In this document: piece after piece, positions 1 through 64,000 of the stretch
How the letters are laid out: the number at the start of each line of letters is the position of its first letter
How positions within the stretch are numbered: position 1 is the first letter of the stretch
The notes under the pieces: model-generated
What the model saw: the letters and a program-made list of their open reading frames with translations, nothing else
The model's database searches: none
What the model was told of the DNA's origin: nothing
Source of the DNA: Patescibacteria group bacterium
GTDB lineage: Bacteria > Patescibacteriota > Patescibacteriia > Veblenbacterales > UBA10138
Length of the DNA stretch: 64,000 nt
Direction: 5' to 3'
NCBI GenBank assembly: GCA_041645215.1
Contig: JBAZQK010000006.1
Coordinates: 12,116-76,115 of the forward strand
Position numbers and translations under genes: made by a program

Positions 1-8611: not shown

Positions 8612-9001
8612 ATGGCTCGTATTGCCAGTGTAAATTTGCCCGGTAAAAAGCGTATTGAAATAGCTTTGTGCTATCTCTATGGGGTTGGCTTGCCCTTGGC
8701 TAAGAAAATTTTGCAACAAACCAAAATTGACCCCAATATCAGAACAGTTGATTTAACCGATGAGCAGGTTAATCGTTTGCGCGAATATATTGAAAAGTCA
8801 TTCAAAGTCGAGGGTGATTTACGGCGTGAAGTAATGATGAATATCAAACGGTTGCGGGAAATAGGCAGTTATCGCGGGTCTCGTCACGCCAAACGTTTGC
8901 CGGCCCGGGGTCAGCGCACCAAAACTAATTCGCGCTCTATCCGCGGCAATGTGCGCCGAACTATGGGCAGTGGTCGCAAAGCAACCGCTCAAAAAACTTA
9001 A
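8612..9001 (+). CDS. rpsM: 30S ribosomal protein S13
   Basis: [26 protein letters not shown]...VEGDLRREV...[20 protein letters not shown]. Confidence 0.9.
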
Positions 9002-9016
9002 TAGTTTGTATATTTT

Positions 9017-9472
9017 ATGACTGTGAACGACAAAGACAATAAACCAATCAATAAGGAACCGGTGGCGGCGGCAGCCGAGGCCAATGTCAGCGCGGTTGTT
9101 AAAAAGCGCAGCCGTAAAAAACGGCAGGTGACGCGTGGTCGCGTTCATATCTTGGCGACTTACAATAACACGGTTATAACATTTGCCGATCAAACCGGTG
9201 GCGTGTTGGTTAATTGCTCGGCTGGTCAAGTTGGTTTTAAGGGTCCCAAAAAATCGACGCCTTACGCCGCCGGCGTTATAGTAAAAACCGCCGTCGAACG
9301 GGTTCGTGATTACGGCTTAAAAGACGTGGATGTTTTTGTTAAGGGTGTGGGTGTTGGCCGGGAAGCCGCGATTCGGGCTTTATATGCCAATGGTCTTAAC
9401 GTTTTATCAATCAAGGATGTGACGCCGGTGCCGCATAACGGTTGTCGGCCGCCGCGTCCCCGCCGAGTATAA
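9017..9472 (+). CDS. rpsK: 30S ribosomal protein S11 (with ~30-aa N-terminal extension)
   Basis: GRVHILATYNNTVITFADQTGGVLVNCSAGQVGFKGPKKSTPYAAGV...VKGVGVGREAAIRAL. Confidence 0.9.
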   Translation: MTVNDKDNKPINKEPVAAAAEANVSAVVKKRSRKKRQVTRGRVHILATYNNTVITFADQTGGVLVNCSAGQVGFKGPKKSTPYAAGVIVKTAVERVRDYGLKDVDVFVKGVGVGREAAIRALYANGLNVLSIKDVTPVPHNGCRPPRPRRV

Positions 9473-9477
9473 TTTTT

Positions 9478-10092
9478 ATGGGTAGATATTTGGGTCCCAA
9501 ACATCACATGTGTCGCCGCGTCGGCGAGCGCTTGTGCAATACTGATAAATGTCCAATCACCAAGCGAAATTATCCGCCGGGAGTTCACGGTGTTAAAGGT
9601 CGCTCCAAGTTGACCGGCTTTGGCGTGCAACTGCGGGAAAAGCAAAAAGCTCGTTGGGTTTATGGAATATTGGAACGTCAGTTTCGAAATTATTACGCCA
9701 AAGCGATTAGTCAAAAAGGCGCGACTGACGTTAGATTTTTGCAACTGTTGGAATCGCGTTTAGATAATATCGTTTTTCGTCTTGGTTTGGCTAAAACCAG
9801 AGCCGCCGCGCGGCAAATTGTTAATCATGGCCACATCACTATTAATGGCAAAAAAGTGGATATTCCGTCATATCAAGTAAAAGTCGGGCAAACCATAGCG
9901 GTTGATAAAAATAGTTTAAGTAAGGCCTATTTTAAAGAGTTGGCCAAACCGTGGGCTCACCCGCTGACGGAGTATGATTGGCTCGCCCGCGACCCTCAAG
10001 AATTCACCGGTCAATTATTGGCCTTACCAAACATAGAACAGGTACAACATCCGTTTGACATGAAGCTAATAGTTGAGTTTTACTCTCGCTAA
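9478..10092 (+). CDS. rpsD: 30S ribosomal protein S4
   Basis: MGRYLGPKHHMCRRVGERLC... S4 N-terminus and S4 RNA-binding domain. Start taken at the internal ATG 9478 of tracked ORF 9442. Confidence 0.85.
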   Translation: MGRYLGPKHHMCRRVGERLCNTDKCPITKRNYPPGVHGVKGRSKLTGFGVQLREKQKARWVYGILERQFRNYYAKAISQKGATDVRFLQLLESRLDNIVFRLGLAKTRAAARQIVNHGHITINGKKVDIPSYQVKVGQTIAVDKNSLSKAYFKELAKPWAHPLTEYDWLARDPQEFTGQLLALPNIEQVQHPFDMKLIVEFYSR

Positions 10093-10114
10093 TTTTAACC
10101 CTCAGTTATTATTT

Positions 10115-10927
10115 ATGGAAAAATTACCACTGCCTCAAAAAATTGTTACGGCGGCGAGCGATAATAATCACGCTAAGATAGTTATTGGTCCGTGTTACCC
10201 CGGTTATGGTACGACTTTGGGTAATTCTTTGCGTCGGGTTTTACTGTCGTCTTTGCCCGGGGCGGCGGTGGTAGCCGTTCGCATTACCGGGGCTGACCAT
10301 GAATTTTCCACGCTAGCGGGAGTCAAAGATGATGTGGTTGATATTTTATTAAATATTAAGCAGTTGCGCTTGCGAGTGTTTAGTCAGGAACTTGTTAGTT
10401 TTAATCTTAAGGTGGCCGGGGAAAAAGTTGTTACCGCGGCTGACATTACACCTAACAGCGCGGTTGAAATTTTAAATAAGGATTTGGTTATAGCCAACCT
10501 GACGGACAAGAAGGCAGTTTTAGAAATTGAATTTTTTGCCGAGCAGGGCCGGGGTTATGTGCCAGTTGAAAATCAGGAAGATGTCAAACACAATATTGGT
10601 GAAATTGCGATTGATGCTTTTTATACGCCGGTTCGGAGGGTTGGTTATTCGGTTGAAAACGTTCGGGTTGGCCAAATGACCAATTACGATAAATTGACAT
10701 TGGACGTGGAAACTGACGGCAGTTTAACTCCGTTGGAGGCGGTACAGCAGGCTAGCCGTATTTTAATTGATCATTTTGCTTTTATCGCCGGCGACAAAAC
10801 AGTTGATATAGCGGAGTCAGCTGCGGTTGACACTGTGCCGCTAGCACCGGCGCCAATTGAAGTTAATAAATTGAGCGTACCGGAAAGGGTGGTTAAAAAG
10901 CGCGGGCGTCCCAGAAAGGAAGTTTAA
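10115..10927 (+). CDS. rpoA: DNA-directed RNA polymerase alpha subunit (N-terminal domain only; C-terminus is an AT-hook-like KKRGRPRKEV)
   Basis: MEKLPLPQKIV...GPCYPGYGTTLGNSLRRVLLSSLPGAAV matches the alpha-NTD. Only ~40 aa follow the NTD, and no HhH alpha-CTD is recognisable. Start taken at M15 of the tracked ORF. Confidence 0.8.
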   Translation: MEKLPLPQKIVTAASDNNHAKIVIGPCYPGYGTTLGNSLRRVLLSSLPGAAVVAVRITGADHEFSTLAGVKDDVVDILLNIKQLRLRVFSQELVSFNLKVAGEKVVTAADITPNSAVEILNKDLVIANLTDKKAVLEIEFFAEQGRGYVPVENQEDVKHNIGEIAIDAFYTPVRRVGYSVENVRVGQMTNYDKLTLDVETDGSLTPLEAVQQASRILIDHFAFIAGDKTVDIAESAAVDTVPLAPAPIEVNKLSVPERVVKKRGRPRKEV

Positions 10928-10930
10928 ATT

Positions 10931-11509
10931 ATGCCCGGTAATACAACTTTGCTAGCGCTCACTTCAACCACCTTTTATTATAAAATTATGTTTTGTTTAG
11001 AATTATTTAATCAATTACCTTTGTTTAACCACGCTCGCGCTTAAGGCGGTTGAGCAAAGTTGATATACCGGGTATGCCCAGTAATACAACTTGGCTAGCG
11101 CTCGCCCAGCACCAGAGCCCCGAAGGAGAACAAGTTCCCTACGGGGCAGGCAAGCACGGTACTGGGCATCGCTCCAACGGTATATTTCCCGTCGGGCAGC
11201 GAGCGGCCAACAATCCCAATCTTTTGACTATTCTTGGTGCTTGGGCTCGCCTTAACCACTCCGTATCATAACTTTATGTCTTATCTAAAATTATTTAATC
11301 ATTTATTCTTGTCTAGCCACGCTCGCGCTGGGGGTGGTTTAGCCAAGTTGATATACTGGGTATGCCCAGTAACAAAACTTCACTATACTCGCAAAGGCAC
11401 TTAAGATTAATCCCCATTTATAAAACTATGATTTTAGTTTCAGCTAATTTAATTTCTCTTTCACTCGGCTCGTATAAAGTGCCTAGTGAAGTTATTGTTA
11501 CTGGGTATG
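10931..11509 (+). repeat. Second tandem array of family-1 ~140-bp hairpin repeats (three units, one with insertion, one variant)
   Basis: Unit A is 10931-11076. Unit B is 11077-11364, with a ~135-bp GC-rich insertion at 11107-11240. Variant unit C is 11365-11509 (cccagtaacaaaacttcact...agtgaagttattgttactgggtatg). The array begins directly after the rpoA stop and ends in the rplQ ATG. Confidence 0.8.
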
Positions 11510-11857
11510 AGACATCGTAAAGTTGGCAGAAAATTGGATCGCACCGCCGCCCCTCGTCTGGCCCTTATCAAAGGCTTGGCTAATAGTTTGGTTTTGTACG
11601 AAAGTATCAAAACCACTGTCGCCAAGGCCAAAACAGTCAGGTCGTACGTTGAGAAATTAGTTACAATTGCCAAGAAACCAACTTTGGCTAATCGCCGCCT
11701 AATTACCAGTCGCCTGACAACCGCTGGCGCGGTTAGGAAGTTATTGGAAGTTTATGGACCCCGTTATAATGAGCGCCCCGGCGGATATACCAGAATAGTT
11801 AAATTGGCGCGCCGCCAGGGTGACCGCGCCCGCATGGCGCAAATCGCCTTTATCTAG
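11507..11857 (+). CDS. rplQ: 50S ribosomal protein L17
   Basis: MRHRKVGRKLDRTAAPRLAL... is the L17 N-terminus. The ATG is supplied by the repeat terminus ...ttactgggtATG; the tracked ORF 11486 start lies within the repeat. Confidence 0.85.
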   Translation: MRHRKVGRKLDRTAAPRLALIKGLANSLVLYESIKTTVAKAKTVRSYVEKLVTIAKKPTLANRRLITSRLTTAGAVRKLLEVYGPRYNERPGGYTRIVKLARRQGDRARMAQIAFI

Positions 11858-11863
11858 TTTATT

Positions 11864-12238
11864 ATGGAAAAGAAAATATTCCAACATACAGTCACAATTG
11901 ACGCTACGGGATTACCCTATGGACGTTTGGCCAGTCAGGTAGCCAGTCATTTGCGCGGTAAAAATTTGGTGACTTTTAAGCCTAATGCCGCGCCTGACCT
12001 AAAAGTGATAGTAACAAACCTTAGTAAGGTTAAGTTTAGCGGTGATAAATTGACCACTAAAATATATTACAGTTTTTCCGGTTATCCGGGCGGTTTAAAG
12101 AAAGCTACCTTGGGCGAAAAATGGGCCAAGCAACCGGAGCGATTGTTTCGTTGGACAGTTAAGCATATGCTGCCCAAAAATCGTTTGAGCGATCGGATGA
12201 TTAAAAATTTGCAAGTTTATCAAGGAACCGATAAATAA
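11864..12238 (+). CDS. rplM: 50S ribosomal protein L13
   Basis: TVTIDATGLPYGRLASQVASHLRGK...VKHMLPKNRL...LQVYQG. Confidence 0.9.
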   Translation: MEKKIFQHTVTIDATGLPYGRLASQVASHLRGKNLVTFKPNAAPDLKVIVTNLSKVKFSGDKLTTKIYYSFSGYPGGLKKATLGEKWAKQPERLFRWTVKHMLPKNRLSDRMIKNLQVYQGTDK

Positions 12239-12240
12239 TT

Positions 12241-12819
12241 ATGCCGGAGAAAATTAGTTCAGCTAAATCAAATAAAATTAAAACCACGGCGCCAAAACCG
12301 CCACGGCGAGTGATGGTGTCTAAACCCAAGGAAGTTGCGGTTGAGGCCAAACAACACCCCGCTCCAGCTATAATTGGTAGTACCGAAAGTAAAACAGTTG
12401 GCAAAACCGTTAAGGCGCGCAGCGATAAGGGTGATTTTATATCAGCGGTAGGGCGGCGGAAATCAGCCATTGCGCGGGTCTGGTTGCAATTTAAAGGCAC
12501 GGGCAAGAAAGTAGTGAATGGTCAGGAATTGGATAAGTATTTTAGCGATCCAATATATCGGCAAATTGTTAATTCGCCGCTGACGCAGTTGGGATTAACG
12601 GAAAAATTTGATTTTAAAATAACGGTTACCGGCGGCGGTAAACAAGGTCAGGCGGAGGCGGTCCGGCACGCCATCGCGCGTGTTTTATTGCAATTTAACG
12701 AAGACTTACGCAAACAATTAAGAGTGGCCGGTTTCTTGACGCGCGATTCACGGGTTAAAGAGCGTAAAAAATATGGTCTAAAAAAAGCGCGCCGCGCGCC
12801 GCAGTGGCAAAAAAGATGA
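12241..12819 (+). CDS. rpsI: 30S ribosomal protein S9 (with ~65-aa K/P/A-rich N-terminal extension)
   Basis: C-terminal GGGKQGQAEAVRHAIARVLL...FLTRDSRVKERKKYGLKKARRAPQWQKR is the S9 signature. Confidence 0.85.
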   Translation: MPEKISSAKSNKIKTTAPKPPRRVMVSKPKEVAVEAKQHPAPAIIGSTESKTVGKTVKARSDKGDFISAVGRRKSAIARVWLQFKGTGKKVVNGQELDKYFSDPIYRQIVNSPLTQLGLTEKFDFKITVTGGGKQGQAEAVRHAIARVLLQFNEDLRKQLRVAGFLTRDSRVKERKKYGLKKARRAPQWQKR

Positions 12820-12880
12820 TATCTTTTTTGCCAACCTGAGTCTAGTCGAATGGCTGGCAGAAACGTTAATTTAAAAACCA

Positions 12881-12911
12881 TCCCGCTGTACAGCGGGATG
12901 GTTTTTTATTC
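12881..12911 (+). terminator. Rho-independent terminator after rpsI
   Basis: CCATCCCGCTG-TAC-AGCGGGATGG followed by TTTTTTAT. Confidence 0.6.
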
Positions 12912-12929
12912 GCCTTCGTCCCGTCGCGG

Positions 12930-13160
12930 CGGAGGCGGCGGAGGATGGATGCTTCCGCTATCACCCCCGACGTACATTAGTAGGACTTACGCGCTTGCCG
13001 CTTGCAGGGCTGGCGCAGGGACGACCCCTCAAGCGGCTTTGGCCAATTTCTTCGTTAAAACCTCCGCTTTTCGTTCATCCCGCCATGGCGGGACTCGTAC
13101 CACTTGCTCGGTTTTGCCTCGAACTTGGCTCAAACGCGTAAGTCCTAATTAGGTTGGAGT
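12930..13160. ncRNA. Candidate structured GC-rich element or small RNA of unknown class
   Basis: GC-rich island with a perfect 13-bp long-range pairing, 12981-12993 TAGGACTTACGCG with 13135-13147 CGCGTAAGTCCTA. Internal hairpins include GCCGCTTG...CAAGCGGC and CCCGCCATGGCGGG. The tracked ORF 12850..13152 looks spurious (runs of G/R). Confidence 0.2.
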
Positions 13161-13184
13161 ATCATTATTGGGTATTTTTTACCA

Positions 13185-14657
13185 ATGCGCTATAATGGAT
13201 TTATGGTTAGCGAATCAGGAGTCTTAGCCCGTAATACCAGTTATTTTACGCTCGCCCTCGTCGCCCAAAAGGTGATTTCTTTTTTATACTTTACATTTTT
13301 GGCGCGCATTTTAGGGCCGGCGGTAGTTGGTAAGTATGTTTTGGCCCTGGCGATTACAACCATCTTTAGTGTTTTAATTGATTTAGGTTTGGCTTCGGTT
13401 TTAACGCGTGAGGTCGCCAAACAACCAGACCGCGCCCAGGAATATTTTGGACAGGTTATCGGATTTAAAAGCATTGTCAGTTTGCTGGTAGTCGGTTTAG
13501 TGGTTGCCACAGTGAATATCATTGGTTACCCGGAATCAACCCGCCAATTAGTTTATTTGGCTTCCGCCGTGATGGTGCTTGATTCATTTACGTTGTCGGT
13601 TTATTCAACCATTCGGGGGTTCCAGAATTTATTATGGGAGAGTATTGGAACAATTTTGATGCAGGTGACGGTGGCGGTTATTGGCTGGTTGGTTGCCAGT
13701 TTTACTCATGATTTACGCATGCTAATGGCCGCTTTGATAATCGCGGCCGCGACTAACGCGGTTTACGCTTTAACAAAGATTAAATCGCGGTACCGATTGA
13801 GTTGGCGTCCGATATTTAGCTGGGCGGGCTGGCGCCATTTAGCCCGCCTGTCCTGGCCCTTTGCCGCCGCCGCCATTTTGACCAGAGTTTACGGTTACAT
13901 TGATTCGGTTTTGTTGTCGCTCTTAGCCAATGACACGGCGGTCGGAATTTACAGTGTCGCCTATAAATTGACGTTCGCGCTGCAATTCATACCCAGCGCC
14001 TTGGCGGCGTCGCTGTTTCCCGGTTTAAGTTTTTATTTTTCGTACCTGCCGGAAAAACTGGAGCAGACTTTTAGTTATGCCGTGGTCTATTTAAGCGCCA
14101 TCGCCCTGCCGATATCAATCGGCCTGATAATTTTAGCCGAGCCGGTTATAACGGCAGTTTATCCGGCTTACGACAATTCAATTCTGCCTTTGCAAATTTT
14201 GATGGCCAGTTTGGTATTTTTGTTTTTGACTTTCCCCATCGGTTCTTTGTTGCCGGCTTGCAACCGGCAAGTGCGCCATACTTTAAATATCGCCGTGGCG
14301 ACGGTTTTGAATGTAGCACTAAATTTATATTTGATTCCGCGGTTTGGCGTAGCTGGTGCCGCTATGGCTTCTTTGGTAAGCACGGTGGTTTTGTTCGGTT
14401 TGGGTTGGGCCGTGGTGGTTAAGATAATTGTTTTAAATAAACGTTTTTTGTGGCTCCGACTTAGCCGAGTTGCCCTGGCCGGCATCATTATGGGACTGAC
14501 AATTTGGCAGATCAGCAGTCAGGTAAATTTAGCGATTAGTATTTTATTTAGTGGCTTGGTTTATGCGGGCGCTTTAGTAGTTTTGGGCGGGGTTACTACC
14601 GAGGAGATAAAAAACTTGTTTAAAATTTTGCGCACGCGGACCGGTTTTAGGCCATAG
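13185..14657 (+). CDS. Polysaccharide biosynthesis protein / oligosaccharide flippase (Wzx, MOP superfamily)
   Basis: About 12-14 TM helices with an N-terminal conserved block typical of PST-family flippases. It sits in a glycosyltransferase context. Confidence 0.65.
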   Translation: MRYNGFMVSESGVLARNTSYFTLALVAQKVISFLYFTFLARILGPAVVGKYVLALAITTIFSVLIDLGLASVLTREVAKQPDRAQEYFGQVIGFKSIVSLLVVGLVVATVNIIGYPESTRQLVYLASAVMVLDSFTLSVYSTIRGFQNLLWESIGTILMQVTVAVIGWLVASFTHDLRMLMAALIIAAATNAVYALTKIKSRYRLSWRPIFSWAGWRHLARLSWPFAAAAILTRVYGYIDSVLLSLLANDTAVGIYSVAYKLTFALQFIPSALAASLFPGLSFYFSYLPEKLEQTFSYAVVYLSAIALPISIGLIILAEPVITAVYPAYDNSILPLQILMASLVFLFLTFPIGSLLPACNRQVRHTLNIAVATVLNVALNLYLIPRFGVAGAAMASLVSTVVLFGLGWAVVVKIIVLNKRFLWLRLSRVALAGIIMGLTIWQISSQVNLAISILFSGLVYAGALVVLGGVTTEEIKNLFKILRTRTGFRP

Positions 14658-14660
14658 TTT

Positions 14661-15761
14661 ATGTCCAGACGAATTTTACTAATTACCACCGATTTTCCGC
14701 CCCGCCGCGGCGGAGTGGCGCGGTATTACGCCGGGATATTTAATAATCTGCCGGCAGTTTCGGTTTTAACTGACATTGGATCCGCTGCCACCGACAGCCA
14801 TATTATGCGGCAGCCGCTGCTATATCGTTTTATTTGGCCGCAGTGGTTGCCGTTATTATGGCTAGTGCCCTACTATCGTTTTTTTAGACAAATTGAATGG
14901 TGTCTGGCTGGCCAAATTTTACCAATTGGCACGGCTTTGTGGATTATAAAGAAAACTTTTGGTTGGCGTTATGGCGTGTTTGTGCATGGTTTTGATTTGG
15001 GTTTAGCTAAGCTGAATCGGCGTAAGCTGTGGTTAGTCCGACAAATATTAGGCAGTGCCGATGTCGTGGTGGCGAATAGCCAATTTACCGCTGATTTGGC
15101 GCGCGCCAGCGGCGCGCTGGAAAATTTAATTATAGTTTATCCTTGCAGCGATTTGGCCGTTCAAAACGTGGCGGCTGACTCCGTCAGCCAACTAACAGAC
15201 GAATATTGTTTGGCCGGCAAAACTGTAATTTTAACTGTGGCGCGATTGGTTAAGCGCAAAAACATAGCTTTAGTTATTGAATCAATCGCCGCTCTGCACA
15301 ATGATTTTGCTGATTTAGTTTATGTGGTGGTTGGCGATGGACCGGAAATGGTCAACCTGCGCCATCAAGCCAAATTGTTTAAAGTACCGACAATTTGGCG
15401 CGGCGACATTGATGATGCGGAATTAGCCGTTTGGTATAATTTATGTGATTTGTTTGTACTCGTACCTTTAGCTAACGGGGCGGACATTGAAGGTTTTGGC
15501 ATAGTTTATTTAGAGGCGCAGGCGGCGGCCAAGCCGGTTATTGGCAGTCCGGTTGGCGGCGTAAGCGAGGCTGTGGGCGGGGCCGGGTTGTTGGCTAAAG
15601 ATAAGATTGAGTTAGTGGAAGCTTTGCGTCAACTGTTGCTTAATCCGGCATTAAGGAGTAAATTGGGAAACTTGGGGCGTGAACGAGTAAACCGCGAGTT
15701 TATCTGGCCGCGGCAATTAAAAAAATTATCAGCCTTTTTTTATGACCGACCAGACAATTGA
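14661..15761 (+). CDS. Glycosyltransferase family 4 (GT-B)
   Basis: EGFGIVYLEAQAAAKPVIGSPVGGVSEAV is the GT4 E-x7-E-like C-terminal motif. Confidence 0.7.
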   Translation: MSRRILLITTDFPPRRGGVARYYAGIFNNLPAVSVLTDIGSAATDSHIMRQPLLYRFIWPQWLPLLWLVPYYRFFRQIEWCLAGQILPIGTALWIIKKTFGWRYGVFVHGFDLGLAKLNRRKLWLVRQILGSADVVVANSQFTADLARASGALENLIIVYPCSDLAVQNVAADSVSQLTDEYCLAGKTVILTVARLVKRKNIALVIESIAALHNDFADLVYVVVGDGPEMVNLRHQAKLFKVPTIWRGDIDDAELAVWYNLCDLFVLVPLANGADIEGFGIVYLEAQAAAKPVIGSPVGGVSEAVGGAGLLAKDKIELVEALRQLLLNPALRSKLGNLGRERVNREFIWPRQLKKLSAFFYDRPDN

Positions 15762-16986
15762 TATTGTGATGTTTAATATGTCCAGTTATGCCGACTGGCA
15801 GTCTGGTATTGAAAACCGGAATTTTCACGTATTGCACAATTTACTGCAAGATCGGCGAGTGCGCAAAATCGTGGCTGTTGATTATTTGCCGTTTACTTGG
15901 CGGCGGGCGGTTAAAGAATGGTGGCAAGGTGTAATCGGCGGGGTGGATGGTCAAGTTATGGCGCGCGGCTGGTTTTATAAATTAACCGCGGCGCGTGGAT
16001 CCAGTATTGCCCTGGCCGGCTACAGTATCCCGGGATTTGATAGTGCGGCCGTTTCCTACAAACTGTTTGTTTATACGGATATTGCTTCGTTGTGGTCACA
16101 GCGGCGAGTCTATCAGCGTTTAACCAAACAATTAGACCGTCTAGGCATAGCCAATCCGGTTATATGGTCGTATTTGCCAACCACGGTTGGTTATTTGGGA
16201 ATGTTTAAACAATCAGTTACGGTGTTTGACGCGGTTGACAATTGGCTGACACACTCCAGTTATAAAAAAATATTGGATCGTCTAAAGTTGAATTATCGCA
16301 CTATTGGCCAGCAAGCCGATCTGATTTTTACAACGGCTGACGATTTAGTTAAATTTTTTGGTGAACGTAAAAATTGCGAATTTGTGCCGAACGGCGTTAA
16401 TCTGGCTCACTTTGCCGCGCCCTCCAAGTTAGTGGGGCGTGATATTATGCGGATTCCGCGGCCAATTATCGGCTATATCGGTACTATCCAAGAAGATCGC
16501 ATTGATTTGGATTTGGTGCGTTATGTGGCGGAAAAGAATCCTAATAAATCAATTGTCATGGCCGGACCGGTTTGGAAAACCTTCGCCCGCGAGGTTAAAA
16601 CTAAACTTGGTTATTTAAGTAATGTTTATTTACTCGGGCGGATTAAGTATCAGGAATTTGCCTCCTATTTTGTCAATTTTGACGTGGCCATAATTCCTCA
16701 TAAAATAAATGATTTCACGCGGCATACTAATCCCATGAAACTATACGAGTATTTGGCTTCGGGTAAGCCGATTGTGGCGACACCGACCGGAGGAGTAGAG
16801 CTGTTTCAGGATTATATCTATCTGGCCCAAACTCCCGCCGAGTTTAACGCCGCTGTTATTCAGGCCTTGCAAGACGCCCCCGGCGGCAAAATTAAGTCAC
16901 GCTCAAATTTAATGAAGCATCATACTTGGCAGCAGCGCACTAATCATATGCTTGATAGGTTGTTCGCGGTTATTAAAAACCACTAG
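15742..16986 (+). CDS. Glycosyltransferase (GT4-like, GT-B fold)
   Basis: NPMKLYEYLASGKPIVATPTGG motif. Overlaps the upstream GT gene. Confidence 0.6.
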   Translation: MTDQTIDIVMFNMSSYADWQSGIENRNFHVLHNLLQDRRVRKIVAVDYLPFTWRRAVKEWWQGVIGGVDGQVMARGWFYKLTAARGSSIALAGYSIPGFDSAAVSYKLFVYTDIASLWSQRRVYQRLTKQLDRLGIANPVIWSYLPTTVGYLGMFKQSVTVFDAVDNWLTHSSYKKILDRLKLNYRTIGQQADLIFTTADDLVKFFGERKNCEFVPNGVNLAHFAAPSKLVGRDIMRIPRPIIGYIGTIQEDRIDLDLVRYVAEKNPNKSIVMAGPVWKTFAREVKTKLGYLSNVYLLGRIKYQEFASYFVNFDVAIIPHKINDFTRHTNPMKLYEYLASGKPIVATPTGGVELFQDYIYLAQTPAEFNAAVIQALQDAPGGKIKSRSNLMKHHTWQQRTNHMLDRLFAVIKNH

Positions 16987-17305
16987 AACAGTGGAGCGCT
17001 TAATCACCCCGCAGTAAATGTTACACATCACTACGGGGCAAGCTGGAACACCGAAAGAACACTTAATCACTGGAACGCTTTAACACTTGTCAGCCCTAGG
17101 CTGATCTCCGCCGGCCCGCCTGCCTAAGCCTATACCTTCATGAACACTTAATCACATGAACACTTTAACACTTGAACAAATTTGATCCAGTGATCCAGTG
17201 TTCTAGTGTTATAGTGATATCGTAAGGAGAACGGCGGACCCCGCCGATTCGGCGGGGCGGGCAGGCAATGTAAAATTTAAAATTCAGAAATTTAATTTTT
17301 ATTTT

Positions 17306-17350
17306 TTCATGCCTGAGGCAGATCCGCCTCTGGCGGAGATATTTACATTT
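17306..17350 (+). promoter_or_regulatory. Conserved upstream motif TTTTTCATGCC..AGGCAGATCC...GGCGGAGATATTT (copy 1)
   Basis: Near-identical to 53255-53320. Both copies lie 55-60 nt upstream of a start codon. The region 16990-17300 also carries GC-rich modules and GAACACTTAATCAC x3 direct repeats. Confidence 0.35.
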
Positions 17351-17403
17351 TAAATTTCCTATGGCTTGGAATAAAGGTCGTTTTAAACTAAAATGTATTC
17401 ATT

Positions 17404-18270
17404 ATGTACAAGCCCGTGTATTCAGTTTTGATAGTATCATGGCAGGTGCGTGATTATTTGCGACTCTGTTTACGGGCGCTGGCTAGACAGCTTAAAGACG
17501 CTGCCGTTGAGGTTATAGTGGTGGATAACGCGTCGTCTGACGGCAGCGCGCAAATGGTGGAGCGGGAATTTGAATGGGTGCGTTTAATTAAGGCCAATCG
17601 TAATCTGGGCTTTGCGGCGGCGACTAATATGGCGGCGGCGGCGGCGAGCGGCGATTATTTTGTTTTATTGAATCCGGACACCGTGGTCGGCGATTCATTT
17701 TTCAGCGCGCTGGCCGATTTTTTCAGGAATCATCCAACAGCCGGTGTTGTTGGTGGAAAGATTATAAATCCGGACGGCACGCTTCAGCCTTCGGTCAGGC
17801 GGTTTCCTGATTTATTATCGCAGACGCTGGTTTCACTTAAATTAAGCCATTTTTTCCCGGGGTTGTTTAGCAAATATTTAGCAACGGATTTTGATTACAA
17901 TCAGGAAGCAAAAGTTGACCAGGTAATGGGCGCCTGCTTTATAGTGCCGAAGGATGTTTGGCAGAATTTGGGCGGGTTTGATGCCAATTTTTTTGTGTGG
18001 TTTGAAGAAGTGGATTTTTGCCGTCGCCTTAAGGATGATAATGGTGAGATTTGGTATTCACCGCAAATCACCGTTCAACATCAGCCCCGCAGCAGTGCGC
18101 GGCAGTTGACGGCGTTTAGGCGTCACTATATTTACAGTCGCAGTCTGGTTTATTATTTTTGCAAGCATAAATCAACTTTGGCAGGTTTAATTTTAGTATT
18201 AGCCGCCGCCCCGTGGCTGATTATCAGTTATGTCGTCCAAGTTTTTCAGCCTAAATTTCCCCACTCGTAA
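17404..18270 (+). CDS. Glycosyltransferase family 2
   Basis: VVDNASSDGS...LLNPD...GGKIINPDG...DVDFCRRL. Confidence 0.7.
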   Translation: MYKPVYSVLIVSWQVRDYLRLCLRALARQLKDAAVEVIVVDNASSDGSAQMVEREFEWVRLIKANRNLGFAAATNMAAAAASGDYFVLLNPDTVVGDSFFSALADFFRNHPTAGVVGGKIINPDGTLQPSVRRFPDLLSQTLVSLKLSHFFPGLFSKYLATDFDYNQEAKVDQVMGACFIVPKDVWQNLGGFDANFFVWFEEVDFCRRLKDDNGEIWYSPQITVQHQPRSSARQLTAFRRHYIYSRSLVYYFCKHKSTLAGLILVLAAAPWLIISYVVQVFQPKFPHS

Positions 18271-19933
18271 ACTTAATTCAGCTAATCGGCTGTGGTTTTA
18301 CGCCAGCGGGTTAGTCTGGCTGTTGAGTTTGGATATTTTATCCTGGTTGGGCTGGGATTATCCCGTGGTCGGTTCTCTCATGGCTTTAACCATCGGCCTT
18401 GTTTGGTTTTATATCGCCAGTCGAAATATTACAATTGGCGTCGGTTGGTTGATTTTAGAATTGATAATTGGTTCATTTGGCCTCCTGTTTAATTTGAGCT
18501 TTGGCAGTACTACTATTTCGCTGCGGTTAATTCTTTTTTTATTCGCGCTCGGCTTAATAAATTGGCGATTATGGTTTAAGCGTGATTACGTATATTTGCT
18601 TAATCGTTCAGTTTTATGGTACGGCTTGGCTTTGCTGGGTATCGGTTGGGCGTTGATGGTGGCGTTGGCGCGCGGTAATGCGTGGGGCAGTATTTTTTTG
18701 GATTTAAACGGCTACCTTTATTTACTACTGTGGCCGCTGTTTGTTATTATGGCAGCCACGGATGAATCATGGCTGTCAACCGTAAAGAAATTTGTATACC
18801 TTGGTCTGGGGTGGTTGGGCTTGCGGACTATTATAATATTTTATCTTTACAGTCATTTTGACAGCAGTTATCTATGGCCGCTTTATCAGTGGTATCGAGA
18901 TTTAGGTTTGGGTGAAATAACTTACATTAGCGGTAATTATTTCCGGATTTTTTCGCAAAGTCAAATTTGGTCTTTGTTGGCGGCGGCCGCCGGATTTATT
19001 TATCTCGCGGCCGATAGCGGTATTAAAATGCTAAAAAATCGTAATTACCTGTTATATTTAATGATTTGGTTTAATCTGGTAATTGTCATTATAAGTTTGT
19101 CGCGAAGTTTTTGGTTGGGCGGTTTAACGGTTTGGTTATTAATCAGTCTGTGGCTAGTTGTTAAAAAATGGCAGCAAGCAATACGTTATGTAATAATTTC
19201 AGGGGTGATTATGTTATCAGCTATGGGGGCTGTGCGTTTTATCAACCAGGTTCCGTGGCCGGCGGTGCCGGCGGCGAGCGGTAATGCCCTGGCCAGTCGT
19301 TTTAGCAGTAATGAAGCGGCCGGGCAGAGTCGCTGGAATTTGCTTAAGCCATTGGTGAACCAAATTAACACCGCTCGACTGGTGGGATATGGCTTGGGCG
19401 CGGATATAACTTATCACTCGCTTGATCCTCGTGTCGTGGCGTCCACGGCGGGCGGAATAGGCGTAGTAACAGTGACGGCGTTTGAGTGGGGCTATTTAGA
19501 TATGTGGCTTAAGTTTGGCTTAGTCGGTTTATTAGCTTTGTTGGGATTTTTACTGCAGGGCTGGGGGAGGAATTTTTTTAAGTGGTGGCGGGCCGTTGAT
19601 GTCAAAGCCAGCTGGTTTATTCATCCCTGGCTGGCCTTGCTGGTGGTAAATATTACCACGCCATATTTAAATCATCCTTTAGGTTTAGGCGCTATAATGT
19701 TGATATTGGCGGTGGTTTTACAAGGAGATGGTTCCAAAACCCTTTTCGTGGCGAAAGCTATGATTTTTGAACGAGACAAGGAAGATGAGCAAAATGCCCG
19801 GAAACGTAGCAGTAGCTACGATGAGGACATTTTGGGAAATCTGACGCAGTCGCAGTCAAAAAACAGAGATTGCAGCAGAAATAGGGTTTTGGAACCATCT
19901 CAAGATCAGGCCGGTAAAAAATATGTTAATTAA
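18230..19933 (+). CDS. O-antigen polymerase/ligase-like polytopic membrane protein (Wzy/WaaL-like); C-terminal ~65 aa encoded by a MITE copy
   Basis: At least 10 TM helices. The C-terminus ...TLFVAKAMIFERDKEDEQ...VLEPSQDQAGKKYVN is encoded by the family-2 repeat at 19727-19899. Confidence 0.55.
   Translation: MSSKFFSLNFPTRKLNSANRLWFYASGLVWLLSLDILSWLGWDYPVVGSLMALTIGLVWFYIASRNITIGVGWLILELIIGSFGLLFNLSFGSTTISLRLILFLFALGLINWRLWFKRDYVYLLNRSVLWYGLALLGIGWALMVALARGNAWGSIFLDLNGYLYLLLWPLFVIMAATDESWLSTVKKFVYLGLGWLGLRTIIIFYLYSHFDSSYLWPLYQWYRDLGLGEITYISGNYFRIFSQSQIWSLLAAAAGFIYLAADSGIKMLKNRNYLLYLMIWFNLVIVIISLSRSFWLGGLTVWLLISLWLVVKKWQQAIRYVIISGVIMLSAMGAVRFINQVPWPAVPAASGNALASRFSSNEAAGQSRWNLLKPLVNQINTARLVGYGLGADITYHSLDPRVVASTAGGIGVVTVTAFEWGYLDMWLKFGLVGLLALLGFLLQGWGRNFFKWWRAVDVKASWFIHPWLALLVVNITTPYLNHPLGLGAIMLILAVVLQGDGSKTLFVAKAMIFERDKEDEQNARKRSSSYDEDILGNLTQSQSKNRDCSRNRVLEPSQDQAGKKYVN
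19727..19899 (+). mobile_element. MITE-like element family 2, copy 1 (perfect 14-bp TIR GATGGTTCCAAAAC / GTTTTGGAACCATC)
   Basis: Collinear homology (~70-75% identity over ~170 bp) to 46942-47112. This copy is embedded in the 3' end of CDS 18230..19933. Confidence 0.75.
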
Positions 19934-20978
19934 TCATCCTAAATTATCAATTCATTTGGTGACGCATAATGGCGCGGCTTGGTTGCCGTATTGTTTAGAG
20001 TCGTTGTCGCGCCAGCTTAGCATGGATTTTTTCCTGCTCATCATTGACAATGCGTCGCTGGATAATTCAGTTTTAATAGTGAATGATTGGTTAAGAGCTC
20101 ATGCCGCGCTGTTTAGCAGGGCCCGGGTTATACAGCATAAACAAAATTTGGGTTTTGCCCGCGCCCATAACCAAGCCCTGGCCTGGAGTCAAAGTGAATA
20201 TGTAATGTTGCTTAATCAGGATGTGATTTTGGCTGATAATTATACTTTGGACATAATGAAATTTATGGACACCACGGCGGCGGCCGCGGCCGTGACTGGT
20301 AAAATCAGGCAATGGGATTTTATAGCTGATACTTTTTATTATGAAAGTCTTAAGGATAAATCAGAGGCAAAGATTGACACCGTTGGCTTAAAAATCAGCC
20401 GCGGCCGTAAAGTTACTGAAATTAATCAAGGTCAGGCCGATAATAACAAACCCCTGTGGCCGCAACCGGTATTTGGCGTTTCGGGCGCCGCTCCGCTTTA
20501 TCGTCGCGCGTGTTTGGAGGCTGTCAGTTCGGCTGGCGAAATTTTTGACGAAGATTTTGTGTCTTACAAAGAGGATGTTGATATGGCGTGGCGTCTGCGG
20601 TTGGCCGGTTTTAGCGCTTATTGCGTACCAAGCGCGATTGCCTATCATGATCGTGGTTTGGCGCAAGCTAGTGACAGCTCGGTGCTAGATTTAATTAAAC
20701 ATCGTTCCGGTTGGCCACAAGAGTTGAGAATTGCCTCGGTGGCGAATCATTGGGGAGTATTAGTTAAGAATGATAGTTGGTACAACTGGGCGCGCGACTG
20801 GCCGTGGATTATTGGTTTTGAGTTTAAGAAGCTGGCCTATTTATTATTATTTGAACCACAGGTGTTAGGCGGCGGTCTGCGGCGTTTTTTTGCGGTTTTG
20901 CCCCGATTTTTGCGTAAGCGCCGTTTGTTAAAAACAACTCACCGTCTTAAACCGGCGGAGTTGCGTCGCTGGTGGTAA
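19923..20978 (+). CDS. Glycosyltransferase family 2
   Basis: LLIIDNASLDNS...; GT2 DxD-region-like LLNQDV. Confidence 0.6.
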   Translation: MLINHPKLSIHLVTHNGAAWLPYCLESLSRQLSMDFFLLIIDNASLDNSVLIVNDWLRAHAALFSRARVIQHKQNLGFARAHNQALAWSQSEYVMLLNQDVILADNYTLDIMKFMDTTAAAAAVTGKIRQWDFIADTFYYESLKDKSEAKIDTVGLKISRGRKVTEINQGQADNNKPLWPQPVFGVSGAAPLYRRACLEAVSSAGEIFDEDFVSYKEDVDMAWRLRLAGFSAYCVPSAIAYHDRGLAQASDSSVLDLIKHRSGWPQELRIASVANHWGVLVKNDSWYNWARDWPWIIGFEFKKLAYLLLFEPQVLGGGLRRFFAVLPRFLRKRRLLKTTHRLKPAELRRWW

Positions 20979-21799
20979 GGTTAGTAAAATTAGCTATGAA
21001 ACTCTCAATTATTATTTTAAATTATCACAGCGCGGGATTGGTGCGGCAGTGCGTGCGCGGTGTTTATAAGGCGCCGCCGCCGCTGGAGTTTGAAGTTATT
21101 GTGGTTGATAACGCCTCTAGCGACGGGGTGGGCGAATGGCTAAAAGTCAATTACCCGCCAGTGGTTTTTGTGCAATTAAAAAAGAACCGCGGTTATTCCG
21201 CCGGTAATAATGCCGGTATCAAGCAGGCACAAGGTGAATATGTACTGATACTTAATCCGGATGTCGTTATTGCCAAGGGCCAGCTTGAGCAAATGGTAAA
21301 GTTTATGAATAAAAATAAATCGGTTGGTTTAGCCGGTCCGCGATTGACAAATCCCGACGGCAGTCTGCAATATTCAACTTACCATTGGCCGTCGTTCTGG
21401 CTGCCCATTTGGCGGCGAACTAGATTGGGCCAATGGTCAGTTTGGGCGCGGCAGGTAAAAAAATATCAAATGATGGATTGGGGTCATCAGGATAACCGTC
21501 CGGTTGATTGGTTGTTGGGGGCGTGTTTAATTGCCCGGCAAACGGCCTTGAAAACGGTTGGCTTATTAGACGAGAGGTATTTTTTGTATGTGGAAGACAC
21601 TGATTGGTGCCGGCGGTTCTGGCAGGCCGGCTGGCAAGTATATTACATAGCCGAAGTCAGTTTAACGCATTTTCACGAGCGCCTGTCGGCCCAGGCCGGC
21701 TGGTCGGCTTTGTTTAAAAAAGTTACCTGGATACACATCAGTTCCTGGTTAAAGTATTTTAGGAAATGGGGTTTAAAAGTGCCCCAGTATAATAATTGA
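20972..21799 (+). CDS. Glycosyltransferase family 2
   Basis: VVDNASSDG...KKNRGYSAGNNAGIK...LILNPDV...YVEDTDWCRR. Confidence 0.7.
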   Translation: MVRLVKLAMKLSIIILNYHSAGLVRQCVRGVYKAPPPLEFEVIVVDNASSDGVGEWLKVNYPPVVFVQLKKNRGYSAGNNAGIKQAQGEYVLILNPDVVIAKGQLEQMVKFMNKNKSVGLAGPRLTNPDGSLQYSTYHWPSFWLPIWRRTRLGQWSVWARQVKKYQMMDWGHQDNRPVDWLLGACLIARQTALKTVGLLDERYFLYVEDTDWCRRFWQAGWQVYYIAEVSLTHFHERLSAQAGWSALFKKVTWIHISSWLKYFRKWGLKVPQYNN

Positions 21800-21840
21800 A
21801 CTCCCGCTTTAATAAGGGGGAGTTCAGGTTTATTGAAAAA

Positions 21841-22224
21841 TTATTTTAAATTGGCTAAGAATTGAGAAAAAGCTTGTTTTAATCTGCCGCCATAGAGTTT
21901 ATAACCGTCTAAACTGTTGAATATTTTTGTCAATTCTTCCGGAATTTTGGATAAATTATTTTTGTTGATTTTATCTTTGGTAATAACGGAATATCTAGTG
22001 TCAATGATGATGACTTCACCAGCGGAGTTATAAACAATAAAAATATCAGGGTCAATGTATTCATTTAGGGTAGAATAATTTTCTGCAGCTTCGAGGGTTA
22101 AGGCCACATTGATAAGACCAATGGTAATTTTTTTTGGCAAAGGTTTACCATCATATTTAAAGTTTATTATGATAAGAGGTTTACCAGCGTAATAGCTTAT
22201 AACGGCTTCATTGTTAGGGTCCAT
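21841..22224 (-). CDS. Hypothetical protein
   Basis: 127-aa ORF with a coding-like composition. No motif. Confidence 0.35.
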   Translation of the reverse strand: MDPNNEAVISYYAGKPLIIINFKYDGKPLPKKITIGLINVALTLEAAENYSTLNEYIDPDIFIVYNSAGEVIIIDTRYSVITKDKINKNNLSKIPEELTKIFNSLDGYKLYGGRLKQAFSQFLANLK

Positions 22225-22248
22225 TTTTTCTCCTGAAGTTAGTTATTT

Positions 22249-22494
22249 TTATCGATAGAAACCTGGTGGCGGTGGTCCAAATATAATAGTGATGCTAAGT
22301 ATTAACAATAGAATACCGATAATCGTAAATGCTATAGCTGATAGCATTAAAGTCCGTTTCGTTTTTTTTGTTTGCGGTTTTGTTTGCGGTTGACAAGCCC
22401 AGTACGTATAATGTATGGCCAATCCCCAAGCAAGTAATGTAATTATAGGCAGGACTATTTTTATTAATTGAGCTGCTGCTGAAATTGTTTCCAT
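22249..22494 (-). CDS. Small membrane protein (2 TM)
   Basis: Two hydrophobic helices flank a basic linker. Confidence 0.3.
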   Translation of the reverse strand: METISAAAQLIKIVLPIITLLAWGLAIHYTYWACQPQTKPQTKKTKRTLMLSAIAFTIIGILLLILSITIIFGPPPPGFYR

Positions 22495-22633
22495 ATTTGA
22501 CTCCTTGATTTGTTAGTGAACGATTTATTTAATTTGTTCAGTTCAATTGGGTGTATTTTAGCTCTTTTAATGTTTTTGTCAAGGCAGAGTTGGATGTTGA
22601 CTTATACCCTTTTTTTAGCTAAAGTAAGCTGGT

Positions 22634-23641
22634 ATGTTTACTAAAAAAATCGGTATTGATTTAGGCACAACTTATACGTTGGTTCACGTTCCCGGGCGCG
22701 GAATTATTATTAATGAGCCGTCGGTGGTGGCTATTTCAACAGTTGATCGTTCGGTTTTGGCAGTGGGCGAAGAAGCCAAGGAAATGCTGGGACGGACGCC
22801 GGATACAATAGTGGCACTGCGGCCGTTAAAGGATGGAGTAATTGCTGATTATCGCACGACCGAGGCCATGTTGCGTTATTTTATAAACAAGGCTTTGGGT
22901 GGTATGAGGTTTTTTAAACCCGAGGTTATGATAGCGGTTCCGGCCGGTATAACGTCAACCGAGCGCCGGGCGGTTATTGACGCCACGATCGCGGCCGGAG
23001 CCAAAGCGGCTTATATAATCAAAGAGCCAATCGCGGCGGCCATTGGGGCTAATATACCGATTGGTTCGGCATCTGGCCATATGATAGTTGATATGGGCGG
23101 CGGCACTTCTGAAGTGGCTATTATTTCCTTGGGCGGAATTGTCGCTAACACCTCGGTGCGAACTGGCGGCAATAAGCTTGACGCGGCCATTGGGGAGTTT
23201 ATCCGAAAAAAATATGGTTTGGCGATTGGCGAACAAACCGCCGAGGAAATAAAAATTAAAATTGGTTCGGCCCTGTACTTGCAGGACAAGCTTACTATGG
23301 ATGTTAGAGGCCGTGATATGATATCGGGTTTACCGCGGACCGTCCCCGTCAGTTCCGATGACATAACCGAGGCCATTCAAAGTGTGTTGGATGGAATCAT
23401 TCACGCGGTTAAATCGGTTTTGCAAATTACCCCGCCGGAATTATGCGCCGATGTTATTGATAAGGGTATGGTGCTGTCGGGTGGCACGGCGTTGCTGCGC
23501 AACCTGGACAAATTATTCACCCAAGCCACCGGCGTTACGGCTTACGTGGCCGACGAGTCATTATTATGTGTGGCTAAGGGCACTGGTGTCGCTTTAGATA
23601 ATCTGGAATCGTATAAGCGGAGTATTTTGTCCACTAAATAA
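22634..23641 (+). CDS. mreB: Rod shape-determining protein MreB
   Basis: KIGIDLGTTYTLV...NEPSVVAI...DMGGGTSEVAIISLGGIV... (actin-like ATPase motifs). Confidence 0.85.
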   Translation: MFTKKIGIDLGTTYTLVHVPGRGIIINEPSVVAISTVDRSVLAVGEEAKEMLGRTPDTIVALRPLKDGVIADYRTTEAMLRYFINKALGGMRFFKPEVMIAVPAGITSTERRAVIDATIAAGAKAAYIIKEPIAAAIGANIPIGSASGHMIVDMGGGTSEVAIISLGGIVANTSVRTGGNKLDAAIGEFIRKKYGLAIGEQTAEEIKIKIGSALYLQDKLTMDVRGRDMISGLPRTVPVSSDDITEAIQSVLDGIIHAVKSVLQITPPELCADVIDKGMVLSGGTALLRNLDKLFTQATGVTAYVADESLLCVAKGTGVALDNLESYKRSILSTK

Positions 23642-23710
23642 TGGTGATAATTCTCAAATCCTAAATGCTACTCAACCTATAAAATTCCGATTTAAAACAT
23701 TAAAGATAAG

Positions 23711-23850
23711 TTAAAAGTTAGAAGTCAAAAGTCAAATCTGTCGTACCTGCGGTAGATCTCCCGCAGGGAGACAACGCAAAATTAAAAACTATAAAACTTT
23801 TGACTTTTACCATGTGCTTTTGATTTTTGACTTTTGAATTTTGAGTTAAC
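23711..23850. repeat. Intergenic palindromic element with AGTCAAA heptamer arms and central hairpin
   Basis: Left arm gttaaaagttagaagtcaaaagtcaaa pairs imperfectly with right arm tttgatttttgacttttgaattttgagttaac. Central hairpin CCTGCGG-tagatctc-CCGCAGG at 23747-23768. Direct ttttgactttt repeats. Confidence 0.4.
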
Positions 23851-23877
23851 ATGATTTAGGTTTTAAGTTTTATTGCG

Positions 23878-25182
23878 ATGTCTTTACCTGATATATTATT
23901 TCTACTGTTAATTCCCTTTGCCGTCCTGGCGTGGCGGCGATGGGATTGGGCGCTGTTGACCATATTGGCGCTGTTGCCGTCGTATTTGTGGCGTCTGACA
24001 GTGGGAGGGATACCAACGACCTGGCTGGAAGCGGCGATTTATATTTTGTTAATAGTCGTGCTGTTGCGCAGTCAGTGGTGGAATTTTATTAAATCAAACT
24101 GGCTGACTAACCGCAGTTGGATAGTATTAGGGTTAGGTTGGGCGCTGGTGGCGATAGCGGGCGTAGTGGTTGCTCCGGATAAGCGTTTGGCCCTTGGTAT
24201 TTTAAAAGGTTGGATAATGGATCCGCTGGTAGTGGCGGTTTTGTTTTATTACGCGACAGCGGCGGCAGTCAGCAAAATTGAATGGTGGCAAAAAGTAACG
24301 GCGGCATTTTGGTGCGGTGGCGTTTATACAAGTTTGTCCGCCTTAATAATGGCGTATAGCAGTAATGCGACCCGTTTTAACGGGTGGTATGATTCGCCCA
24401 ATGTGCTGGCGATGTATTTACTGCCGATTTTGGCTATGTCATTATTGGTTACTCGGCGCCAAGAATTTAAAAATACTCCAAGTCTGTTACTGAAAATCGG
24501 GTGGTGGGGCGGCAACGCAATTATGGCCGCGGCTTTATTTGGCACCAATTCTTATACCGCGCTAATCGCCCTGGCGGCCGGGGCGCTAATGTATGTATTA
24601 TTTTCAATTAACTATAATAGAATTCTGGCGGCCGGTTTAGGCTTTAGTATTGTGGTGGTTGGCATATTACTGCCGTTTGTTATGACGCCTGCCAATTATT
24701 GGTTCCCGTTGACTCATTACAACAGCACTTATAAACTTGATTCCGGACAAATGCGTTTAATTCTGTGGCGCGAGGCCGGTCAGGTAATACAAACTAAGCC
24801 GCTATGGGGGTTGGGCTTGGGTCAATGGCAGCCTTATTTTTTAAATAAAGTAATGCCTTATAAACCGGAACTTAGGCAACCGGGTGTGACCCTAGAGTTG
24901 TATTATGCCAGTTTATTTCCGCATAATTTGTGGTTGACGACTTGGTTGAATTTGGGGTTGCTAGGGGTGATAATTTTGGCAATTTTGGCGGGCAAATTAT
25001 TTAGGGCAGTAACTAGGACTAAGGCCGTTGAATTGATGGTGGTTTTGGCAATAATTTTGACGCAGGGAATGGTTGATACGCCGTTTTATAAAAATGATTG
25101 GTCTATAATGTGGTGGGTTATGGTGGCGGCGGTAGCTTGGCTAAACAACGACGCCCGCTTAAGTGCCAGTAAAATCGGGTAA
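23878..25182 (+). CDS. O-antigen ligase/polymerase-like membrane protein (Wzy_C-like)
   Basis: About 10-12 TM helices with a large periplasmic loop. Paralogous in architecture to 18230..19933. Confidence 0.5.
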   Translation: MSLPDILFLLLIPFAVLAWRRWDWALLTILALLPSYLWRLTVGGIPTTWLEAAIYILLIVVLLRSQWWNFIKSNWLTNRSWIVLGLGWALVAIAGVVVAPDKRLALGILKGWIMDPLVVAVLFYYATAAAVSKIEWWQKVTAAFWCGGVYTSLSALIMAYSSNATRFNGWYDSPNVLAMYLLPILAMSLLVTRRQEFKNTPSLLLKIGWWGGNAIMAAALFGTNSYTALIALAAGALMYVLFSINYNRILAAGLGFSIVVVGILLPFVMTPANYWFPLTHYNSTYKLDSGQMRLILWREAGQVIQTKPLWGLGLGQWQPYFLNKVMPYKPELRQPGVTLELYYASLFPHNLWLTTWLNLGLLGVIILAILAGKLFRAVTRTKAVELMVVLAIILTQGMVDTPFYKNDWSIMWWVMVAAVAWLNNDARLSASKIG

Positions 25183-25184
25183 TT

Positions 25185-26195
25185 ATGACTAAGCAAGCGC
25201 CGTGGCAAATTAATAATCCGGTTGGCCGATATTTATCGCAATTGATTGATAATGACAGTTTGAGTCATGCCTATCTTATTTATGGTCAGTCGGGAGTAGG
25301 TAAGGTTGATGTGGTTGAGTTTTTTTTACAAAAATTATTTTGTTTATCGGCCACTGATAAGCCCTGCGCCAAATGCTCGGCTTGTCAACAGGTTAAGTCG
25401 CGGCATTTGCCGGACGTTTACTGGATAGCCAAAGCTAACGGGCGACAGGATATTTTAATTCAACAAATACGAGACTTGTGGGCGTTCGTTAAAAACCGAT
25501 CATACAGTGGGGGGTGGCGGGCCGTAGTTATTAATTTGGCCGATGACATGAATGCTGAAGCCGCCAATGCCTTACTCAAAATATTGGAGGAGCCGGCCGA
25601 ACGGGTGATATTTATTTTGGTGGCGGTCAATTGGCGTAAAATACCGCGCACTATCGTGTCGCGTTGTCAGTTGCTGCCACTCGGTTTGATGCCACTAGAC
25701 GAGCTGGCAAAATTAATTGAGGCCGCGGGAGCCGAGCGGCAATCAGCCGTTGAGTTGGCCGCTTTAGCCGGGGGGCGAGTTTCCCGAGCGTTAAATTGGT
25801 TGAATAATAATAGTGAACCGGCTGTGCGCGTGCAGTTGGCCGGTAAACTTATGGCCGCGGCCCGCCAGAATTCTTGGTCGGATTGGCAACTGTTAATTAA
25901 TGATTATTTGATTAAGCCCGGCGATAGCTTATCCCCAGCTCAATTAAGCCAAGACTTATTAGTAGTGGCGCAGGAAGTCGGGCAGGATATTTTAAGAACC
26001 AAACTGGGTTTGGGGCAGTTTATAACTTATCAAAAATACCAATCTGAGCTAAAATTACTGGCAGATTCATGGTCGTATCAGTTGCTCAAGTTTTGGTTCG
26101 AGCAGTTGGCAACGGCTCAGACCAAGATTATGGCTAACGGCAATGTTAAATTGACCTTAGAATGTATGATAGCTAATATAATAGATTATGAATAA
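25185..26195 (+). CDS. holB: DNA polymerase III delta' subunit
   Basis: AYLIYGQSGVGK... Walker-like block, zinc module CAKCSACQQ, then ...ILEEP. Confidence 0.7.
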   Translation: MTKQAPWQINNPVGRYLSQLIDNDSLSHAYLIYGQSGVGKVDVVEFFLQKLFCLSATDKPCAKCSACQQVKSRHLPDVYWIAKANGRQDILIQQIRDLWAFVKNRSYSGGWRAVVINLADDMNAEAANALLKILEEPAERVIFILVAVNWRKIPRTIVSRCQLLPLGLMPLDELAKLIEAAGAERQSAVELAALAGGRVSRALNWLNNNSEPAVRVQLAGKLMAAARQNSWSDWQLLINDYLIKPGDSLSPAQLSQDLLVVAQEVGQDILRTKLGLGQFITYQKYQSELKLLADSWSYQLLKFWFEQLATAQTKIMANGNVKLTLECMIANIIDYE

Positions 26196-26328
26196 ATATA
26201 AATTGATTCTCCTTCGCCTAAAATTCCGGGCGATAGCTCGATGGACATCCAGCCTTCGCAGCCGTTTCGGCGGAGTAGGCTGGAGGCTTGTTTCACTTCG
26301 TCATCGCTCCGCGAGATCTAGCGAAGCC

Positions 26329-27429
26329 ATGACGAGATCTCACATAGCGAGAGCGGCTACGGCGGAATTCCGCTGGGATAGCACGGCCAAAGGTAAGTGG
26401 AGCTTCATTTGGTTGGTTTTAATAACGCTGGTTTTAGTTGGCGCCGGTTGCAGCTTTAAAACTGCCAGTCGAACTGCCGATGGCGGGGTTTACCGTTCGG
26501 ATGATTTGGGTAAAACCTGGCAGCAAAAAGTATTTGCCGGTCAGCAGAATAATAAGAACGTTACCATTGCCAGTCTTGATATTCGGGATTTGCAATTTTC
26601 CGCGGCTGACACAGGCGTCTTGGCGGCCGTGGCCGGCGATAAGGGATTGTTAATAACCAGCGATGGCGGTGAACAGTGGCGGCAAATTTATCAACAACCA
26701 GCCACCGCCGTTGCCATTCACCCCACTGCTAAAGACACTTTTTACATAGCCGCGGGCAACCGAATTTATCGGACGACCGATAGCGGGCAAAATTGGCAAA
26801 CCGTTTATTTAGACACTACGCCCGACGCGCAAATAACCGCTGTGGCCACCAACCGAGCCAACGATAAGCAAATTTTGGCCGCCAGCTCGCGGGGCATTCT
26901 TTTACAAAGTCTTGATTCCGGAAATTCCTGGGAGCAACTTTACTTATTTAAGGCGGCGATAGCAAAAATATTGTTTAACCAAGTTAATGGTAAGTTGATT
27001 TTTGTGGCCCAGACTGACGGCCGCTTGTGGCGGTCGTATGATAGTGGCGTTAGTTGGACTGATTTATCAAACACTATTAAACAGTTGAATCCGCGCCGGG
27101 GGAGTTATCAGGCTATGACTTTTGTGGCGGACACGGCCAATATTTTATACGCCACCCAAAATGGATTAATGCTCGGGAGCGAGGCTGGTGAAAAGTGGTC
27201 TAATTTAAAACTGGTAACTGCCCCCGGCGCGGTAGCGCTGGTGTCGTTGGCGGTGCATCCCAAGTTGCCTAATAATATTTTTTACACTACTGCTACCGGT
27301 TTTTATCGCAGTGCTGATAAGGGCGAGACTTGGCAAACCAGTTCACTGCCGTCGTCGCGTCTACCTTCCAGTATGGCTATCAATCCATCAGCCAATAATC
27401 AAATTTATTTAGGATTTACCCGTAAATAA
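26329..27429 (+). CDS. BNR/Asp-box repeat beta-propeller lipoprotein (Ycf48-like)
   Basis: Lipoprotein-type signal (LVLVGAGC). Repeated S-x-D-x-G-x-T-W motifs (YRSDDLGKTWQ, TSDGGEQWR, YRTTDSGQNWQ, QSLDSGNSWE, WRSYDSGVSWT, YRSADKGETWQ). The tracked ORF begins at 26188; the internal ATG at 26329 precedes the signal peptide. Confidence 0.6.
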   Translation: MTRSHIARAATAEFRWDSTAKGKWSFIWLVLITLVLVGAGCSFKTASRTADGGVYRSDDLGKTWQQKVFAGQQNNKNVTIASLDIRDLQFSAADTGVLAAVAGDKGLLITSDGGEQWRQIYQQPATAVAIHPTAKDTFYIAAGNRIYRTTDSGQNWQTVYLDTTPDAQITAVATNRANDKQILAASSRGILLQSLDSGNSWEQLYLFKAAIAKILFNQVNGKLIFVAQTDGRLWRSYDSGVSWTDLSNTIKQLNPRRGSYQAMTFVADTANILYATQNGLMLGSEAGEKWSNLKLVTAPGAVALVSLAVHPKLPNNIFYTTATGFYRSADKGETWQTSSLPSSRLPSSMAINPSANNQIYLGFTRK

Positions 27430-27434
27430 AATAT

Positions 27435-27989
27435 ATGTTATCACAACTCAATGAATTAACGCCCGACCTTGATAAGATTTTACAACACTTTAAGTCTGAA
27501 TTAGCTACTTTGCGGTCGGGCCGGGTTATGCCGTCTTTGGTAGAGCACTTAAAAGTTGAGGCTTATGGCACCCTGACACCCTTGATTGAACTAGCGTCCA
27601 TAAACGCGCCGGAGCCGCGTTTGATTGTGGTGCAGCCGTGGGACAAGAATATAATCCGTGATATTGACAAAGCGCTGCAGGCGGCTAACTTAGGGGTGGC
27701 GCCGGTTATTGACGGGGCTTTAATTAGGCTGAATTTTCCGTCCCTAACCGAGGATAAGCGAAAAGAATTAGTTAAACAGGTTGGCATTAAGGCCGAGGAG
27801 GCTAAGGTTAGCGTTAAGAATGTTCGTGAGGACACCCACAAAACCCTTAAAGCCGACAAGGATGCTGGCAGTTTAGCAGAAGATAATTTTTTTATTGCTC
27901 AGAAAGAGTTGCAAAAAATAGTGGACGATTATAACGGCCGGATAAAAAAAATCGCCGAGGATAAAGCCAAGGAGATAATGACGATTTAA
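27435..27989 (+). CDS. frr: Ribosome recycling factor
   Basis: Full-length RRF pattern (...LRSGRVMPSLVEHLKVEAYG...NLGVAPVIDGALIRLNFPSLTEDKRKELVKQ...). Confidence 0.9.
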   Translation: MLSQLNELTPDLDKILQHFKSELATLRSGRVMPSLVEHLKVEAYGTLTPLIELASINAPEPRLIVVQPWDKNIIRDIDKALQAANLGVAPVIDGALIRLNFPSLTEDKRKELVKQVGIKAEEAKVSVKNVREDTHKTLKADKDAGSLAEDNFFIAQKELQKIVDDYNGRIKKIAEDKAKEIMTI

Positions 27990-28241
27990 TAGAAATTTAA
28001 AATGTAAATACCTGCCCGCCGCTCGCCTCACCTAATAGATAGATTGACGCCAAACTACAGCACTTTAATTTATAGCTAGAGCGTATTTGACACAGCGGCT
28101 TTGGCAGGCGGGTCAAAAATCAAAATTAATTTAAATTTTTGGTTGCCTCGCGCAACCATCCCGCCGCGGCGGGATAAAAGCGAAGCTTTTATTGTCATTT
28201 TTCATTTTAATTTTTAAATTTTACATTAAGTTGTCTAACAA

Positions 28242-29363
28242 TTGAGTGATATGGTTAGCACTATAGCCGTTTTTATATTAGTATTACTGCTTCTCGTCTT
28301 GGTCCACGAGCTGGGCCATTTTTTGACAGCGCGCCGGCTGGGGGTAGCGGTGGAGGAGTTTGCTTTTGGTTTTCCGCCCCGTTTAACCAGCTTTAAGCGC
28401 GGTCCAACGACTTATGTCGTAAATTGGCTGCCTTTGGGCGGTTACGTTAAATTAAAAGGGGAGCATGGCGACGATAGTTTAGCGCCGGATAGTTTTGCCG
28501 CCCAGCCAGCCTGGCGGCGGGCGATTATACTGGTAGCCGGTGTGGCTATGAACGTCCTGTTGTGTCTGGTGTTACTGACCGGCGGTTTGATGGCGGGACT
28601 ACCGACCATTTTAGAACCGTCACAGGTGTCGCAAGCTAAGGCGGTTAAAATTCAGATTATAGATGTTTTGCCCAATAGTCCGGCTGACCAAGCTGGCATT
28701 AAACTGGGTGATGAAGTTCAAAAACTGAATAATCGGAGATTTGTTACAGTGCCGGAAATGCAAAACTATATTGCTGCGCAAGCTGGTCAAACCATAGATA
28801 TTACTTTGGCGCGCGGCAGTGAAATTATTAAGACCGCTCTTCGTCCTCAAGTACTGCCTGAATCTAAAGGGCGAGTCGCTCTGGGAGTAAGTTTGGTGCA
28901 AACCGGTATAGTGGCTTACCCGTGGTACGAGGCGATCGGCCGCGGCGCGGTGGCCACTTATAATTTAACGATTGAAATTGGACGAGGTTTTGGACAATTG
29001 TTTAAAAATTTAATTGTTAATCGCCAGGTTCCCAAAGATATAGCCGGGCCGGTCGGGATTGCGGTTATGACCGGTCAGGTGGCGGATTTAGGCTGGATTT
29101 ACGTGTTGCAATTTGCCGCGCTGTTATCGCTTAATTTGGCGTTTATAAATTTGTTGCCCTTTCCGGCGCTGGATGGCGGACGTCTGCTGTTCGTAATTAT
29201 AGAAAAGCTCCGCGGCAAGCCCAATAATCAAATGATTGAGGCGGTGGTGCATAATATCGGTTTTATGGTTTTAATGTTATTGGTGGTCGTAATAACTTAT
29301 CAGGATTTATTGCGTTTTGGCGGCGGAATAATTAAATCAGTAAGTAGCGTGTTTGGCTTATAA
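28242..29363 (+). CDS. rseP: Site-2 protease RseP (M50 zinc metalloprotease with PDZ domain)
   Basis: HELGHF HExxH motif in TM1, a central PDZ-like segment, a C-terminal LDGG motif. Confidence 0.8.
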   Translation: MSDMVSTIAVFILVLLLLVLVHELGHFLTARRLGVAVEEFAFGFPPRLTSFKRGPTTYVVNWLPLGGYVKLKGEHGDDSLAPDSFAAQPAWRRAIILVAGVAMNVLLCLVLLTGGLMAGLPTILEPSQVSQAKAVKIQIIDVLPNSPADQAGIKLGDEVQKLNNRRFVTVPEMQNYIAAQAGQTIDITLARGSEIIKTALRPQVLPESKGRVALGVSLVQTGIVAYPWYEAIGRGAVATYNLTIEIGRGFGQLFKNLIVNRQVPKDIAGPVGIAVMTGQVADLGWIYVLQFAALLSLNLAFINLLPFPALDGGRLLFVIIEKLRGKPNNQMIEAVVHNIGFMVLMLLVVVITYQDLLRFGGGIIKSVSSVFGL

Positions 29364-29455
29364 ATTTTTTATGTCATTGCGAGAGTTGATAATCATCGGC
29401 TCGTGGCAATCCATGTTTTTAAAATCCAAATTAGTATAGTTGGAGGTTATCATGA

Positions 29456-29689
29456 GTGTGGCGAGGTAGTATTTTGGCATCTTCCGCCACCAGCCCTAAT
29501 TTAGTACCAGCCATCAGGCAGGCGGCAACCATTGTAACAAATGAAGGCGGTTTGACCAGCTATGCCGCCATCGTGGCTAGAGAATTTAAGATTCCTTGCA
29601 TTGTGGAAACCAGAATAGGAACGCAAGTGTTTAAAGATGGTGATGCAGTGGAGGTTGATGCTAATAAGGGGATAGTTAGAAAGTTATGA
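29456..29689 (+). pseudogene. Orphan PEP-utilizing swivel-domain fragment with catalytic His replaced by Tyr (GGLTSYAAI)
   Basis: The 77-aa ORF aligns to the C-terminal ~60 aa of the downstream paralogs (AIVTNEGGxTxHAAIVAREL.IPCI...GD.VEVDAN.G). It has Y where the phosphohistidine normally sits and lacks any N-terminal domain. Confidence 0.45.
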
Positions 29690-31182
29690 CAAAAAAGATT
29701 ACTCTACCACCCAAAGTCATAAAATTAGTCAAGGGTAATGAGTGGTACCACCAGCGGTTTGATGGTGCACCGATGTATATGTATTGCGTAGCTGAAGCGG
29801 AAATTAAACCGGAAGCGAGAAAGCCTAAAGGCACCGAGGCTAAAATGCGCGTGTCTTTTTTTATGCCCAACGGCAGAGGGGATTGGTATTTGGATATGGC
29901 TGATGTTAAACGCGGCGCGCAAATAATTATTGATTTGGCTAAAAAAGATGCACTTATAAGCCGGAAATTACTAAAGGCCTGGCGTAAGGACGAAGAATTG
30001 TTTGAAAAGTTTTTCTACCGGTTTGAAGCCTCATCATTAGGAAAATTAATGGATAAAGATTTATTGGCTTTATATAAGCAATATTATAAATTGTTTGTTA
30101 ACCGTTTTACATCTTCGGCCATAATAGACCATTTTGCTCTAGGTACGGATGAATACATAGCTAATATATTAAGAAAGGAAATGGGAAAAATTAAAAAGGA
30201 GTCGGAGTTTACCGAAATATTCAGTATCGCCACAGCACCGACCAAGCAGTCTTTTATTAATGAATCAGAGATGAAGCTGTTGGCATTAGCTTTAAAACCA
30301 CATCTTTCGGCAAAAGACTTGCAAAACTATCAAAAAGATTATTTCTGGATAAAAAATAATTATTACCAGGCTAGAAACCTGACTGTAACTGATTTTAAGA
30401 AAGAAATAAGTATTTGGAAAAAGTCTGGGGCTAATTTAACAGCCAAATATTGGCAATTGAAAAATGCGTCCCGGATGAATGCTAGAAAAAAAAATATATT
30501 GTTTAAAAAATATAAATTATCAAAATTGCTAAGAACTTTGTTAAAAATTTCTGACGATTTTACTTGGTGGCAGGATGAACGTAAAAAATCCACTTATTTA
30601 AATATTCACATTGGTAGTTGTATTTTGGGAGAGATGGCTAAGCGACGTGGGTACAACCCGGAAGTTATGAAATATTTACTGCCTGTTGAAGTTGGTTCAA
30701 TGTTTTTAAAAGGTATACCGTCGGCGCAAGAATTAAAAAATCGGCAAAAGGGTTGTGCTTTTGTGGTTTGGCATGGCGGTTTTTATGTGGCTACCGGTAA
30801 ACAAGTAACAGTATTACGAAACTTAATGTTTTCTTCTAAAAATAAAGATGAAGTCAAGGATTTAAGAGGTTTAACCGCGTCAGTCGGTAGGGTAATCGGC
30901 CCAGTCAAGGTGGTTAACTCAGTTAGAGAGATTAGTAAGGTAAAAAAAGGAGATATATTAGTGGCTGTTATGACCCGACCCGATTATATTGTAGGTATTA
31001 AAAAAGCCGCCGCGATTGTTACCAATGAAGGTGGAATCACCTGCCATGCCGCCATTGTGGCGCGCGAACTTGGTATTCCGTGTATAATCGCTACCAAAAT
31101 CGCCACCGAAGTCTTGCATGATGGCGATTTAGTGGAAGTCAACGCTAATCATGGGGTGGTTACTGTGTTAAAGAGAAAATAA
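29686..31182 (+). CDS. PEP-utilizing-enzyme swivel phosphohistidine-domain protein, paralog 1 (N-terminal ~390-aa domain of unknown function; no ATP-grasp domain)
   Basis: C-terminus AAIVTNEGGITCHAAIVARELGIPCIIATKIATEVLHDGDLVEVNANHG matches the PEP-utilizers mobile domain with conserved His. The N-terminal domain carries the family motifs YFWIKNNYY and WWQDERK. Confidence 0.75.
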   Translation: MTKKITLPPKVIKLVKGNEWYHQRFDGAPMYMYCVAEAEIKPEARKPKGTEAKMRVSFFMPNGRGDWYLDMADVKRGAQIIIDLAKKDALISRKLLKAWRKDEELFEKFFYRFEASSLGKLMDKDLLALYKQYYKLFVNRFTSSAIIDHFALGTDEYIANILRKEMGKIKKESEFTEIFSIATAPTKQSFINESEMKLLALALKPHLSAKDLQNYQKDYFWIKNNYYQARNLTVTDFKKEISIWKKSGANLTAKYWQLKNASRMNARKKNILFKKYKLSKLLRTLLKISDDFTWWQDERKKSTYLNIHIGSCILGEMAKRRGYNPEVMKYLLPVEVGSMFLKGIPSAQELKNRQKGCAFVVWHGGFYVATGKQVTVLRNLMFSSKNKDEVKDLRGLTASVGRVIGPVKVVNSVREISKVKKGDILVAVMTRPDYIVGIKKAAAIVTNEGGITCHAAIVARELGIPCIIATKIATEVLHDGDLVEVNANHGVVTVLKRK

Positions 31183-31185
31183 TTT

Positions 31186-32607
31186 ATGACAAAATGGCAT
31201 TGGTATATGCGTGGCACTATTTATCCGCATCGGGCCGATATTGGACAATTGGGTATTTTTAAGTATGGAAAATATAATTTAATTCCCATAACATCAGATT
31301 TGTATATTAACGAAGGTTCTAGAATGTGGTGGGCGTGGGATGTAGCTCAAATCACAAAACTAGGTAATGCTATTTTAAAACAGTGTAAGACTAAATCTGG
31401 CGTTGCCAAACATGTAAATAAGCTAATTGCCTTATTGAGCAAGGCCATAGAGTCAGCCGATATATTTAAACAGGGAGATTTAACGAAATTAAGTGATAAA
31501 GAATTAGCCGGACAGTATCAATTACTTTACAAAGATAATTTGGAAACCCACGGCATTTTAAATGAAGATGTAGATGCGTTTGATGTGGTGTTTGATAATT
31601 TTTTGCAAACAGAATTAAGACGCTATGTTAATTTAGCTGGGGATAAATTTATTTCCGTCTATAAAGATTTGTCAACACCTTGCCATACTTCATATTTGCA
31701 ACAGCAAAACTATGATACAGCTAAGCTATATTTAAACTCAAAAGGTCAAAGCGAAACGGTTGATATTTTACATAATGAATATTGGTGGACAAGCATGGGT
31801 TGGGAAAGTATGAAGCCGCACAGTAAAGGTTATTTTATGCATCAGGTAAAAACAATGAACCGAGTTTTGGCAACAAGGATTATTAATGATTATAAAAAAC
31901 AAGCCGCTTTAGTTGCCAAACAGCGCCGGAGACTGCTTCGCCAATATAAGTTACCCAGGCAATTTAGTCGCTGGCTATGGGTTTTGGATAAGTATGCCTA
32001 TTTACATGACTGCAGAAAAGAAATGCAGGTTAAAACCATGTATGCTTATCATTTGATTTTATTAGAGACTGCTAAAAGGTTAAAGATTAAAGAATCGGAT
32101 TTGGAGTGGTTATTTCATAATGAGGTCGCGGGTTTATTAAAAGGTAAGAGACTTAATAAAAAACTGATAGCTGATAGAAAAATATCAGTGACCTCCCAGG
32201 TAACATCTAAAAAAATAATTATAAATGAAGGGAATAAAGCTCATCGGATAAAGATTAAAAGTCTTAATTTAGATAGAAAAAATATTACTTTAGTTAAGGG
32301 TTTGGCTGTAACTGCTGGTTTAGTACATGGACGTGCCTTGGTTTGTCAAGGGGCCAAAGAGGCCATTAGCAAAGTTAAACAAGGTGATATTTTGATATGC
32401 CCCATGACCTTACCGGATTATTTGCCAGCCATGAAAATGGCTAAAGCCATCGTGACAGATGAAGGTGGTTTAACCTGCCATGCTGCCATAATCGCGCGTG
32501 AGCTGGGTAAGGTTTGTATAGTTGGCACAAAAGAGGCCACCCGGGTATTTAAGACCGGCGATTTGGTAGAGGTTGATGCTAATAGAGGCGTTATTCGTAA
32601 GTTATAG
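31186..32607 (+). CDS. PEP-utilizing swivel-domain protein, paralog 2
   Basis: KAIVTDEGGLTCHAAIIARELGKVCIVGTKEATRVFKTGDLVEVDANRG. N-terminal domain homologous to paralog 1. Confidence 0.75.
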   Translation: MTKWHWYMRGTIYPHRADIGQLGIFKYGKYNLIPITSDLYINEGSRMWWAWDVAQITKLGNAILKQCKTKSGVAKHVNKLIALLSKAIESADIFKQGDLTKLSDKELAGQYQLLYKDNLETHGILNEDVDAFDVVFDNFLQTELRRYVNLAGDKFISVYKDLSTPCHTSYLQQQNYDTAKLYLNSKGQSETVDILHNEYWWTSMGWESMKPHSKGYFMHQVKTMNRVLATRIINDYKKQAALVAKQRRRLLRQYKLPRQFSRWLWVLDKYAYLHDCRKEMQVKTMYAYHLILLETAKRLKIKESDLEWLFHNEVAGLLKGKRLNKKLIADRKISVTSQVTSKKIIINEGNKAHRIKIKSLNLDRKNITLVKGLAVTAGLVHGRALVCQGAKEAISKVKQGDILICPMTLPDYLPAMKMAKAIVTDEGGLTCHAAIIARELGKVCIVGTKEATRVFKTGDLVEVDANRGVIRKL

Positions 32608-32610
32608 TTT

Positions 32611-33255
32611 ATGGAGAATAAAACTTTTTATCTTTGGGATTTGGCTGATACCATTTTTATTGAAAAATGGAACGCTGAATTATCCGGCGTGCCGTCTTTT
32701 AATGCTTATGTGGAGTCTTTGGGATATGATTTAAAAACTATCAGTCCTTTAGATTATGAATTATGTTATGAAAAACCGTATCGTGATGGTTTATATGATT
32801 TATCAATTGCTGATGGATTTAAAGAAGTTCTAACTTGGACGAAAAACAATGGCGTTTTTACTACTGGTAACAAAGAGCAAATTAATTGGCGAGCTGAACA
32901 GTTGTTAAGAAAATATGGGTTTGGCATTCGTGACTTTTTGAAAGAGATATATAGCACTTTTGATTATAGTAACACCAATGTTAAAACCGAAGCTATGTTA
33001 GTAGATTTAATAGGTAAAAAATTTAAGCAAGGGCTTGGGATTATAGTTTATACAGACGATAGAGAGGCTAATTGCAGGTTTTTTATTAGTGCAGCTGAAA
33101 AGTGTCAAAATAATGGGGTGAGGGTTGAATATCGGGTGTATAATTTAGGTAATGATGATAGTAAGTTAGAAAAATTGTCAGATAACTATTATAAAATTGG
33201 CGATCTATATCAATTGAAAGATAATGAAGAAAATTTATTAAAGCCCAATGATTAA
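32611..33255 (+). CDS. HAD-like hydrolase (atypical motif I DxxD), putative phosphatase
   Basis: YLWDLADTIF (motif I-like), VFTTGN (motif II-like), IIVYTDDREAN (motif IV-like). Shares the atypical DxxD(T/V) with 39597..40205. Confidence 0.45.
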   Translation: MENKTFYLWDLADTIFIEKWNAELSGVPSFNAYVESLGYDLKTISPLDYELCYEKPYRDGLYDLSIADGFKEVLTWTKNNGVFTTGNKEQINWRAEQLLRKYGFGIRDFLKEIYSTFDYSNTNVKTEAMLVDLIGKKFKQGLGIIVYTDDREANCRFFISAAEKCQNNGVRVEYRVYNLGNDDSKLEKLSDNYYKIGDLYQLKDNEENLLKPND

Positions 33256-34690
33256 TCCTAATAAAAATTTGTGGCGGTGGGGACCAATAGACGGCCGGCC
33301 GATATATCCGGACCCGTGGTACGACGGTATGACTGTTAATATGAAGGCATTTTCACCGAGTTGGCCAAGTAGTTATTCTTTATATAAAAAAGACAGGTAT
33401 TCTTATGTTTGTGAATATGAGCCTTTATATAAAAACGCGGAGAAAATATTCGTTAAGTATATATTGAATGAAGCCAATTTTAAAAGAATATACAGAAAAT
33501 GGCGCAATATTGTAAAGAGGTTAGTCAACCTAAATGCTAAAATGTCCCCAAGTAGTCTCAGGTCGTTAAATGATTTAGAACTCTATAAAACAATCAATTT
33601 ATGGTATAAAGTTTATAGTTATGAATTTTGGGGTGTTGGGTTAGTACCGGAAATTGCTAATTTTGGCGGGGAATCATTGCTTAGAAATATACTTCGGAAA
33701 AAATCTGTCGTTATGGGGGCGGAGGTTAGTTTAATGGAAAAGTTGTCGGCGCCTGATAAATTTTCGTTTTATACGCAAGAAGAAATAGATCTATTAAAAC
33801 TTCGTAAGATAAAAGGAAAGCCATTAAATCAGTCTTTGGTTAAGCATCAGCAAAAATATTTTTGGATACTGAATAGTTATCGCCAGACTAAAGTTTTATC
33901 AGTGGACTATTTTGCTAAGTACTTAAAAAAGTTTTCTAATGTACATGCTAGAGACAGAATAAAGGCATTAAAAAAACAAATAAAAATAGTTAAATTTATT
34001 AAAGCAAAGTTAGTACGTCAATATTCACTAGGTAAGGACGCATTGATGATATCTAACAAATTAGCTTGTTGTATTTGGTGGCAGGACAACAGAAAATCGT
34101 ATATATTTCAAACTAATCATGTTATAGATGTAATAGTTAATGAATTATCTCGTCGCTATGATATTAGTAAAAGCGATTTACATTATTATGTTTTTAAAGA
34201 TATTTTAAAATTAATTAAAACTGGAAAAAAATTATCAATTAAAGAACTAAAACAAAGACAAAGTTATTTTGCTGTGGTTTGGGATAGGCAGAAAGGGACT
34301 ATGTATGTATCCGGAGGTAAAGCTAAAAAGTTATATAATTTGTATCAAATAAAACCGAATGTTAAGTCTATAAAGCAAATTAGGGGTGAGGCTGTTAGCG
34401 CTGGAGTTGTTAAGGGTAAGGTGAGAGTTATTTTGTCAGCCCGTGAGGTCAATAAATTACGACCTGGAGAAATATTAATAACCACTATGACTTCGCCCGA
34501 TTTTATTGTGGCTATGCGTAAAGCTGCGGCCGTAGTAACCGACGTTGGTGGTATTACCAGCCACGCCGCTATAGTCTCGCGTGAACTTAGAATACCCTGC
34601 ATAGTGGGTACCAGAATCGCCACTAAAGTTTTGAGAAATGCTGATTTGGTGGAAGTTGATGCCAATAAAGGAATCGTTAAAAAATTATAA
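33248..34690 (+). CDS. PEP-utilizing swivel-domain protein, paralog 3
   Basis: AAVVTDVGGITSHAAIVSRELRIPCIVGTRIATKVLRNADLVEVDANKG; QQKYFWILNSYRQ and CIWWQDNRK motifs. Confidence 0.75.
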   Translation: MINPNKNLWRWGPIDGRPIYPDPWYDGMTVNMKAFSPSWPSSYSLYKKDRYSYVCEYEPLYKNAEKIFVKYILNEANFKRIYRKWRNIVKRLVNLNAKMSPSSLRSLNDLELYKTINLWYKVYSYEFWGVGLVPEIANFGGESLLRNILRKKSVVMGAEVSLMEKLSAPDKFSFYTQEEIDLLKLRKIKGKPLNQSLVKHQQKYFWILNSYRQTKVLSVDYFAKYLKKFSNVHARDRIKALKKQIKIVKFIKAKLVRQYSLGKDALMISNKLACCIWWQDNRKSYIFQTNHVIDVIVNELSRRYDISKSDLHYYVFKDILKLIKTGKKLSIKELKQRQSYFAVVWDRQKGTMYVSGGKAKKLYNLYQIKPNVKSIKQIRGEAVSAGVVKGKVRVILSAREVNKLRPGEILITTMTSPDFIVAMRKAAAVVTDVGGITSHAAIVSRELRIPCIVGTRIATKVLRNADLVEVDANKGIVKKL

Positions 34691-34694
34691 TTAT

Positions 34695-34724
34695 CCGCTC
34701 CCATGCTCTAGAGCATGGGAGCGG
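34695..34724. promoter_or_regulatory. Perfect 30-bp palindrome CCGCTCCCATGCTCTAGAGCATGGGAGCGG (putative operator, copy 1)
   Basis: Perfect dyad with a central CTCTAGAG. It lies between the paralog-3 stop and the AGGAGG SD of the YerC-like gene. Confidence 0.55.
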
Positions 34725-34741
34725 AGGAGGAAATAAGAATT

Positions 34742-35053
34742 ATGCCACGATATAATGAAAAAAGAATACCATATCAGACTCAAGAAAAACTTCTTGATAT
34801 GTTTTGTGATATTCTTAAAAACATGAAAAAACGTCAGGACGTTAAAGATTTTTTAAAAGATTTATTAAATCGTCAAGAACGAGTAATGTTGGTACGCCGA
34901 TTACTGATAGCTGATATGTTACTTAGAAAGTTATCTTATCGTGAAATTACAAATAAATTACGGTGTGGCTCTTCAACTATAGCGCGAGTAGAGCGTTGGT
35001 TAAATTTTGGTCGAGGTGGTTACAAACTAGCTATTAATCATAAAGTAAAATAA
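34742..35053 (+). CDS. TrpR-like/YerC-YecD family DNA-binding protein
   Basis: ...REITNKLRCGSSTIARVERWLNFGRGGYKLAI matches the YerC/YecD (Trp repressor-like) HTH. AGGAGG lies 12 nt upstream of ATG 34742; the tracked ORF starts at 34715, inside the palindrome. Confidence 0.65.
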   Translation: MPRYNEKRIPYQTQEKLLDMFCDILKNMKKRQDVKDFLKDLLNRQERVMLVRRLLIADMLLRKLSYREITNKLRCGSSTIARVERWLNFGRGGYKLAINHKVK

Positions 35054-35057
35054 TTAG

Positions 35058-35085
35058 TGCTCCCATGCTCTAGAGCATGGGAGCA
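35058..35085. promoter_or_regulatory. Second copy of the palindrome (TGCTCCCATGCTCTAGAGCATGGGAGCA)
   Basis: 28-bp perfect dyad sharing the 24-bp core CTCCCATGCTCTAGAGCATGGGAG. It sits immediately upstream of paralog 4. Confidence 0.55.
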
Positions 35086-35094
35086 AAGGTCTGT

Positions 35095-36615
35095 ATGATA
35101 ATTAGTGAATTAACTAAAGAAATAAAGCGGGAAACTTGGTGGAGCGAAGAGTCACCAGGCACGCCCATGTTTTCTTTGTGGATACAGCAGTTCGTACGGC
35201 AATCTAAGTATTGGCATCCTAAATTGCCTAATATTATATTGGTATTTTTTAAAAATGATTTTTTATATGAAGAAACTCCGGAAAAGCAAAAACTGCAAAT
35301 CTGGAATTATGTTTTAGAACAGTATATTAAATATCCACAAATTCAACTGCGTCATTATAAGAAGTGGAAAGCCGTGTCTGAGAATTTAGTTAAAGAAAGG
35401 GAGTGGTTTCTAAAACACAAACATCATTTAAACAGCCAAGAATTGGCTGCGTCGTTTGCCAAAGTCAGCCAATTGATTAATGAGCACTGGCGGATTACTT
35501 GGGTGCAGGAAAGCGCTGATATTTTTACCACCTATGAGTTGCCGCAATTAATTCAAAAAGAAAATCCTAATTTATCGCTGGAACAGGCGACAGGTATTGC
35601 CATAATTTTATGCGCACCTGAATTTTTAAGTTTTATGGAAGAACAGCACACAGAACTTTTAAAAATAGCTATTTTGTACTATAGAAAAATTAAAAATGCT
35701 AAGAGGATTACTGGGGTTGATAAAAGGTTACGTGAAACCATAAATGGATTCTCCCAAAAGTATATTTGGTTATTGTCTAATTATAAAGAAGCTAGGCCTT
35801 TTGGTATTGGGCAAGTTTGGCAACAATTACGCTATGAATGCCAAAATAAAACTTTGTCTAAATTAAAAAAAGATTTAAAGAGTGTTAGAAGCAAAGTAGT
35901 TCGTTTAAAAAGACAAAAAAATAAATTATATCGGGATTTAAGTATTTCCCCCCGGCTAAGAAAAGCTTTTAATCTGCTTACTTTTTGGGCAACATGGATG
36001 GATGAGCGTAAACAAACAGCGCTTGTAGGTAATTGGTATTTGGAATTTTATGCCCGAGAAGTGGCTAAGTGTTTAGGTATTAATATTTGGAATATTAAAT
36101 ATTTTACTGCTGCTGAATTACATCAAGCTTTATCAAAAGGTAAGTTGCCAAATAAACTAGAATTAAAAAAGCGTCGTCGGTTTTGTGTGTTTGCGATTAC
36201 AAAACAAGGCAGCAAGATAGTGGAAAAGATTTATACCGGGGGAAACGCGACTAAATTGTGGTCATTAATATTTACTAAACCAACAAGCAGCCTAATAAAA
36301 GGACAAGTAGCTAGTGCGCCGATAAGTAAAATGAGTGGCAAGGTTCAGATAGTTTTAGACCCGCATCGCGATAAGTTTACCAACGGTCGCATATTGGTTA
36401 CCACTATGACCCGACCAGACTTTGTGCCTTTAATTCGGCGAGCTAGTGCTATAATTACTGATGAAGGCGGTATTACCTGCCACGCCGCCATTATTTCCCG
36501 CGAATTAGGTATTCCTTGTATAATTGGCACTAAAGTAGCTAGTAAGATTTTAAAGAATGGCAATAAAGTAGAATTGGATTTGGCATCAGGTGGGGTTAAA
36601 ATTTATAAAAAATAA
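35095..36615 (+). CDS. PEP-utilizing swivel-domain protein, paralog 4
   Basis: SAIITDEGGITCHAAIISRELGIPCIIGTKVASKILKNGNKVELDLASGG; FWATWMDERK motif. The start may be 35077 instead (inside the palindrome). Confidence 0.7.
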   Translation: MIISELTKEIKRETWWSEESPGTPMFSLWIQQFVRQSKYWHPKLPNIILVFFKNDFLYEETPEKQKLQIWNYVLEQYIKYPQIQLRHYKKWKAVSENLVKEREWFLKHKHHLNSQELAASFAKVSQLINEHWRITWVQESADIFTTYELPQLIQKENPNLSLEQATGIAIILCAPEFLSFMEEQHTELLKIAILYYRKIKNAKRITGVDKRLRETINGFSQKYIWLLSNYKEARPFGIGQVWQQLRYECQNKTLSKLKKDLKSVRSKVVRLKRQKNKLYRDLSISPRLRKAFNLLTFWATWMDERKQTALVGNWYLEFYAREVAKCLGINIWNIKYFTAAELHQALSKGKLPNKLELKKRRRFCVFAITKQGSKIVEKIYTGGNATKLWSLIFTKPTSSLIKGQVASAPISKMSGKVQIVLDPHRDKFTNGRILVTTMTRPDFVPLIRRASAIITDEGGITCHAAIISRELGIPCIIGTKVASKILKNGNKVELDLASGGVKIYKK

Positions 36616-36630
36616 GTTATATAGATAAAT

Positions 36631-38094
36631 ATGAAACTTTATTATATTCAAAGAAAATCCAGCATGTCTTCAATCTTATGGCTTTTGGGTTGTGGTTTAG
36701 GCATGACTCATTACCCAGTTAAGCAAGTTTATGCTGGGTATGATTTGGGTAACACTATTTGGCTGGGTCGTCGTGAGGAAGGGTTTCTGTGCGGCGATAA
36801 ATCTACTCATATTGATAAATTGGTTAGTTCATTTCAAAATTATGTTTTAAAGAATCCACGGCATGTATTTAATATAAAAAAAATATTTTTAAACAGGTCA
36901 CGTAAATTAGTTGGTTTAGTCAAACATTTAGCCAGTTTTGATTATACCGAGGCCAGCAACAGTCAATTGTATGATGATTATAAAAGAGTAGTGGATAGTT
37001 ATAAGGAAGTTTATACTTACGGTGAGCCGTTAGCCATTGCCTTGGGAAATTTTTCCGATAGGATAAAAAAACATTTTATACCCCAGGGCATGACCGATGC
37101 TGATTATGAAATTTTGCTCTTACCCCAGGAACTTTCTTTTGTGCAAAGAGAGAGGCTGGATTTATTGGAAATAGCTTGTCTGGTTAAAAATGGAAAAGTG
37201 GATAAAAAGATTAAACAATTATTACAAAGTCATGTGGCTAAGTATACTTGGTTGCCATATGATTATGGCGTTACCAGTTATAAAATTGACCATTTTATTA
37301 AAGAGCTGAAAAAACTGGTTAACAAGGGGCGGCGGCAAATTTTAGCAAATTATCGCCACCTTGCTAACTATTCTCGAAATTTACAAAAGCAGCAAAATAA
37401 CATAGCGGCTAAATATAAATTTAATAACAAGCAGCAAAGTTTAATTGAAATTGTTAGAACCACTTTTTATTTGGTTGATTATAAAAAAGAATTATTTACG
37501 CAACTTCATTGGTATTCAGAAAGATTATTTATAGAAGTAAGCCGCCGACTAAAAACGCCCCAGCATTTAGTAAGGTATATGTTGCCGTATGAAGTGAGTA
37601 TGTGTTTGCTAAAGGGAGTACCCGTAAAAAAACTGCAAATCCAATCGCGTTACAATAATTGTGTAATTACTATTAAAAAATCAGGAAGGGTGAACGTTAT
37701 TGATGGTAATAAAGCTAAATTGATAATTGATAACTTTATCAGTTCACATAAAAAGGGTGAAAAGCGGGATTATTTATCCGGGCGCGTTGGTAATTCAGGA
37801 AGCGCGCGTGGTTTGGTAAGAGTAATTATGGATGCCAGAAAAATAGATACTTTTAAACATGGGGAAATATTGGTAGCACCCATGACTTCACCCGATTATA
37901 TACTGGCCATACGCAAAGCGGCAGCGATAGTGACGGATGAAGGCGGTACAACCTGCCACGCCGCCATTGTCTCGCGAGAACTTAATATACCCTGCGTTAT
38001 TGCCACCAAGAAAGCCACCCAAGTCTTTAAGACTGGTGATATGGTGGAAGTAGATGCTACGCGTGGTATAGTAAGATTATTAAAATCATCTTAA
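36631..38094 (+). CDS. PEP-utilizing swivel-domain protein, paralog 5
   Basis: AAIVTDEGGTTCHAAIVSRELNIPCVIATKKATQVFKTGDMVEVDATRG. Confidence 0.75.
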   Translation: MKLYYIQRKSSMSSILWLLGCGLGMTHYPVKQVYAGYDLGNTIWLGRREEGFLCGDKSTHIDKLVSSFQNYVLKNPRHVFNIKKIFLNRSRKLVGLVKHLASFDYTEASNSQLYDDYKRVVDSYKEVYTYGEPLAIALGNFSDRIKKHFIPQGMTDADYEILLLPQELSFVQRERLDLLEIACLVKNGKVDKKIKQLLQSHVAKYTWLPYDYGVTSYKIDHFIKELKKLVNKGRRQILANYRHLANYSRNLQKQQNNIAAKYKFNNKQQSLIEIVRTTFYLVDYKKELFTQLHWYSERLFIEVSRRLKTPQHLVRYMLPYEVSMCLLKGVPVKKLQIQSRYNNCVITIKKSGRVNVIDGNKAKLIIDNFISSHKKGEKRDYLSGRVGNSGSARGLVRVIMDARKIDTFKHGEILVAPMTSPDYILAIRKAAAIVTDEGGTTCHAAIVSRELNIPCVIATKKATQVFKTGDMVEVDATRGIVRLLKSS

Positions 38095-38112
38095 TTATTA
38101 ATTGTTATTTAT

Positions 38113-39600
38113 ATGTCTGGAGCAGTCGCAAGATCAGGGCCTTGGCGGATTAAACCATCGGGTAAATTGCCAATTTTTTTACGTTTTATGATTAATTCCG
38201 GTTTTGACCATAAAATTTCTAATAAGGTTGGCTTTAAAAACCATATAGTTAATCGGGTGTATTTGAATCACATGATGTATTGGCCCGCTAAGGAATATAA
38301 TAAATTTGAAGCGGAAATCATTAACCATTTGAAGAAAAATGATGGCTGGATTGAAAAATATTGTGCTCGTGAACTAAAAAAATCAGAGCATCTTTATAAC
38401 TTGGGTTTACGTTTAAAAAAGGTTGATTGGTCCAGAAAAACTAACCAAGAAATGAGGATCATTCTCAATAGTATATTGGAAAAATATCGCGAGTTGGCCT
38501 GTCCATGGTATGCGCAATATTCTATTGATGTTTATTGCGAGGATGTTATTGAAGAAGAGTTACTAAAGTATATACCCGCTGGCCATCCGGATTTTAGAAA
38601 ACTGGTTTTGATATTTACTGACCCCAAGGCTATGACAGACGTAGCTGAGGAAAGGTGGAATTTAATGAAATTAGCAAAAAAGTTACAGAATAATAAGGAA
38701 AAGATGGATAAACTTTCTACGCAAGTTGTTAATCTTATAAATAAACATCTGGATAAATTTGCTTATATAAACAGAGGTTTAGCCACTAGTAAGCCATATA
38801 ATTTTAGAGATATGGTTAAGAGAATTAAAGAAGCCTGGGCGTCAAAAGAGACTTTAGACAGTTTAATTTATTATAGTTCACCCCAAAAAATAAAAAATGA
38901 TTACAAATGGGCTGTTAAACAAATAAACCCAAGTAAAAATTTTATTAAAATCATTAATCAGGCCAGATTGCACTCTTATACTAGAAATAGGCGCGTTGAA
39001 GCTTTCTTTTTGGCTGATTATGGCGCCAGCTTTATGTACCATGAAATAGCGAAAAGAAGCAAATTTAATCCTAATTGGATTATGGAAGTGTCGATTCCGG
39101 AGATGTATGGAGCTTTAAAGGGCGAACCATTGCCAAGTAAGGAAGAAATGAAAAAAAGATTTACTAATTACGCCATGATTGTAAAGAACGCCAAAACTAC
39201 CATGATAGTTGACCCCAAAAAAATAAAGCAATTGGAAAGAAAATATTATGTTAATGTTAAATCAGCTGATCAAGTGGTGGGGCGTATGGCATGTATTGGT
39301 GGAATTATTAAAGGCCGGGCCAAGGTTTGTTTGGACAAATCGGAGATTGGAAAGGTTAAACGTGGAGATATACTAGTAGCCCAATTTACTACACCCGATT
39401 TTGTACCGGCCATGGAAAAAGCGGCTGCTATAGTTGCTGACCAAGGCGGTTTATCTTCTCATGCCGCTATAGTATCAAGGGAACTGGGCGTACCTTGTGT
39501 AATTGCCACGGATAATGGTACTAGAGTGATAAAAGATAATGATTTGTTGGAGGTTGATGCCCGTAATGGCATTGTTAAGATAATCAAAAGAGCTAAATGA
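38113..39600 (+). CDS. PEP-utilizing swivel-domain protein, paralog 6
   Basis: AAIVADQGGLSSHAAIVSRELGVPCVIATDNGTRVIKDNDLLEVDARNG. Confidence 0.75.
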   Translation: MSGAVARSGPWRIKPSGKLPIFLRFMINSGFDHKISNKVGFKNHIVNRVYLNHMMYWPAKEYNKFEAEIINHLKKNDGWIEKYCARELKKSEHLYNLGLRLKKVDWSRKTNQEMRIILNSILEKYRELACPWYAQYSIDVYCEDVIEEELLKYIPAGHPDFRKLVLIFTDPKAMTDVAEERWNLMKLAKKLQNNKEKMDKLSTQVVNLINKHLDKFAYINRGLATSKPYNFRDMVKRIKEAWASKETLDSLIYYSSPQKIKNDYKWAVKQINPSKNFIKIINQARLHSYTRNRRVEAFFLADYGASFMYHEIAKRSKFNPNWIMEVSIPEMYGALKGEPLPSKEEMKKRFTNYAMIVKNAKTTMIVDPKKIKQLERKYYVNVKSADQVVGRMACIGGIIKGRAKVCLDKSEIGKVKRGDILVAQFTTPDFVPAMEKAAAIVADQGGLSSHAAIVSRELGVPCVIATDNGTRVIKDNDLLEVDARNGIVKIIKRAK

Positions 39601-40205
39601 TCAAAGCAATTTTCTTTGATTCCGGTGACGTTATAGTAAGGGAAGGATTCAATCCCGGTATAGTTGAATATGAAAAAAAATATAGTTTGCTGCCAGGATC
39701 TCTATACAAATCTGCACACGACAGGCAATATTGGAAAGATTTTACCTTGGGTAATATATCCGAAAATGAATACTTTGCGGATGTAGCAGACGATTACAAA
39801 AAAGCAAAAATTGATACCACAGATTTTAAAAAGATTATCCAGGATAATTTTAAATTAAATGAAGAATTGTTAGATTTTTTAATGACAATTAAAAATAAAT
39901 TTATTTTAGGAGTAATCTCTAATCATCCCAAGGAATTTTTTGAATGGTGCAGACAATATTTTGGTTGGGATAAGATTTTTACCGTTTATGCGGTATCTGG
40001 TGATTTGCATGTTAGAAAACCCGATAAGAGAATATTTGATTATGCTGTTAAAAAAGCTGGTGTGGCAGGTGGCGAATGTATCTATGTTGACAATCGCTCG
40101 GACAGAATAGAGGGTGCACAGTTAGCTGGTATGCAGGTAATTATTTATCAGAATATCAATCAATTAAAAACTGATCTATCTAATTTTATTAATGTAACCG
40201 ATTAA
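39597..40205 (+). CDS. HAD-superfamily hydrolase (putative phosphatase)
   Basis: IFFDSGDVIV (motif I region), LGVISN (II), VRKPDKRIFDYA (III), CIYVDNRSDRIEGAQLAGM (IV). ATGA overlap with paralog 6. Confidence 0.6.
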   Translation: MIKAIFFDSGDVIVREGFNPGIVEYEKKYSLLPGSLYKSAHDRQYWKDFTLGNISENEYFADVADDYKKAKIDTTDFKKIIQDNFKLNEELLDFLMTIKNKFILGVISNHPKEFFEWCRQYFGWDKIFTVYAVSGDLHVRKPDKRIFDYAVKKAGVAGGECIYVDNRSDRIEGAQLAGMQVIIYQNINQLKTDLSNFINVTD

Positions 40206-40208
40206 TTT

Positions 40209-41204
40209 ATGTTAAAAGAAAACAATTACGAAACTCATGAAAAGATGATGGCCACTACTTATATAGATTTAACCAGACATGGTAACCGATATGGCGGGCC
40301 GATGGAAATTACTTTTTACGACGGCAGCAAAATTAAATTTGATGATTCTACTGACCTTACCGAAGAAGGTCGAAAAGATGCTGTAAATTTTGGTGCCGAA
40401 GGAATTCCACCCGAAGTTACATTAGTACATTTACGTGGTGGTGACGAGCCAAGACACGGTCAAACTGGCGATGATATAGTAAAGGGAAGTGAAAAATTTG
40501 GAATACACAAAGAGGGGGAGGAGCCGTCGCCAGTTAGAGACAAGGCCGGTCGGGTAAAGGGAGCGAGACGAGGGCAAGGGGTTGATTATGCTAGTTCTGG
40601 TTTAATGCCATTTCTCAAACCATTTAAGCAAATGATAAATGATGAACTTAATAAGATAGTTTCTACTTTATCTCCAGAGGAGCAAGAGAAATTAAAAACC
40701 AATCCGGAACTTAGAGCCAAATATCGTGAGCAAGCACAAGTTTTCGGCCTTAAAGCTGCTATTAATGACCCAAAATTGGCTGAAATAGCTGCCGAGAATG
40801 AGGCTAATGAGTTGCTTCATGTTGTTGAGTTGTCGCGCAGGGGGGTGAAAGCTGGTGAAATTAAATCAATCCCTATAGTTGGTAGTGGTCTTTTTGCCGA
40901 ATCTTTGTTAAAACACGCTTTGGTGGTGGAGGATTTAGAAACCGCTAATAAAAAGACTGGATTTGAGTCGGTTGATGAAATTGGTGGATTTACTAAACAA
41001 GCCACTTCTTTTAGGATAAAACTTATGCGAGATGCGGAGTTGGGTGACGCGCGTAATATGGAAGATTTTAATAAAGATACCAAAGTTGAATACGAATTTA
41101 CTGACCCAGAAAGAAAGAAGTTGTTTGGCGGCAAAAAAGTATCTTTGGACTGGAATATTGTTAATGAATTGGCAAATAAGTTTAGGTTTAAGCGCCAAGG
41201 TTAA
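40209..41204 (+). CDS. Hypothetical protein; possible histidine-phosphatase-superfamily domain at N-terminus
   Basis: IDLTRHGNRYGGP...DLTEEGRKDAVNFG resembles the RHG...LTxxGxxxA signature of PGM/SixA-like phosphatases. The rest is uncharacterised. Confidence 0.3.
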   Translation: MLKENNYETHEKMMATTYIDLTRHGNRYGGPMEITFYDGSKIKFDDSTDLTEEGRKDAVNFGAEGIPPEVTLVHLRGGDEPRHGQTGDDIVKGSEKFGIHKEGEEPSPVRDKAGRVKGARRGQGVDYASSGLMPFLKPFKQMINDELNKIVSTLSPEEQEKLKTNPELRAKYREQAQVFGLKAAINDPKLAEIAAENEANELLHVVELSRRGVKAGEIKSIPIVGSGLFAESLLKHALVVEDLETANKKTGFESVDEIGGFTKQATSFRIKLMRDAELGDARNMEDFNKDTKVEYEFTDPERKKLFGGKKVSLDWNIVNELANKFRFKRQG

Positions 41205-41210
41205 CGAAAA

Positions 41211-42041
41211 ATGAATAATTTACCAAAATTAAAAATAGTGTCAATAACTAAATTGTGTTTACATGAAACTGTAGACCCAAAGCGTGTTTTGAAATTAAAA
41301 AAAATAATTAAAAAAGCTCACCTTTTTACCAATCCGCCAATTGTAAGTTATATACCAGCGATGGATAAATATTTAGTATTAGATGGTGCTAACCGTACTA
41401 CTACGCTTAAAGAATTGAATTTTAAATATATTTTAGTGCAATTAGTGGAATATAAAGACAGTGTTGTTGATTTATTAACTTGGAACCATTTTGTGTCCCA
41501 AATTAGTTTGCAAAGAGTTATTGATTTATTTAAAGGCTATAATAAAAAACTTAATATATTAAAGGTTAAATCTTCACAATCTGCTAAAAATTTGTTAGAC
41601 ACTAAACCAGGTGTAGTTTATATAACAGATGGCAAATTACATTATGTAATTAATAACTTTAAAGATTTTAAGGATGAAATTGCAATTTTGAATTTTGCAG
41701 TAAATATTTACAAAGGTAAACATAATTTTAATCGGATATTGGGTGATAATTATAAAATTTTAAAAAAGGAATACCCGAAAAATAAAGTACTGTTTGTATA
41801 TAAAAAACTACTTCAGCAAGATATTATAAAAGTGGTTAGAGCCGGACTCTATGTCCCGAGTGGTATATCGAGACATATAATTCAAGGTCGCGCTTTAAGA
41901 GTAGATATACCGATTGTTTGGCTAAAAGGTGCGGCCTCTTTGTTGTCATCTAATAAGAAGCTAAAAAAGTTAATTAACTCCCGACTTTCTTTGGGACAAA
42001 TTAGATATTACAGTGAGCCAACTTTTATTTTTAATGATTAG
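41211..42041 (+). CDS. ParB/Sulfiredoxin-like domain protein
   Basis: IVSITKLCLHETVDPKRVLKLKKII...PPIVSYIPAMDKYLVLDGANRTTTLKELN fits the ParB N-terminal/Srx fold pattern (hhDG.hR...L). Confidence 0.4.
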   Translation: MNNLPKLKIVSITKLCLHETVDPKRVLKLKKIIKKAHLFTNPPIVSYIPAMDKYLVLDGANRTTTLKELNFKYILVQLVEYKDSVVDLLTWNHFVSQISLQRVIDLFKGYNKKLNILKVKSSQSAKNLLDTKPGVVYITDGKLHYVINNFKDFKDEIAILNFAVNIYKGKHNFNRILGDNYKILKKEYPKNKVLFVYKKLLQQDIIKVVRAGLYVPSGISRHIIQGRALRVDIPIVWLKGAASLLSSNKKLKKLINSRLSLGQIRYYSEPTFIFND

Positions 42042-42046
42042 ATTTT

Positions 42047-43534
42047 ATGGCAAAAATTCCTAGTTGGCAATATTATTTTGCACGTAAATTTTCCTTACAG
42101 CGTTTTGAGATTATATCACGGGTTTTTTATTCGCCCTTTTATTTTAAGCATTTTAAAGTTAATTTAAAAAATATTTTGGTCAAACCAGGCCAAAGTCATA
42201 ATTATGAAATTTGGTTAGACAGAGATGAATATAAAATAGCCGTTAATAGAGTATATAAAACAGTCTGTAAGAATTATCATACCTATAAATATTATCGTAA
42301 AATTTTTATACAGACTCAACTTAGATTTCTTAAGGTGGCGATGATGGTGGCTCGCCAAACAAACAATAGATTAACTAATAAAGAATTGGGTAAATTATAT
42401 AGGTTGTTTACTCGCCACCTACAGAAGCTTAATAGTAAGCCAATTATAGTAGTGTTTATGATTGAACCGTTGGTTAGTTCAGCTGCGGTAATGATTTTGA
42501 CGGATATTCTCAAACGAAATAGTAAAATGAATGAGTATGATAATGGTCTTTCTATAATATTTTCACCTGATACTAAAACAGCCGTACCGCAGATGCGGCA
42601 GGCGTTGTTAAAAATTGCCTTAGGAGTTAAAACTGGTAGGTTAAATAAAACAAAGACAAGATATTTGCTTAATAGAGTCGTGAAGCAATATAATTTTTTG
42701 CCATGTTACGATATTATTGATAAGCCATGGGATTATGATTATTTTAAAAACGAGTTAAAGGGAATACTTAAAAGAACTGTAGTGGAATTAAAAAGCGAAT
42801 TAAAAGATATGAACATAGTGTGGCGTCAACGTAAAAATAATTTTAAAGCTTTTTTATCAAGATATGACATTAGCCAATCGGAAGAAGATATTTTAAGAAT
42901 TGCACACGATTTAGTTTTTATAAAAGACGAGAGAGATGATTATCGGCGTCGCGGTGGTTACTATGGTCGAAGACTTTTTGCCGAGATTGGCCAAAGATTA
43001 GACGTAGATTTACGCGCAGCTTGTTATTTAACTGTAGACGAAACAGAAGGTTTTTTATTTAGAGATATTAAACCATCTCGTGAGTTACTAAAAGAAAGGC
43101 AGACAACTTATTTATTATTACGTAAGTTAGGATCTCCTACTGCAGTAGCAAGTGGAGGTCAGATAAAAGCAATTATAAAAAATGAACATTTTCTATCATT
43201 AGATCAGTCTAAAGTTGATGAAATAACTGGTGTAGCAGGTTCTGTTGGTATGGCTAGAGGTTCAGTTATTATTGTTAATACTAAACATGATTTACGACGT
43301 GTCTTGCCTGGTTCAATTATGATAGCAGTTACTACCAGTCCGGATTATGTACCCGTTATGAGATTGTGTAAGGCGATTGTAACTAACGAAGGTGGAATAA
43401 CCTCTCACGCCGCCATAGTTTGTCGAGAATTAAGAATACCATGTATAGTTGGTACTAAAATAGCAACCAGAATATTCAAAGATGGCGATTTAGTAGAGGT
43501 TGACACCAAGAGGGGAATAGTGAGAAAATTGTAA
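42047..43534 (+). CDS. PEP-utilizing swivel-domain protein, paralog 7
   Basis: KAIVTNEGGITSHAAIVCRELRIPCIVGTKIATRIFKDGDLVEVDTKRG. Confidence 0.75.
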   Translation: MAKIPSWQYYFARKFSLQRFEIISRVFYSPFYFKHFKVNLKNILVKPGQSHNYEIWLDRDEYKIAVNRVYKTVCKNYHTYKYYRKIFIQTQLRFLKVAMMVARQTNNRLTNKELGKLYRLFTRHLQKLNSKPIIVVFMIEPLVSSAAVMILTDILKRNSKMNEYDNGLSIIFSPDTKTAVPQMRQALLKIALGVKTGRLNKTKTRYLLNRVVKQYNFLPCYDIIDKPWDYDYFKNELKGILKRTVVELKSELKDMNIVWRQRKNNFKAFLSRYDISQSEEDILRIAHDLVFIKDERDDYRRRGGYYGRRLFAEIGQRLDVDLRAACYLTVDETEGFLFRDIKPSRELLKERQTTYLLLRKLGSPTAVASGGQIKAIIKNEHFLSLDQSKVDEITGVAGSVGMARGSVIIVNTKHDLRRVLPGSIMIAVTTSPDYVPVMRLCKAIVTNEGGITSHAAIVCRELRIPCIVGTKIATRIFKDGDLVEVDTKRGIVRKL

Positions 43535-43560
43535 GACTACTGAATTTTTATATTTTTAAT

Positions 43561-44397
43561 ATGTTTAATAAGATAAGTTTTATTCAACAATTATTTCTAA
43601 ACCAAGCCAAACAGGGGAAACGACGTAAAATAGCCATTGGTATTTGGCGGCCGGAACAGGCAGTAGTAGACGGTTTAAAAGCCGCTACTGATTATGCGGA
43701 TTTAACAGTGGTTGGCTGTGATATACCTGGTCTTGATTGTATACCAACTGTTAACGATGATGAGGCTAGCCGCAAAATAATTGAATTGTTAAGGACAAGC
43801 AAGGTTGAAGGCTTTGTTAGGGCTCAACTCAAAGATTCCTACACTCACAAGGTATATTTAGAAACCTTTAAAAAAGAAGAACCTAAATTTAAATTCTGTC
43901 CATTTACCATAACTAATGATGATTATTGGTTTACCATTTCCAGTCCGTCTAATTATAACTCTTTAACTTTGGAAGCAAAACTAGCGGAGGCTGAGAGGGC
44001 CGCTAAATGGCTTAGTGATTTAGGTATAAAGCCAAAAATTGGTGTTACCAGTACTAGGCGTTTATCCGGGCGAGTTGGTGAATTTGGTTTACTGGAGGAA
44101 ATTGCTGAGAACTGTGAAAAAACCACTAAGCATTTAACTGATATGGGTTTTGAAGTAAAGGAATATTATATTGAGTACGAACGAGCCGTGTGGGAAGGGT
44201 GTAATTTAATAATTCCGTCAACTGGAATGATTGGCAATACCTGGTCTAAGGGTTTAACTTTTCTTGGCGGTTGGACTAATGTGTGCTGTCCTATGTTAGA
44301 TGAAGGTGTGTATTATGATGATACAGCTCGTAATCATGTAAATTGGTTTTGGCCTATTATCTCAACAGTTGCTTGGATAAATAGGGAAAAATCGTAG
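43561..44397 (+). CDS. Hypothetical protein (weak resemblance to phosphate acyl/acetyltransferase PTA/PlsX fold)
   Basis: KRRKIAIGIWRPEQAVVDGLKAATDYADLTVVG loosely matches the PTA_PTB N-terminal pattern. Low confidence. Confidence 0.25.
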   Translation: MFNKISFIQQLFLNQAKQGKRRKIAIGIWRPEQAVVDGLKAATDYADLTVVGCDIPGLDCIPTVNDDEASRKIIELLRTSKVEGFVRAQLKDSYTHKVYLETFKKEEPKFKFCPFTITNDDYWFTISSPSNYNSLTLEAKLAEAERAAKWLSDLGIKPKIGVTSTRRLSGRVGEFGLLEEIAENCEKTTKHLTDMGFEVKEYYIEYERAVWEGCNLIIPSTGMIGNTWSKGLTFLGGWTNVCCPMLDEGVYYDDTARNHVNWFWPIISTVAWINREKS

Positions 44398-44478
44398 GTT
44401 GACATATTTAATGTTTTGTATTACTATTAACAGTTAAATAAATCTAAACAAAAAAGCAAAAGGAGGAGAAAGATAATT

Positions 44479-45777
44479 ATGGAGATGAAAAAAGAATTAT
44501 CAGAATCTACAGAGAACCTTGAAAACAAGGAACGTTTTAAGTTGGCCGCTAAAAATATCATTGACTGTTTTTCCTTTAATCCGGAAAAAGAAAGTTTGCT
44601 GGTTATAACTGATGGCAAGGTTATTGAAACTAATAATGATTTTATAGAAGCCATATCAGGTGAATTAAATTTACGTACGCAGGATAAACAACGTACTAAG
44701 GGCAATTGGGAGATGGTGGTTGTACCGGCATCACCTAAATCTGCTACGCCGCTGGGCGAAATGATTGGCGAAAAAATGAAAAATCGTCCGGTGTTAATAG
44801 TAACCTCAATGTCACGTTCTCATTCTAAAGAAACAGGAGCTGCCTTTAGAGGTGATATATCAGATAAGTCGGTATTTGATGAAATTATTGCCAGCAAAAC
44901 TTTTCGTAATACAGTAGCCAATGGTTATTCGGCATATACTCCGGAAAGGTTAGAAACTATTGGTAATAAATTACCTGATTCCACCTACGAAAAAATGAAA
45001 CTGTTTGCTAAAAACAATCGCAGCCGAATCATTTCTATTACTAAGGGTCATAATCCTTATGAGATATTAACTCGTGGCGCGGTAGAGGAGCCGGTGGAAA
45101 ATCTTAAGGAAAGAGCCAGTAAAGTAAATGAAATCATGAAAGACGTTGTGAGGGTTCATATTACTTCGTCCTTGGGAACAGATATTTGGTTAAGCCTCAG
45201 CACTGATTTAAAAGAAGTTGAAGATGGTAACTTGGGTAAGCCGGGTAGTTTATCTAATTACCCAATAGGTGAGTGGTCGTGTTCGCCTGATTGGAAAGAT
45301 TCTGATGGTGTATTGGTAATTGATGGTCCGTGCGGAGGTAACATTAACCAAGATATTATTGATCAAAGTAGTCCATTTATTTTGACTTTTAAAAACGGCG
45401 AGGTAATTGATATTAAAGGTGAAGGCCAGGCGTTAGAAATGTGGAAAAATTATCTTGATAGTGGCAACAACGAAAAGAATCAGGCTTACAAACTAGCTGA
45501 ATTTGCGGTAGGGACTAACACCAAGGCGCTTAAAGATAAACCGCGTGAATTTTGGGGATCCTCAGAAGGAGAAAAAGTCTATGGTACGGCCCATATAGCC
45601 GTTGGCAGTAATGGTTCTTTCGGGCGTACACCAGATGATCCTAATTATAATTCAGCGGCGGTACATTGTGATATGGTTCTGGGTTTGCACAAAAAAAATC
45701 GCGTGACAGTTGAATGTCAGAAAAAAGATGGAGCCAAATTCGTTTTGATTGATAATGGTGAGCCAAAAGAATATTAA
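44479..45777 (+). CDS. Putative M29-family (aminopeptidase T/AmpS-like) aminopeptidase
   Basis: Length ~430 aa. The C-terminal GTAHIAVGSN... block resembles the conserved HIAxG region of M29 peptidases. Confidence 0.35.
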   Translation: MEMKKELSESTENLENKERFKLAAKNIIDCFSFNPEKESLLVITDGKVIETNNDFIEAISGELNLRTQDKQRTKGNWEMVVVPASPKSATPLGEMIGEKMKNRPVLIVTSMSRSHSKETGAAFRGDISDKSVFDEIIASKTFRNTVANGYSAYTPERLETIGNKLPDSTYEKMKLFAKNNRSRIISITKGHNPYEILTRGAVEEPVENLKERASKVNEIMKDVVRVHITSSLGTDIWLSLSTDLKEVEDGNLGKPGSLSNYPIGEWSCSPDWKDSDGVLVIDGPCGGNINQDIIDQSSPFILTFKNGEVIDIKGEGQALEMWKNYLDSGNNEKNQAYKLAEFAVGTNTKALKDKPREFWGSSEGEKVYGTAHIAVGSNGSFGRTPDDPNYNSAAVHCDMVLGLHKKNRVTVECQKKDGAKFVLIDNGEPKEY

Positions 45778-45848
45778 TTATTTCTTCATATTTTAAAATA
45801 TCCCTGATTATGTATAATGTAGTCAGGGATTAATTTTTATTAATCATT

Positions 45849-46859
45849 ATGCAATTTATTCTACCTTTTTCTAAAATATCCAAAAAAGACGTAGGTTTAG
45901 CCGGTGGGAAGGGGGCGAGTTTGGGGGAAATGTCACAGGCGGGCATCCCGGTGCCGCCGGGGTTTGTGGTGCTGGCCACGGCTTTTGACCGGTTTTTGCA
46001 CGAAACCGGGTTGGAGGTGGATATTGAGGCGCAGTTAAAAAAGGTTAATTATAAGGATGTTAATTCAGTTGATAAATACAGTGCGGTAATTCGTGATTTG
46101 ATTCATCGCGCCAAAATGCCTAGAGATTTGCAAAGCGAAATTATGAACGCTTATGCCAATCTGGTGAGTGGACAACGGCAAATAGTTAATAATAAGGCAG
46201 TCACCAGCCATAAACTATCAGCTATCAGCCAACTGCCATTTTATGTCGCGGTGCGGTCTTCGGCCACGGCTGAGGATTCCACCCAGGCCTCGTGGGCCGG
46301 GGAGTTGGAGACTTATTTAAATACCACCGAGAAAGATTTATTAAGGTATGTGAAGGATTGCTGGTCGTCCCTGTTTACGCCGCGGGCGATTTTTTATAGA
46401 CGTGAGAAAAAAATGCATAAAGCCAAAGTTTCAGTGGCGGTAGTGGTGCAGGCTATGGTGCAATCGGAAATTTCGGGTGTTGCTTTTACCGTGCACCCGG
46501 TTACCAAAGACCGTAACCAAATGATTATTGAGGCTGGCTATGGTTTGGGCGAGGCGATTGTGTCCGGCCAGATTACGCCTGATTCCTATATTATAGATAA
46601 AAAAAACTTGTCGCTATTGGATATCAACGTGGCCGAGCAAACGCGGCAGTTGATCGGTTTGGTTAAGGGCGGAAATAAGTGGCAAGCCGTGGCTAAAAAA
46701 GACGGCGCTAAACAAAAATTAACCGGCCAGCAAATAATTGAACTGGCTAAAATTTGCGTTAACATTGAACAGCATTATAAATTTCCCTGTGATATTGAAT
46801 GGGCGTACTATAAGGGCAAATTCTACATAACTCAATCCCGCCCCATCACCACGCTTTGA
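45849..46859 (+). CDS. Stand-alone PEP-utilizing-enzyme N-terminal ATP-grasp nucleotide-binding domain (PPDK_N; PEP synthase/RPH-like)
   Basis: KDVGLAGGKGASLGEMSQAGIPVPPGFVV matches the N-terminal signature of PEP synthase/rifampin phosphotransferase. At 336 aa it equals the ATP-grasp domain only, with no swivel or substrate domain. Confidence 0.8.
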   Translation: MQFILPFSKISKKDVGLAGGKGASLGEMSQAGIPVPPGFVVLATAFDRFLHETGLEVDIEAQLKKVNYKDVNSVDKYSAVIRDLIHRAKMPRDLQSEIMNAYANLVSGQRQIVNNKAVTSHKLSAISQLPFYVAVRSSATAEDSTQASWAGELETYLNTTEKDLLRYVKDCWSSLFTPRAIFYRREKKMHKAKVSVAVVVQAMVQSEISGVAFTVHPVTKDRNQMIIEAGYGLGEAIVSGQITPDSYIIDKKNLSLLDINVAEQTRQLIGLVKGGNKWQAVAKKDGAKQKLTGQQIIELAKICVNIEQHYKFPCDIEWAYYKGKFYITQSRPITTL

Positions 46860-46941
46860 ATCTATCAGTCTTTAGCCCTTTACGGCGGGACAAGCGCGAA
46901 AGGGTAAATGGATAAGCCAGACCTAGAGCAAAACATAATGA

Positions 46942-47112
46942 GATGGTTCCAAAACTCTTTCGTGGCGAAATTTCAGTTTTTCTTGCGAGACGAGGAAGGC
47001 GAGCAAAAAGAATTGAAACGTAGTAGAACTACGGTGAAATCCTTTTTGCGAAGCCTGACGAAGTCGCAGCCGAAAAGATGAAATTACAGCAGAAATGAGT
47101 TTTGGAACCATC
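46942..47112 (+). mobile_element. MITE-like element family 2, copy 2 (intergenic)
   Basis: TIRs GATGGTTCCAAAAC (46942-46955) and GTTTTGGAACCATC (47099-47112). Homologous throughout to 19727-19899. The tracked ORF 46923..47111 (-) is spurious. Confidence 0.75.
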
Positions 47113-47170
47113 TCAATATCATTTTACATAACCCTACCAAATTAGTAGGGTTATGTTATAATGGCAAAGT

Positions 47171-47575
47171 ATGATATTGAATTTGTCCGCGCAGTCGGAG
47201 TATGGCTTAATGCTGTTAAAGTATTTGGCGGTTTTGCCAAGCGGCGCCACCGCCAATTTGCGCACTATTGCCAACAAGTTTGAATTGCCGGTTAAATATC
47301 TGGAACAAGTCGGCGGTAAACTGGTTAAGGGTGGTATTATCACCAGTCGTCCAGGCAAGCAGGGCGGCTATGGAATGGCCGTAAACCCCAGTCGGTTGAG
47401 GCTGACAGCCATTTTAGAAGTATTGGAGCCCAGCGCGCCAGCGGTTTGTCGTCATAATGGCAGTTGTTGCAAACGCCAAAGCGCCTGTCCGAATAAAACC
47501 GGCTGGCTAAAGGTTCAGCAGGAACTTTATAAAAAATTAAGCCGCTACAAGCTGGCGGATTTGATCGCTCGCTAA
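47171..47575 (+). CDS. Rrf2-family transcriptional regulator (IscR-like, Cys-rich)
   Basis: LSAQSEYGLMLLKYLA... HTH; SRPGKQGGYGMA; cysteine cluster CRHNGSCCKRQSACP. Confidence 0.7.
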   Translation: MILNLSAQSEYGLMLLKYLAVLPSGATANLRTIANKFELPVKYLEQVGGKLVKGGIITSRPGKQGGYGMAVNPSRLRLTAILEVLEPSAPAVCRHNGSCCKRQSACPNKTGWLKVQQELYKKLSRYKLADLIAR

Positions 47576-47637
47576 TTATTAGCCGACTATACTTTAGCCG
47601 ATTTACTGAGTGAAATTAAGTCTTAACTCTTTAATTT

Positions 47638-47886
47638 ATGAAAAACCAAACTATATTAGTCATGGCAGGTTTAGTGGCTGGTTATGCGTGTCTTTTCTCT
47701 TTACTATCTTTGATGAAGCTTGGGGGTTTTGGTGATGGGGATCCTATCAACACCCCGTTACGAATTTTAAATAGGGATGTGGCGTTATTGCCGTTTGTTT
47801 TTTTATTAATTGTTAGATATCTTTGGAAAAAGGAAAAAAATCATAATTCTCGATTCCTAATTCTTAATTCTAAAATATATGTTTAA
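47638..47886 (+). CDS. Small membrane protein
   Basis: Two TM helices. The 3' end contains AATTCTN heptamer-like repeats (47845-47875). Confidence 0.3.
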
Positions 47887-48499
47887 ATTACCTGATTTAT
47901 CATACTCATATGATGCTTTAGAGCCGCATTTTGACGCCAAAACCATGGAAATACATCATACGAAACACCACGCGGCGTATGTGACCAAGCTGAATGAGGC
48001 CTTGGCGCCAGCGCCGGAACTGCAAAGCAAAACGATTGAGGAACTCCTCTCCAACTTGAATGTTGTGCCGGAAAAAATTCGCACGGCTGTGCGCAATCAC
48101 GGCGGCGGCCATTATAATCATTCATTATTTTGGCAAGGTTTATCGCCGGTTAAAACTGAACCCGCTGGTCAGTTGTTGGATTTACTCAATAAAGATTTTG
48201 CTAGTTTGCAGAATTTTATGGAACAGTTTAATAAATCGGCAGCTAGTGTATTTGGCAGCGGTTGGGCGTGGCTGGTTGCCACAACCAACAATGAACAACC
48301 AACAGCGAACAACAAATTGCAAATAGTCACTACGCCGAATCAGGATAGTCCTATTTCACAAGGGTTGAAGCCGCTCTTAGGCCTTGATCTCTGGGAACAT
48401 GCTTATTATCTAAAGTTTCAAAATCGACGGCCTGATTATGTGGCAGCCTGGTGGGAAGTGGTAAATTGGCCAGAGGTTACTAAACGCTTGGCCCAATAG
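47879..48499 (+). CDS. sodA: Superoxide dismutase (Fe/Mn family)
   Basis: [30 protein letters not shown]...DLWEHAYY metal-ligand motifs. Confidence 0.85.
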
Positions 48500-48503
48500 A
48501 CTG

Positions 48504-49250
48504 ATGCCGTTCCTGCGCATAAAGAATTTGTCAGTATCAGCCGGCCGGTTAAAGATACTGACCAACATAAATTTAAATTTAGCCCCCGGCCAGATTTTGG
48601 CGTTAGTGGGACCCAACGGTTCAGGCAAATCCACCTTGGCCCAAACCTTGATGGGTAATCCCAGTTATCGGGTAACTCATGGTTCAGTAACGTTAGGAAG
48701 AAAAAATATTTTAAAACTGAAACCGGAGCAACGAGCGCAGGCCGGTTTTTTTTTGGCGTTTCAGAATCCGCTGTCTTTTTCCGGGTTAAGCTCAATGGGA
48801 TACTTGCGCACAGTGTACAATAATCGTTTAGTTAAAGCCGGCTTACAGCCGGTCAGCCTGCTTGATTTTGATAAACTAATAAAACCGTTGGCTGTTGACC
48901 TGGGCTTAAGCGCCATTCTTAAGCGAGATTTAAATGAGGATTTTTCCGGGGGTGAGAAAAAACGGATGGAAGCCCTGCAGATGGCCATTTTAAGGCCAAA
49001 ATTGGCGATTATAGACGAGATTGACTCGGGATTGGATATAGATTCGTTTTGGGCTATAAAAACGCTTATAAATCGTTTAAAAAGGCAAGGTGCAGCCTTT
49101 ATAATTATTTCACACTATACCAAGCTTCTACGTGCCTTTAAACCAGATAAGGTGCTAATTATGTCGCAGGGCGAAATAGTCAAAAACAGTGACAGCTCTT
49201 TACTCACTAAAATTGACCGATTGGGGTTTAAGCGGTTACTAAAATCTTAA
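48504..49250 (+). CDS. sufC: Fe-S cluster assembly ATPase SufC
   Basis: Walker A GPNGSGKSTL; ABC signature FSGGEKKR; Walker B LAIIDEIDSGLD. Confidence 0.85.
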   Translation: MPFLRIKNLSVSAGRLKILTNINLNLAPGQILALVGPNGSGKSTLAQTLMGNPSYRVTHGSVTLGRKNILKLKPEQRAQAGFFLAFQNPLSFSGLSSMGYLRTVYNNRLVKAGLQPVSLLDFDKLIKPLAVDLGLSAILKRDLNEDFSGGEKKRMEALQMAILRPKLAIIDEIDSGLDIDSFWAIKTLINRLKRQGAAFIIISHYTKLLRAFKPDKVLIMSQGEIVKNSDSSLLTKIDRLGFKRLLKS

Positions 49251-49254
49251 AAAG

Positions 49255-50649
49255 ATGGACACCTACCTTACCAATAAACAGTATAAATATGGTTTTCACG
49301 ATAAAGTAAAACCGTATTACATTTTGCGCCCCGGCTTAAGTAAAAAGACAGTTGAGGAAATTTCTCATTTAAAAAATGAGCTGGCTTGGATGCGGCAGAG
49401 TCGTTTATTAGGCTATGATTTTTTTGTCAAACGACCATTGCCCGATTGGGGTCCGAGTTTGCGGGGGCTTAATTTTAGCAAGTTAAGATATTATGCTACG
49501 CCACTGGACAAGGCCGCTGCCGAATCAGGCTACATTCCCAGCAACGTTAAAAAAACTTTTGAACGTTTGGGTATACCGTCGGTGGAGGTGGATTTTTTAA
49601 CTGGCAGCGGGGCGCAATATGATTCGGAAATGGTTTATCATGCTCTTAAAAAAGATTGGCAAGGCCGGGGCGTGATTTTTTGCAGTATGGACGAAGCTGT
49701 TAAAAAACACCCGGACATAGTGTCTAAATATTATGGTACCATTGTCACTGCCAATGATAATAAACTGGCGGCTTTAAATACAGCCGTGTGGTCAGGCGGC
49801 AGTTTTGTCTATATACCCCGAAACGTAAAACTTGATAAACCTTTGCAAACTTATTTTCGGCTTAACGCCCGGAACTTGGGGCAATTTGAACGTACTTTAA
49901 TAATCGCCGAGGAGGGTAGCGAGGTGCATTATGTAGAAGGCTGTACCGCACCGGTTTACAATGTTGATTCCTTGCACGCCGCCGTGGTGGAAATAATCGT
50001 TAAACCTTACGCGCGCGTACGCTATACCACTGTGCAGAATTGGTCTAATAATGTTTATAATTTGGTAACTAAAAGAGCTTTCGTGGCCGAAGGCGGCGTG
50101 ATGGAATGGATAGACGGCAATTTTGGCAGTCAATTGACCATGAAATATCCCAGCGCCATTCTGGCTGGCCGCGGCGCTAAGGCTGAGATTATGTCGCTGG
50201 CCGTAGCTGGGCCTGGACAGCAGCAGGATGCCGGTTCCAAAGCCATTCATTTGGCCAGCGATACCAGTTCTAATATTTTGTCAAAATCAATTGCGCATCA
50301 CGGTGGGCGAACCAGTTACCGGGGTTTAATCAAAGTGGCACCCGGAGCCAAAAATTGCAAAATAAAGGTTAAATGTGATGCGTTATTAACGGATAATAAA
50401 TCGCAGTCTGATACTTATCCGACTATGGATATAAAAAACTCGCGCACTCAAACCGAGCACGAAGCCACGGTAACCAGAGTTGGTGAAGAGCAGTTGTTCT
50501 ATTTGCAAAGCCGAGGACTGTCTGAAAGCGAAGCTACTTCTATGATTGTTTCCGGATTTATTGAACCAATCGCCCGTGAATTGCCGCAGGAATTCGCCAT
50601 TGAACTTAATCGGCTGATAAATTTGGAAATGGACGGCAGTGTGGGATAA
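49255..50649 (+). CDS. sufB: Fe-S cluster assembly protein SufB
   Basis: Full-length SufB pattern including the C-terminal ...EQLFYLQSRGLSESEA. Confidence 0.85.
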   Translation: MDTYLTNKQYKYGFHDKVKPYYILRPGLSKKTVEEISHLKNELAWMRQSRLLGYDFFVKRPLPDWGPSLRGLNFSKLRYYATPLDKAAAESGYIPSNVKKTFERLGIPSVEVDFLTGSGAQYDSEMVYHALKKDWQGRGVIFCSMDEAVKKHPDIVSKYYGTIVTANDNKLAALNTAVWSGGSFVYIPRNVKLDKPLQTYFRLNARNLGQFERTLIIAEEGSEVHYVEGCTAPVYNVDSLHAAVVEIIVKPYARVRYTTVQNWSNNVYNLVTKRAFVAEGGVMEWIDGNFGSQLTMKYPSAILAGRGAKAEIMSLAVAGPGQQQDAGSKAIHLASDTSSNILSKSIAHHGGRTSYRGLIKVAPGAKNCKIKVKCDALLTDNKSQSDTYPTMDIKNSRTQTEHEATVTRVGEEQLFYLQSRGLSESEATSMIVSGFIEPIARELPQEFAIELNRLINLEMDGSVG

Positions 50650-50703
50650 ATAAAATCCCTTCTGTTTGCGAGAAGGGAATCTTTAAAATCTGCTGAAATC
50701 ATT

Positions 50704-51222
50704 TTAGTCAAGCGAGGGAAAGGCACTAGATAGTGTATTCACTAGCCAGTTAATTGTATTTTTGGTGTTGGCAATTAGATAGTATGACAGTAATAGTATG
50801 ATGGTTTGTAAAAATAAAGCCAAGGCGGTGCGTACAATCATTTCTTTTTTAACTCCCATTAATATTGACATGATTAGGAATACTATAGCCACCAGTTCAA
50901 TCATGAAATTATTTTCTACGAATGCGTAAATGATCGTGGCTACGCATATAGGAATTAATTTCTGATAACAACTTTTCCAGTCTTCATCATCAAAAGCGTT
51001 GATGTAATATACTATTAAGAGCAATACTCCAAACACTATCATTAATATCAGGCAATTCTCCGCTACCTTAGCTGGGTTAGTTTGATAGGTTATGAGACCA
51101 CAGCCAGTAGTAGCCAGAATAACGTAAAGTATGTATCGATAAATAAAATTATTTGGAAGCCTATCAGCTATGCCAAAGGCAACTCCCCAAAACTTATCAA
51201 CAACAAAATCTACAGCTTTCAT
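50704..51222 (-). CDS. Hypothetical polytopic membrane protein (inserted antisense within the suf cluster)
   Basis: Five predicted TM helices. Confidence 0.4.
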   Translation of the reverse strand: MKAVDFVVDKFWGVAFGIADRLPNNFIYRYILYVILATTGCGLITYQTNPAKVAENCLILMIVFGVLLLIVYYINAFDDEDWKSCYQKLIPICVATIIYAFVENNFMIELVAIVFLIMSILMGVKKEMIVRTALALFLQTIILLLSYYLIANTKNTINWLVNTLSSAFPSLD

Positions 51223-51284
51223 AATTTCCTCCGATTTGCTTTATAATGATTGATTTTATTAAGGTCCATTTTTACTAGCTTTAT

Positions 51285-52001
51285 TTGAACCTAACCTACA
51301 ACTTCACAGCCTGTATGTCAAGTCAGTTATTAAAATTCACAACCAATCCAGTTAAAGCAATAAATGTCGGTAAAAACCAGTTCCAACAGATTGACTTGTC
51401 AACATTTTCAGGAAATAGTTTTGTTTTTAAACTAAGACCTGGAGTCAAACTCAATTTAACTCAAACCGCCGTTAGGCCGCGCGACGTTCAGATAGAACTT
51501 GGTGAAAAATCGCTGCTTAATTATTTTGTTGAATTTAAATACAGTGACAGTGCCATAAATAATTCAATTACCATTAAGTTAAACGGCGCTGAAGCCGAAG
51601 TTAATTTGAATATGGTGGTGATTGGCCGGGCCCAGGGAAAAGCGGCACTTAAAGTTAAACTGGAACATTTGGCTGCCAGTACCAAAGGACGAATTCAAAT
51701 CAGGCGTTTGCAATATGATGCTTCGCAAAGTGAAATAAAGGGTCTGCTGTTTATTGGCCCGCGCGGCACTGGCACTGATACTTATTTATCTGACAAATCA
51801 CTGCTAATTGGTGAGCGCAGCCAGGCGCTATCGGTGCCTCAACTGGAGATAAAAACTAACAATGTTAAAGCCTCCCACGGCGCCGCGATTGGTCATATTA
51901 GCCCGGAGGGTTTATTTTATTTGCAAAGCCGCGGACTGTCCGGAGCTAAGGCTATTAAATATTTAAGTCAGGCTTTTATCGCGCCGGCCTTGCGTAAATA
52001 G
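51285..52001 (+). CDS. sufD: SufD-like Fe-S assembly protein (short; C-terminal beta-helix half only)
   Basis: C-terminal ...GHISPEGLFYLQSRGLSGAKA matches the SufB/SufD family. 238 aa. Confidence 0.6.
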   Translation: MNLTYNFTACMSSQLLKFTTNPVKAINVGKNQFQQIDLSTFSGNSFVFKLRPGVKLNLTQTAVRPRDVQIELGEKSLLNYFVEFKYSDSAINNSITIKLNGAEAEVNLNMVVIGRAQGKAALKVKLEHLAASTKGRIQIRRLQYDASQSEIKGLLFIGPRGTGTDTYLSDKSLLIGERSQALSVPQLEIKTNNVKASHGAAIGHISPEGLFYLQSRGLSGAKAIKYLSQAFIAPALRK

Positions 52002-52025
52002 GGTTATTTTGGGTATATTAAGAAT

Positions 52026-53237
52026 ATGTTAGATAATATCCGCGATTTATTTCCGATATTTTCCTCGGAGCTGGGTAAAAACTTGGCTTATTTAGATAAT
52101 GCCGCTTCCACTCAAAAACCGGCGGTGGTTTTAGAACAAATGGACAAGTTTTATCGCACCTCGTATGCCAATGTGCATCGCGGTTTATATAAGTTGGCTG
52201 AAACCGCTACGGCTGAATATGAAGCCGTGCGGGAAATTGTCCGTAAATTTATAAACGCCAAGAACCAGACTGAAATAATATTTACCCGCAATACCAACGC
52301 CAGCCTTAATATAGTGGCGCAAAGTTATTGTCAGCAGCTAGCGCCGGGCGATGAAATACTGCTTACCGAAATGGAACATCACGCTAATTTAGTGCCGTGG
52401 CAGCAAATGGCCCGGCGGTATAAATTAAAAGTTCGCTATTTGCCAATCACTACTGAAGGGCGGTTAGATGAAGCCAGATATGATGATTATTTTAATAGTA
52501 AAACTAAGGTGGTGAGCGTTACGGCCATGTCCAATGTTTTAGGTTCGGTCTCGGTTTTAGAGCCTTTAATCAGCCGGGCTAAAGCCGTAGGCGCGCGCGT
52601 AATAATTGACGCCGCTCAATCCGTTCCGCATTTCCCCATTGATGTGCAAAAATTAAATATTGACGCTTTGGCTTTTTCCGGACATAAAATATTTGGCCCG
52701 TCGGGCATAGGCGTACTTTACGGGCAAGAAGAATTTTTAAATCAAATTCCGCCGTTTGAATATGGCAGCCAGATGATAGACCAAGTTACTTATGAAGCGG
52801 CAACTTGGGCGCCGCTACCCAGTAAATTTGAAGTCGGTACGCCGCCCATTGTTGAAGTAATTGGCTTAGGTGCGGCCTTAGAATTTGTTAAGGAATTAGG
52901 TTGGCCGGTCATTTCCCGCCATGAAGCTGATTTAACAGCTTATGGTTTGTCGGCTTTATTAGAAGTTAACGGCTTGAAGATTATTGGCCCCCGCACGGTG
53001 GAAAACCGCGGTCCGGTGTTTGCTTTTACAGTTAGTGGAATTCACCCGCATGATTTAGCCAGCGTACTTGATTCGGTTGGAGTAGCAGTACGTTCCGGCC
53101 ATCACTGCGCTTTGCCCCTGCACTCCAAATTTGGCTTAACTGCCAGCACCCGGGCCAGTTTTACCATTTATAATACCAAAGCGGAGATTGACCGGCTGGT
53201 TGAAGGAATTAAAACCGCGCAAAAAATGTTTGTCTAA
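52026..53237 (+). CDS. sufS: Cysteine desulfurase SufS (class II aminotransferase)
   Basis: YLDNAASTQKP...; PLP-lysine region SGHKIFGPSGIGVLYG; active-site region RSGHHCA. Confidence 0.85.
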   Translation: MLDNIRDLFPIFSSELGKNLAYLDNAASTQKPAVVLEQMDKFYRTSYANVHRGLYKLAETATAEYEAVREIVRKFINAKNQTEIIFTRNTNASLNIVAQSYCQQLAPGDEILLTEMEHHANLVPWQQMARRYKLKVRYLPITTEGRLDEARYDDYFNSKTKVVSVTAMSNVLGSVSVLEPLISRAKAVGARVIIDAAQSVPHFPIDVQKLNIDALAFSGHKIFGPSGIGVLYGQEEFLNQIPPFEYGSQMIDQVTYEAATWAPLPSKFEVGTPPIVEVIGLGAALEFVKELGWPVISRHEADLTAYGLSALLEVNGLKIIGPRTVENRGPVFAFTVSGIHPHDLASVLDSVGVAVRSGHHCALPLHSKFGLTASTRASFTIYNTKAEIDRLVEGIKTAQKMFV

Positions 53238-53254
53238 TTTTCCATTTTGAGTTT

Positions 53255-53320
53255 TTCATGCCCAAGGCAGATCCCCGCCGGCCGTCGGGCAGGTGCCTCG
53301 GGCGGAGATATTTGGATTTT
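53255..53320 (+). promoter_or_regulatory. Conserved upstream motif copy 2 (TTTTTCATGCCCAAGGCAGATCC...GGCGGAGATATTT)
   Basis: Homolog of 17306-17350, with an expanded GC-rich internal hairpin. Confidence 0.35.
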
Positions 53321-53340
53321 GACATTGGGATTTTTTAAGT

Positions 53341-53694
53341 ATGGATTTATATCAGCAAAATATACTGGATCATTATAAACATCCGCGACGACAAGGGAAA
53401 TTAACCGGCGCGGTTAAGGCTGGCCAGGCTGATAATTTATCGTGCGGTGATTCGGTCAGTTTTGAAATCGTGCTGAAGGCTGACGTAATTGCGGACATTG
53501 GTTGGTCGGGTGATGGATGCGTATTGTCGCAAGCTGCCGCCTCAATGCTGGCGGAAACAGCGGTGGGATTGAAAGTTGATGCTGTAAAAAAATATGATAG
53601 TCAAACTATCACAAATTTACTTGGTATAACACCCGGCCCTAACCGTTTGCAGTGTGCTTTACTGGCGTTAGACGCCCTTAAAAAGGCACTGTAG
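53341..53694 (+). CDS. sufU: SufU/IscU-like Fe-S scaffold (NifU N-terminal-like)
   Basis: NILDHYKHPRRQGKL...SCGDSVSFEI...GDGCVLSQAAASML. Confidence 0.75.
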   Translation: MDLYQQNILDHYKHPRRQGKLTGAVKAGQADNLSCGDSVSFEIVLKADVIADIGWSGDGCVLSQAAASMLAETAVGLKVDAVKKYDSQTITNLLGITPGPNRLQCALLALDALKKAL

Positions 53695-53779
53695 TATTGT
53701 GCAAGGGGCAAGCCTCTGATTTAACTTATTTTCCTCCGCAGCTGTAAAGTTGGACGCTTTTTGGCAATTTAATAATTAG

Positions 53780-53810
53780 GGAAATTACCACGACCGTGGT
53801 AATTTCCCAA
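53780..53810. terminator. Bidirectional hairpin between convergent genes
   Basis: GGGAAATTACCACG/ACCGTGGTAATTTCCC is a perfect 14-bp-arm palindrome. Confidence 0.5.
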
Positions 53811-53892
53811 CAAAGAAGATCTGGTAATTTATTGGAAGAGATAATTAGATTGAAGCTAAAAACCCAGAAAGATTGAATAAATCTATGAGGTT

Positions 53893-54237
53893 TTATTCTT
53901 TAAGGTCGCCGATTATACAACCATATACTCCGATTACGAGATGTAATACAGTTTCGCCGGGCTCCAAATGAAACCAGTCAAAAAAATTAGGAAAAGTCAG
54001 CCCAAACAAAACAAAAACTAAACTCACTATGCCGACAGTGGTGGCGTAATTTTTTAGATATTTAATTTCGGTTTGTGACGTAAAACTTAATTTTAAGCCA
54101 ATTGCGCCGCCAATTAAGTAAACAAAACTTTGCCATAAATCCAGTTCAAACACCCCCCAAAATTGCGGTTGAAAAAAACCGCTTAAACCGAGTAAAAATA
54201 AAATTATCGCTAGGGGACGGATATAAGTTTTGAGCAT
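53893..54237 (-). CDS. Small membrane protein (4 TM)
   Basis: Hydrophobic helices. No motif. Confidence 0.35.
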   Translation of the reverse strand: MLKTYIRPLAIILFLLGLSGFFQPQFWGVFELDLWQSFVYLIGGAIGLKLSFTSQTEIKYLKNYATTVGIVSLVFVLFGLTFPNFFDWFHLEPGETVLHLVIGVYGCIIGDLKE

Positions 54238-54454
54238 ACGTTAAGTATAGGGGAAATGACTAGAATTTGGAAATTCTATTTAAAACTTAAACCCTAAAAC
54301 CTAAATCTTAAATAAATTTTAATAATTTAAAATTTAAAAATCAAATATCAAAATGACAATCCAAAATGTAAAAATTTTGTAATTTTAATATGTCATTTTA
54401 CATTTTGATTTTTGCATTTTGAAGTTCATTTTTACTGTGCTAAACTAAAACCAT

Positions 54455-55405
54455 ATGAAACATCACATTTTAACAATCGGCGGGGCGACTTGGGACGTGC
54501 TTTTAACTACTGATGAGTGCTATTTGTTGCCGGGCGGTTCACACAAGTTATTAGGTTTTCCTTATGGCGGTAAAGTTGATGTCAGTAACGCGGTTTATGG
54601 TTTTGGCGGCGGGGCGGCTAACGTGGCAGTTGGTTTAAGCAAATTGGGCTTAAAAACTTCAATTATAACCCGTTTGGGCAACGACTGGCGCGGCCATGAA
54701 GTTGTAAAAAACCTGCAGCACTATAAAATTGATACCACTAAGGTGCAAAAGGATAAAAAACTGGTAACGCCGCTGTCATTTGTCATAACCAGCTGTGGGC
54801 CGCGTGACCATGTTGTTTTTGTGGACCGGGCAGCCTCACAAAATTTACAAATTCCGCGCCAGCCGGACAAAACCGCTACTTGGCTATATTTAACCAGTTT
54901 AGCTACGCCTACCTGGTCAATAAGTTTAGACAAGCTCTTTCAGGCCAGCAAAGCAAGGGGCGTGAAAGTTTTTTGGAATCCGGGTTCAAAACAATTACAA
55001 CAGTTTGAATCTTTAAAAAAGCTCTTGCCTTACGTAACGATTCTTAATGTTAATAAGGAAGAAGCTGGATTAATAATTAAGCGCAGAAAGTCCGCCGCGT
55101 CTGACGTATCAGTTTTGTTAAAAGGATTAAAGTCGTTTGGACCTGAGATGGTTATTATAACTGACGGCGCCAACGGAGCTTATTGTTTTGATGGCAGTCA
55201 TATTTTATATCATGCGGCCTTAAAAGTTAAACCGGTTAACACCACCGGCGCTGGTGACGCCTTTGGCAGCGGTTTTTTAGCCGGTTTAATTCATACCGGT
55301 GAAGTCAAAAAAGCCCTGCATTGGGGTATGCTTAACTCCAGCTCGGTTATTACCCTCCCCGGCGCGCAAAAAGGGTTGTTGAGGTTGAGGGCTATCACCA
55401 GTTAA
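54455..55405 (+). CDS. PfkB-family carbohydrate/nucleoside kinase (ribokinase-like)
   Basis: GGAANVAVGLSKLG; C-terminal TTGAGDAFGSGFLAGL anion-hole motif. Confidence 0.75.
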   Translation: MKHHILTIGGATWDVLLTTDECYLLPGGSHKLLGFPYGGKVDVSNAVYGFGGGAANVAVGLSKLGLKTSIITRLGNDWRGHEVVKNLQHYKIDTTKVQKDKKLVTPLSFVITSCGPRDHVVFVDRAASQNLQIPRQPDKTATWLYLTSLATPTWSISLDKLFQASKARGVKVFWNPGSKQLQQFESLKKLLPYVTILNVNKEEAGLIIKRRKSAASDVSVLLKGLKSFGPEMVIITDGANGAYCFDGSHILYHAALKVKPVNTTGAGDAFGSGFLAGLIHTGEVKKALHWGMLNSSSVITLPGAQKGLLRLRAITS

Positions 55406-55421
55406 TTTTTGTTAATGGCCT

Positions 55422-56462
55422 ATGGCTGGCCAAAAATCAATTATTAGGTTACAAGAGAGTAACATTAAGGACTATTTGAAGCTTAGGGCATCAGTGGTTC
55501 CTTTTGCTATTAAAAATATTAAAAAAATTGAACTGGTTGAACAATATAGCAATAGTAATTATTTGTTTAAACTCTTCATTTCTAAACCAAAATCGATTTA
55601 TTATTTAAAACAGGGTTGGATATACAATCGACGGAGCGAATTGCAAAATAAACCGTTTCCAGTTGACCCGACTAGGATCTTGGGTGAGGTTAAGTTGATA
55701 CGGTTATTATCCACAATCTGGGATAGAGATTGCGTACCCAGGGTGTATTTTTTAGATAGAAAAAATTATGCTTTTTTAATGTCTGACGTGTCCAAAACCG
55801 GCAAATTATTAATTGAGGAATTTAATCATAATCGCGTCCACCCGGAAATAGCTAAAAAGTTGGCAGTTTATTTAGCAAAATTACACACCTTGACCTGGAA
55901 AACAAAAACCACAGCTGGTTGCAGTCGCCGTTATACTAAATTCATGAAAGAATATTTATTTAAATATCATTGGGGCTATGGGGCTAACAAATTGCTGCCC
56001 TTTAATAATGTTAGTGAATTTTTTAGCGAAGTAGAGAATACTGCCAGCAGTATTATTTGGGCAGACCCTATTTATCGCAATATATTTGTTAAACCTGAAG
56101 GTAAGCTTGCTTTGGTAGATTTTGATTTTACTATTCGTTATGACCCTATGGCTGATGTGGCGATTTTATTGTCCCATTGGGTATGGATGTTACTCAAAGG
56201 AAATAAGGAAGTCAGCAAAGACTGCCATAAATTTATAAAAACGTTTAGCAGCTCATATTGGCCGGTTTGGATAAAAGTCCATAAAATCAGCAATCAGACT
56301 ATGCAACAAATGAAATTACGAACTGATAAATGGATAGGAATTTACCTGCTATCTCGGACAGATGGAAAGTCGGGTTCGTATTTTAAAAAATGGCCTAGTT
56401 GGGAAAAGCGTATTCGTCAGCTCGGTATAAAATTGTTCAATGGCGAAGCCTCAATTTTTTGA
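55422..56462 (+). CDS. Protein-kinase-like (APH/ChoK/MTR-kinase family) phosphotransferase
   Basis: Brenner-motif-like RNIFVKPEGKLALVDFDF followed by DPMADVAILLSHW. Confidence 0.45.
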   Translation: MAGQKSIIRLQESNIKDYLKLRASVVPFAIKNIKKIELVEQYSNSNYLFKLFISKPKSIYYLKQGWIYNRRSELQNKPFPVDPTRILGEVKLIRLLSTIWDRDCVPRVYFLDRKNYAFLMSDVSKTGKLLIEEFNHNRVHPEIAKKLAVYLAKLHTLTWKTKTTAGCSRRYTKFMKEYLFKYHWGYGANKLLPFNNVSEFFSEVENTASSIIWADPIYRNIFVKPEGKLALVDFDFTIRYDPMADVAILLSHWVWMLLKGNKEVSKDCHKFIKTFSSSYWPVWIKVHKISNQTMQQMKLRTDKWIGIYLLSRTDGKSGSYFKKWPSWEKRIRQLGIKLFNGEASIF

Positions 56463-56470
56463 TATAGAAA

Positions 56471-57133
56471 TTATCTAGTCTCGTCGGGCTGATTATCAGC
56501 AGTTACAAAATTTACAATATCATCAACTTTATCAAGTGAAAATTTCTTTAACCAGACAGGTGTCTGATCTTTTATTTCATTCGCAAAAGTCTTAAGCCAA
56601 GCTTCATCTTGCTGAACTAGGCCATAGTCGGATTTGTTTTGTAAGTCTGGTTGATTTTCATCCCAACCAACCAAAGCGATTGGTTTAGGCTTATCAGATG
56701 TTAAATTAAAAGCTAGAGTTGATAAAAGATGGGCCCGTGTGCCCTTGGTACCAGGGAAAAACAAAAAGGCTTTTGAGTTGGCCAAAAACAATCCCATGCG
56801 TAAGGCCCAAGCAGTATCCTTGACCTGTTGTTCAGTCGGATTGTCATTCTTAAGCAGCTCTTTGGTTATGTCGGCACAATTGACAGATTCAATGGCATTT
56901 TCATCAAACTGTGTGACCCGTCCGTCAGCTGTCATTTCATGAGGAGTTATTTTTATACCCGATTGTTCCAAAACTTTAACAAAGCCGCCATAGGCTCCCA
57001 CATTAGCCTGCCAGCCCTTATCTTTTAGCGCTTGACTAATAGCTAAGGCCGATTCTTTAAACGGCCCTTGCGGGTCGCGGTCGCCTTGAACAAAGATATG
57101 TTTTTCGTGATCGTTTTTGTATAGTTCTTGCAT
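56471..57133 (-). CDS. SLOG-fold (LOG/YpsA-like) Rossmannoid protein, paralog a
   Basis: QGDRDPQGPF...GAYGGFVKVLE...FFPGTKGTRAHL resembles the LOG PGGxGTxxE motif. Paralogous to 58859..59467. Confidence 0.4.
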   Translation of the reverse strand: MQELYKNDHEKHIFVQGDRDPQGPFKESALAISQALKDKGWQANVGAYGGFVKVLEQSGIKITPHEMTADGRVTQFDENAIESVNCADITKELLKNDNPTEQQVKDTAWALRMGLFLANSKAFLFFPGTKGTRAHLLSTLAFNLTSDKPKPIALVGWDENQPDLQNKSDYGLVQQDEAWLKTFANEIKDQTPVWLKKFSLDKVDDIVNFVTADNQPDETR

Positions 57134-57194
57134 AATTATTAGGTTAATAATACTCTTTAAGTATAGTAAAACTTAACTAATTGTCAATTTTGTT

Positions 57195-57962
57195 ATGAAT
57201 ATAAGAAATCAAGAATTAATTGACAGGTTAGGCAAATTTCCTAATCTTTACACCCTAGTTCCGGTAATGACTACTTATGGATTGATTCCGGCGGATTTTT
57301 CCCGTGGCGTGGTAGGCGACCCGACAATTCTGCGTTTAATGGCTGAAGAATTTAATCAGCTGATTGATTTTAATAATATAGATATTATTGCCGGCATTGA
57401 TTTGTCTGGTGTGACTATGGCTTGCGCTTTGTCGCTGGTAACTAATAAACCCCTAATTATTGTTCGTGAAGCCAGCAAACGCCCAGGGCGTCCCAGTATA
57501 GTTGGCGATGTTAATTTTATTAAACCGGGAGTCAGGGTTTTATTGGTTGATGATTCCATGGCAGCGGCTAAAACTAAACAAGAACGAGTGGAAAAATTAG
57601 CCGCAGTTGGCGCTAGAGTAACTGACTTAGCGGTTTTTATTTATGGCCAGTATCAAATTGACCGCTACCAAGATAAATTTCAAGATGTATTTAAGATACA
57701 AAAATGGTTTGACAATAGCGGTATTAAACTGCATTATTTGTTGACTTGGAAAGAGCTGGCTGATTTACAATATAAGTATGGCACTATCAATAAAGAATTT
57801 AACGAGGTGGTACGGGAGGCCTTACACTGGGACGCGTGGTTGGATAATGACGAGGGTTATTTAGCTAAATTCGTAAATTGTTTTCGGATTCATAACGTAC
57901 CCTTGCCTGATTATGTAATTGAGTTTTATAAACAAAAAGGGATTGATATAAATAATTTATGA
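57195..57962 (+). CDS. Type I phosphoribosyltransferase, OPRT(PyrE)-like, paralog 1
   Basis: GIDLSGVTMACALS...KPLIIVREASK...VRVLLVDDSMAAAKT is the PRPP-binding motif. The C-terminal ~90-aa extension is shared with the paralogs. Confidence 0.65.
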   Translation: MNIRNQELIDRLGKFPNLYTLVPVMTTYGLIPADFSRGVVGDPTILRLMAEEFNQLIDFNNIDIIAGIDLSGVTMACALSLVTNKPLIIVREASKRPGRPSIVGDVNFIKPGVRVLLVDDSMAAAKTKQERVEKLAAVGARVTDLAVFIYGQYQIDRYQDKFQDVFKIQKWFDNSGIKLHYLLTWKELADLQYKYGTINKEFNEVVREALHWDAWLDNDEGYLAKFVNCFRIHNVPLPDYVIEFYKQKGIDINNL

Positions 57963-58026
57963 CAAGTATGTGGTACGAGGCCTAAAATTGTTCAAAGAAG
58001 AAACTTCAGTTTTTTGATATAAAAAT

Positions 58027-58812
58027 ATGTTAGATTACTTAGAAGCTGATATAGCTGGCAAAAAACGAATTTGCCAAACATTGATAGACGTCAAGGCGTT
58101 AATTTTTGGTAAAATTATTCCTTCCATAAATGTTTCGCCGTTCTATGTGGAAACACGATGGTTATTCTCTAACCCAAAAACTTTGCGTATTATAACTGAA
58201 GAAATGGCTAAGATAATTAAGCAATTAGATGTTGACTTAATCGCTGGTTGTGAGTTTGCCGGTGTACCCATTGCTTCTGCACTATCGCTCGAAACCAATT
58301 TGTCAGCAGTTTATTTGCGTAAAAAACCCAAAGAATATGGCAGTAAAAGCGCGATTGTAGGTAAGGTAAGTGGTAGCCAAGCAATTCTAATTGATGACGC
58401 CTCTGGCAGGGGAATAGGTAAAGAACAATTTGCTAAATATTTGGAAGAGGCGGAAGTAAGGGTAACCGATATGCTGGTAATTTATTGGACCGGCCATCCG
58501 CTGGTGCCTTGGTATGCTGAAAATAATGTTAAACACCATCAGTTAATTGAGTTTGAAGATTTTGCCCATTATGCTTATAAGGTTGGTTATATATCACAAA
58601 CGCTGCATGATATGATATGGGATTGGTGGAAAGATTATAATATAGAAAAACGGTCTTTTGATTGGAAACGCTGGGATATGGTTTTTACTCAGGCTAAAAA
58701 AGAAGGTTTTGAAATATTTAATGAGAGTCAATCATATGAAGATATGGTGGCGGACGCCAAAAGACTGGGTAAATGGATAGAACCGCCAGCAGGAAAATAT
58801 GAATATATATAA
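58027..58812 (+). CDS. OPRT-like phosphoribosyltransferase, paralog 2
   Basis: GCEFAGVPIASALS...VYLRKKPKEYG...AILIDDASGRGIGK. Confidence 0.6.
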   Translation: MLDYLEADIAGKKRICQTLIDVKALIFGKIIPSINVSPFYVETRWLFSNPKTLRIITEEMAKIIKQLDVDLIAGCEFAGVPIASALSLETNLSAVYLRKKPKEYGSKSAIVGKVSGSQAILIDDASGRGIGKEQFAKYLEEAEVRVTDMLVIYWTGHPLVPWYAENNVKHHQLIEFEDFAHYAYKVGYISQTLHDMIWDWWKDYNIEKRSFDWKRWDMVFTQAKKEGFEIFNESQSYEDMVADAKRLGKWIEPPAGKYEYI

Positions 58813-58858
58813 ATTCAAGCCCTCCAGAAAAAGGAGGGCTTGTGTTAATTGTTTTTTG

Positions 58859-59467
58859 TTACGAAATTAGAAAGTTTATAGCATCATCAACTTGATGTAG
58901 ACCAAAAAATTGGAACCAGGTTGTGTCTTTGTGAAGGCCATATAATTTCATTATTAACGCTACAGTCTCAATCTCCCAACCAAGTAATGCTATATTGCGG
59001 AAGTTACCTTCCTTACCCCAACCTTTTACGTTATAGGTCAGAATCGGAATCAAATGCGCCAAGGTACCTTCCCTACCGGCAAAAAAACAATATGATTTTG
59101 ACAATGATGCCCAAATAGCTAGACGATTTGACCAGCTGGTCATTTTTTTACATTTTTCAAAGACTCCACCGCCTAACGTGGTTATTACTGCATCCGCAGT
59201 TGGTCCAAAATTAATATATGGCGAGGTTTTAAATTTTACATCACCATGGTCCTTAATTTCAGTCTCATGACAAATACAGGCTACGCCGGTATCTTCCAGT
59301 ACTTTTACAAAACCGCCGTAGGCACCAAGCGATACGCCCCAGCCCTCTTTGTTGAGTAAATTACCTAGTTTGGTTGCTGCTTCTTTTGCTGGACCTTCAG
59401 GGTCTCTATCTCCTTGAAGAAAAACCAAGGGAATTTCATAAATCTGTTGATCAATTAGATTAGCCAA
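58859..59467 (-). CDS. SLOG-fold (LOG/YpsA-like) protein, paralog b
   Basis: QGDRDPEGPA...GAYGGFVKVLE...FFAGREGTLAHL. Confidence 0.4.
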   Translation of the reverse strand: MANLIDQQIYEIPLVFLQGDRDPEGPAKEAATKLGNLLNKEGWGVSLGAYGGFVKVLEDTGVACICHETEIKDHGDVKFKTSPYINFGPTADAVITTLGGGVFEKCKKMTSWSNRLAIWASLSKSYCFFAGREGTLAHLIPILTYNVKGWGKEGNFRNIALLGWEIETVALIMKLYGLHKDTTWFQFFGLHQVDDAINFLIS

Positions 59468-59582
59468 TTTTTAACCTCCGTTGTTTGTTGATATTTGTTT
59501 GTGTTTAGTGCGGGAATTTATTTTTTTTTAACAATGTAGTATAATTCATTTATTGATTCTTGTCAATAACTTATGGCAACTT

Positions 59583-60260
59583 ATGGCAAATGAAGCAATT
59601 CTTAAAGCGCTAGAAGGTGTTACGCATATCTTGGGGCCGATTACAAGAAAAGATGGCATGATCTTACCTTTGCTTATTGATACTGTGCCGCTTATGTTTC
59701 AACCAGCATCATTTAAGTTATTGATTGAAGAGTTGAGTAAAGAAGTTAAACAAATGGATATAGAAGTGGTAGCGGGAGGAGTAACAATAGGTGTGCCATT
59801 AGCGGCCGGAGTAGCTTTAACAGTGGGTAAAAAATTTGCTGTGGTTCGTAAAGAACCAAAAGGCTACAGCCAAAAGCGAGTAGTTGACGGTAGCATAGAG
59901 CAACTAGACAGAGTAGTTTTACTTGATGATTTTTATGTCAACGGAGAAATGAAAGAATTATTTATATCCCATCTGGCTGGTGTTGGCGGTGCAGTGACTG
60001 ATATTTTGTCGGTTGGCCTCTTGAGTGAAAAGTTACTACGTGATTGGCTATTAAAATTTCCTAATATCCGGGTTCATTATCTGGCTACTTACGTAGATAT
60101 GAGCCGGAGATTAATGAATCGGGGAATAATAAGTCCTAAATTAAACGAAGTGGTAGAGTATTTTGTAACAGATCCATATAATTGGCAGAAAAATAAGGAA
60201 ATATGGAATATGTTTAATAGCCTTCTTCCAACCGAACCATTATCAAAAACATGCTTATGA
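59583..60260 (+). CDS. OPRT-like phosphoribosyltransferase, paralog 3
   Basis: GGVTIGVPLAAGVA...AVVRKEPKGYS...VVLLDDFYVNGEMK. Start taken at M11 of the tracked ORF by alignment with paralog 4. Confidence 0.6.
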   Translation: MANEAILKALEGVTHILGPITRKDGMILPLLIDTVPLMFQPASFKLLIEELSKEVKQMDIEVVAGGVTIGVPLAAGVALTVGKKFAVVRKEPKGYSQKRVVDGSIEQLDRVVLLDDFYVNGEMKELFISHLAGVGGAVTDILSVGLLSEKLLRDWLLKFPNIRVHYLATYVDMSRRLMNRGIISPKLNEVVEYFVTDPYNWQKNKEIWNMFNSLLPTEPLSKTCL

Positions 60261-60949
60261 TTAACCAAGCAAACAAGCTAGCGCTTTTAGAGGCCTATCA
60301 AAATGTGCGCGAATATTTTAAAGGTCCAATTTATCGCGGCGATGGGGCGGTTGTGCCTTTTACCATAGATTCTCGGCCTTTGCAATGGCAGCCCAAATCA
60401 GCCAAGTTAATAGTTAAATTATTGGCGCACGAGGCCAGTAAGTTCAAACCACAGGCCATTGCCGGCGGGTTAACCGGCGGAGCCTTATGGGGAGTACAAG
60501 TAGCTAATAAGTTAAATTTGCCTTTTATATTGGTACGCAAGCAACCGCGTGGCCGCAGTATTGACCGCGGGTTAATTGAAGGTGAATTAGTTAAGGGTCG
60601 CCGCGTGGTCGTAATTGATGATTCCTTAATTTCCGGAGAAACAGCCAGTAAATTTGCGCAAACTATTAAAAAAGCAAAATTTACCATTATTGGTTGTGTA
60701 GTTATACAGATTATGAATTTGGGCTATATAAAAAAATGGGAAGGGATAAATAAAATTCCGGTAAAATATCTGCTCAGTTACAAGGAACAGGCTGACAATT
60801 TTTATAAACGAGGATTGATTGATAAAGAGCTAAGATATTTATTGTATAAATTCATTGCTAAACCCTATACTTGGCATAAAAATAAATCGGATTATAAAAT
60901 TTTTGAGCGTCGCCTGGCTAAACAAAAAGTTTGGCGAGTAGTGAAATAA
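60251..60949 (+). CDS. OPRT-like phosphoribosyltransferase, paralog 4
   Basis: GGLTGGALWGVQVA...ILVRKQPRGRS...VVVIDDSLISGETA. Confidence 0.6.
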   Translation: MLMINQANKLALLEAYQNVREYFKGPIYRGDGAVVPFTIDSRPLQWQPKSAKLIVKLLAHEASKFKPQAIAGGLTGGALWGVQVANKLNLPFILVRKQPRGRSIDRGLIEGELVKGRRVVVIDDSLISGETASKFAQTIKKAKFTIIGCVVIQIMNLGYIKKWEGINKIPVKYLLSYKEQADNFYKRGLIDKELRYLLYKFIAKPYTWHKNKSDYKIFERRLAKQKVWRVVK

Positions 60950-60975
60950 TTTATCAATTCTGCTAATATAGATAT

Positions 60976-61605
60976 ATGCCATCACAAATTGGAACAGTTC
61001 CGGGAACAGTTATTCGCGAAGGCGGGGTTGAGAATAAATCCGGTCTGGTGTCGGTGCGGCCGGGGGTGGCTACCGGTGAAGTTGAATTTGAAACTAACGG
61101 CTTGGTAGTGTCTATTTCCGGCGGGGGGAGCTTACCGCAAGGCCATCCGATTTGCTATGAAGTAGAAAAGTTAGCCCTTGGGATAGCCTCCCGGGGCGGG
61201 GTGCTGGTTAACGGCGGCGAGAATAACGGCACGATGTTGGCTGTTACCAGCGTCGCCCGCGAGTATACTTTGGGTATTCATTGTCCATATCACCAAGAAA
61301 TTCCCTTTGGAACTATGGCGGTAGTGAATTCTTACCAAACCCGTAAAATGCTTATTTCGATTATGCCTTATGTTGTAGTATTCCCCGGACAAGTCGGCAC
61401 GATGGATGAACTTATGACCTGCATTGGCTGGATTAAATCATTATTCAAGCAAAATGGCGTGCCGCCGCAGTTATTTGTGCACACTTACTGGTGGGACGTA
61501 ATAGATTTGTTGAATAAAAAAGGCGCTATTCAGGATAATGTTTGGCAGCATATCAAACAATTTAACGAAGTAGATGAAATCCTCAAACAAATCCAAACTA
61601 CTTAA
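60976..61605 (+). CDS. LOG-family protein (cytokinin riboside 5'-monophosphate phosphoribohydrolase-like)
   Basis: VNGGENNGTMLAV (GGGxxGhM-like) and VVFPGQVGTMDEL (PGGxGTxxE). Confidence 0.6.
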   Translation: MPSQIGTVPGTVIREGGVENKSGLVSVRPGVATGEVEFETNGLVVSISGGGSLPQGHPICYEVEKLALGIASRGGVLVNGGENNGTMLAVTSVAREYTLGIHCPYHQEIPFGTMAVVNSYQTRKMLISIMPYVVVFPGQVGTMDELMTCIGWIKSLFKQNGVPPQLFVHTYWWDVIDLLNKKGAIQDNVWQHIKQFNEVDEILKQIQTT

Positions 61606-62281
61606 ACTAATAGCTTTGCATCCGCAAATTATAAATTGGGGGCCAACTTTGCATTCCCAAGGTTTTTTAGTACCATATTATTTTAATTTTCGCTCAGCTG
61701 GCGCTTTGCCGAAATTACGTAAGGCTTTGGTGGCGGAATTGATAAATGAAATAAAAAAATACAAAATAGATGTAATTGCCGGCGTTGAATCAGCCGGTAT
61801 GGGTTGGGCTGCTATAGTGGCGGATAGATTAAATAAACCGTATGTTTATGTACGTAAAGAAAGAAAAAAATTTTTAAACCGACGCATAGTGGAGGGTTGC
61901 TTTAAGCCGGGTGCTAGAGCCGTACTGATTGATGATACTATTTTGCTGGGTAAAACTATAAGAAGTATGGCCATGGGCGCTAAGCGCGATAAATTGCAAA
62001 TTACTAATATTTTGCTGCTTTATACAGCCCAACCGTCAGTCGCAATCTATACTACATTGTCGCGCTGGCTCAACAAACAACATATAGCTATAAAAGCTTT
62101 ACTGAGTAAAATTGAACTAAGCGATTTATTTATCAAACAAGGCACATTGATTCCTGAGATCGTAGAGCTTAATAATATGTACATGATAAATCCCTATGGT
62201 TGGCATAAATTGCGTCGCGCGCAAAAATTGCTACTAATTTTACGCAAACATAAACGTAAATTTAGGCCTGCCGGATTATAA
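61574..62281 (+). CDS. OPRT-like phosphoribosyltransferase, paralog 5
   Basis: GVESAGMGWAAIVA...YVYVRKERKKF...AVLIDDTILLGKT. The 5' end overlaps the LOG gene by ~30 nt, so the start is uncertain. Confidence 0.55.
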   Translation: MKSSNKSKLLKLIALHPQIINWGPTLHSQGFLVPYYFNFRSAGALPKLRKALVAELINEIKKYKIDVIAGVESAGMGWAAIVADRLNKPYVYVRKERKKFLNRRIVEGCFKPGARAVLIDDTILLGKTIRSMAMGAKRDKLQITNILLLYTAQPSVAIYTTLSRWLNKQHIAIKALLSKIELSDLFIKQGTLIPEIVELNNMYMINPYGWHKLRRAQKLLLILRKHKRKFRPAGL

Positions 62282-62338
62282 TAAAAAGTCAGATGCCTAT
62301 ATAAGCCTTCTGACTTTTTGAACGTTTTGCTTAATTTT

Positions 62339-62647
62339 TTACCATTCGTTATATCTGGGCAATTCGTCGATTATCCAGTTTCTGTTTTTACCGACCTTAA
62401 CCAGAACATACTGAAAAATCATACTAACGATAAACAGCAACACGCCCAGGACAACCAAGTTGCTAATTACTGATTTTAACAGTAAAAAAATTATCAGTAC
62501 TAATCCGCCCAGAAATAACGAAAAAAGTATATATTTTAAAGGATGCGGATGTTTTATTTTTTTTTCATCTTCAGCTAAACAAGTTAAACCCCGAAGAATA
62601 GGTATGCACATACCTATAAAGGCTATTAACAGGTGTTCAATTCTCAT
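62339..62647 (-). CDS. Small membrane protein (3 TM)
   Basis: Hydrophobic helices. Confidence 0.3.
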   Translation of the reverse strand: MRIEHLLIAFIGMCIPILRGLTCLAEDEKKIKHPHPLKYILFSLFLGGLVLIIFLLLKSVISNLVVLGVLLFIVSMIFQYVLVKVGKNRNWIIDELPRYNEW

Positions 62648-62819
62648 TTTAATCCTCCAACGATGTTTGTTTTATGGACTAAAGTTTAGCGCTGCTGTAT
62701 ATTATGTCAAGTGGCAATGGATGTCGGTAGAAAAATTCCAATTGGCGCCGTTGGCGCCCGTTGAACTTACAGAATTGTTTTCACAGCTTGATAGAGGGTA
62801 TAATAAAAGAGTTAATTAT

Positions 62820-62945
62820 TATGTAATTAATTATTTACCCACGCACCAGTCCCGCTTAACGGGACGGTGCAGGGTTTCGCTCCACGAAACCATGTACCCC
62901 AAGACGCCATGGCCGTGAGGCCCGCCTGCCTAAGCCTATACCCAA
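62820..62945. repeat. GC-rich intergenic module sharing segments with 2523-2575 and 17100-17125
   Basis: ACCCACGCACCAGTCC is shared with 2523-2538. GCCCGCCTGCCTAAGCCTATACC is shared with 17105-17127. Local hairpins: GTCCCG-cttaa-CGGGAC and GGTTTCG-ctcca-CGAAACC. Confidence 0.5.
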
Positions 62946-63052
62946 TAAGCCTGTGCTACCGAACAGCAATTCGCACTTTATTTTAAGATTCGCTGATTGC
63001 AAGAGGCCGATGGCGGGCAGGTCGTGGAGCTTCACTTCATTACTCACCTAAT

Positions 63053-63328
63053 ATGAGTCAAAAAACTTTACGTTTGGAAATATTGGAAAAGGTGTCGCAA
63101 TTGGCCACGGCCGGGTTTGGTTTGGTGGCGGCCTTGGCCTGGAACGACGCCATTCAGACGCTGTTTAAAGAGCTGTTTGGCGCGCAGTCCGCTGTCTGGG
63201 CCAAATTTGCTTATGCTCTGCTTATTACCGCCTTAGTAGTCATAATAACGTATAAACTGGGTAATATTATTAACAAACTTAAAGAGCAGTTGTCCGCTAA
63301 AGATGATTCTTCGGATAAACAAGGCTAA
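63053..63328 (+). CDS. Small membrane protein
   Basis: Two TM helices plus a C-terminal acidic/K-rich tail. Confidence 0.35.
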   Translation: MSQKTLRLEILEKVSQLATAGFGLVAALAWNDAIQTLFKELFGAQSAVWAKFAYALLITALVVIITYKLGNIINKLKEQLSAKDDSSDKQG

Positions 63329-63396
63329 TCAAATTTTTAATTTATTGGTATTTATAAAACCTTGGCTGGTGGCGCGGTTAATTAGCCATTATATTA

Positions 63397-64000
63397 ATGA
63401 AGCAATATAAAATAGCTGAACCGATAAACAATGCCGCGATAGCGGCTTTTGCCGAACTTGAGCCGGTGATTTTGCAGCTGCTGTGGAATCGCGGTTTGCG
63501 AACCCAATCCGACATTGACGCTTACTTGCACCCCGAATGGTCGCGGGATGTTCATAGTCCGTATCTTTTTCAGGATATGAATTTGGCCGTGGAAAGAATT
63601 TATGAAAGTTTAGGCCGGGGTGACACTATTGGCGTATTTGGCGATTATGATGCCGACGGCGTATCGGCCGCGGTTATTATTACCTCAACGCTTGATAAAT
63701 TGGGAGCTAAAACGCGAATTTATCTGCCACATCGCGAACGCGAAGGGTATGGTTTAAATAAAAATGCCCTTACCTATCTACAACAGCAAGGTGCGTCGTT
63801 GATAATTACTTGCGATTGCGGCATATCCAATATTGAACAGATTGAGTTTGCTAACAGTCTTGGCTTGGACGTAATAGTTACTGACCATCATCAGGCGCCG
63901 GATAAACTGCCGCCGGCTTATGCCATTATTCACTGCGGGTTAACACAAGAAACTTATCCGTTCAAATTTCTTTCCGGCGGCGGCGTGGCGTTTAAATTAA
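63397..64000 (+). CDS. recJ: Single-stranded-DNA-specific exonuclease RecJ (5' partial in window)
   Basis: DHH motifs ...IGVFGDYDADGVSAAVI... and ...VIVTDHHQ. Runs off the window end. Confidence 0.75.
   Translation, partial: MKQYKIAEPINNAAIAAFAELEPVILQLLWNRGLRTQSDIDAYLHPEWSRDVHSPYLFQDMNLAVERIYESLGRGDTIGVFGDYDADGVSAAVIITSTLDKLGAKTRIYLPHREREGYGLNKNALTYLQQQGASLIITCDCGISNIEQIEFANSLGLDVIVTDHHQAPDKLPPAYAIIHCGLTQETYPFKFLSGGGVAFKL

What the first reader, a model, noticed from the sequence alone, without database searches (positions are those of the whole stretch)
10115..10930. RpoA lacks the alpha-CTD and ends in an AT-hook-like KKRGRPRKEV directly abutting a repeat
The alpha-NTD is complete (through …ASRILIDHFAFIAG). 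Only ~40 residues follow, with no HhH alpha-CTD signature, and the tail contains a GRP AT-hook core. The stop codon is immediately followed by the repeat array. Either the repeat insertion truncated rpoA, or this lineage naturally lacks the alpha-CTD (the UP-element/activator contact domain) and substitutes a minor-groove-binding AT-hook.
Basis: partly seen in the sequence, partly recalled or inferred. Interest (0 to 1): 0.55.

Follow-up and report, generated by a model that had tools for sequence, protein, structure and literature searches.

The report
RNA polymerase alpha with AT-hook tail
In this candidate-phyla-radiation (Patescibacteria) bacterium and many relatives, the RNA polymerase alpha subunit naturally lacks its usual C-terminal DNA- and activator-binding domain and ends instead in a strictly conserved AT-hook, probably a minimal tether to AT-rich promoter DNA; the adjacent repeat did not truncate the gene.

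Summary
rpoA (10115-10927, 270 aa) has a complete alpha-NTD, no alpha-CTD, and ends in KKRGRPRKEV. A repeat starts 3 nt after the stop codon.

Truncation is refuted. Syntenic relatives without any repeat have the same tail, and rplQ starts 3 nt after their rpoA stop.

The short form is a lineage trait:
- 112 of the 120 nearest protein clusters lack the CTD.
- 80 of those end in RGRP, and 20 more carry a Lys/Arg-dense patch.
- RGRP is invariant in a 44-sequence alignment, while the linker before it is hypervariable and predicted disordered.
- Synonymous codon changes in the hook show selection on the peptide.
- No CTD is encoded in any frame of the window.

I found no published description.

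My best reading is inferred, not shown. The hook, two per polymerase, binds the minor groove of AT-rich DNA upstream of -35 and replaces the UP-element contact of the alpha-CTD. WhiB7 and myxobacterial CarD are analogous RNAP-tethered AT-hooks. A CTD encoded elsewhere in the genome is not excluded.

The repeat is a separate, striking thing. It is a tandem set of hairpin elements from a GIY-YIG-associated family. In 86 of 91 complete metagenomic copies the element ends exactly on an ATG, and in 74 that ATG opens a host ORF.

The parts
10115..10927 (+). rpoA coding sequence, 270 aa plus stop
   Evidence: ORF and translation. TIGR02027 rpoA scores 264.9 bits against a cutoff of 227.8, but only model positions 2-209 of 298 are matched. 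An identical protein, P0001, occurs on two metagenome contigs.
10115..10804 (+). alpha N-terminal domain (residues 1 to about 230): dimerisation and insert domains, the RNAP assembly platform
   Evidence: PF01193 and PF01000. Aligns with residues 12-226 of the alpha chain of PDB entry 6wvj and with other solved alpha subunits. AlphaFold pLDDT is mostly above 90 up to about residue 230.
10805..10894 (+). hypervariable, predicted disordered linker (residues about 231-260)
   Evidence: pLDDT is below 50 for residues 232-262. The alignment gives no consensus here. In hook-bearing homologues the linker has a median length of about 36 aa and is 27% Asp/Glu.
10895..10918 (+). AT-hook-type motif KKRGRPRK (K261-K268), followed by E269, V270 and the stop
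   Evidence: R263, G264, R265, P266 and K268 are invariant, and K261 and K262 are at least 90% conserved, in 44 sequences of 51-77% identity. The codons differ synonymously among the window, L081, L082 and L001. Pfam AT_hook gives 13.1 bits, sub-threshold. The two-hook relative P0107 passes with 20.7 bits.
10916..10922 (+). AAGGAAG, a Shine-Dalgarno-like sequence inside the rpoA 3' end. In repeat-free relatives the equivalent sequence lies about 9 nt before the rplQ ATG. Here it precedes the ATG of the first inserted element.
   Evidence: Sequence comparison of the window with the L081 and L082 junctions. The function is inferred.
10931..11073 (+). inserted hairpin element 1 (143 nt): 5' end ATGCCCGGTAATACAACTT, 3' end AAGTTGATATACCGGGTAT
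   Evidence: It folds as a discrete long hairpin. It is absent from the syntenic L081 and L082.
11074..11361 (+). inserted element 2 (288 nt, with a GC-rich internal insert)
11362..11506 (+). inserted element 3 (145 nt, second subfamily: 5' ATGCCCAGTAACAAAACTT, 3' GAAGTTATTGTTACTGGGT)
   Evidence: The same subfamily ends occur in L089, L097, L167 and L178.
11507..11857 (+). rplQ (ribosomal protein L17), intact; its ATG directly follows the last element
   Evidence: The translation MRHRKVGRKLDR... matches L081 and L082.

Best explanation
This rpoA is an intact gene for a naturally short alpha subunit that is typical of a large group of Patescibacteria. It has a full N-terminal assembly domain, then a disordered and usually acidic linker of about 30-40 residues, then a single C-terminal AT-hook (KKRGRPK/RK) in place of the alpha-CTD. 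[quoted passage not shown] This would give the polymerase a small, activator-independent equivalent of the alpha-CTD/UP-element contact. Sister lineages would achieve a less specific version with Lys-rich tails. Shown: the domain loss, the conservation of the hook, the disordered linker, and the independence from the repeat. Inferred: DNA binding, its location at promoters, and the functional replacement of the CTD.
For: Anatomy:
- Only the NTD domains are found; PF03118 is absent.
- Solved alpha subunits align only to residues about 10-230.
- NCBIfam rpoA models match only their N-terminal two thirds.
- AlphaFold gives a confident NTD and a tail with pLDDT below 50.

Not a truncation:
- L081 and L082 have the same operon, no repeats and the same tail, and rplQ starts 3 nt after the stop.

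Lineage trait:
- 112 of the 120 nearest 90%-identity clusters lack the CTD. Of these, 80 carry RGRP 3-8 residues from the C-terminus, 20 have at least 6 K/R in a 12-residue window, and 12 have neither.
- Among 150 representatives of 50%-identity clusters, 55 lack the CTD and 88 have it.
- The home-made CTD HMM finds the CTD in 69 of 84 control loci, including Saccharibacteria, Nealsonbacteria, Gribaldobacteria and Andersenbacteria. The negatives are therefore meaningful.

Selection on the hook:
- RGRP is invariant across 44 sequences while the linker has no consensus.
- The hook codons differ synonymously between genomes.
- One relative, P0107, has two hooks and passes Pfam's AT_hook threshold.

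Precedent for RNAP-tethered AT-hooks that read AT-rich upstream DNA:
- WhiB7 contacts the sigma factor and promoter DNA through an AT-hook (PMC8786299; RGRP motif, PMC10727445).
- M. xanthus CarD combines an RNAP-beta-binding domain, an acidic region and four RGRP hooks that bind AT tracts at -63 and -77. It still works when the hooks are replaced by a histone-H1-like basic tail (PMC8156234). That parallels the hook and Lys-rich variants seen here.

Established knowledge: the alpha-CTD recognises UP elements, which are A/T tracts (PMC12641261).
Against: No experiment or promoter analysis links the hook to DNA or to promoters. A single hook scores below Pfam's AT_hook gathering threshold (10-13 bits against 17.4). 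Twelve of the 112 CTD-less relatives have neither a hook nor a basic patch, so a DNA tether is not indispensable. The acidic linker could mask the hook. AT-hook-like peptides can also bind RNA (from memory, not checked here). Only 64 kb of the genome could be searched for a separate CTD gene.
Confidence: 0.55

Rival explanations
1. The repeat insertion cut off the 3' part of rpoA, so this is a truncated gene that lost its CTD recently.
For: The repeat begins 3 nt after the stop codon.
Against: Repeat-free syntenic relatives end in the same KKRGRPKKEV, with rplQ 3 nt downstream. Eighty clusters share the tail. No CTD remnant is found in any frame of the repeats or of the whole window; the best hit has E = 0.5. 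The insertion point lies exactly between the rpoA stop plus 3 nt and the rplQ ATG.
Confidence: 0.01
2. The alpha-CTD still exists but is encoded by a separate gene elsewhere in the genome (gene fission). The hook would then be an accessory.
For: Short proteins containing only PF03118 exist in the database (P0121-P0127). Only about 5-10% of a typical genome of this group is in the window.
Against: The stand-alone CTD ORFs I could place (L085, L086) lie directly after an NTD-only ORF and before rplQ. Their CTDs resemble those of the CTD-bearing group P0076/P0087/P0114, so they look like split or frameshifted ordinary rpoA genes, not partners of hook-type genes. In hook lineages rplQ follows rpoA by 3 nt. 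The window holds no CTD. A conserved C-terminal hook on a long linker is what one expects of a replacement, not of a fission product.
Confidence: 0.07
3. The basic tail is a non-specific nucleic-acid tether, for example for sliding or promoter search, nucleoid association, or contact with nascent RNA near the exit channel. It would not be a promoter UP-element reader.
For: Twenty related CTD-less alpha subunits have plain Lys-rich tails instead of RGRP. CarD tolerates replacement of its hooks by H1-like tails (PMC8156234).
Against: The strict invariance of R-G-R-P, rather than of charge alone, in 80 clusters argues for the specific minor-groove geometry of an AT-hook. The alpha-NTD C-terminus sits on the upstream-DNA side of the polymerase (established structural knowledge).
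Confidence: 0.25
4. The tail is a protein-interaction or regulatory peptide, for example one that binds an acidic partner or folds back on the acidic linker. It would have no nucleic-acid role.
For: The acidic linker next to a basic end resembles auto-inhibited tails in HMG-type proteins (from memory).
Against: No partner is known. The motif is the canonical DNA-binding core. Nothing tested here supports this reading.
Confidence: 0.08

Closest known systems
Canonical bacterial RNA polymerase alpha subunit (alpha-NTD, linker, alpha-CTD; UP-element recognition and class I activator contact)
   Same: The alpha-NTD is orthologous and the gene has the same operon position (S13-S11-S4-rpoA-L17). A flexible linker leads to a C-terminal module. 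The proposed minor-groove reading of A/T-rich DNA upstream of -35 is also the same.
   Different: The roughly 85-residue helix-hairpin-helix CTD (PF03118) is absent and an 8-residue AT-hook stands in its place. There is therefore no surface for activators, sigma region 4 or NusA. The linker is longer and acidic.
WhiB7 (actinobacterial Wbl factor with a C-terminal RGRP AT-hook, tethered to sigma-A region 4)
   Same: A single RGRP hook is held on the polymerase and contacts AT-rich promoter DNA (PMC8786299, PMC10727445).
   Different: WhiB7 is a separate, inducible Fe-S protein bound to sigma. Here the hook is built into a core subunit, is constitutive, and is present in two copies.
Myxococcus xanthus CarD (RNAP-beta-binding domain, acidic region, four AT-hooks; H1-like Lys-rich variants are functional)
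   Same: The arrangement is an RNAP-bound module, then an acidic disordered region, then RGRP hooks. AT-hook and Lys-rich versions are interchangeable (PMC8156234). The same two tail types occur among these alpha subunits.
   Different: CarD is an accessory factor with four hooks and is restricted to myxobacteria. Here there is one hook (rarely two) on alpha itself, and there is no homology outside the motif.
Archaeal Rpo3 (subunit D) and eukaryotic Rpb3/AC40
   Same: These are alpha-NTD homologues that lack any alpha-CTD. NCBIfam gives weak hits to subunit D models.
   Different: They belong to polymerases that use TBP/TFB-type factors. This protein is clearly of the bacterial rpoA type (TIGR02027 above its cutoff) and adds an AT-hook.
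HMGA-type AT-hook motif (Pfam PF02178)
   Same: It has an R-G-R-P core flanked by Lys/Arg in a disordered context.
   Different: It is a single copy at the extreme C-terminus of a bacterial core enzyme subunit, and it scores below Pfam's threshold as a single hook.

Membership tests
Bacterial RpoA (TIGR02027; PF01193 + PF01000 + PF03118) | alpha-NTD dimerisation and insert domains | tested here: met
   PF01000 106 bits and PF01193 88 bits. TIGR02027 264.9 bits against a cutoff of 227.8. Aligns with residues 12-226 of the alpha chain of PDB entry 6wvj. Confident AlphaFold model.
Bacterial RpoA (TIGR02027; PF01193 + PF01000 + PF03118) | conserved position between rpsD and rplQ in the ribosomal-protein operon | tested here: met
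Bacterial RpoA (TIGR02027; PF01193 + PF01000 + PF03118) | C-terminal helix-hairpin-helix domain (alpha-CTD, PF03118) | tested here: not met
   No PF03118 hit. The TIGR02027 match stops at model position 209 of 298. The CTD HMM finds nothing in the protein or in any frame of the window, although it detects 69 of 84 control loci.
AT-hook motif (HMGA type, PF02178) | R-G-R-P core flanked by Lys/Arg on both sides | tested here: met
   KK-RGRP-RK in the window. RGRP is invariant and the flanking K residues are at least 90% conserved in 44 sequences. The commonest forms are xKKRGRPKKE/D.
AT-hook motif (HMGA type, PF02178) | lies in an intrinsically disordered segment | tested here: met
   AlphaFold pLDDT is below 50 for residues 232-262 and about 55 at the hook, with no secondary structure. 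This is a prediction only.
AT-hook motif (HMGA type, PF02178) | reaches Pfam's gathering score | tested here: inconclusive
   The window protein scores 13.1 bits and relatives 10-13 bits, against 17.4. The two-hook relative P0107 scores 20.7 bits. A single 8-residue match did not reach the threshold in any one-hook protein scanned here.
AT-hook motif (HMGA type, PF02178) | binds the minor groove of AT-rich DNA | not testable with these tools
   Needs EMSA, footprinting or structural work.
Insertion-truncated gene or pseudogene | orthologues at uninterrupted loci are longer or end differently | tested here: not met
   L081 and L082 orthologues are 265 and 269 aa, end in KKRGRPKKEV, and have no repeat.
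MITE-like non-autonomous element with a GIY-YIG-encoding relative (applies to the adjacent repeat) | terminal inverted repeats, an empty site in relatives, and longer copies that encode a nuclease | tested here: met
   Terminal inverted repeats and unit boundaries. Empty sites in L081 and L082. Copies of 315-321 nt whose 100-102-aa ORF scores 62 bits on PF01541 GIY-YIG. The target-site duplication (ATG or TATG) is not resolved and mobility has not been shown.

The most novel reading that the evidence does not exclude
A large part of the Patescibacteria runs its RNA polymerase without any alpha-CTD. In these lineages an 8-residue AT-hook, or a Lys-rich tail in sister groups, on an acidic tether is the whole upstream-promoter contact. 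Class I-type activation and the other CTD-dependent contacts do not exist there, and UP-like A/T tracts are read by a eukaryote-style minor-groove hook built into a core subunit.
Probability: 0.45. Interest if true: 0.75.

Novelty: new variant of a known kind. Interest (0 to 1): 0.62.

Why it matters
The alpha-CTD is generally regarded (my own knowledge, not checked here) as a standard part of bacterial RNA polymerase. It reads UP elements and is the docking site for many activators.

A broad bacterial group that has replaced it with a single AT-hook would show three things:
- The CTD is dispensable in nature.
- There is a minimal solution for upstream promoter contact.
- Gene regulation in these reduced, host-dependent bacteria works without CTD-mediated activation.

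It also gives an easily testable system: peptide-DNA binding, chimeric alpha subunits in E. coli, and promoter statistics.

It adds a core-enzyme example to the few known bacterial AT-hook proteins. It is also relevant to annotation, because these short rpoA genes are complete and are not fragments.

Tried and rejected
1. Truncation by the repeat. Rejected on the empty-site comparison.

2. CTD remnants in the repeat or elsewhere in the window. A six-frame search with an HMM built from 8 Patescibacteria CTDs found nothing; the best hit had E = 0.5 and lay on the opposite strand inside rpoA.

3. Stand-alone CTD genes. A profile search returned only 7 short proteins. The two I could place are pieces of split CTD-type rpoA genes, so this says nothing about hook lineages.

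4. The genome-contig scan with the RpoA alignment used very general peptide patterns. It mostly returned ordinary bacteria, and only L001 and L002 were hook-type. It still served as a positive control for the CTD HMM. Whole genomes could not be fetched, so a genome-wide CTD search was impossible.

5. Rfam, at gathering and at E-value thresholds, found no RNA family in the repeats. The only hit was a spurious miRNA match of 25 bits against a gathering score of 100.

6. The neighbour-joining tree of NTDs places hook-bearing proteins in at least four groups. These are interleaved with hook-less groups and one CTD-bearing group. It has no support values, so I draw no conclusion on single versus multiple origin.

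7. Promoter and UP-element statistics in the window were considered and not run. There are too few promoters, no mapped start sites, and no discriminating control.

8. Literature searches combining alpha-CTD, RpoA, AT-hook and Patescibacteria/CPR found no description. The library lacks most subscription journals.

Full report
**What is there.** The window carries the usual operon segment: infA, rpmJ, rpsM, rpsK, rpsD, rpoA, rplQ, rplM, rpsI.

rpoA runs from ATG 10115 to TAA 10925-10927 and encodes 270 aa. Pfam finds only the two alpha-NTD families, PF01000 at 106 bits and PF01193 at 88 bits. There is no PF03118 (alpha-CTD). AT_hook gives a sub-threshold match of 13.1 bits at residues 261-268, against a gathering score of 17.4.

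Solved alpha subunits align only with residues about 10-230. The best is PDB entry 6wvj, chain residues 12-226. NCBIfam's rpoA model TIGR02027 is passed (264.9 bits against 227.8), but only positions 2-209 of 298 are matched.

AlphaFold, run with a 44-sequence alignment, gives a confident NTD with pLDDT mostly above 90. Residues 232-262 are structureless with pLDDT below 50, so no cryptic domain is hidden in the tail.

The last ten residues are KKRGRPRKEV. A repeat starts at 10931, 3 nt after the stop.

**Not a truncation.** Two relatives with 66-67% identical RpoA lie in the same gene order (L081 on a 164-kb contig, and L082). They have no repeats. Their rpoA ends ...KKRGRPKKEV, and the rplQ ATG follows the stop codon by 3 nt.

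The junctions read as follows:
- Window: GAAGTTTAAATT|ATGCCCGG...(576 nt)...ACTGGGT|ATGAGACATCG
- L082: GAAGTATAATTTATGAGACATAG

The inserted DNA therefore sits exactly between the intergenic trinucleotide and the rplQ start codon. Both genes are intact.

A profile built from eight Patescibacteria CTDs finds nothing in any of the six frames of the 64-kb window, including the repeats; the best hit has E = 0.5. The same profile detects the CTD in 69 of 84 RpoA loci used as controls.

**A lineage trait.** The first 46 of the 120 best-matching 90%-identity clusters have these properties:
- 58-77% identity to the query over its full length;
- 259-273 aa long;
- no PF03118;
- a KKRGRPKK tail.

Source names include Kerfeldbacteria, Veblenbacteria and "Patescibacteria group".

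Over all 120 clusters, 112 lack the CTD:
- 80 have RGRP 3-8 residues from the C-terminus;
- 20 have instead a patch of at least 6 Lys/Arg in 12 residues (for example Uhrbacteria, ...KKAKKAAKKKK);
- 12 have neither.

Eight clusters have a normal CTD of 309-323 aa, for example Doudnabacteria.

A filter-free search of 1.84 billion cluster representatives gives a coarser picture among the best 150. Eighty-eight are CTD-bearing and 55 are CTD-less with lengths of 226-340 aa. Four of the CTD-less have RGRP and 24 have a basic patch. Some of the rest are visibly frameshifted products.

In a 44-sequence alignment (51-77% identity), R263, G264, R265, P266 and K268 are invariant, and K261 and K262 are at least 90% conserved. 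The roughly 35 columns before them have no consensus at all.

The hook codons differ synonymously between genomes: CGC/AGA, GGG/GGC/GGT, CGT/CGG and CCC/CCT. Selection therefore acts on the peptide.

In hook-bearing homologues the linker has a median length of about 36 residues and is 27% Asp/Glu. One relative, P0107, has two hooks and passes Pfam's AT_hook threshold with 20.7 bits.

RGRP occurs nowhere else in the window's long open frames.

**Separate CTD gene?** A profile search with the CTD alone returned seven short PF03118-only proteins.

The two on long contigs lie directly behind an NTD-only ORF and in front of rplQ (L085: 213-aa NTD ORF, then an 85-nt gap, then a 92-aa CTD ORF; L086 is similar). 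Their CTDs resemble those of the CTD-bearing group P0076/P0087/P0114.

These look like split or frameshifted ordinary rpoA genes. They are not companions of hook-type genes.

I could not search whole genomes of hook lineages, so a distant CTD gene is not formally excluded. I give it about 7%.

**How it probably works (inference).** The alpha-NTD C-terminus lies on the upstream face of the polymerase (established structural knowledge). In ordinary bacteria the CTD on its linker binds the A/T-rich UP element (PMC12641261).

An AT-hook is the smallest known module that binds the minor groove of A/T tracts. WhiB7 has confirmed the HMGA-type binding mode in a bacterial protein (PMC11354804).

A linker of about 36 residues is long enough for each of the two alpha tails to reach DNA upstream of -35. 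I therefore propose that the hook is a minimal, constitutive UP-type contact.

Two bacterial precedents show that RNAP-tethered hooks do this:
- WhiB7 is bound to sigma and contacts promoter DNA through its hook (PMC8786299; PMC10727445).
- CarD has an RNAP-beta-binding domain, an acidic region of about 50 residues and four RGRP hooks, which bind AT tracts at -63 and -77. It remains functional when the hooks are exchanged for a histone-H1-like basic tail (PMC8156234).

The same two tail types, hook and Lys-rich, occur among these CTD-less alpha subunits, also behind an acidic segment.

What is lost with the CTD is every protein contact it normally makes (activators, sigma region 4, NusA). That would fit organisms with few regulators, but I did not test this.

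The main rival is that the tail is a non-specific DNA or RNA tether (about 25%). The 12 relatives with no basic patch show that the contact is not essential for polymerase function.

**Known or new.** Full-text searches combining RpoA, alpha-CTD, AT-hook and CPR/Patescibacteria terms found no description. A review calls AT-hooks rare in bacteria (PMC8786299).

The library misses most subscription journals, so prior notice cannot be excluded.

I classify this as a new variant of a known kind: a bacterial alpha subunit with a different C-terminal DNA-contact module.

**The adjacent repeat.** The 576 nt between rpoA and rplQ are three head-to-tail elements: 10931-11073, 11074-11361 and 11362-11506. 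Each is bounded by imperfect terminal inverted repeats, ATGCCCAGTAATACAACTT...AAGTTGATATACTGGGTAT.

Each folds into its own long hairpin. The whole region has a z-score of -6.2 against shuffles.

A second array of three intact elements (7922-8463), preceded by what looks like a degenerate fourth at about 7770-7921, ends exactly at the ATG of rpmJ (8464). In L081 and L082 infA and rpmJ are 4-5 nt apart.

Of 121 matches, 91 have the 3' inverted repeat within 700 nt.
- Lengths cluster at about 129-160 nt and at 315-321 nt.
- The long form is filled end to end by a 100-102-aa ORF, MPSNTTSSVFFYVYVLES...AFGSGS. It scores 62 bits on PF01541 GIY-YIG.
- Its ATG lies in the 5' repeat and its TGA lies in the 3' repeat.

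In 86 of the 91, the last two bases of the element plus the next base form ATG. In 74 of them that ATG opens a host ORF of at least 45 codons. From their N-terminal sequences I read the host genes as rplT, rpsG, rplU, rpsB, rplO, rplA, rpsE, rpmF, rplQ, dnaB, mreB, nusG and ruvX. No family search was run on them.

This looks like a selfish element family that lives exactly on start codons. It appears to take over the host's translation start and hand a new ATG to the host gene 11 nt after its own stop. I found no description of it.

It explains why the repeat abuts rpoA, and it has nothing to do with the short alpha subunit.

**Verdict.** Truncation is refuted. The natural CTD-less, AT-hook-tailed alpha subunit is established with about 0.97 confidence. 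The promoter-DNA function of the hook is plausible but untested; the full mechanism has about 0.55 confidence.

Noticed in passing
window 10931-11506 and 7770-8463; loci L087-L206: The repeats belong to a widespread family of small elements with about 20-nt terminal inverted repeats. Short copies are about 129-160 nt. Copies of 315-321 nt are filled end to end by a 100-102-aa GIY-YIG ORF (PF01541, 62 bits). In 86 of 91 complete metagenomic copies the element ends exactly on an ATG, and in 74 of 91 that ATG opens a host ORF. By their N-terminal sequences the hosts include many ribosomal-protein genes, dnaB, mreB and nusG (my reading; no family search). I found no description in the searchable literature.
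   Followed up: partly
window 10900-11530: Each of the three elements folds into its own long hairpin (MFE -201.5 kcal/mol, z = -6.2). The old Shine-Dalgarno sequence of rplQ (AAGGAAG, 10916-10922) is now separated from the rplQ AUG by three stacked hairpins. Essential rplQ and rpmJ must be translated either by hairpin-mediated SD-AUG juxtaposition or by termination-reinitiation; the last element's ORF (11362-11520) stops 11 nt after the rplQ ATG. No Rfam family matches.
   Followed up: partly
window 11362-11506 and 7770-7921; L089, L097, L167, L178 and others: There are two element subfamilies whose ends co-vary. Type A has 5' ...GTAATACAACTT with 3' AAGTTGATATACTGGGT. Type B has 5' ...GTAACAAAACTT with 3' AAGTT(A/G)TTGTTACTGGGT. 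This suggests that pairing or symmetric recognition of the two ends is under selection.
   Followed up: partly
L150 (about 1121, minus strand) and L127 (about 4309, minus strand): The element's 5' end alone (MPSNTTS...) is fused in frame to the start of ordinary long host ORFs of 532 aa and 230 aa. These may be solo ends left behind that now provide the gene's start codon.
   Followed up: no
L083 and L084 compared with window 7768-8612 and 10927-11507: Short-read metagenome contigs carrying the identical RpoA break 314 and 370 nt after rpoA, inside the repeat. L083 also has an infA-rpsM spacer of 558 nt against 843 nt in the window, a difference of about two 143-nt units. This is either assembly collapse or copy-number variation.
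   Followed up: no
window 8464-8577; L081 about 2367-2480; L082 about 1258-1371: rpmJ (L36, 37 aa, [37 protein letters not shown]) is present but falls below the ORF-listing threshold. It was not called in the public contigs' gene lists.
   Followed up: yes
L085 9275-10279; L086 7349-8288: In two CTD-type Patescibacteria contigs rpoA is called as separate NTD and CTD ORFs in front of rplQ (213 aa plus 92 aa in L085). The cause could be a frameshift, a sequencing error or an alternative genetic code; this was not resolved.
   Followed up: partly
P0107 (330 aa): This RpoA relative has two hooks, an internal EKKRGRGRPKKDE and a C-terminal KKKRGRPKKEE. It is the only one of those scanned that passes Pfam's AT_hook threshold.
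   Followed up: no
P0128, P0132, P0158 (526-664 aa): These RpoA-like representatives have two matched stretches. They could be tandem alpha-NTD duplications or fusions with a neighbouring gene.
   Followed up: no
window 32001-44000: G+C drops to 0.34-0.36, against 0.41-0.47 elsewhere in the window. The content of this stretch was not examined.
   Followed up: no

What the first reader, a model, noticed from the sequence alone, without database searches (positions are those of the whole stretch)
10931..11509. Second array of the same hairpin repeats between rpoA and rplQ, again donating the start codon
Three units of the family-1 element fill the rpoA-rplQ intergenic space. One carries a 135-bp GC-rich nested insert; one is a sequence variant. 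The array begins 3 nt after the rpoA stop, and its last three bases are the L17 start codon (…ttactgggtATG AGA CAT CGT = MRHR…). Start-codon donation recurs at two independent loci (rpmJ and rplQ). This suggests the element preferentially inserts at, or recreates, a gene-start context. The nested insertions at 8238-8348 and 11107-11240 are related to each other (both begin gctagcgctcgcccag[tc]accagagcc), indicating a composite element.
Basis: seen in the sequence. Interest (0 to 1): 0.65.

Follow-up and report, generated by a model that had tools for sequence, protein, structure and literature searches.

The report
Miniature transposons stacked on start codon
The 579 bases between rpoA and rplQ are three copies of a tiny hairpin-shaped jumping element, inserted one after another exactly at the L17 start codon. 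Their full-length relatives in other Patescibacteria are about 310 bp long, encode only a 100-residue GIY-YIG nuclease and borrow the host gene's start codon, a kind of mobile element I could not find described.

Summary
Window 10930-11509 reads TATG-B1-TATG-B2-TATG-B3-TATG. It fills the space from 3 nt after the rpoA stop to the rplQ ATG (11507).

The "donated" start codon is the downstream copy of a 4-bp target-site duplication.
- Of 69 complete elements with the same ends (CCCRGTAATACAACTT...AAGTTGATATACTGGG) in Patescibacteria genomes, 55 have identical 4-nt flanks, and 42 of these flanks are TATG.
- About 57 sit exactly on a gene start, and about 55 of those point the same way as the gene.
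- All 26 L17 orthologous loci examined have a gap of -4 to 72 nt, no array, and the same ATG. The ATG therefore pre-existed.

The nested inserts are a second, related family flanked by CTCG/CTCG. A 99%-identical strain lacks exactly one of them plus one CTCG (145 nt).

The 300-320-bp relatives with the same ends encode a ~100-aa GIY-YIG nuclease of the UPF0213/Slx1 type.
- Its ATG is the upstream duplicate of the host start codon.
- Its stop lies in the right end, 10 nt before the restored host ATG.
- dN/dS is about 0.1.

The window units are therefore ORF-less derivatives (MITEs). That the nuclease performs the transposition is inferred, not shown. Six literature searches found no description.

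The parts
10115..10927 (+). rpoA (RNA polymerase alpha); stop codon at 10925-10927
   Evidence: ORF and translation. Pfam RNA_pol_L/RNA_pol_A_bac on the identical gene in L119.
10930..10933 (+). TATG, the upstream copy of the duplicated target. This is the original position of the rplQ start context.
   Evidence: The same junction occurs in Kerfeldbacteria locus L084.
10934..11072 (+). Unit B1, a 139-nt ORF-less hairpin element (MITE) with ends CCCGGTAATACAACTT / AAGTTGATATACCGGG. The A>G and T>C changes compensate each other.
11073..11076 (+). TATG shared between B1 and B2
11077..11360 (+). Unit B2, a family-1 MITE (139 nt once the nested element is removed). It is 93% identical to units A1/A3 of the other array.
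11105..11245 (+). Nested family-2 element, 141 nt, with ends CCCAGCACCAGAGCC...TTCTTGGTGCTTGGG. It is flanked by CTCG at 11101-11104 and 11246-11249. It is absent, together with one CTCG (145 nt in all), from strain contig L120.
11361..11364 (+). TATG shared between B2 and B3
11365..11505 (+). Unit B3, a 141-nt variant subfamily with ends CCCAGTAACAAAACTT / AAGTTATTGTTACTGGG. It is 92% identical to the unit next to rplQ in Kerfeldbacteria L084.
11506..11509 (+). TATG, the downstream copy of the duplicated target. It contains the rplQ start codon (11507-11509).
11507..11857 (+). rplQ (ribosomal protein L17), with the conserved N-terminus MRHRK
7773..7920 (+). Array A, unit A0: a degenerate B3-type unit that starts 4 nt after the infA stop (7766-7768). 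Its left flank is GATT.
7925..8062 (+). Array A, unit A1 (TATG at 7921-24 and 8063-66)
8067..8205 (+). Array A, unit A2 (TATG at 8063-66 and 8206-09). It is absent from contig L119.
8210..8461 (+). Array A, unit A3. Its host unit is 99% identical to A1. It is followed by TATG at 8462-65, which contains the rpmJ ATG at 8463.
8238..8347 (+). Nested family-2 element in A3, 110 nt, flanked by CTCG at 8234-37 and 8348-51
2598..2768 (+). A further member of the same superfamily: a 171-nt hairpin, CCCCGTTACACCCC...GGGGTGTAACGGGG, flanked by TAAA/TAAA. It carries a nested 65-nt mini-hairpin at 2661-2725, flanked by TTCA/TTCA. It is intergenic and not at a start codon.

Best explanation

How the array was built:
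- Each insertion cut the target with a 4-nt stagger and duplicated it.
- The preferred target is TATG, that is, a start codon with T at -1.
- An element that lands on a start codon leaves one ATG in front of itself and restores the host gene's ATG behind itself.
- Each insertion also creates two fresh TATG targets. Later insertions therefore pile up into head-to-tail arrays that share single TATGs.

The parent elements, found in other Patescibacteria but not in this window, have the same roughly 20-bp ends and are 300-320 bp long. They consist of nothing but a ~100-aa GIY-YIG nuclease gene.
- Its ATG is the upstream duplicate of the host start codon.
- Codons 2-6 (PSNTT) are the left end.
- Its TGA lies in the right end, 10 nt before the restored host ATG.

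Inferences:
- The parent is expressed from the host gene's own transcription and translation-initiation signals. The host gene is then translated by termination-reinitiation or by direct initiation beside the hairpin.
- The GIY-YIG nuclease, whose fold is closest to the structure-specific nuclease Slx1, is the enzyme that mobilises both the parents and the MITEs, recognising the paired ends.

Shown here: the ends, the duplications, the start-codon position and orientation, the polymorphism, the coding parents and purifying selection.

Inferred: the catalysis by GIY-YIG, the cut geometry and the translational coupling.
For: (1) Target-site duplication. Of 69 complete elements in genome loci, 55 have identical 4-nt flanks and 8 differ at one base. 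About 0.3 would be expected to match by chance. Thirteen of the identical pairs are not TATG, so the flank is not a fixed part of the element.

(2) Position.
- In at least 55 of 69 elements the right-hand copy is the start of a long ORF.
- Only 27% of random ATGs in the same loci open an ORF of at least 60 codons.
- The two CATA cases sit on start codons of genes on the opposite strand.

(3) Empty sites.
- All 26 L17 orthologous loci examined have an rpoA-rplQ gap of -4 to 72 nt, the same ATG and no array.
- Strain contig L120 (99.2% identical) lacks exactly 145 nt, which equals the nested element plus one CTCG.
- L119 lacks unit A2.
- The related Kerfeldbacteria locus L084 has an extra array at the rplM start that the window lacks.

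(4) Separate insertions rather than local duplication.
- B2 is 93% identical to A1/A3, in the other array.
- B1's best match is A2, at 87%.
- B3 is 92% identical to a unit in another species but only about 70% to its neighbours.

(5) Coding parents.
- Eleven elements carry the same ends, (N)ATG duplications and an intact GIY-YIG ORF that spans the whole element.
- Pfam PF01541 scores E = 5e-15.
- At least 524 clusters (90% identity) exist. About 95% of the 120 inspected begin MP(S/R)NTTS and end FGxGS, which are the residues encoded by the ends.
- dN/dS is 0.08-0.15 with saturated synonymous sites, while the 16-nt ends stay identical.
- Residues 1-7 and 100-102 are disordered in the model.

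(6) Fold. The nearest structures are UPF0213 BH0048 and then Slx1, ahead of UvrC and I-TevI.

(7) Pairing of the ends matters.
- Compensated variants occur: CCCAGT/ACTGGG, CCCGGT/ACCGGG and CCCCGT/ACGGGG.
- The stem always extends 2-7 bp beyond the conserved 16 nt, with 12 different sequences.
- Five of 20 consensus pairs show double changes.

(8) Coupling.
- 13 of 38 MITEs end their upstream-ATG reading frame within 30 nt of the host ATG, and 9 of these use the TGA in the right end.
- Only 1 of 38 does so when the elements are flipped in silico.

(9) No + strand terminator-like site lies in the arrays. No Rfam match appears even at E = 1.
Against: - No GIY-YIG copy lies in the 64-kb window, so the source of any mobilising activity in this genome is unseen.
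- No GIY-YIG enzyme is known to carry out strand transfer. A 4-bp duplication is the classical signature of DDE transposases, one of which could be encoded elsewhere.
- The GIY-YIG ORFs often have Met or Val at position 9, so they might start inside the element rather than at the host ATG.
- ORF-less MITEs show the same strong co-orientation with genes although they need no expression. The expression argument alone does not explain this.
- Twenty-five of 38 MITEs stop translation far upstream of the host ATG.
- All the data are metagenome assemblies. The copy-number difference in L119 could be an assembly collapse.
- My sample of loci was chosen with the left-end 16-mer, which fixes that part of the picture.
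Confidence: 0.8

Rival explanations
1. The units are genuine MITEs with 4-bp duplications, but an unidentified conventional (for example DDE) transposase encoded elsewhere moves them. On this view the small GIY-YIG gene between the same ends is cargo or an accessory nuclease, for example one that promotes homing or repair, and not the transposase.
For: - 4-bp duplications and terminal inverted repeats are typical of DDE families (established knowledge of the IS5, IS701 and IS1380 families).
- No GIY-YIG nuclease is known to join DNA strands.
- There is no GIY-YIG copy in the window.
Against: - The ORF fills the whole 300-320-bp element, and its first and last codons are the ends themselves.
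- Among the 210 loci fetched up to that point, no pair of these ends lies more than 650 bp apart.
- The GIY-YIG gene is under strong purifying selection at many unrelated insertion sites.
- The nearest fold is a structure-specific nuclease, which fits ends that must pair.
Confidence: 0.15
2. The repeats are a host cis-regulatory RNA of the ribosomal-protein operon, duplicated in place. Candidates are a processing or stabilising hairpin, or an autoregulatory leader for L17 and L36.
For: - The units fold into stable hairpins with compensatory changes.
- They lie only in the r-protein operon within this window and on the sense strand.
- They are certainly co-transcribed, with no terminator-like site.
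Against: - The same ends flank elements at the starts of dozens of unrelated genes in many phyla (dnaB, DUF72, AbiEii, uvrB-like and others), each with its own 4-bp duplication.
- All 26 orthologous loci examined lack them.
- Presence/absence varies between strains.
- Relatives encode a nuclease.
- No Rfam match was found.
Confidence: 0.03
3. The array is a minisatellite produced by local tandem duplication or unequal crossing-over of a single ancestral insertion, not by repeated insertion.
For: - A1 and the host unit of A3 are 99% identical.
- The copy number of array A differs between samples (L119 lacks A2). Unequal recombination produces such differences easily.
Against: - In array B the three units belong to different lineages. 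B2 is nearest to array A at 93%, B3 is nearest to another species' unit at 92%, and B1 versus B2 is below about 85%.
- Every junction is a single clean TATG, as expected from insertion into a duplicated target.
Confidence: 0.1
4. The units are IS200/IS605-type single-strand 'peel-and-paste' derivatives (PATE/REP-like), which insert 3' of a fixed tetranucleotide without any duplication.
For: - The elements are hairpin-forming.
- Strand and orientation bias is strong.
- A tetranucleotide target lies next to the left end.
- Eight elements have a non-matching left flank with TATG-like sequence on the right.
Against: - Left and right flanks co-vary for 13 non-TATG tetranucleotides. This requires duplication of the target.
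- No Y1 (HUH) transposase or TnpB was seen with these ends.
- The ends pair with each other rather than forming separate subterminal hairpins.
Confidence: 0.03

Closest known systems
Bacterial MITEs such as Neisseria Correia/NEMIS elements, pneumococcal RUP and cyanobacterial Nezha
   Same: - Size of 100-300 bp with no ORF.
- Terminal inverted repeats that let the transcript fold into a hairpin.
- Short target duplication.
- Many copies.
- Co-transcribed with neighbouring genes, with nested and tandem insertions.
   Different: - Known MITEs derive from DDE (IS630, IS5, IS1 and others) or Y1 insertion sequences, and they land in intergenic DNA in either orientation.
- This family lands on the start codon itself, almost always co-oriented with the gene.
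- Its coding relatives carry only a GIY-YIG nuclease.
Free-standing and intron-borne GIY-YIG homing endonuclease genes (I-TevI, Seg proteins of phage T4)
   Same: A selfish small gene encoding a GIY-YIG nuclease that spreads between genomes.
   Different: - Homing endonucleases have an added DNA-binding domain (about 250 aa in total) and cut one long cognate site.
- They are copied by homologous repair, and they have no inverted-repeat ends and no target duplication.
- Here the protein is the bare ~100-aa catalytic domain, and the elements sit at many unrelated sites with 4-bp duplications.
- Fold search puts I-TevI well below Slx1.
Slx1 / UPF0213 (YhbQ, BH0048) structure-specific GIY-YIG nucleases
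   Same: These are the closest sequence match (1zg2, E = 4e-5) and the closest structural matches (Slx1 entries 6sei, 4xm5, 7cq*). The size matches that of the bacterial UPF0213 proteins.
   Different: UPF0213 and Slx1 are host repair genes and are not known to be mobile. The family here is bounded by inverted repeats that encode its own termini, and it is scattered over start codons.
Penelope-like retroelements
   Same: They are the only established transposable elements that use a GIY-YIG nuclease to cut the target, and that nuclease is also Slx1/UvrC-like.
   Different: They are eukaryotic and move through RNA with a reverse transcriptase. Nothing of that kind is present here.
Hairpin-bridged ('split') ribosome-binding sites of phage T4 genes 25 and 38, and translationally coupled operon genes
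   Same: A stable hairpin or a short upstream ORF lies between the upstream initiation context and the real AUG, yet the gene is still translated. In the parent elements the stop-to-start distance of 10 nt is typical of coupled genes.
   Different: Those are fixed host or phage regulatory devices. Here the hairpin or upstream ORF is a mobile insertion, and coupling is only inferred.
Rickettsia palindromic elements (RPE)
   Same: They are small palindromic mobile repeats in a reduced genome, tolerated in places where ordinary insertion sequences would be lethal.
   Different: RPEs insert in frame inside coding regions and are translated as part of the protein. No duplication or parent nuclease gene of this kind is known for them.

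Membership tests
MITE (non-autonomous inverted-repeat transposable element) | Terminal inverted repeats | tested here: met
   The ends are CCCRGTAATACAACTT / AAGTTGATATACYGGG in B1, B2 and A1-A3. B3 and A0 have the variant CCCAGTAACAAAACTT / AAGTTATTGTTACTGGG.
MITE (non-autonomous inverted-repeat transposable element) | Target-site duplication of fixed length | tested here: met
   The duplication is 4 bp. It is TATG at every junction of array B and at A1-A3, and CTCG for both nested elements. In other genomes 55 of 69 elements have identical flanks, 13 of them non-TATG.
MITE (non-autonomous inverted-repeat transposable element) | Small size with no transposase-sized ORF | tested here: met
   Units are 110-171 nt. 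Only short, non-conserved ORFs are present, and tblastn finds no similarity to the GIY-YIG protein.
MITE (non-autonomous inverted-repeat transposable element) | Multiple copies at unrelated sites | tested here: met
   There are two loci in the window. Single MAGs carry many distinct contigs with copies: H52-bin160_1 has 7, H14-bin029_1 has 7 or more, and Doudnabacteria 02_FULL_42_25 has 3.
MITE (non-autonomous inverted-repeat transposable element) | Evidence of mobility (filled versus empty sites) | tested here: met
   - L120 lacks exactly 145 nt, equal to the nested element plus one CTCG.
- All 26 orthologous loci examined have empty rplQ starts.
- L084 has an array at the rplM start that the window lacks.
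MITE (non-autonomous inverted-repeat transposable element) | A coding element with the same ends that could supply the enzyme | tested here: inconclusive
   Eleven elements of 300-320 bp with the same ends encode a GIY-YIG nuclease. None is in the window, and the enzyme's role is untested.
IS200/IS605-derived PATE / REP-type hairpin repeats | Insertion without target duplication next to a fixed tetranucleotide, with a Y1/HUH transposase partner | tested here: not met
   Flanks co-vary on both sides for 13 different non-TATG tetranucleotides. No Y1 gene was found with these ends in the 210 loci examined.
GIY-YIG homing endonuclease gene | Nuclease domain plus a DNA-binding domain, one long cognate site, spread by homologous repair, no inverted-repeat ends and no duplication | tested here: not met
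   - The protein is about 101 aa and consists of the catalytic domain only.
- The match to the NCBIfam group I intron endonuclease model scores 21.5 bits against a cut-off of 56.
- Inverted-repeat ends and 4-bp duplications are present at unrelated genes.
GIY-YIG nuclease superfamily (applies to the coding relatives, not to the window units) | Pfam PF01541 above its threshold, with conserved Tyr, Tyr, Arg and Glu | tested here: met
   PF01541 scores 56 bits against a cut-off of 22.6. Y15, Y26, R36, E39, E72 and others are invariant across 40 sequences.
Known structured RNA families (Rfam 15) | Covariance-model match | tested here: not met
   No match was found at the gathering threshold across the window, and none at E up to 1 across 10880-11560.

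The most novel reading that the evidence does not exclude
The 100-residue GIY-YIG nuclease is itself the transposase of a previously unrecognised class of prokaryotic mobile element.
- These would be the smallest autonomous DNA transposons, at about 310 bp.
- They have no promoter and no start codon of their own. They insert on a host start codon and are expressed as the first cistron of the host gene, and they hand the start codon back through the 4-bp duplication.
- Recognition would go through the paired (hairpin or cruciform) ends by an Slx1-like structure-specific nuclease, rather than through a DDE, HUH, serine or tyrosine enzyme.
- The window's arrays would be their non-autonomous offspring.
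Probability: 0.5. Interest if true: 0.92.

Novelty: new variant of a known kind. Interest (0 to 1): 0.8.

Why it matters
- If the inference holds, it adds a sixth kind of nuclease to the enzymes known to move DNA transposons. It would also define the lower size limit of an autonomous element: one bare catalytic domain between two 20-bp ends.
- It shows a way for a parasite to live in genomes with almost no intergenic DNA, the roughly 1-Mb Patescibacteria. The parasite sits on the start codon, takes the host's expression signals and restores the start codon by duplicating the target.
- It explains why hundreds of 'GIY-YIG nuclease family protein' or 'excinuclease ABC subunit C' annotations, and many 35-45-aa ORFs beginning MPSNTT, appear in these genomes. 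Most are elements, not host genes.
- It bears on assembly. Many of these proteins sit on contigs shorter than 2 kb.
- A small nuclease with a defined tetranucleotide target and structure-dependent recognition could be of practical interest.
- For this window specifically, it shows that an essential operon tolerates 0.6-0.7 kb of hairpins directly in front of rplQ and rpmJ.

Tried and rejected
- Rfam, at the gathering threshold on the whole window and at E up to 1 on the array: no match.
- Phage genome collection (blastn) and IMG/VR pattern scan: no match. There is therefore no sign of a viral vector.
- tblastn of the GIY-YIG protein against the window: nothing significant apart from the 6 residues encoded by the end.
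- Reading the units as genes for a conserved small peptide (MPSNTT...): rejected. The interiors are unrelated between families, and the nested insertions break the frame.
- IS200/IS605-type insertion with a fixed right-hand tetranucleotide: rejected because the flanks co-vary.
- A Shine-Dalgarno bridged across the hairpin as the way L17 is translated: not supported in this organism. Its genes show no SD enrichment (9 of 52 against a 13% background), and the AAGGAAG at the end of rpoA may be coincidental.
- A search for a longer element with these ends that could carry a conventional transposase: none found in 210 loci.
- Looking up the multi-contig GIY-YIG cluster P0089 in the hope of finding many insertion sites for one protein: it proved to be one locus seen in many samples.
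- Six literature searches found no description of such elements. Terms covered GIY-YIG with transposon, MITE, start codon, Patescibacteria, UPF0213, COG2827 and TATG. The library is incomplete, so this is absence of evidence only.
- About half of the 16-mer hits in genome contigs were chance matches or an unrelated conserved gene (Neobacillus, Bacteroidota and others) and were discarded.
Full report
OBSERVATION

The window carries the operon infA-rpmJ-rpsM-rpsK-rpsD-rpoA-rplQ-rplM-rpsI on the + strand. Between the rpoA stop (10925-27) and the rplQ ATG (11507) lie 579 nt. These consist of three head-to-tail units separated by single TATG tetranucleotides:
- TATG 10930-33
- B1 10934-11072
- TATG 11073-76
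- B2 11077-11360
- TATG 11361-64
- B3 11365-11505
- TATG 11506-09

A second array lies between infA and rpmJ (A0 7773-7920, A1 7925-8062, A2 8067-8205, A3 8210-8461). It ends in the same way on the rpmJ ATG at 8463.

The repeat is far beyond chance: 5 matches to a 24-mer against 0 in the shuffles. Within the 64 kb it is confined to these two places, always on the + strand.

Each unit folds into one long hairpin (z = -3.2 to -6.4). The array folds as three adjacent hairpins.

WHAT THE 'DONATED' START CODON IS

A scan of one genome per species for the left-end 16-mer CCCRGTAATACAACTT returned many Patescibacteria contigs. They included Doudna-, Kerfeld-, Azam-, Lipton-, Terry-, Yanofsky-, Nealson-, Moran- and Saccharibacteria. 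Unrelated chance hits were discarded.

In 69 cases the matching right end, AAGTTGATATACTGGG, lies 62-375 nt downstream.
- The four bases outside the left end equal the four bases outside the right end in 55 of 69 cases. They differ at one base in 8 more.
- The tetranucleotide is TATG in 42 cases.
- When it is something else (TGTG, CTTG, CACG, CATG, AATG, TATA, TATT, CATA, TAAA, TTTA, CAAG, CGAG, ATGA and others), it is the same on both sides.

That is a 4-bp target-site duplication, not a fixed part of the element. The ATG in front of L17 is therefore the downstream copy of the duplicated target, and the ATG at 10931 is the upstream copy.

Removing the array and one TATG leaves ...GAAGTTTAAATTATGAGACAT..., a 3-nt rpoA-rplQ gap. 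All 26 L17 orthologous loci examined from metagenomes have gaps of -4 to 72 nt. They carry the same ATG-(A/C)GN-CAY start and no array.

The coincidence of element end and start codon is nevertheless the direct footprint of the insertion.

START-CODON TARGETING

- In at least 55 of the 69 elements the right-hand duplicate opens a long ORF. By comparison, 27% of random ATGs in the same loci open an ORF of at least 60 codons.
- The two elements flanked by CATA (the reverse complement of TATG) sit on the start codons of opposite-strand genes, of 187 and 732 codons.
- About 57 of 69 elements are therefore on start codons, and about 55 of those are co-oriented with the gene.
- The seven mini-hairpins shorter than 100 nt are not on start codons.
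- In this window 39 of 52 long ORFs have T at -1, so TATG is the usual start context. The genes show no Shine-Dalgarno enrichment.
- All other r-protein genes of the operon also start with TATG but are unoccupied.

Stacking follows naturally. Each insertion leaves a TATG on both sides, and a later insertion into either one gives units that share a single TATG, as observed at every junction.

The array was not made by local duplication. B2 is closest to units of the other array (93%). B1 is closest to A2 (87%). B3 is closest to the unit that abuts rplQ in a Kerfeldbacteria genome (92%).

That genome (L084) has arrays at the same rpoA-rplQ and infA-rpmJ sites. It has a further one at the rplM start, which is empty in the window.

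THE NESTED INSERTS

The exact boundaries are 8238-8347 (110 nt) and 11105-11245 (141 nt).

Both begin CCCAGYACCAGAGCC and end YTCTTGGTGYYTGGG. Both fold back on themselves and are flanked by CTCG/CTCG. The same family sits inside family-1 units in other genomes, with TTCG/TTCG, TTCA/TTCA or CTCG/CTCG flanks.

A contig from another sample (L120) is 99.2% identical over 6 kb. It has the B2 unit without the insert. Exactly 145 nt are missing, equal to the 141-nt element plus one CTCG.

This is a second family of the same kind (ends CCCAG...CTGGG, 4-bp duplication) with a different target rule. It was mobile recently enough to be polymorphic between strains. It is not one half of a composite element.

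A third family with a nested fourth lies at 2598-2768. Its ends are CCCCGTTA...TAACGGGG, with TAAA/TAAA flanks, and the inner 65-nt hairpin has TTCA/TTCA flanks.

THE CODING RELATIVES

The 309-318-nt versions of the element are a single ORF from end to end. I first saw them in Doudnabacteria, Yanofskybacteria, Saccharibacteria and unclassified Patescibacteria, plus a 375-nt copy in Azambacteria interrupted by a 62-nt mini-element.
- The ATG is the upstream duplicate.
- CCC AGT AAT ACA ACT (the left end) encodes PSNTT.
- The stop is the TGA in GTTGATATACTGGG, 10 nt before the restored host ATG.

The protein is a GIY-YIG nuclease (PF01541, E = 5e-15). A search of 5.8 billion proteins found at least 524 clusters, nearly all 100-103 aa. 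They are annotated as 'GIY-YIG nuclease family protein' or, wrongly, as 'excinuclease ABC subunit C'. Of the 120 inspected, about 95% start MP(S/R/G)NTTS and end FGxGS.

Five further loci, chosen by protein rather than by DNA pattern, all show the same ends, a TATG duplication and, in four of the five, a host gene start directly behind (DUF72, AbiEii, and dnaB twice). One has both ends changed in a compensating way (CCCCGT...ACGGGG).

Selection pattern:
- Between copies, synonymous sites are saturated (pS 0.6-0.9), while pN is 0.15-0.29.
- dN/dS is 0.08-0.15 where it can be computed.
- The 16-nt ends remain identical.
- The protein is therefore kept functional, and the ends are constrained at the DNA level.

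Structure:
- In an AlphaFold model (pLDDT 79.5) the end-encoded residues 1-7 and 100-102 are disordered.
- The nearest solved structures are UPF0213 BH0048 and the nuclease domain of Slx1, a structure-specific endonuclease. These rank ahead of UvrC and I-TevI.

No such gene lies in the window. Among the 210 loci fetched up to that point, no pair of these ends lies more than 650 bp apart, so no longer version that could carry another transposase was seen.

HOW IT MOST LIKELY WORKS

Shown:
- Inverted-repeat ends and 4-bp duplications.
- A preference for TATG.
- Location on start codons in gene orientation.
- Nested and stacked insertions, and strain-level presence/absence.
- Coding relatives that consist only of a conserved nuclease gene.

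Inferred:
1. The nuclease is the mobilising enzyme for both the coding elements and the ORF-less ones.
2. It recognises the ends as a paired structure.
   - The two ends co-vary.
   - The stem always continues 2-7 bp beyond the conserved 16 nt, with 12 different sequences.
   - Five of 20 consensus pairs show double compensatory changes.
3. The coding element is expressed from the host gene's promoter and initiation context. The host gene is then translated by termination-reinitiation.
   - The three-base difference between the ends (AAT against ATA) is what creates the TGA.
   - 13 of 38 MITEs terminate the upstream-ATG frame within 30 nt of the host ATG. Nine of these use that TGA after an ORF that is open through the whole element.
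   - Only 1 of 38 does so when the elements are flipped in silico.

In the window the upstream-ATG frames end 29 nt before the next ATG for B1, 90 nt before it for B2, and 11 nt after the L17 ATG for B3. Coupling here is therefore at best partial. How L17 and L36 are initiated remains open.

Also open:
- Why ORF-less copies are as strictly co-oriented as coding ones.
- How a GIY-YIG domain could achieve strand joining.

RIVALS

- A conventional transposase acting in trans, with the nuclease as cargo, is the serious alternative (confidence 0.15).
- Local tandem duplication explains at most part of array A.
- A regulatory RNA reading and an IS200/IS605-type mechanism are contradicted by the duplications and the distribution.

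COMPARISON AND NOVELTY

The window features pass every structural test for MITEs. The new aspects are the target (the start codon itself, with the start codon given back by the duplication), the strict orientation, and the parent. The parent is a roughly 310-bp element carrying only an Slx1/UPF0213-like GIY-YIG domain, which borrows the host start codon.

No prokaryotic insertion-sequence family that I know of uses a GIY-YIG enzyme. The only transposable elements known to use one are the eukaryotic Penelope-like retroelements (my own knowledge). Six full-text searches found nothing comparable. The library is incomplete, so prior description cannot be excluded.

CAVEATS

- All sequences are metagenome assemblies. 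Repeat arrays are prone to collapse, so the missing A2 in L119 is weak evidence.
- The sample of elements was selected by one 16-mer.
- The source genome outside the 64 kb was not available.

Noticed in passing
window 2598-2768: A 171-nt hairpin element, CCCCGTTACACCCC...GGGGTGTAACGGGG, is flanked by TAAA/TAAA. A 65-nt mini-hairpin is nested at 2661-2725, with flanks TTCA/TTCA. The site is intergenic and not at a start codon. It looks like two further families of the same superfamily.
   Followed up: partly
L008 1889-2101; L045 3502-3738; L072 5051-5266 and 5510-5722; L005 3061-3306; L113 2398-2607: Other ~70-90-aa GIY-YIG mini-genes in Patescibacteria lie directly beside tRNA genes. They are bracketed by different inverted repeats (for example CCCCTCACTTGGAAAGGAT / ATCCTTTCCAAGTGAGGGG) or direct repeats. 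This suggests sister elements with other targets.
   Followed up: no
window 29686-43534: At least seven tandem paralogous genes of about 470-510 aa each end in a PEP-utilising enzyme mobile domain (PF00391, E = 1e-25 to 1e-27). Their N-terminal parts match no Pfam family.
   Followed up: partly
window 576-1457 (inside ORF 171-1739): Three 291-nt tandem repeats (75-80% identical) encode repeated ~97-aa modules of a 522-aa protein with an N-terminal signal-like segment.
   Followed up: no
window-wide (52 ORFs of at least 150 aa): The genes show no Shine-Dalgarno enrichment upstream of their starts (9 of 52 against a 13% background). Thirty-nine of 52 have T at position -1, so TATG is the standard start context in this organism.
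   Followed up: partly
L216 1501-1841 and L218 1501-1817: The dnaB start codon is occupied by a GIY-YIG element in two different organisms. The two nuclease copies differ from each other. This is either an ancient insertion or a recurrent target.
   Followed up: no
L084 6684-7097 against window 11857-11864: A related Kerfeldbacteria genome has a two-unit array at the rplM start codon. The window has an ordinary 6-nt rplQ-rplM gap at that place.
   Followed up: partly
L019 (Azambacteria JACQDT010000003) about 1335-1737: A GIY-YIG element is interrupted by a 62-nt mini-hairpin of the same family. The mini-hairpin is inserted in the opposite orientation with a CAAG/CTTG duplication, and it breaks the nuclease ORF.
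   Followed up: partly
window 34697-34722 and 35059-35084: Two copies of a perfect 26-nt palindrome, GCTCCCATGCTCTAGAGCATGGGAGC, lie 362 nt apart around a short intergenic or small-ORF region.
   Followed up: no
window 19737-19812 and 46951-47026: A 76-nt sequence is repeated at 72% identity, 27 kb apart (AAACCCTTTTCGTGGCGAAAGC...GAAACGTAGCAG). It has not been examined.
   Followed up: no

What the first reader, a model, noticed from the sequence alone, without database searches (positions are those of the whole stretch)
19727..19899. MITE-like element (TIR GATGGTTCCAAAAC) fused into the 3' end of the Wzy-like gene, creating a new C-terminus
A ~170-bp element with perfect 14-bp terminal inverted repeats occurs twice: at 19727-19899 and 46942-47112 (~70-75% identity). 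The first copy lies inside the reading frame of the O-antigen-polymerase-like gene. The last ~65 codons and the stop of that gene are element-derived (…TLFVAKAMIFERDKEDEQ…VLEPSQDQAGKKYVN). This is an example of MITE exaptation into coding sequence. The second copy is intergenic, next to the stand-alone ATP-grasp gene.
Basis: seen in the sequence. Interest (0 to 1): 0.6.

Follow-up and report, generated by a model that had tools for sequence, protein, structure and literature searches.

The report
Palindromic MITE inserted in-frame in wzy
A 177-base mobile DNA palindrome has landed in frame near the end of a cell-surface polysaccharide gene of an uncultured groundwater bacterium, adding 60 amino acids but leaving the gene's own ending intact, which is a new example of a known kind of event.

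Summary
Two copies of a 175-177-nt full-length palindrome lie at 19725-19901 and 46940-47114. Both have perfect 16-nt terminal inverted repeats (GAGATGGTTCCAAAAC), and the copies are 77% identical.

Each copy is flanked by a 3-bp direct repeat (AAG, AAT). Ten of 12 independent insertion sites found here and in other Patescibacteria assemblies carry perfect A/T-rich 3-bp duplications. It is a genuine MITE family. No transposase partner was found.

Element plus duplication is 180 nt, or 60 codons, and the frame read through the element is open. Residues 499-558 are therefore inserted, while the last nine codons (DQAGKKYVN) and the stop codon are the gene's own. Orthologues are about 500 aa, and excision in silico gives a 507-aa protein.

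Nothing supports exaptation:
- The insert gets low model confidence.
- Its substitutions look neutral.
- No other host-gene fusion turned up in a protein search that was not exhaustive.

Three further results:
- The hairpin arms covary through strictly Watson-Crick changes.
- The element is far better conserved between distant lineages than housekeeping genes are.
- In near-identical strains, synteny breaks exactly at the element ends.

Verdict: a new member of a known kind, of moderate interest.

The parts
19722..19724 (.). Left copy of the 3-bp target-site duplication (AAG) of element copy 1
   Evidence: Sequence. The same AAG follows the element at 19902-19904.
19725..19901 (+). Element copy 1 (w1): 177-nt full-length palindromic MITE inside the Wzy-like ORF
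   Evidence: (I4). Copies 98% identical sit at other loci (L036 538-714, L087 2966-3142).
19725..19740 (+). Left terminal inverted repeat GAGATGGTTCCAAAAC
19886..19901 (-). Right terminal inverted repeat (reverse complement of the left one, 16 of 16)
19902..19904 (.). Right copy of the target-site duplication (AAG)
18230..19933 (+). Wzy_C / O-antigen-ligase-like membrane protein gene (567 aa). Residues 499-558 are the insertion.
   Evidence: Identical to P0126 = MFA4818853.1 of a 'Patescibacteria group bacterium' MAG.
19904..19933 (+). Native 3' end of the gene (codons DQAGKKYVN plus TAA), retained downstream of the insertion
   Evidence: In-silico excision. Orthologue tails are of similar length.
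19923..20978 (+). Downstream family-2 glycosyltransferase gene. Its ATG overlaps the native wzy stop by 11 nt.
   Evidence: Same gene order in distant relatives L002 and L081.
46937..46939 (.). Left target-site duplication (AAT) of copy 2
46940..47114 (+). Element copy 2 (w2): 175-nt, intergenic, 77% identical to copy 1
   Evidence: (I3). The same insertion is seen at broken contig ends in two other samples (L082-L084).
47115..47117 (.). Right target-site duplication (AAT) of copy 2

Best explanation
The feature is a non-autonomous DNA transposon (MITE) of a previously undescribed family found in Patescibacteria (CPR) genomes. It is 175-177 nt long, has 16-nt perfect terminal inverted repeats, folds as a palindrome over its whole length, and encodes no transposase.

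Inferred: a transposase supplied in trans recognises the two identical ends. It inserts the element at A/T-rich trinucleotides, and staggered cleavage and repair duplicate 3 bp.

Shown: copy 1 landed in the non-conserved cytoplasmic or extracytoplasmic tail of a Wzy-like gene, just after its last membrane segment. Element plus duplication is 180 nt, and the phase in which it is read has no stop codon. The ORF therefore gains 60 residues (499-558) and returns to its original last nine codons and stop.

Inferred: this is the least disruptive possible outcome. Ribosomes read through and unwind the roughly -76 kcal/mol hairpin. The native stop/start overlap with the downstream glycosyltransferase gene is kept. 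The insertion is thus a tolerated, probably neutral passenger rather than a new functional domain.

Shown: the copies also act as portable homology. In strains 99.9% identical in flanking DNA, synteny ends exactly at the element ends. The elements at those junctions carry hybrid end variants. There the Wzy ORF really does acquire foreign C-termini.
For: Mobility:
- Perfect 3-bp direct repeats flank 10 of 12 independent sites whose two flanks are known: AAG, AAT x4, ATT, TTA x2, TAT x2.
- Copies occur in both orientations at unrelated loci.
- Six copies 98-100% identical lie in one MAG labelled 'Candidatus Saccharibacteria'.
- Short-read contigs break inside the element.

In-frame insertion:
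- Searches show it. The closest orthologue without the element is 505 aa (P0002, 59% identity).
- The same junction appears in independent assemblies from NCBI, ENA and JGI.

No protein-level constraint:
- w1 against the Saccharibacteria subtype gives 5 synonymous and 14 non-synonymous codon differences.
- Insert pLDDT is 34-75, against 80-94 across most of the core.
- The inserted peptide has no Pfam match.

Palindrome maintained:
- Of 65 pairs, 15 show changes on both sides and only one is a G-U. No shuffle out of 500 reaches this, and slid-partner controls give 0-1.

Recombination:
- L001 matches window 13136-19901 at 99.93% and stops at 19901. L086 matches window 19725-29363 at 99.89% and starts at 19725.
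- Four of the 5 mismatches in L001 lie inside the element.
- L001 combines the w1-type left end (C10) with T149/A168 and the right flank of copy B, which is seen intact in L087.
Against: - No autonomous element or transposase with these ends was found. The window has none. The roughly 0.6 Mb of fetched loci gave none. Plasmid and phage collections gave no match.
- No empty-site allele of either window copy was recovered.
- Two sites lack a perfect duplication: L006 has ATT/AAT and L087 has TTA/TTT.
- Whether the 567-aa protein is made and active is unknown.
- Some alternative junctions could be assembly chimeras at a near-identical repeat. This applies especially to L091, the 701-aa fusion.
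Confidence: 0.85

Rival explanations
1. The MITE replaced the 3' end of the gene, so the last ~65 codons and the stop are element-derived. The new tail is an exapted (functional) C-terminal domain.
For: The ORF does run through the element. The reading frame DGSKT.FVA..IFERDKEDE...VLEPS is also open in the Saccharibacteria subtype and in the L088 relative. Two open frames out of 6 in that subtype has a shuffle probability of about 0.017.
Against: Excising 180 nt restores a 507-aa protein with the same last nine residues and the same stop, so the ending is native. Substitutions are consistent with neutrality (5 synonymous, 14 non-synonymous). The insert has low pLDDT. The word-index-limited protein search found only tiny ORFs on intergenic copies, and it also missed P0001. 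The insertion is absent from all orthologues at 59% identity or less.
Confidence: 0.07
2. It is a REPIN- or IS200/IS605-type palindromic repeat, moved as a single-strand hairpin by a RAYT/TnpA(Y1) enzyme rather than by a DDE transposase acting on inverted ends.
For: The whole element is a hairpin. Its arms covary by strictly Watson-Crick changes, with a single G-U. That is what a DNA hairpin intermediate would preserve. Two 98%-identical copies share a symmetric change in both ends, T10/A168.
Against: Elements moved by Y1 enzymes do not make target-site duplications (established knowledge). Here 10 of 12 sites have perfect 3-bp duplications. No RAYT or TnpA gene was seen in the window.
Confidence: 0.05
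3. It is a structured RNA gene or cis-regulatory RNA hairpin (terminator, RNase III site, sRNA) conserved for that function, not a mobile element.
For: The fold is very stable and shows covariation. Several copies sit within a few bases of stop codons.
Against: There is no Rfam match even at E up to 1. Copies occur in both orientations relative to neighbouring genes and carry target duplications. G-U pairs are almost absent, so both strands fold equally. No consensus terminator tail follows the hairpin.
Confidence: 0.03
4. The element is really a small protein-coding gene (about 59 aa), or a mobile coding module, that became fused to wzy.
For: In L088-L090 a relative is preceded by AAGGAGG-N5-ATG. 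It is called as a 59-aa ORF that is identical in three samples.
Against: The codon substitution pattern is consistent with neutrality. The w2 subtype has a frameshift and stops in that frame. The peptide has no family match. The nucleotide palindrome is what is conserved, not the peptide.
Confidence: 0.03

Closest known systems
Rickettsia palindromic elements (RPEs; Ogata et al. 2000, as summarised in PMC10969869)
   Same: Both are short palindromic repeats of about 100-180 bp. Both can sit inside a protein-coding gene in frame, lengthening the protein without destroying it.
   Different: RPEs are found in frame in dozens of genes, and each encodes a conserved peptide (PMC10969869). Here only one of at least 13 sites is inside a conserved gene. 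The peptide evolves neutrally. The element has classical inverted ends with 3-bp duplications. No sequence relationship to RPEs is known.
Bacterial MITEs that form long hairpins in transcripts: Correia/NEMIS of Neisseria, ERIC/IRU of enterobacteria
   Same: All are small, non-autonomous and hairpin-forming, and are often inserted next to or within transcribed regions. They can make in-frame fusions and serve as recombination hot spots (PMC10969869).
   Different: The sequence, host phylum (Patescibacteria) and duplication differ: 3-bp A/T-rich here, against TA for Correia (from established knowledge). RNase III processing and promoter effects, shown for Correia, are untested here.
Tourist-type MITEs of PIF/Harbinger, and bacterial IS5-family subgroups with 3-bp duplications (for example the IS1031 group)
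   Same: They share a 3-bp A/T-rich target duplication (TTA/TAA/AAT/TAT) and short inverted ends. This is recalled knowledge and a lead only.
   Different: No transposase was found, so the superfamily is not established. IS3 and IS30 family members also make 3-bp duplications.
REPINs / RAYT-associated REP doublets
   Same: Both are hairpin-forming repeats whose arms stay complementary.
   Different: REPINs make no target-site duplication and depend on a RAYT gene. Here duplications are present and no RAYT gene was seen.

Membership tests
MITE (miniature inverted-repeat transposable element) | Small size (under about 500 bp) with no transposase ORF | tested here: met
   The element is 175-177 nt. 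The longest internal ORFs are under 60 codons and have no family match.
MITE (miniature inverted-repeat transposable element) | Terminal inverted repeats | tested here: met
   16 of 16 nt perfect in both window copies and in most relatives.
MITE (miniature inverted-repeat transposable element) | Target-site duplication of fixed length | tested here: met
   A perfect 3-bp duplication at 10 of 12 independent sites. Chance per site is about 0.02.
MITE (miniature inverted-repeat transposable element) | Multiple dispersed copies, with insertion polymorphism | tested here: met
   At least 13 sites in at least 3 lineages. Near-identical copies occur within a genome. An element-free version of the 145-aa gene's 5' end exists (L092/L093 against L091). 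No empty allele of the two window sites was found.
MITE (miniature inverted-repeat transposable element) | A cognate autonomous IS with the same ends | tested here: inconclusive
   None was found in the window, in about 0.6 Mb of fetched loci, or in plasmid and phage collections. Whole genomes could not be searched.
Rickettsia palindromic elements (RPE-like behaviour) | Frequent in-frame residence in many unrelated protein-coding genes, with a conserved encoded peptide | tested here: not met
   Only the wzy site and its recombinant derivatives are inside a conserved gene. The word-index-limited peptide profile search found only 59-81-aa ORFs on intergenic copies, and it missed P0001. Codon changes are consistent with neutrality.
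Rickettsia palindromic elements (RPE-like behaviour) | Palindromic repeat that preserves the host reading frame | tested here: met
   A 180-nt insertion with an open frame and the native tail retained. Full-length hairpin.
IS5 / PIF-Harbinger-type (Tourist-like) MITE | 3-bp A/T-rich target duplication | tested here: met
   Duplications seen are AAG, AAT, ATT, TTA, TAT.
IS5 / PIF-Harbinger-type (Tourist-like) MITE | Ends matching those of a DDE transposase-bearing IS of that family | not testable with these tools
   No IS reference library was available and no partner was found.
REPIN / RAYT system | No target-site duplication; associated RAYT gene | tested here: not met
   Duplications are present. 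No such gene lies in the window.
Known structured RNA families (Rfam 15) | Match to a curated covariance model | tested here: not met
   No hit at gathering thresholds over the window, nor at E up to 1 over 19650-19980.

The most novel reading that the evidence does not exclude
The family may not be a passive MITE. It could be a palindromic element whose two arms are actively kept complementary, by hairpin-templated correction or by a single-strand hairpin transposition intermediate that still makes 3-bp duplications. It would spread horizontally between deeply divergent CPR lineages. It would also drive both chromosome rearrangement and modular protein fusions, such as the Wzy-element-membrane-protein 701-aa ORF. 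That would make it an RPE-like engine of protein-tail evolution in reduced genomes.
Probability: 0.1. Interest if true: 0.55.

Novelty: new member of a known kind. Interest (0 to 1): 0.35.

Why it matters
MITEs have hardly been described in Patescibacteria/CPR. A full-text search pairing the two terms returned only two unrelated papers.

This case gives a clean, dated example of how a selfish palindrome can lengthen a membrane protein without breaking it or its operon. It also shows the same repeats acting as break points for genome rearrangement between near-identical strains, and as a cause of contig breaks in CPR assemblies.

There is a practical point for annotation. The 567-aa protein (MFA4818853.1) is a 507-aa Wzy-like protein carrying a 60-residue transposon-derived insert.

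The general phenomena are already known from Rickettsia, Neisseria and enterobacteria: in-frame MITE insertions, MITEs as recombination hot spots, and hairpin MITEs in transcripts.

Tried and rejected
- **Rfam.** Searches at gathering thresholds over the window and at E up to 1 over the element found nothing. No tRNA or tmRNA was found.
- **Autonomous partner.** I scanned genome, metagenome and viral collections for the ends. Most single-end hits are chance matches in coding DNA of unrelated organisms. No inverted partner end lay at IS-like distance. No repeated transposase-like ORF occurred among family loci. Nothing matched in plasmids or phages. Literature strings gave only a primer.
- **Hits from other phyla.** The genome scan also hit Desulfobacteraceae, Verrucomicrobiae and Marinobacter. 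These share only the GGTTCCAAAAC core inside different inverted repeats and are not homologous.
- **Promoter and terminator scans** around both copies gave nothing above shuffle expectation that involves the element ends.
- **Simple inversion or one reciprocal exchange** to explain L001 plus L086 was rejected. The new flanks (TTT and TAA) do not match, so at least three copies were involved.
- **Empty sites.** None was found for either window copy. The closest Wzy without the element is 59% identical. Contigs at the w2 site break inside the element.
- **P0004 insert.** The 60-residue insert at the same place in the Wzy homologue P0004 is unrelated, GC-rich DNA, not this family.

Full report
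**1. What is in the sequence**

The window holds two copies of one short element. Refined limits are 19725-19901 (177 nt) and 46940-47114 (175 nt). Shuffles give 0.54 matches at up to 2 mismatches.

The perfect inverted repeat is 16 nt, GAGATGGTTCCAAAAC. The copies are 77.0% identical in a global alignment (alignment).

The element is a palindrome along its whole length. Arms of 53 nt are 77-79% complementary (I3 and I4). Single strands fold as one long hairpin of -75.9 and -80.7 kcal/mol, with z-scores of -9.7 and -10.4. There is no Rfam family match and no tRNA.

**2. Evidence that it is mobile**

Each window copy is flanked by a 3-bp direct repeat: AAG|element|AAG and AAT|element|AAT.

A scan of one genome per species found six 177-nt copies in one MAG labelled 'uncultured Candidatus Saccharibacteria' (CAYILQ01). 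They are 98-100% identical to each other and lie in both orientations at unrelated loci. The other five hits of that scan share only a short core and are unrelated.

A metagenome scan plus blastn, and a peptide search, added further copies:
- L021, a w2-type copy.
- L036, one w1-type and one w2-type copy.
- L031 and four contig-end fragments from Hainich groundwater.
- L087, found through the peptide search.

Of 12 independent sites with both flanks known, 10 have perfect 3-bp duplications: AAG, AAT x4, ATT, TTA x2, TAT x2. The exceptions are L006 (ATT/AAT) and L087 (TTA/TTT). Chance agreement per site is about 0.02.

Short-read contigs repeatedly end inside the element, as expected for a dispersed repeat.

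Together these features satisfy the definition of a MITE: small size, inverted ends, fixed-length duplication, dispersed near-identical copies and no coding capacity. I found no transposase partner. The enzyme family is therefore inferred only from the 3-bp A/T-rich duplication. IS5/PIF-Harbinger-like is the best lead, and IS3 or IS30 remain possible.

**3. What happened to the gene**

ORF 18230-19933 is a Wzy_C / O-antigen-ligase-like membrane protein. It is identical to MFA4818853.1 of a 'Patescibacteria group bacterium' MAG.

The listed homologues are mostly about 490-510 aa. Those aligned end about 10 residues after the conserved TTPYLNHPLGLG...membrane segment.

Element (177 nt) plus one duplication (3 nt) is 180 nt, exactly 60 codons. 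The phase in which the element is read is the only one of its six frames without a stop. Removing 19725-19904 gives a 507-aa protein ending ...LILAVVLQDQAGKKYVN*.

So residues 499-558 are inserted. The last nine codons and the TAA are the gene's own. That TAA overlaps the ATG (19923) of the next glycosyltransferase gene.

The gene order GT2-Wzy-GT2-GT2-...-MreB-Wzy_C is shared with relatives only 42-45% identical. The window arrangement is therefore ancestral, and the insertion is recent. It is absent from the nearest orthologue, at 59% identity.

**4. Is the insert functional?**

Nothing says so.
- In an AlphaFold2 model most of the core scores pLDDT 80-94. The insert is a low-confidence helix and coil scoring 34-75.
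- The peptide has no Pfam match.
- Between w1 and the Saccharibacteria subtype, codon differences in the translated frame are 5 synonymous and 14 non-synonymous. That is the ratio expected without protein-level selection.
- A profile of the peptide, searched against about 5.8 billion proteins, returned only four 59-81-aa ORFs called on intergenic copies. That search uses a word index and missed P0001, so it is not exhaustive.

I infer that the insertion survives because it is the least harmful configuration. The protein core is untouched and the frame and native stop are kept. Translating ribosomes pass through the hairpin to the overlapping start of the next gene.

**5. Properties of the family beyond the finding**

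(a) The hairpin is maintained. On five distinct copies, 15 of 65 pairs show changes on both sides and only one cell is a G-U. None of 500 shuffles reaches this count, and slid-partner controls give 0-1.

Strict Watson-Crick complementarity means both strands fold equally. That points to a DNA-level cause rather than an RNA function. Possible causes are identical binding sites at both ends, arm-to-arm correction, or origin by fold-back.

Two 98%-identical copies (L036a, L087) share the symmetric end variant T10/A168, where w1 has C10/G168.

(b) The element is 86.5% identical between the window lineage and the CAYILQ MAG. Shared housekeeping genes are far more diverged. mreB and rpsM are 67-68% identical in nucleotides. 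MreB is 61%, RpoA 51% and S4/S9/S11 41-44% identical in protein. This suggests horizontal spread of the family among co-occurring CPR bacteria.

(c) Copies are recombination break points. Contig L001 (ENA ERZ27249422) is 99.93% identical to window 13136-19901 and diverges exactly after base 19901. Contig L086, from the same assembly, is 99.89% identical to window 19725-29363 and diverges exactly before 19725.

Four of the five mismatches in L001 lie inside the element. L001's element has the w1 left end (C10) but T149/A168, and it has the right flank of copy B. Copy B is seen intact between a VTT-domain gene and dsbA in L087.

L086's element has a T10-type left arm and the w1 right end. In L001, the first 140 nt next to the wzy flank differ at several positions from the last 140 nt next to the GT2 flank in L086. 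These stretches cannot belong to one copy, so this rearrangement is unlikely to be an assembly chimera.

In that strain the Wzy ORF ends ...VLKPSLYDFGADGGSVLEY*, a truly foreign tail.

A third assembly (L091, JGI 3300028028) joins wzy-element in frame to a 145-aa membrane protein gene, giving a 701-aa ORF. The same gene has no element in L092 and L093. This junction could be an assembly chimera, because the central part of w1-type copies is identical.

**6. Comparison with known systems**

In-frame MITE insertions are described for Rickettsia palindromic elements and for ERIC, BOX and others. MITEs are also known recombination hot spots (PMC10969869).

This family behaves like an RPE at one site only. 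It fails the RPE hallmark of frequent in-frame residence with a conserved peptide. It differs from Correia elements in its duplication, and from REPINs in having a duplication at all.

It is best filed as a new MITE family in Patescibacteria, that is, a new member of a known kind.

**7. Verdict**

It is a MITE and it is in the gene, but it is an in-frame internal insertion, not a replaced C-terminus. Exaptation is not shown.
- Interest is moderate to low (0.35). The value lies in the clean anatomy, the CPR host, the covarying palindrome, and the strain-level rearrangements and fusions at the element.

Noticed in passing
window 12976-13152: A second MITE-like family. It is a 167-nt element (12981-13147) with inverted ends TAGGACTTACGCG, flanked by a 5-bp direct repeat ATTAG. 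In the 99.9%-identical strain L001 only a 28-nt remnant (TAGGACTTACGCGCTTGCGTAGGTCCTA) sits between the same ATTAG repeats. Two copies 88-89% identical lie in L021 (8422-8590, 9073-9238).
   Followed up: partly
window 7921-8465 and 10930-11407: Arrays of palindromic repeats with a period of about 142 nt (core TAGCCAAGTTGATATACTGGGTATGCCCAGTAATACAACTTGGCTA). They flank the rpsM-rpsK-rpsD-rpoA block on both sides. Copy number differs between the window and L001.
   Followed up: no
window ~29500-43600: A low-GC stretch (34-36%, against 42-47% elsewhere). It holds seven paralogous ORFs of about 480-510 aa that share a 137-nt conserved block. These appear to be PEP-utilizer / PPDK_N-type genes, next to the stand-alone PPDK_N gene at 45849-46859.
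   Followed up: no
L002 6487-6666 (protein P0004), compared with L081 (P0003): A different Patescibacteria lineage carries an unrelated, GC-rich, hairpin-rich in-frame insertion of 60 residues. It sits at the equivalent spot, just after the last membrane segment, of its Wzy homologue. The closest relative lacks it, and it is not repeated in the 11.7-kb locus. The Wzy tail seems to be a permissive landing site.
   Followed up: partly
L091 628-2733 (P0127); L092 10001-10438; L093 497-934: A 701-aa ORF in a JGI contig equals Wzy + element + a 145-aa membrane protein, fused in frame at the element's right end. That protein (P0125, WC621_01330) has only a weak VKOR-like match, E 0.015. Two other samples show the gene without any element. 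This is either a real MITE-mediated gene fusion or an assembly chimera.
   Followed up: partly
L001 11496-11672, L086 9803-9979, L087 2966-3142: In strains 99.9% identical to the window, synteny breaks exactly at the two ends of element copy 1. The junction elements carry hybrid end variants (C10 with A168, T10 with G168). Copy B (VTT gene-element-dsbA) supplies L001's right flank.
   Followed up: yes
L036 2599-2905: A w2-type copy carries a nested second small palindromic insertion with its own inverted ends (CCCCGTTAGAAATT...AATTTCTAACGGGG). It also has an extra internal hairpin that is seen in L021 too.
   Followed up: no
L088 1396-1581 (also L089, L090): A relative with the same interior (77-78% identity) has different termini (TAGAACTCATTTCAAAAC) and no recognisable duplication. 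It is preceded by AAGGAGG-N5-ATG and is called as a 59-aa ORF (P0124) that overlaps the next gene's ATG. The ORF is identical in three samples.
   Followed up: partly
L012 2386-2390: One Saccharibacteria-MAG copy inserted within a stop codon. Because the element starts with GA, the TGA stop is regenerated (T of the duplication plus GA of the element). Several other copies lie within a few bases of stop codons.
   Followed up: no
window 34697-34722 and 35059-35084: A perfect 26-nt palindrome GCTCCCATGCTCTAGAGCATGGGAGC occurs twice, 362 nt apart (D14 and I18).
   Followed up: no

What the first reader, a model, noticed from the sequence alone, without database searches (positions are those of the whole stretch)
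29456..46859. Tandem array of seven split RPH/PEP-synthase-like phosphotransferase paralogs with one shared stand-alone ATP-grasp module
Seven consecutive genes encode ~475-510-aa paralogs. Each has a conserved C-terminal PEP-utilizing-enzyme swivel phosphohistidine domain (GG.T[CS]HAAI.[AS]REL...VEVDA) and a homologous but highly diverged ~380-aa N-terminal domain (motifs YFWI..NY and W.DERK). None carries the ATP-grasp nucleotide-binding domain that precedes the swivel domain in PEP synthase, PPDK, rifampin phosphotransferase and flavonoid phosphate synthetase. That domain occurs once, as a separate 336-aa gene (45849..46859) at the distal end of the array. The array also holds two atypical HAD-like phosphatases, a histidine-phosphatase-like gene, a ParB/Srx-like gene, an M29-like peptidase and a TrpR-like regulator with operator-like palindromes. 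My inference is that one ATP-grasp module pyrophosphorylates, in trans, a panel of swivel carriers whose divergent N-terminal domains bind different substrates (small molecules, by analogy with RPH/FPS). The phosphatase genes would be cognate antagonists. I do not know a described system with this architecture.
Basis: partly seen in the sequence, partly recalled or inferred. Interest (0 to 1): 0.9.

Follow-up and report, generated by a model that had tools for sequence, protein, structure and literature searches.

The report
One ATP-grasp gene, seven dikinase modules
An ultra-small (Patescibacteria) bacterium has seven very different copies of a "substrate-binding plus phosphate-carrier" protein but only one copy of the ATP-using partner they need; this layout recurs across ultra-small bacteria and archaea and probably forms a multi-substrate phosphorylation system whose targets are unknown.

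Summary
Seven intact genes (29686-43534) each encode an N-terminal helical domain plus a C-terminal PEP-utilizer swivel domain with the catalytic His. None has an ATP-grasp. A single PPDK_N-only gene sits at 45849-46859. An eighth copy (29456-29689) is a truncated relic with His replaced by Tyr.

A high-confidence AlphaFold model of one paralog matches rifampin phosphotransferase (RPH) over 403 of 480 residues. The N-domain is therefore an RPH-type substrate-binding domain, not a cryptic ATP-grasp.

The split itself is not new. Two-component RPH-like dikinases (HpeHI, CreHI, PpsAB) are already described. What appears undescribed is the one-to-many layout, and it is not peculiar to this genome. 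Arrays of 3-9 diverged modules with exactly one stand-alone ATP-grasp recur in Patescibacteria and DPANN archaea, and natural fusions of one ATP-grasp with two modules exist.

Best reading: a hub-and-spoke dikinase system. One conserved ATP-grasp charges the swivel His of many substrate-specific modules. Substrates are unknown. Neighbouring genes (HAD and histidine-phosphatase-like proteins, a SerK/SbnI-like kinase, nucleotidyltransferases elsewhere) point to small phospho-metabolites. All of this rests on comparative genomics, not on experiment.

Verdict: new variant of a known kind, moderately high interest.

The parts
29456..29689 (+). Relic of an eighth paralog: a 77-aa ORF equal to the last ~75 residues of a swivel domain, with the catalytic His replaced by Tyr (GGLTSYAAI). 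Its stop overlaps the start of the next gene (ATGA).
   Evidence: BLASTP E 7e-32, up to 69% identity to swivel domains; stops in frame upstream; all 409 other swivel motifs in the fetched loci have His.
29686..31182 (+). Paralog NC1 (498 aa): RPH-type substrate-binding domain plus swivel His domain (His454).
   Evidence: Pfam PF00391 E 6e-25. Cross-genome orthologues reach 59% identity in the N-domain, including DPANN loci at 39%.
31186..32607 (+). Paralog NC2 (473 aa; His432).
   Evidence: PF00391 E 4e-26. phmmer aligns residues 281-471 to RPH-Lm 673-864. NCBIfam RPH/PigC models match from residue ~210-280 onward.
32611..33255 (+). 214-aa protein of unknown family.
   Evidence: No Pfam or NCBIfam hit. 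Orthologue inside the Uhrbacteria array L005 (E 2e-81). hhalign to HAD probability 3%. AF2 pLDDT 37.
33248..34690 (+). Paralog NC3 (480 aa; His439). This is the modelled member.
34694..34725 (.). Perfect 32-bp palindrome TCCGCTCCCATGCTCT|AGAGCATGGGAGCGGA, just upstream of the likely true start (ATG 34742, RBS GGAGGAGG) of the TrpR-like gene. Candidate operator.
   Evidence: The half-site occurs only 4 times in the window, all within the two palindromes.
34715..35053 (+). TrpR-related regulator of the YerC/YecD family.
   Evidence: Pfam Trp_repressor E 1e-17. TIGR02531 scores 49.6 bits, above the 42.2 cut-off.
35058..35085 (.). Second copy of the palindrome (28 bp, perfect), immediately upstream of the likely true start of NC4 (ATG 35095).
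35077..36615 (+). Paralog NC4 (512 aa as listed; His469).
   Evidence: PF00391 E 8e-23.
36631..38094 (+). Paralog NC5 (487 aa; His443). Its motif is D-x-K-K instead of D-x-R-K.
   Evidence: PF00391 E 2e-27. Motif.
38113..39600 (+). Paralog NC6 (495 aa; His450), the most divergent (motif N-R-R-V). It is the first gene of a conserved NC6-HAD-histidine-phosphatase-like triple.
   Evidence: PF00391 E 2.5e-24. N-domain orthologues of 72%, 56% and 54% identity in L026, L005 and L023, each followed by the HAD gene.
39597..40205 (+). HAD-family phosphatase (subfamily IA; YjjG/YihX-like). Its start overlaps the NC6 stop.
   Evidence: Pfam Hydrolase E 4e-14. TIGR02254 E 1e-16; glucose-1-phosphatase model E 5e-11.
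40209..41204 (+). Divergent histidine-phosphatase (PGAM-like) superfamily protein. It keeps the R-H nucleophile motif and the second Arg; the distal His is replaced by Ser.
   Evidence: invariant R23, H24, R82; profile hit to PhoE 1ebb at E 7e-4; Pfam His_Phos_1 in 3 of 7 relatives. Precomputed His_Phos_1 (weak/faint) on neighbours in L081 and L083.
41211..42041 (+). ParB/Srx-fold protein of the SerK/SbnI (free L-serine kinase) family.
   Evidence: NF033589 SbnI E 1.2e-24 (residues 6-273) and NF053625 SerK E 6e-14, both below the curated cut-offs. Orthologue in L025.
42047..43534 (+). Paralog NC7 (495 aa; His454). Its motif is D-E-R-D.
   Evidence: PF00391 E 8e-25. Motif.
43561..44397 (+). Mmp4/MtxX-like protein.
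   Evidence: TIGR03270 E 4.5e-16, below cut-off. Orthologues in arrays L014 and L025.
44479..45777 (+). M29/NicX-like metallo-enzyme.
   Evidence: Pfam Peptidase_M29 E 4e-12. PF26233 NicX on the identical protein. Orthologue in L025.
45800..45830 (+). Stem-loop followed by a T-rich tract, between the array and the ATP-grasp gene. A TATAAT lies in the loop. Possible terminator and/or promoter region that separates the two transcription units.
   Evidence: Pattern match only.
45849..46859 (+). Stand-alone ATP-grasp (PPDK_N) protein of 336 aa, the proposed shared phosphoryl-donor hub.
   Evidence: PF01326 E 1e-97. PEP synthase model residues 5-337 at E 5e-101. ATP-binding motifs GGKGASLGEM, VRSSATAEDS, DIEWA and QSRPIT are invariant in 33 orthologues. 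Orthologues are 65-84% identical. Host-like GC3 of 0.50 against 0.20-0.36 in the array.

Best explanation
This is a hub-and-spoke, two-component dikinase system of the rifampin-phosphotransferase (RPH) type.

**Proposed mechanism.**
1. The single ATP-grasp protein (45849-46859) binds ATP and transfers the beta-phosphate to the catalytic His of the C-terminal swivel domain of each of the seven module proteins. This acts in trans and gives AMP + Pi.
2. The swivel domain then returns to its own N-terminal RPH-type helical domain.
3. There it passes the phosphate to the substrate bound in that domain.

**Specificity.** Each module has a different, anciently diverged N-domain. I infer that each phosphorylates a different, probably small-molecule, substrate.

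**Accessory genes.** The interspersed genes are a HAD phosphatase, a histidine-phosphatase/mutase-like protein, a SerK/SbnI-like kinase, an MtxX-like protein and an M29/NicX-like protein. They most likely process the phosphorylated products. Part of the array is probably controlled by the YerC/TrpR-like regulator through the twin palindromes.

**Shown versus inferred.**
- Shown: domain content, fold, conservation of catalytic motifs, recurrent 1:many gene order, and fusions.
- Inferred: trans-phosphorylation, dikinase chemistry, distinct substrates, and the physiological role. My preferred guess for the role is scavenging or activation of metabolites by organisms with minimal biosynthesis.
For: 1. 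**Domain complementarity.** The modules have only PF00391. The hub has only PF01326.
3. **Catalytic elements.** All seven intact modules have the catalytic His. The conserved Asp of the D-x-R-K motif lies 157-160 residues upstream of the His in all seven. RPH Glu667 to His825 is 158 residues, and by ungapped extrapolation of the phmmer alignment the Lys falls at RPH Lys670.
4. **Precedent.** HpeHI, CreHI and PpsAB are split RPH-like dikinases in which both components are required. HpeH alone catalyses the second half-reaction (PMC12167813).
5. **Module-side survey.** In 79 genomic loci from Patescibacteria and DPANN, arrays of 5-9 modules carry exactly one stand-alone ATP-grasp in 9 loci (L003, L006, L007, L013, L014, L025, L026, L030, L050). 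No locus has two.
6. **Hub-side survey.** Three long genomic contigs show the hub at the 3' end of a module array. Of 27 stand-alone hub loci with at least 8 kb on both sides, 23 have at least 1, 20 at least 2 and 17 at least 3 swivel-only genes within 10 kb. All are on the hub's strand.
7. **Rosetta-stone fusions.** Single-chain G-N-C proteins exist whose G part ends exactly where the stand-alone hub ends. Polypeptides with one PPDK_N and two swivel modules also exist (L065, L038, L133).
8. **Conservation pattern expected of a shared hub.** Hub identity between the window and other loci averages 61%, against 34% for the best module (54 of 56 loci). Swivel domains are 50% identical against 18% for N-domains. 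Synonymous sites are saturated, so this is selection and not gene conversion.
9. **Old, distinct paralogs.** Five of the seven window N-domains have a clear cross-genome orthologue (35-72% identity) that is far closer than any in-window paralog (at most 29%). Best outside hits for NC4 and NC7 are only 23-25% identical.
Against: - There is no biochemical evidence for any member of this Patescibacteria/DPANN family.
- About half of the large arrays found from the module side show no hub within the fetched +/-10 kb, though several are cut by contig ends. Four of 27 well-flanked hubs have no module nearby. Pairing therefore cannot always be read from gene order.
- In the window the hub is separated from the array by a terminator-like hairpin and has a clearly different base composition (GC3 0.50 against 0.20-0.36). 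Co-transcription is not assured.
- NC5, NC6 and NC7 deviate in the D-x-R-K motif. Some modules may use different chemistry or be inactive.
- Only 64 kb of the genome was seen, so further ATP-grasp genes elsewhere cannot be excluded.
- HpeH and HpeI form no stable complex (PMC12167813), so promiscuous versus dedicated pairing cannot be judged from precedent.
- Substrates are entirely unknown.
Confidence: 0.65

Rival explanations
1. Dedicated pairing. The ATP-grasp protein serves only one module, or a few (for example the nearest). The other paralogs are charged by a different donor, or are catalytically silent binding proteins.
For: A terminator-like hairpin and a composition break separate the hub from the array. 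NC5, NC6 and NC7 deviate in the catalytic motif. All characterised split dikinases are 1:1 pairs. Some arrays lack a hub nearby.
Against: All seven keep the catalytic His and a PEP-synthase-type swivel consensus. No other phosphoryl-donor domain (PEP-utilizers_C, second PPDK_N) is in the window or in 160 related loci. Natural G-NC-NC fusions show that one ATP-grasp can serve two modules. The swivel is far more conserved than the N-domain in every paralog.
Confidence: 0.12
2. Regulatory phospho-relay rather than metabolism. The modules are ligand sensors whose phospho-His state controls partner enzymes, as proposed for the PPDK-derived histidine kinase VadK of M. tuberculosis.
For: VadK shows that dikinase-derived proteins can act as regulatory kinases that interact with enzymes (PMC13400623). 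Substrates of the modules are unknown.
Against: The N-domain has the RPH substrate-binding fold, with the equivalents of RPH Glu667 and Lys670 at the right spacing. Neighbours are enzymes of small phospho-metabolite chemistry, not signalling outputs. Seven or more sensors in a roughly 1-Mb genome with few pathways to regulate is implausible (inference).
Confidence: 0.08
3. Mobile defence or resistance island. The low-GC 16-kb block is a horizontally acquired island whose modules inactivate antibiotics or toxins (as RPH does) or act against phages.
For: GC3 is 0.20-0.36 in the block against 0.44-0.56 in the flanks. RPH itself is a resistance enzyme (PMC4844700). N-domains are extremely diverse and patchily distributed: 126 clusters at 30% identity among 294 proteins. 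One module triple is more similar to another lineage than the hub is (L026). A decayed relic copy shows turnover.
Against: There are no PADLOC hits. The N-domain has no hit in phage, plasmid or IMG/VR collections. There is no tRNA or integrase signature at the borders. The hub-Rrf2-Sod-Suf position is syntenic in another genome (L083). Lower GC3 of modules is a general trend in 35 loci, not special to this one. Detoxification remains possible as the physiological role within the main mechanism.
Confidence: 0.08
4. Degenerate PEP synthase. The ATP-grasp ORF is a fragment of a disrupted ppsA, and the paralogs are decaying duplicates.
For: The hub and swivel sequences score best against PEP synthase models. 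One truncated relic copy exists.
Against: More than 100 orthologous stand-alone ORFs of 311-345 aa are 65-84% identical and all stop at ...QSRPITTL. Downstream of the hub lie 311 bp of non-coding DNA and then the Rrf2 gene, and no ORF of the window or of about 160 related loci looks like a canonical PEP synthase half. All seven paralogs are full-length, and five have clear conserved orthologues in other genomes.
Confidence: 0.02

Closest known systems
Two-component small-molecule dikinases HpeHI, CreHI and PpsAB (phenylphosphate synthase) (PMC12167813)
   Same: The ATP-grasp is a separate ~310-340-aa protein. The partner carries an RPH-type substrate-binding domain followed by a C-terminal swivel His domain. 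The presumed chemistry is ATP to AMP + Pi with a phospho-His intermediate.
   Different: Those systems are 1:1 gene pairs in Actinobacteria and Proteobacteria that act on phenolic aromatics. Here one ATP-grasp accompanies seven modules (3-9 elsewhere). The N-domain is shorter (~375 aa). Only the swivel part matches the PRK08296 NCBIfam models, ~570-630-residue models with a C-terminal swivel that I take, from memory, to be the HpeH/PpsA-type subunit. The swivel keeps the PEP-synthase consensus GGxT[CS]HAAI, including the Thr that HpeH-type proteins lack. The lineages are Patescibacteria and DPANN.
Rifampin phosphotransferase RPH (PDB 5hv1, 5fbs; PMC4844700)
   Different: RPH is a single chain with its own N-terminal ATP-grasp. 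Sequence identity is only ~16%. RPH Arg666 is not conserved in position (an Arg lies three residues later). Nothing suggests rifamycin as a substrate.
PEP synthase / pyruvate phosphate dikinase
   Same: The hub and the swivel domains are most similar in sequence to those of PEP synthase: NF005057 at E 5e-101 for the hub and ~1e-32 to 1e-37 for the swivels. The swivelling phospho-His mechanism is shared.
   Different: No PEP/pyruvate-binding domain is present in any of these proteins or nearby: Pfam reports only PF01326 on the hub and only PF00391 on the seven modules, and the fused ~800-aa relatives are G-N-C rather than PEP synthases. The swivel is C-terminal, not central.
Bacterial PTS (Enzyme I/HPr with many sugar-specific Enzymes II), an analogy of logic only
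   Same: One general energy-coupling component feeds phosphate through a phospho-His swivel domain (homologous to that of Enzyme I) to a panel of substrate-specific components.
   Different: The donor is ATP through an ATP-grasp, not PEP. There are no membrane permease components, no HPr, and no homology of the specificity domains. The comparison rests on established knowledge of the PTS and was not tested here.

Membership tests
RPH-like small-molecule dikinases (ATP-grasp + substrate-binding domain + swivel His domain) | ATP-grasp (PPDK_N) nucleotide-binding module with intact ATP-binding motifs | tested here: met
   45849-46859: PF01326 E 1e-97. GGKGASLGEM, VRSSATAEDS, DIEWA and QSRPIT are invariant in 33 orthologues. 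It is a separate polypeptide.
RPH-like small-molecule dikinases (ATP-grasp + substrate-binding domain + swivel His domain) | C-terminal swivel phosphohistidine domain with the catalytic His | tested here: met
   PF00391 at the C-terminus of all seven. His is present in all seven. The relic at 29456 has Tyr.
RPH-like small-molecule dikinases (ATP-grasp + substrate-binding domain + swivel His domain) | Helical substrate-binding domain with the fold of the RPH rifampin-binding domain | tested here: met
RPH-like small-molecule dikinases (ATP-grasp + substrate-binding domain + swivel His domain) | Catalytic acidic residue and Lys equivalent to RPH Glu667 and Lys670 (with Arg666) | tested here: inconclusive
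   Asp is present in 6 of 7 and Lys in 5 of 7, at the RPH spacing to the His (157-160 against 158). The mapping is extrapolated a few residues beyond the phmmer alignment. Arg is shifted by three positions. NC6 and NC7 deviate.
RPH-like small-molecule dikinases (ATP-grasp + substrate-binding domain + swivel His domain) | Dikinase activity: ATP + substrate gives AMP + Pi + phospho-substrate through phospho-His | not testable with these tools
   Needs enzyme assays.
Two-component subfamily (HpeHI / CreHI / PpsAB) | ATP-grasp and substrate/swivel parts encoded as separate genes | tested here: met
Two-component subfamily (HpeHI / CreHI / PpsAB) | One ATP-grasp gene paired with one substrate/swivel gene | tested here: not met
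   1:7 in the window. 1:3 to 1:9 in many related loci.
Two-component subfamily (HpeHI / CreHI / PpsAB) | Sequence membership of the large subunit in the HpeH/PpsA-type family | tested here: not met
   The PRK08296-type NCBIfam models (~570-630 residues, swivel at the C-terminus; that these represent the HpeH/PpsA-type subunit is my own assumption, not checked) match only the swivel part (for example residues 385-497 of NC1 to profile 496-608) and fall far below their cut-offs. The N-domain is a separate, unannotated family of about 5,000 clusters at 50% identity.
PEP synthase (PpsA) | PEP/pyruvate-binding C-terminal domain (PEP-utilizers_C) and a central swivel | tested here: not met
   Pfam finds only PF01326 on the hub and only PF00391 on the modules, so no such domain is present in these eight proteins. 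Scores against PEP synthase models are far below cut-off (109-127 and 339 bits against 598). The ~800-aa fused relatives are G-N-C, not PEP synthases.
SerK/SbnI free-serine kinases (for gene 41211) | Full-length match to family models above the curated cut-off | tested here: not met
   SbnI model: E 1.2e-24 but 87 bits against a 350 cut-off. SerK: 52 bits against 380. It is a distant relative with the same fold family, and its substrate is not established.

The most novel reading that the evidence does not exclude
Patescibacteria and DPANN archaea possess a PTS-like general phosphorylation machine. One highly conserved ATP-grasp 'energy-coupling' protein serves a large repertoire of substrate-specific dikinase modules (about 5,000 clusters at 50% identity) that is horizontally exchangeable and non-redundant within a genome. 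Together these constitute the main small-molecule scavenging or activation kinome of these ultra-small episymbionts.
Probability: 0.3. Interest if true: 0.8.

Novelty: new variant of a known kind. Interest (0 to 1): 0.62.

Why it matters
Patescibacteria and DPANN make up a large share of microbial diversity, have genomes of about 1 Mb, and depend on hosts for most metabolites. Most of their lineage-specific genes have no assigned function.

Here about 16 kb of such a genome, a large investment for genomes of that size (inference from typical Patescibacteria genome sizes), is devoted to one enzyme system. Its mechanism can be predicted with some confidence from characterised relatives, while its substrates are unknown.

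If one ATP-grasp really drives many substrate-specific modules, this would be the first one-to-many dikinase system. It would be an ATP-driven counterpart of the logic of the PTS. Dikinases spend two phosphoanhydride bonds per phosphorylation. In the characterised HpeHI enzyme this goes with sub-micromolar Km values and a proposed scavenging role. The system is therefore a concrete, testable handle on what these organisms take from their hosts or environment.

The family is large, unannotated beyond 'PEP-utilizing enzyme', and now has a clear experimental entry point: a hub plus a panel of modules expressed in E. coli.

Tried and rejected
- **Hub as a ppsA fragment: rejected**.
- **Gene conversion as the cause of swivel conservation: rejected.** Third-position identity at conserved four-fold codons is about 0.36 against 0.29 expected by chance.
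- **'UDP-GlcNAc 2-epimerase' fusions** (P0028 and others): spurious. These are sub-threshold hits that overlap the swivel domain; the proteins are NC-NC tandem fusions.
- **Fused 'GC' proteins of ~800 aa:** first taken for PEP synthases. They are G-N-C RPH-order proteins with N-domains too diverged for my HMM.
- **Anti-phage defence models:** no hits.
- **Phage, plasmid and IMG/VR collections:** no N-domain hits. IMG/VR hits cover the swivel only.
- **tRNA genes and Rfam families or riboswitches:** none, including the 5' leader at 29300-29750.
- **Gene 32611 as HAD:** no Pfam or NCBIfam hit; hhalign probability 3%; the two-sequence alignment was not accepted for AF2; the single-sequence model had pLDDT 37. 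Left unresolved.
- **AFDB fold library:** unavailable.
- **Literature:** searches for swivel or PEP-utilizer expansions in Patescibacteria/DPANN returned nothing relevant. The library lacks most subscription journals, so absence is not proof.
- **Palindrome** searched in 163 related loci: no copies.

Full report
**What is there.** The window comes from a Patescibacteria (CPR) metagenome-assembled genome. The proteins at 33248 and 45849 are 100% identical to NCBI entries named 'MAG... [Patescibacteria group bacterium]' on an 87.9-kb contig.

Between the housekeeping genes frr/rseP and Rrf2-sodA-sufCBD lie 18 co-oriented, tightly packed genes. Seven of them (29686, 31186, 33248, 35077, 36631, 38113, 42047; 473-512 aa) have a single recognisable Pfam domain. 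This is PF00391, the PEP-utilizer swivel domain, at the very C-terminus (E 8e-23 to 2e-27). None has a PPDK_N domain.

All seven keep the catalytic His in a PEP-synthase-type G-G-x-[TS]-[CS]-H-A-A motif. Their N-terminal ~375-400 residues are homologous but only 15-25% identical. The swivel parts are 41-57% identical.

One gene, 45849-46859, is PPDK_N and nothing else (E 1e-97). It is the only ATP-grasp detectable among the ORFs of the 64-kb window.

The finding's start coordinate (29456) is itself informative. It is a 77-aa ORF that corresponds to the last ~75 residues of a swivel domain (E 7e-32). Its catalytic His is replaced by Tyr, there are in-frame stops upstream, and its stop codon overlaps the start of the first intact paralog. 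It is a decayed eighth copy. All 409 other swivel motifs in the related loci have His.

NCBIfam RPH, PigC and PRK06241 models and phmmer also extend from the swivel into the C-terminal third of the N-domain. For example, residues 281-471 of the 31186 protein align to RPH-Lm 673-864.

The family's conserved D-x-R-K motif lies 157-160 residues before the catalytic His in all seven paralogs. In RPH, Glu667 (which holds His825) lies 158 residues before it, and Lys670 falls on the family's Lys. Stogios et al. showed that Arg666 and Glu667 are essential for the second half-reaction (PMC4844700). This mapping is extrapolated a few residues beyond the aligned block. NC5, NC6 and NC7 deviate from the motif.

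The N-domain is an RPH-type substrate-binding domain.

**The ATP-grasp gene is a real stand-alone gene.** Its best 120 homologues all carry PF01326 as their only Pfam domain. All but one are 307-345 aa, they are 65-84% identical to it, and those with a source name come from Patescibacteria. In 33 aligned orthologues the nucleotide-binding motifs and the C-terminal ...QSRPITTL are invariant.

Single-chain relatives from the same lineages (about 800 aa, order G-N-C as in RPH) continue into the helical domain exactly where the stand-alone protein stops. Pfam finds no PEP/pyruvate-binding domain on the hub or on any of the seven modules, and none of the fused relatives in about 160 related loci is a canonical PEP synthase. 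The second refutation condition, a disrupted ppsA, is not met.

**Is it known?** The split architecture is known. PpsAB (phenylphosphate synthase), CreHI and HpeHI are two-component dikinases. In them a ~340-aa ATP-grasp protein works with a protein that carries the RPH-like substrate domain and the swivel His. Both components are required, and HpeH alone catalyses phosphotransfer between substrates (PMC12167813). Those are 1:1 pairs acting on phenolics.

I found no paper describing swivel-module arrays in Patescibacteria or DPANN. The searchable library is incomplete, so this is not proof of absence.

**The one-to-many layout is widespread.**
In the 79 best loci, named by their records as many CPR phyla and Nano-, Woese-, Pace-, Micr- and Iainarchaeota, tandem arrays are the rule. 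Nine arrays of 5-9 modules contain exactly one stand-alone ATP-grasp, and no locus has two. About as many large arrays show none within the fetched DNA; several of these are cut by contig ends.
- *From the hub side.* In three long genomic contigs (977, 831 and 305 kb) the hub sits at the 3' end of an array of PEP-utilizer genes, together with HAD and His_Phos_1-like genes. In one of them the hub is followed by Rrf2-Sod-SufCBD exactly as in the window, so the position is syntenic. Among 27 metagenomic or genomic hub loci with at least 8 kb on both sides, 23 have at least one, 20 at least two and 17 at least three swivel-only genes within 10 kb. All lie on the hub's strand.
- *Fusions.* Continuous ORFs with one PPDK_N and two swivel modules (L065, L038, L133), and NC-NC(-NC) fusions, exist.
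- *Family size.* An N-domain profile finds 4,954 clusters at 50% identity (3,531 at E of 1e-10 or better) among 1.84 billion representatives. Most are 470-530 aa.

The array is common, but it is annotated only as 'PEP-utilizing enzyme' or 'phosphohistidine swiveling domain-containing protein', with no function.

**Evolutionary pattern.**
- Five of the seven window paralogs have a clear orthologue elsewhere that is far closer than any in-genome paralog. N-domain identities run from 35% to 72%, against at most 29% within the window. These include archaeal loci at 37-39%. For NC4 and NC7 the best outside hits are only 23-25% identical, so their orthology is not established.
- Among 294 modules from 109 loci there are 126 N-domain clusters at 30% identity, 77 of them singletons. 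Paralogs in one locus almost never share a cluster at 35% or above. Each array is thus a non-redundant panel drawn from a very large repertoire.
- The hub is much more conserved than the modules (mean 61% against 34%; 54 of 56 loci). One telling exception is L026, where the NC6 module is 74% identical but the hub only 64%.
- Synonymous sites between the window's swivel domains are saturated. Their conservation therefore reflects selection, as expected if all must dock on one partner.
- In the window the 16-kb block has GC3 of 0.20-0.36. The hub (0.50), the relic (0.41) and the flanks (0.44-0.56) are host-like. A weaker bias of the same sign is general: hub minus modules is +0.07 in 35 loci and never below -0.1.

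I read this as a vertically kept hub with modules that turn over and are sometimes exchanged. Lower expression of the modules is an alternative cause of the composition bias.

**Accessory genes.**
- NC6-HAD-(331-aa protein) is a conserved, translationally coupled triple in three other genomes.
- The HAD is subfamily IA, YjjG/YihX-like.
- The 331-aa protein belongs to a divergent histidine-phosphatase/PGAM-like group, but its distal His is replaced by Ser.
- Gene 41211 is a distant SerK/SbnI-family (ParB/Srx fold) free-serine-kinase homologue. With the MtxX-like and M29/NicX-like genes it forms a triad that is also present in a Buchananbacteria array.
- Across other arrays the commonest companions are histidine-phosphatase-like, HD and HAD proteins and small TagD/RfaE/PPAT-like nucleotidyltransferases. 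One of the latter overlaps the first module in L082.
- All of these act on small phosphorylated metabolites. This supports small-molecule substrates but does not identify them. Nothing shows that the phosphatases are 'antagonists'.
- A YerC/YecD TrpR-like regulator lies mid-array. Two perfect palindromes (32 and 28 bp, shared core GCTCCCATGCTCTAGAGCATGGGAGC) sit just upstream of the probable true starts of the regulator and of NC4. They occur nowhere else in the window.

**Mechanism proposed.** By homology with RPH and HpeHI, the hub binds ATP and pyrophosphorylates or phosphorylates the swivel His of a module. The swivel then returns to its own N-domain and phosphorylates the bound substrate, giving AMP + Pi. 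One hub serves all modules in trans.

The logic resembles the PTS, with a general energy-coupling protein and many specific components. That comparison is an analogy from general knowledge, not a tested relationship.

As to the physiological role, my preferred guess is scavenging or activation of metabolites. Dikinases give a strong thermodynamic pull, and HpeHI has sub-micromolar Km values and is proposed to act as a scavenging system. Detoxification, or synthesis of activated phospho-precursors, is not excluded.

**Rivals.**
- Dedicated pairing of the hub with only some modules.
- A regulatory phospho-relay like VadK.
- A mobile resistance or defence island. There are no PADLOC, phage, plasmid or IMG/VR hits, no tRNA, and the position is syntenic.
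- A degenerate ppsA, which the comparative data refute.

**Limits.**
- No experiment exists for this family.
- Only 64 kb of the genome was visible, so other ATP-grasp genes cannot be excluded.
- A terminator-like hairpin (45800-45830) and the composition break separate the hub from the array.
- Three modules deviate in the catalytic motif.
- Some taxon labels of the related loci (Gammaproteobacteria or Methanosarcinales MAGs from co-assemblies) may reflect mis-binning and were taken as given.

**Verdict.** The finding is a real, well-delimited feature. It is mechanistically a new one-to-many variant of the known two-component RPH-like dikinases, and it belongs to a large, functionally uncharacterised family typical of Patescibacteria and DPANN. 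Interest 0.62.

Noticed in passing
window 29456-29689: A 77-aa ORF that is the 3' remnant of an eighth paralog. It covers only the last ~75 residues of the swivel domain, the catalytic His is replaced by Tyr, there are in-frame stops upstream, and its GC is host-like (0.46). It points to gene decay or replacement at the array's 5' edge.
   Followed up: yes
window 34694-34725 and 35058-35085: Two perfect palindromes (32 and 28 bp) share the core GCTCCCATGCTCTAGAGCATGGGAGC. They lie directly upstream of the probable true start codons of the TrpR/YerC-like gene (ATG 34742) and of paralog NC4 (ATG 35095). The longest-ORF starts at 34715 and 35077 fall inside the palindromes and are probably not used.
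   Followed up: partly
window 29686-45777 versus 45849-46859 and flanks: There is a sharp composition break. All 18 array genes have GC3 of 0.20-0.36, while the ATP-grasp gene (0.50) and the neighbouring housekeeping genes (0.44-0.56) are alike. A weaker bias of the same sign is seen in 35 other loci.
   Followed up: partly
window 45800-45830: A 14-bp-stem hairpin followed by a T-rich tract lies between the last array gene and the ATP-grasp gene, with a TATAAT in its loop. It may terminate array transcripts and/or carry the hub's own promoter.
   Followed up: no
window 41211-42041: The 'ParB/Srx-like' gene is a distant member of the SerK/SbnI free L-serine kinase family (E 1e-24, below the curated cut-off). 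This is a second, unrelated type of small-molecule kinase inside the array.
   Followed up: partly
window 40209-41204: The histidine-phosphatase-like protein keeps the R-H nucleophile motif and the second Arg. It has Ser where relatives have the distal catalytic His (VGSG against VSHG), as does its Uhrbacteria orthologue.
   Followed up: partly
window 45849-46859, residues ~105-128: The window's ATP-grasp protein is 336 aa, against 312-314 aa for most orthologues. The extra ~22 residues (…SGQRQIVNNKAVTSHKLSAISQLPF…) lie just before the VRSSATAEDS strand.
   Followed up: no
window 47003-47049 and 47126-47156: Two imperfect inverted repeats (22-nt arms at 82% complementarity; 15-nt arms at 93%) lie in the 311-bp gap upstream of the Rrf2 regulator gene. 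They are candidate Rrf2 operators for the Rrf2-sod-suf cluster.
   Followed up: no
L065:384-4319, L038:4460-7924, L133:2146-6198, L040:6209-17494, L073:247-6230: Very long continuous ORFs (1,150-3,760 aa) fuse one ATP-grasp with two or more module units. NC-NC and NC-NC-NC fusions without an ATP-grasp also exist (L027, L033, L061, L080, P0028). I did not check whether some are assembly or frameshift artefacts.
   Followed up: partly
many loci, e.g. L003:14514-15575, L019:12432-13499, L130:12504-15650, L149:15954-19298: A second recurrent class of ~340-380-aa proteins has the swivel domain but an N-terminal part that my N-domain HMM does not recognise. It is often tandemly repeated within the same arrays and is absent from the window.
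   Followed up: no
L082:3371-3796 with 3783-5324; L040:4763-5173 and 6 other loci: A small (~140 aa) cytidylyl/adenylyl-transferase-like gene (best models RfaE domain II, TagD, PPAT) recurs next to arrays, and in L082 it overlaps the first module gene. It hints at a kinase-then-nucleotidyltransferase activation route for at least one substrate.
   Followed up: no
L026 versus window (38113-41204): The NC6-HAD-histidine-phosphatase-like module is more similar between these two genomes (NC6 74% full-length) than their ATP-grasp hubs are (64%). This is the reverse of the general pattern and suggests horizontal exchange of module cassettes.
   Followed up: partly
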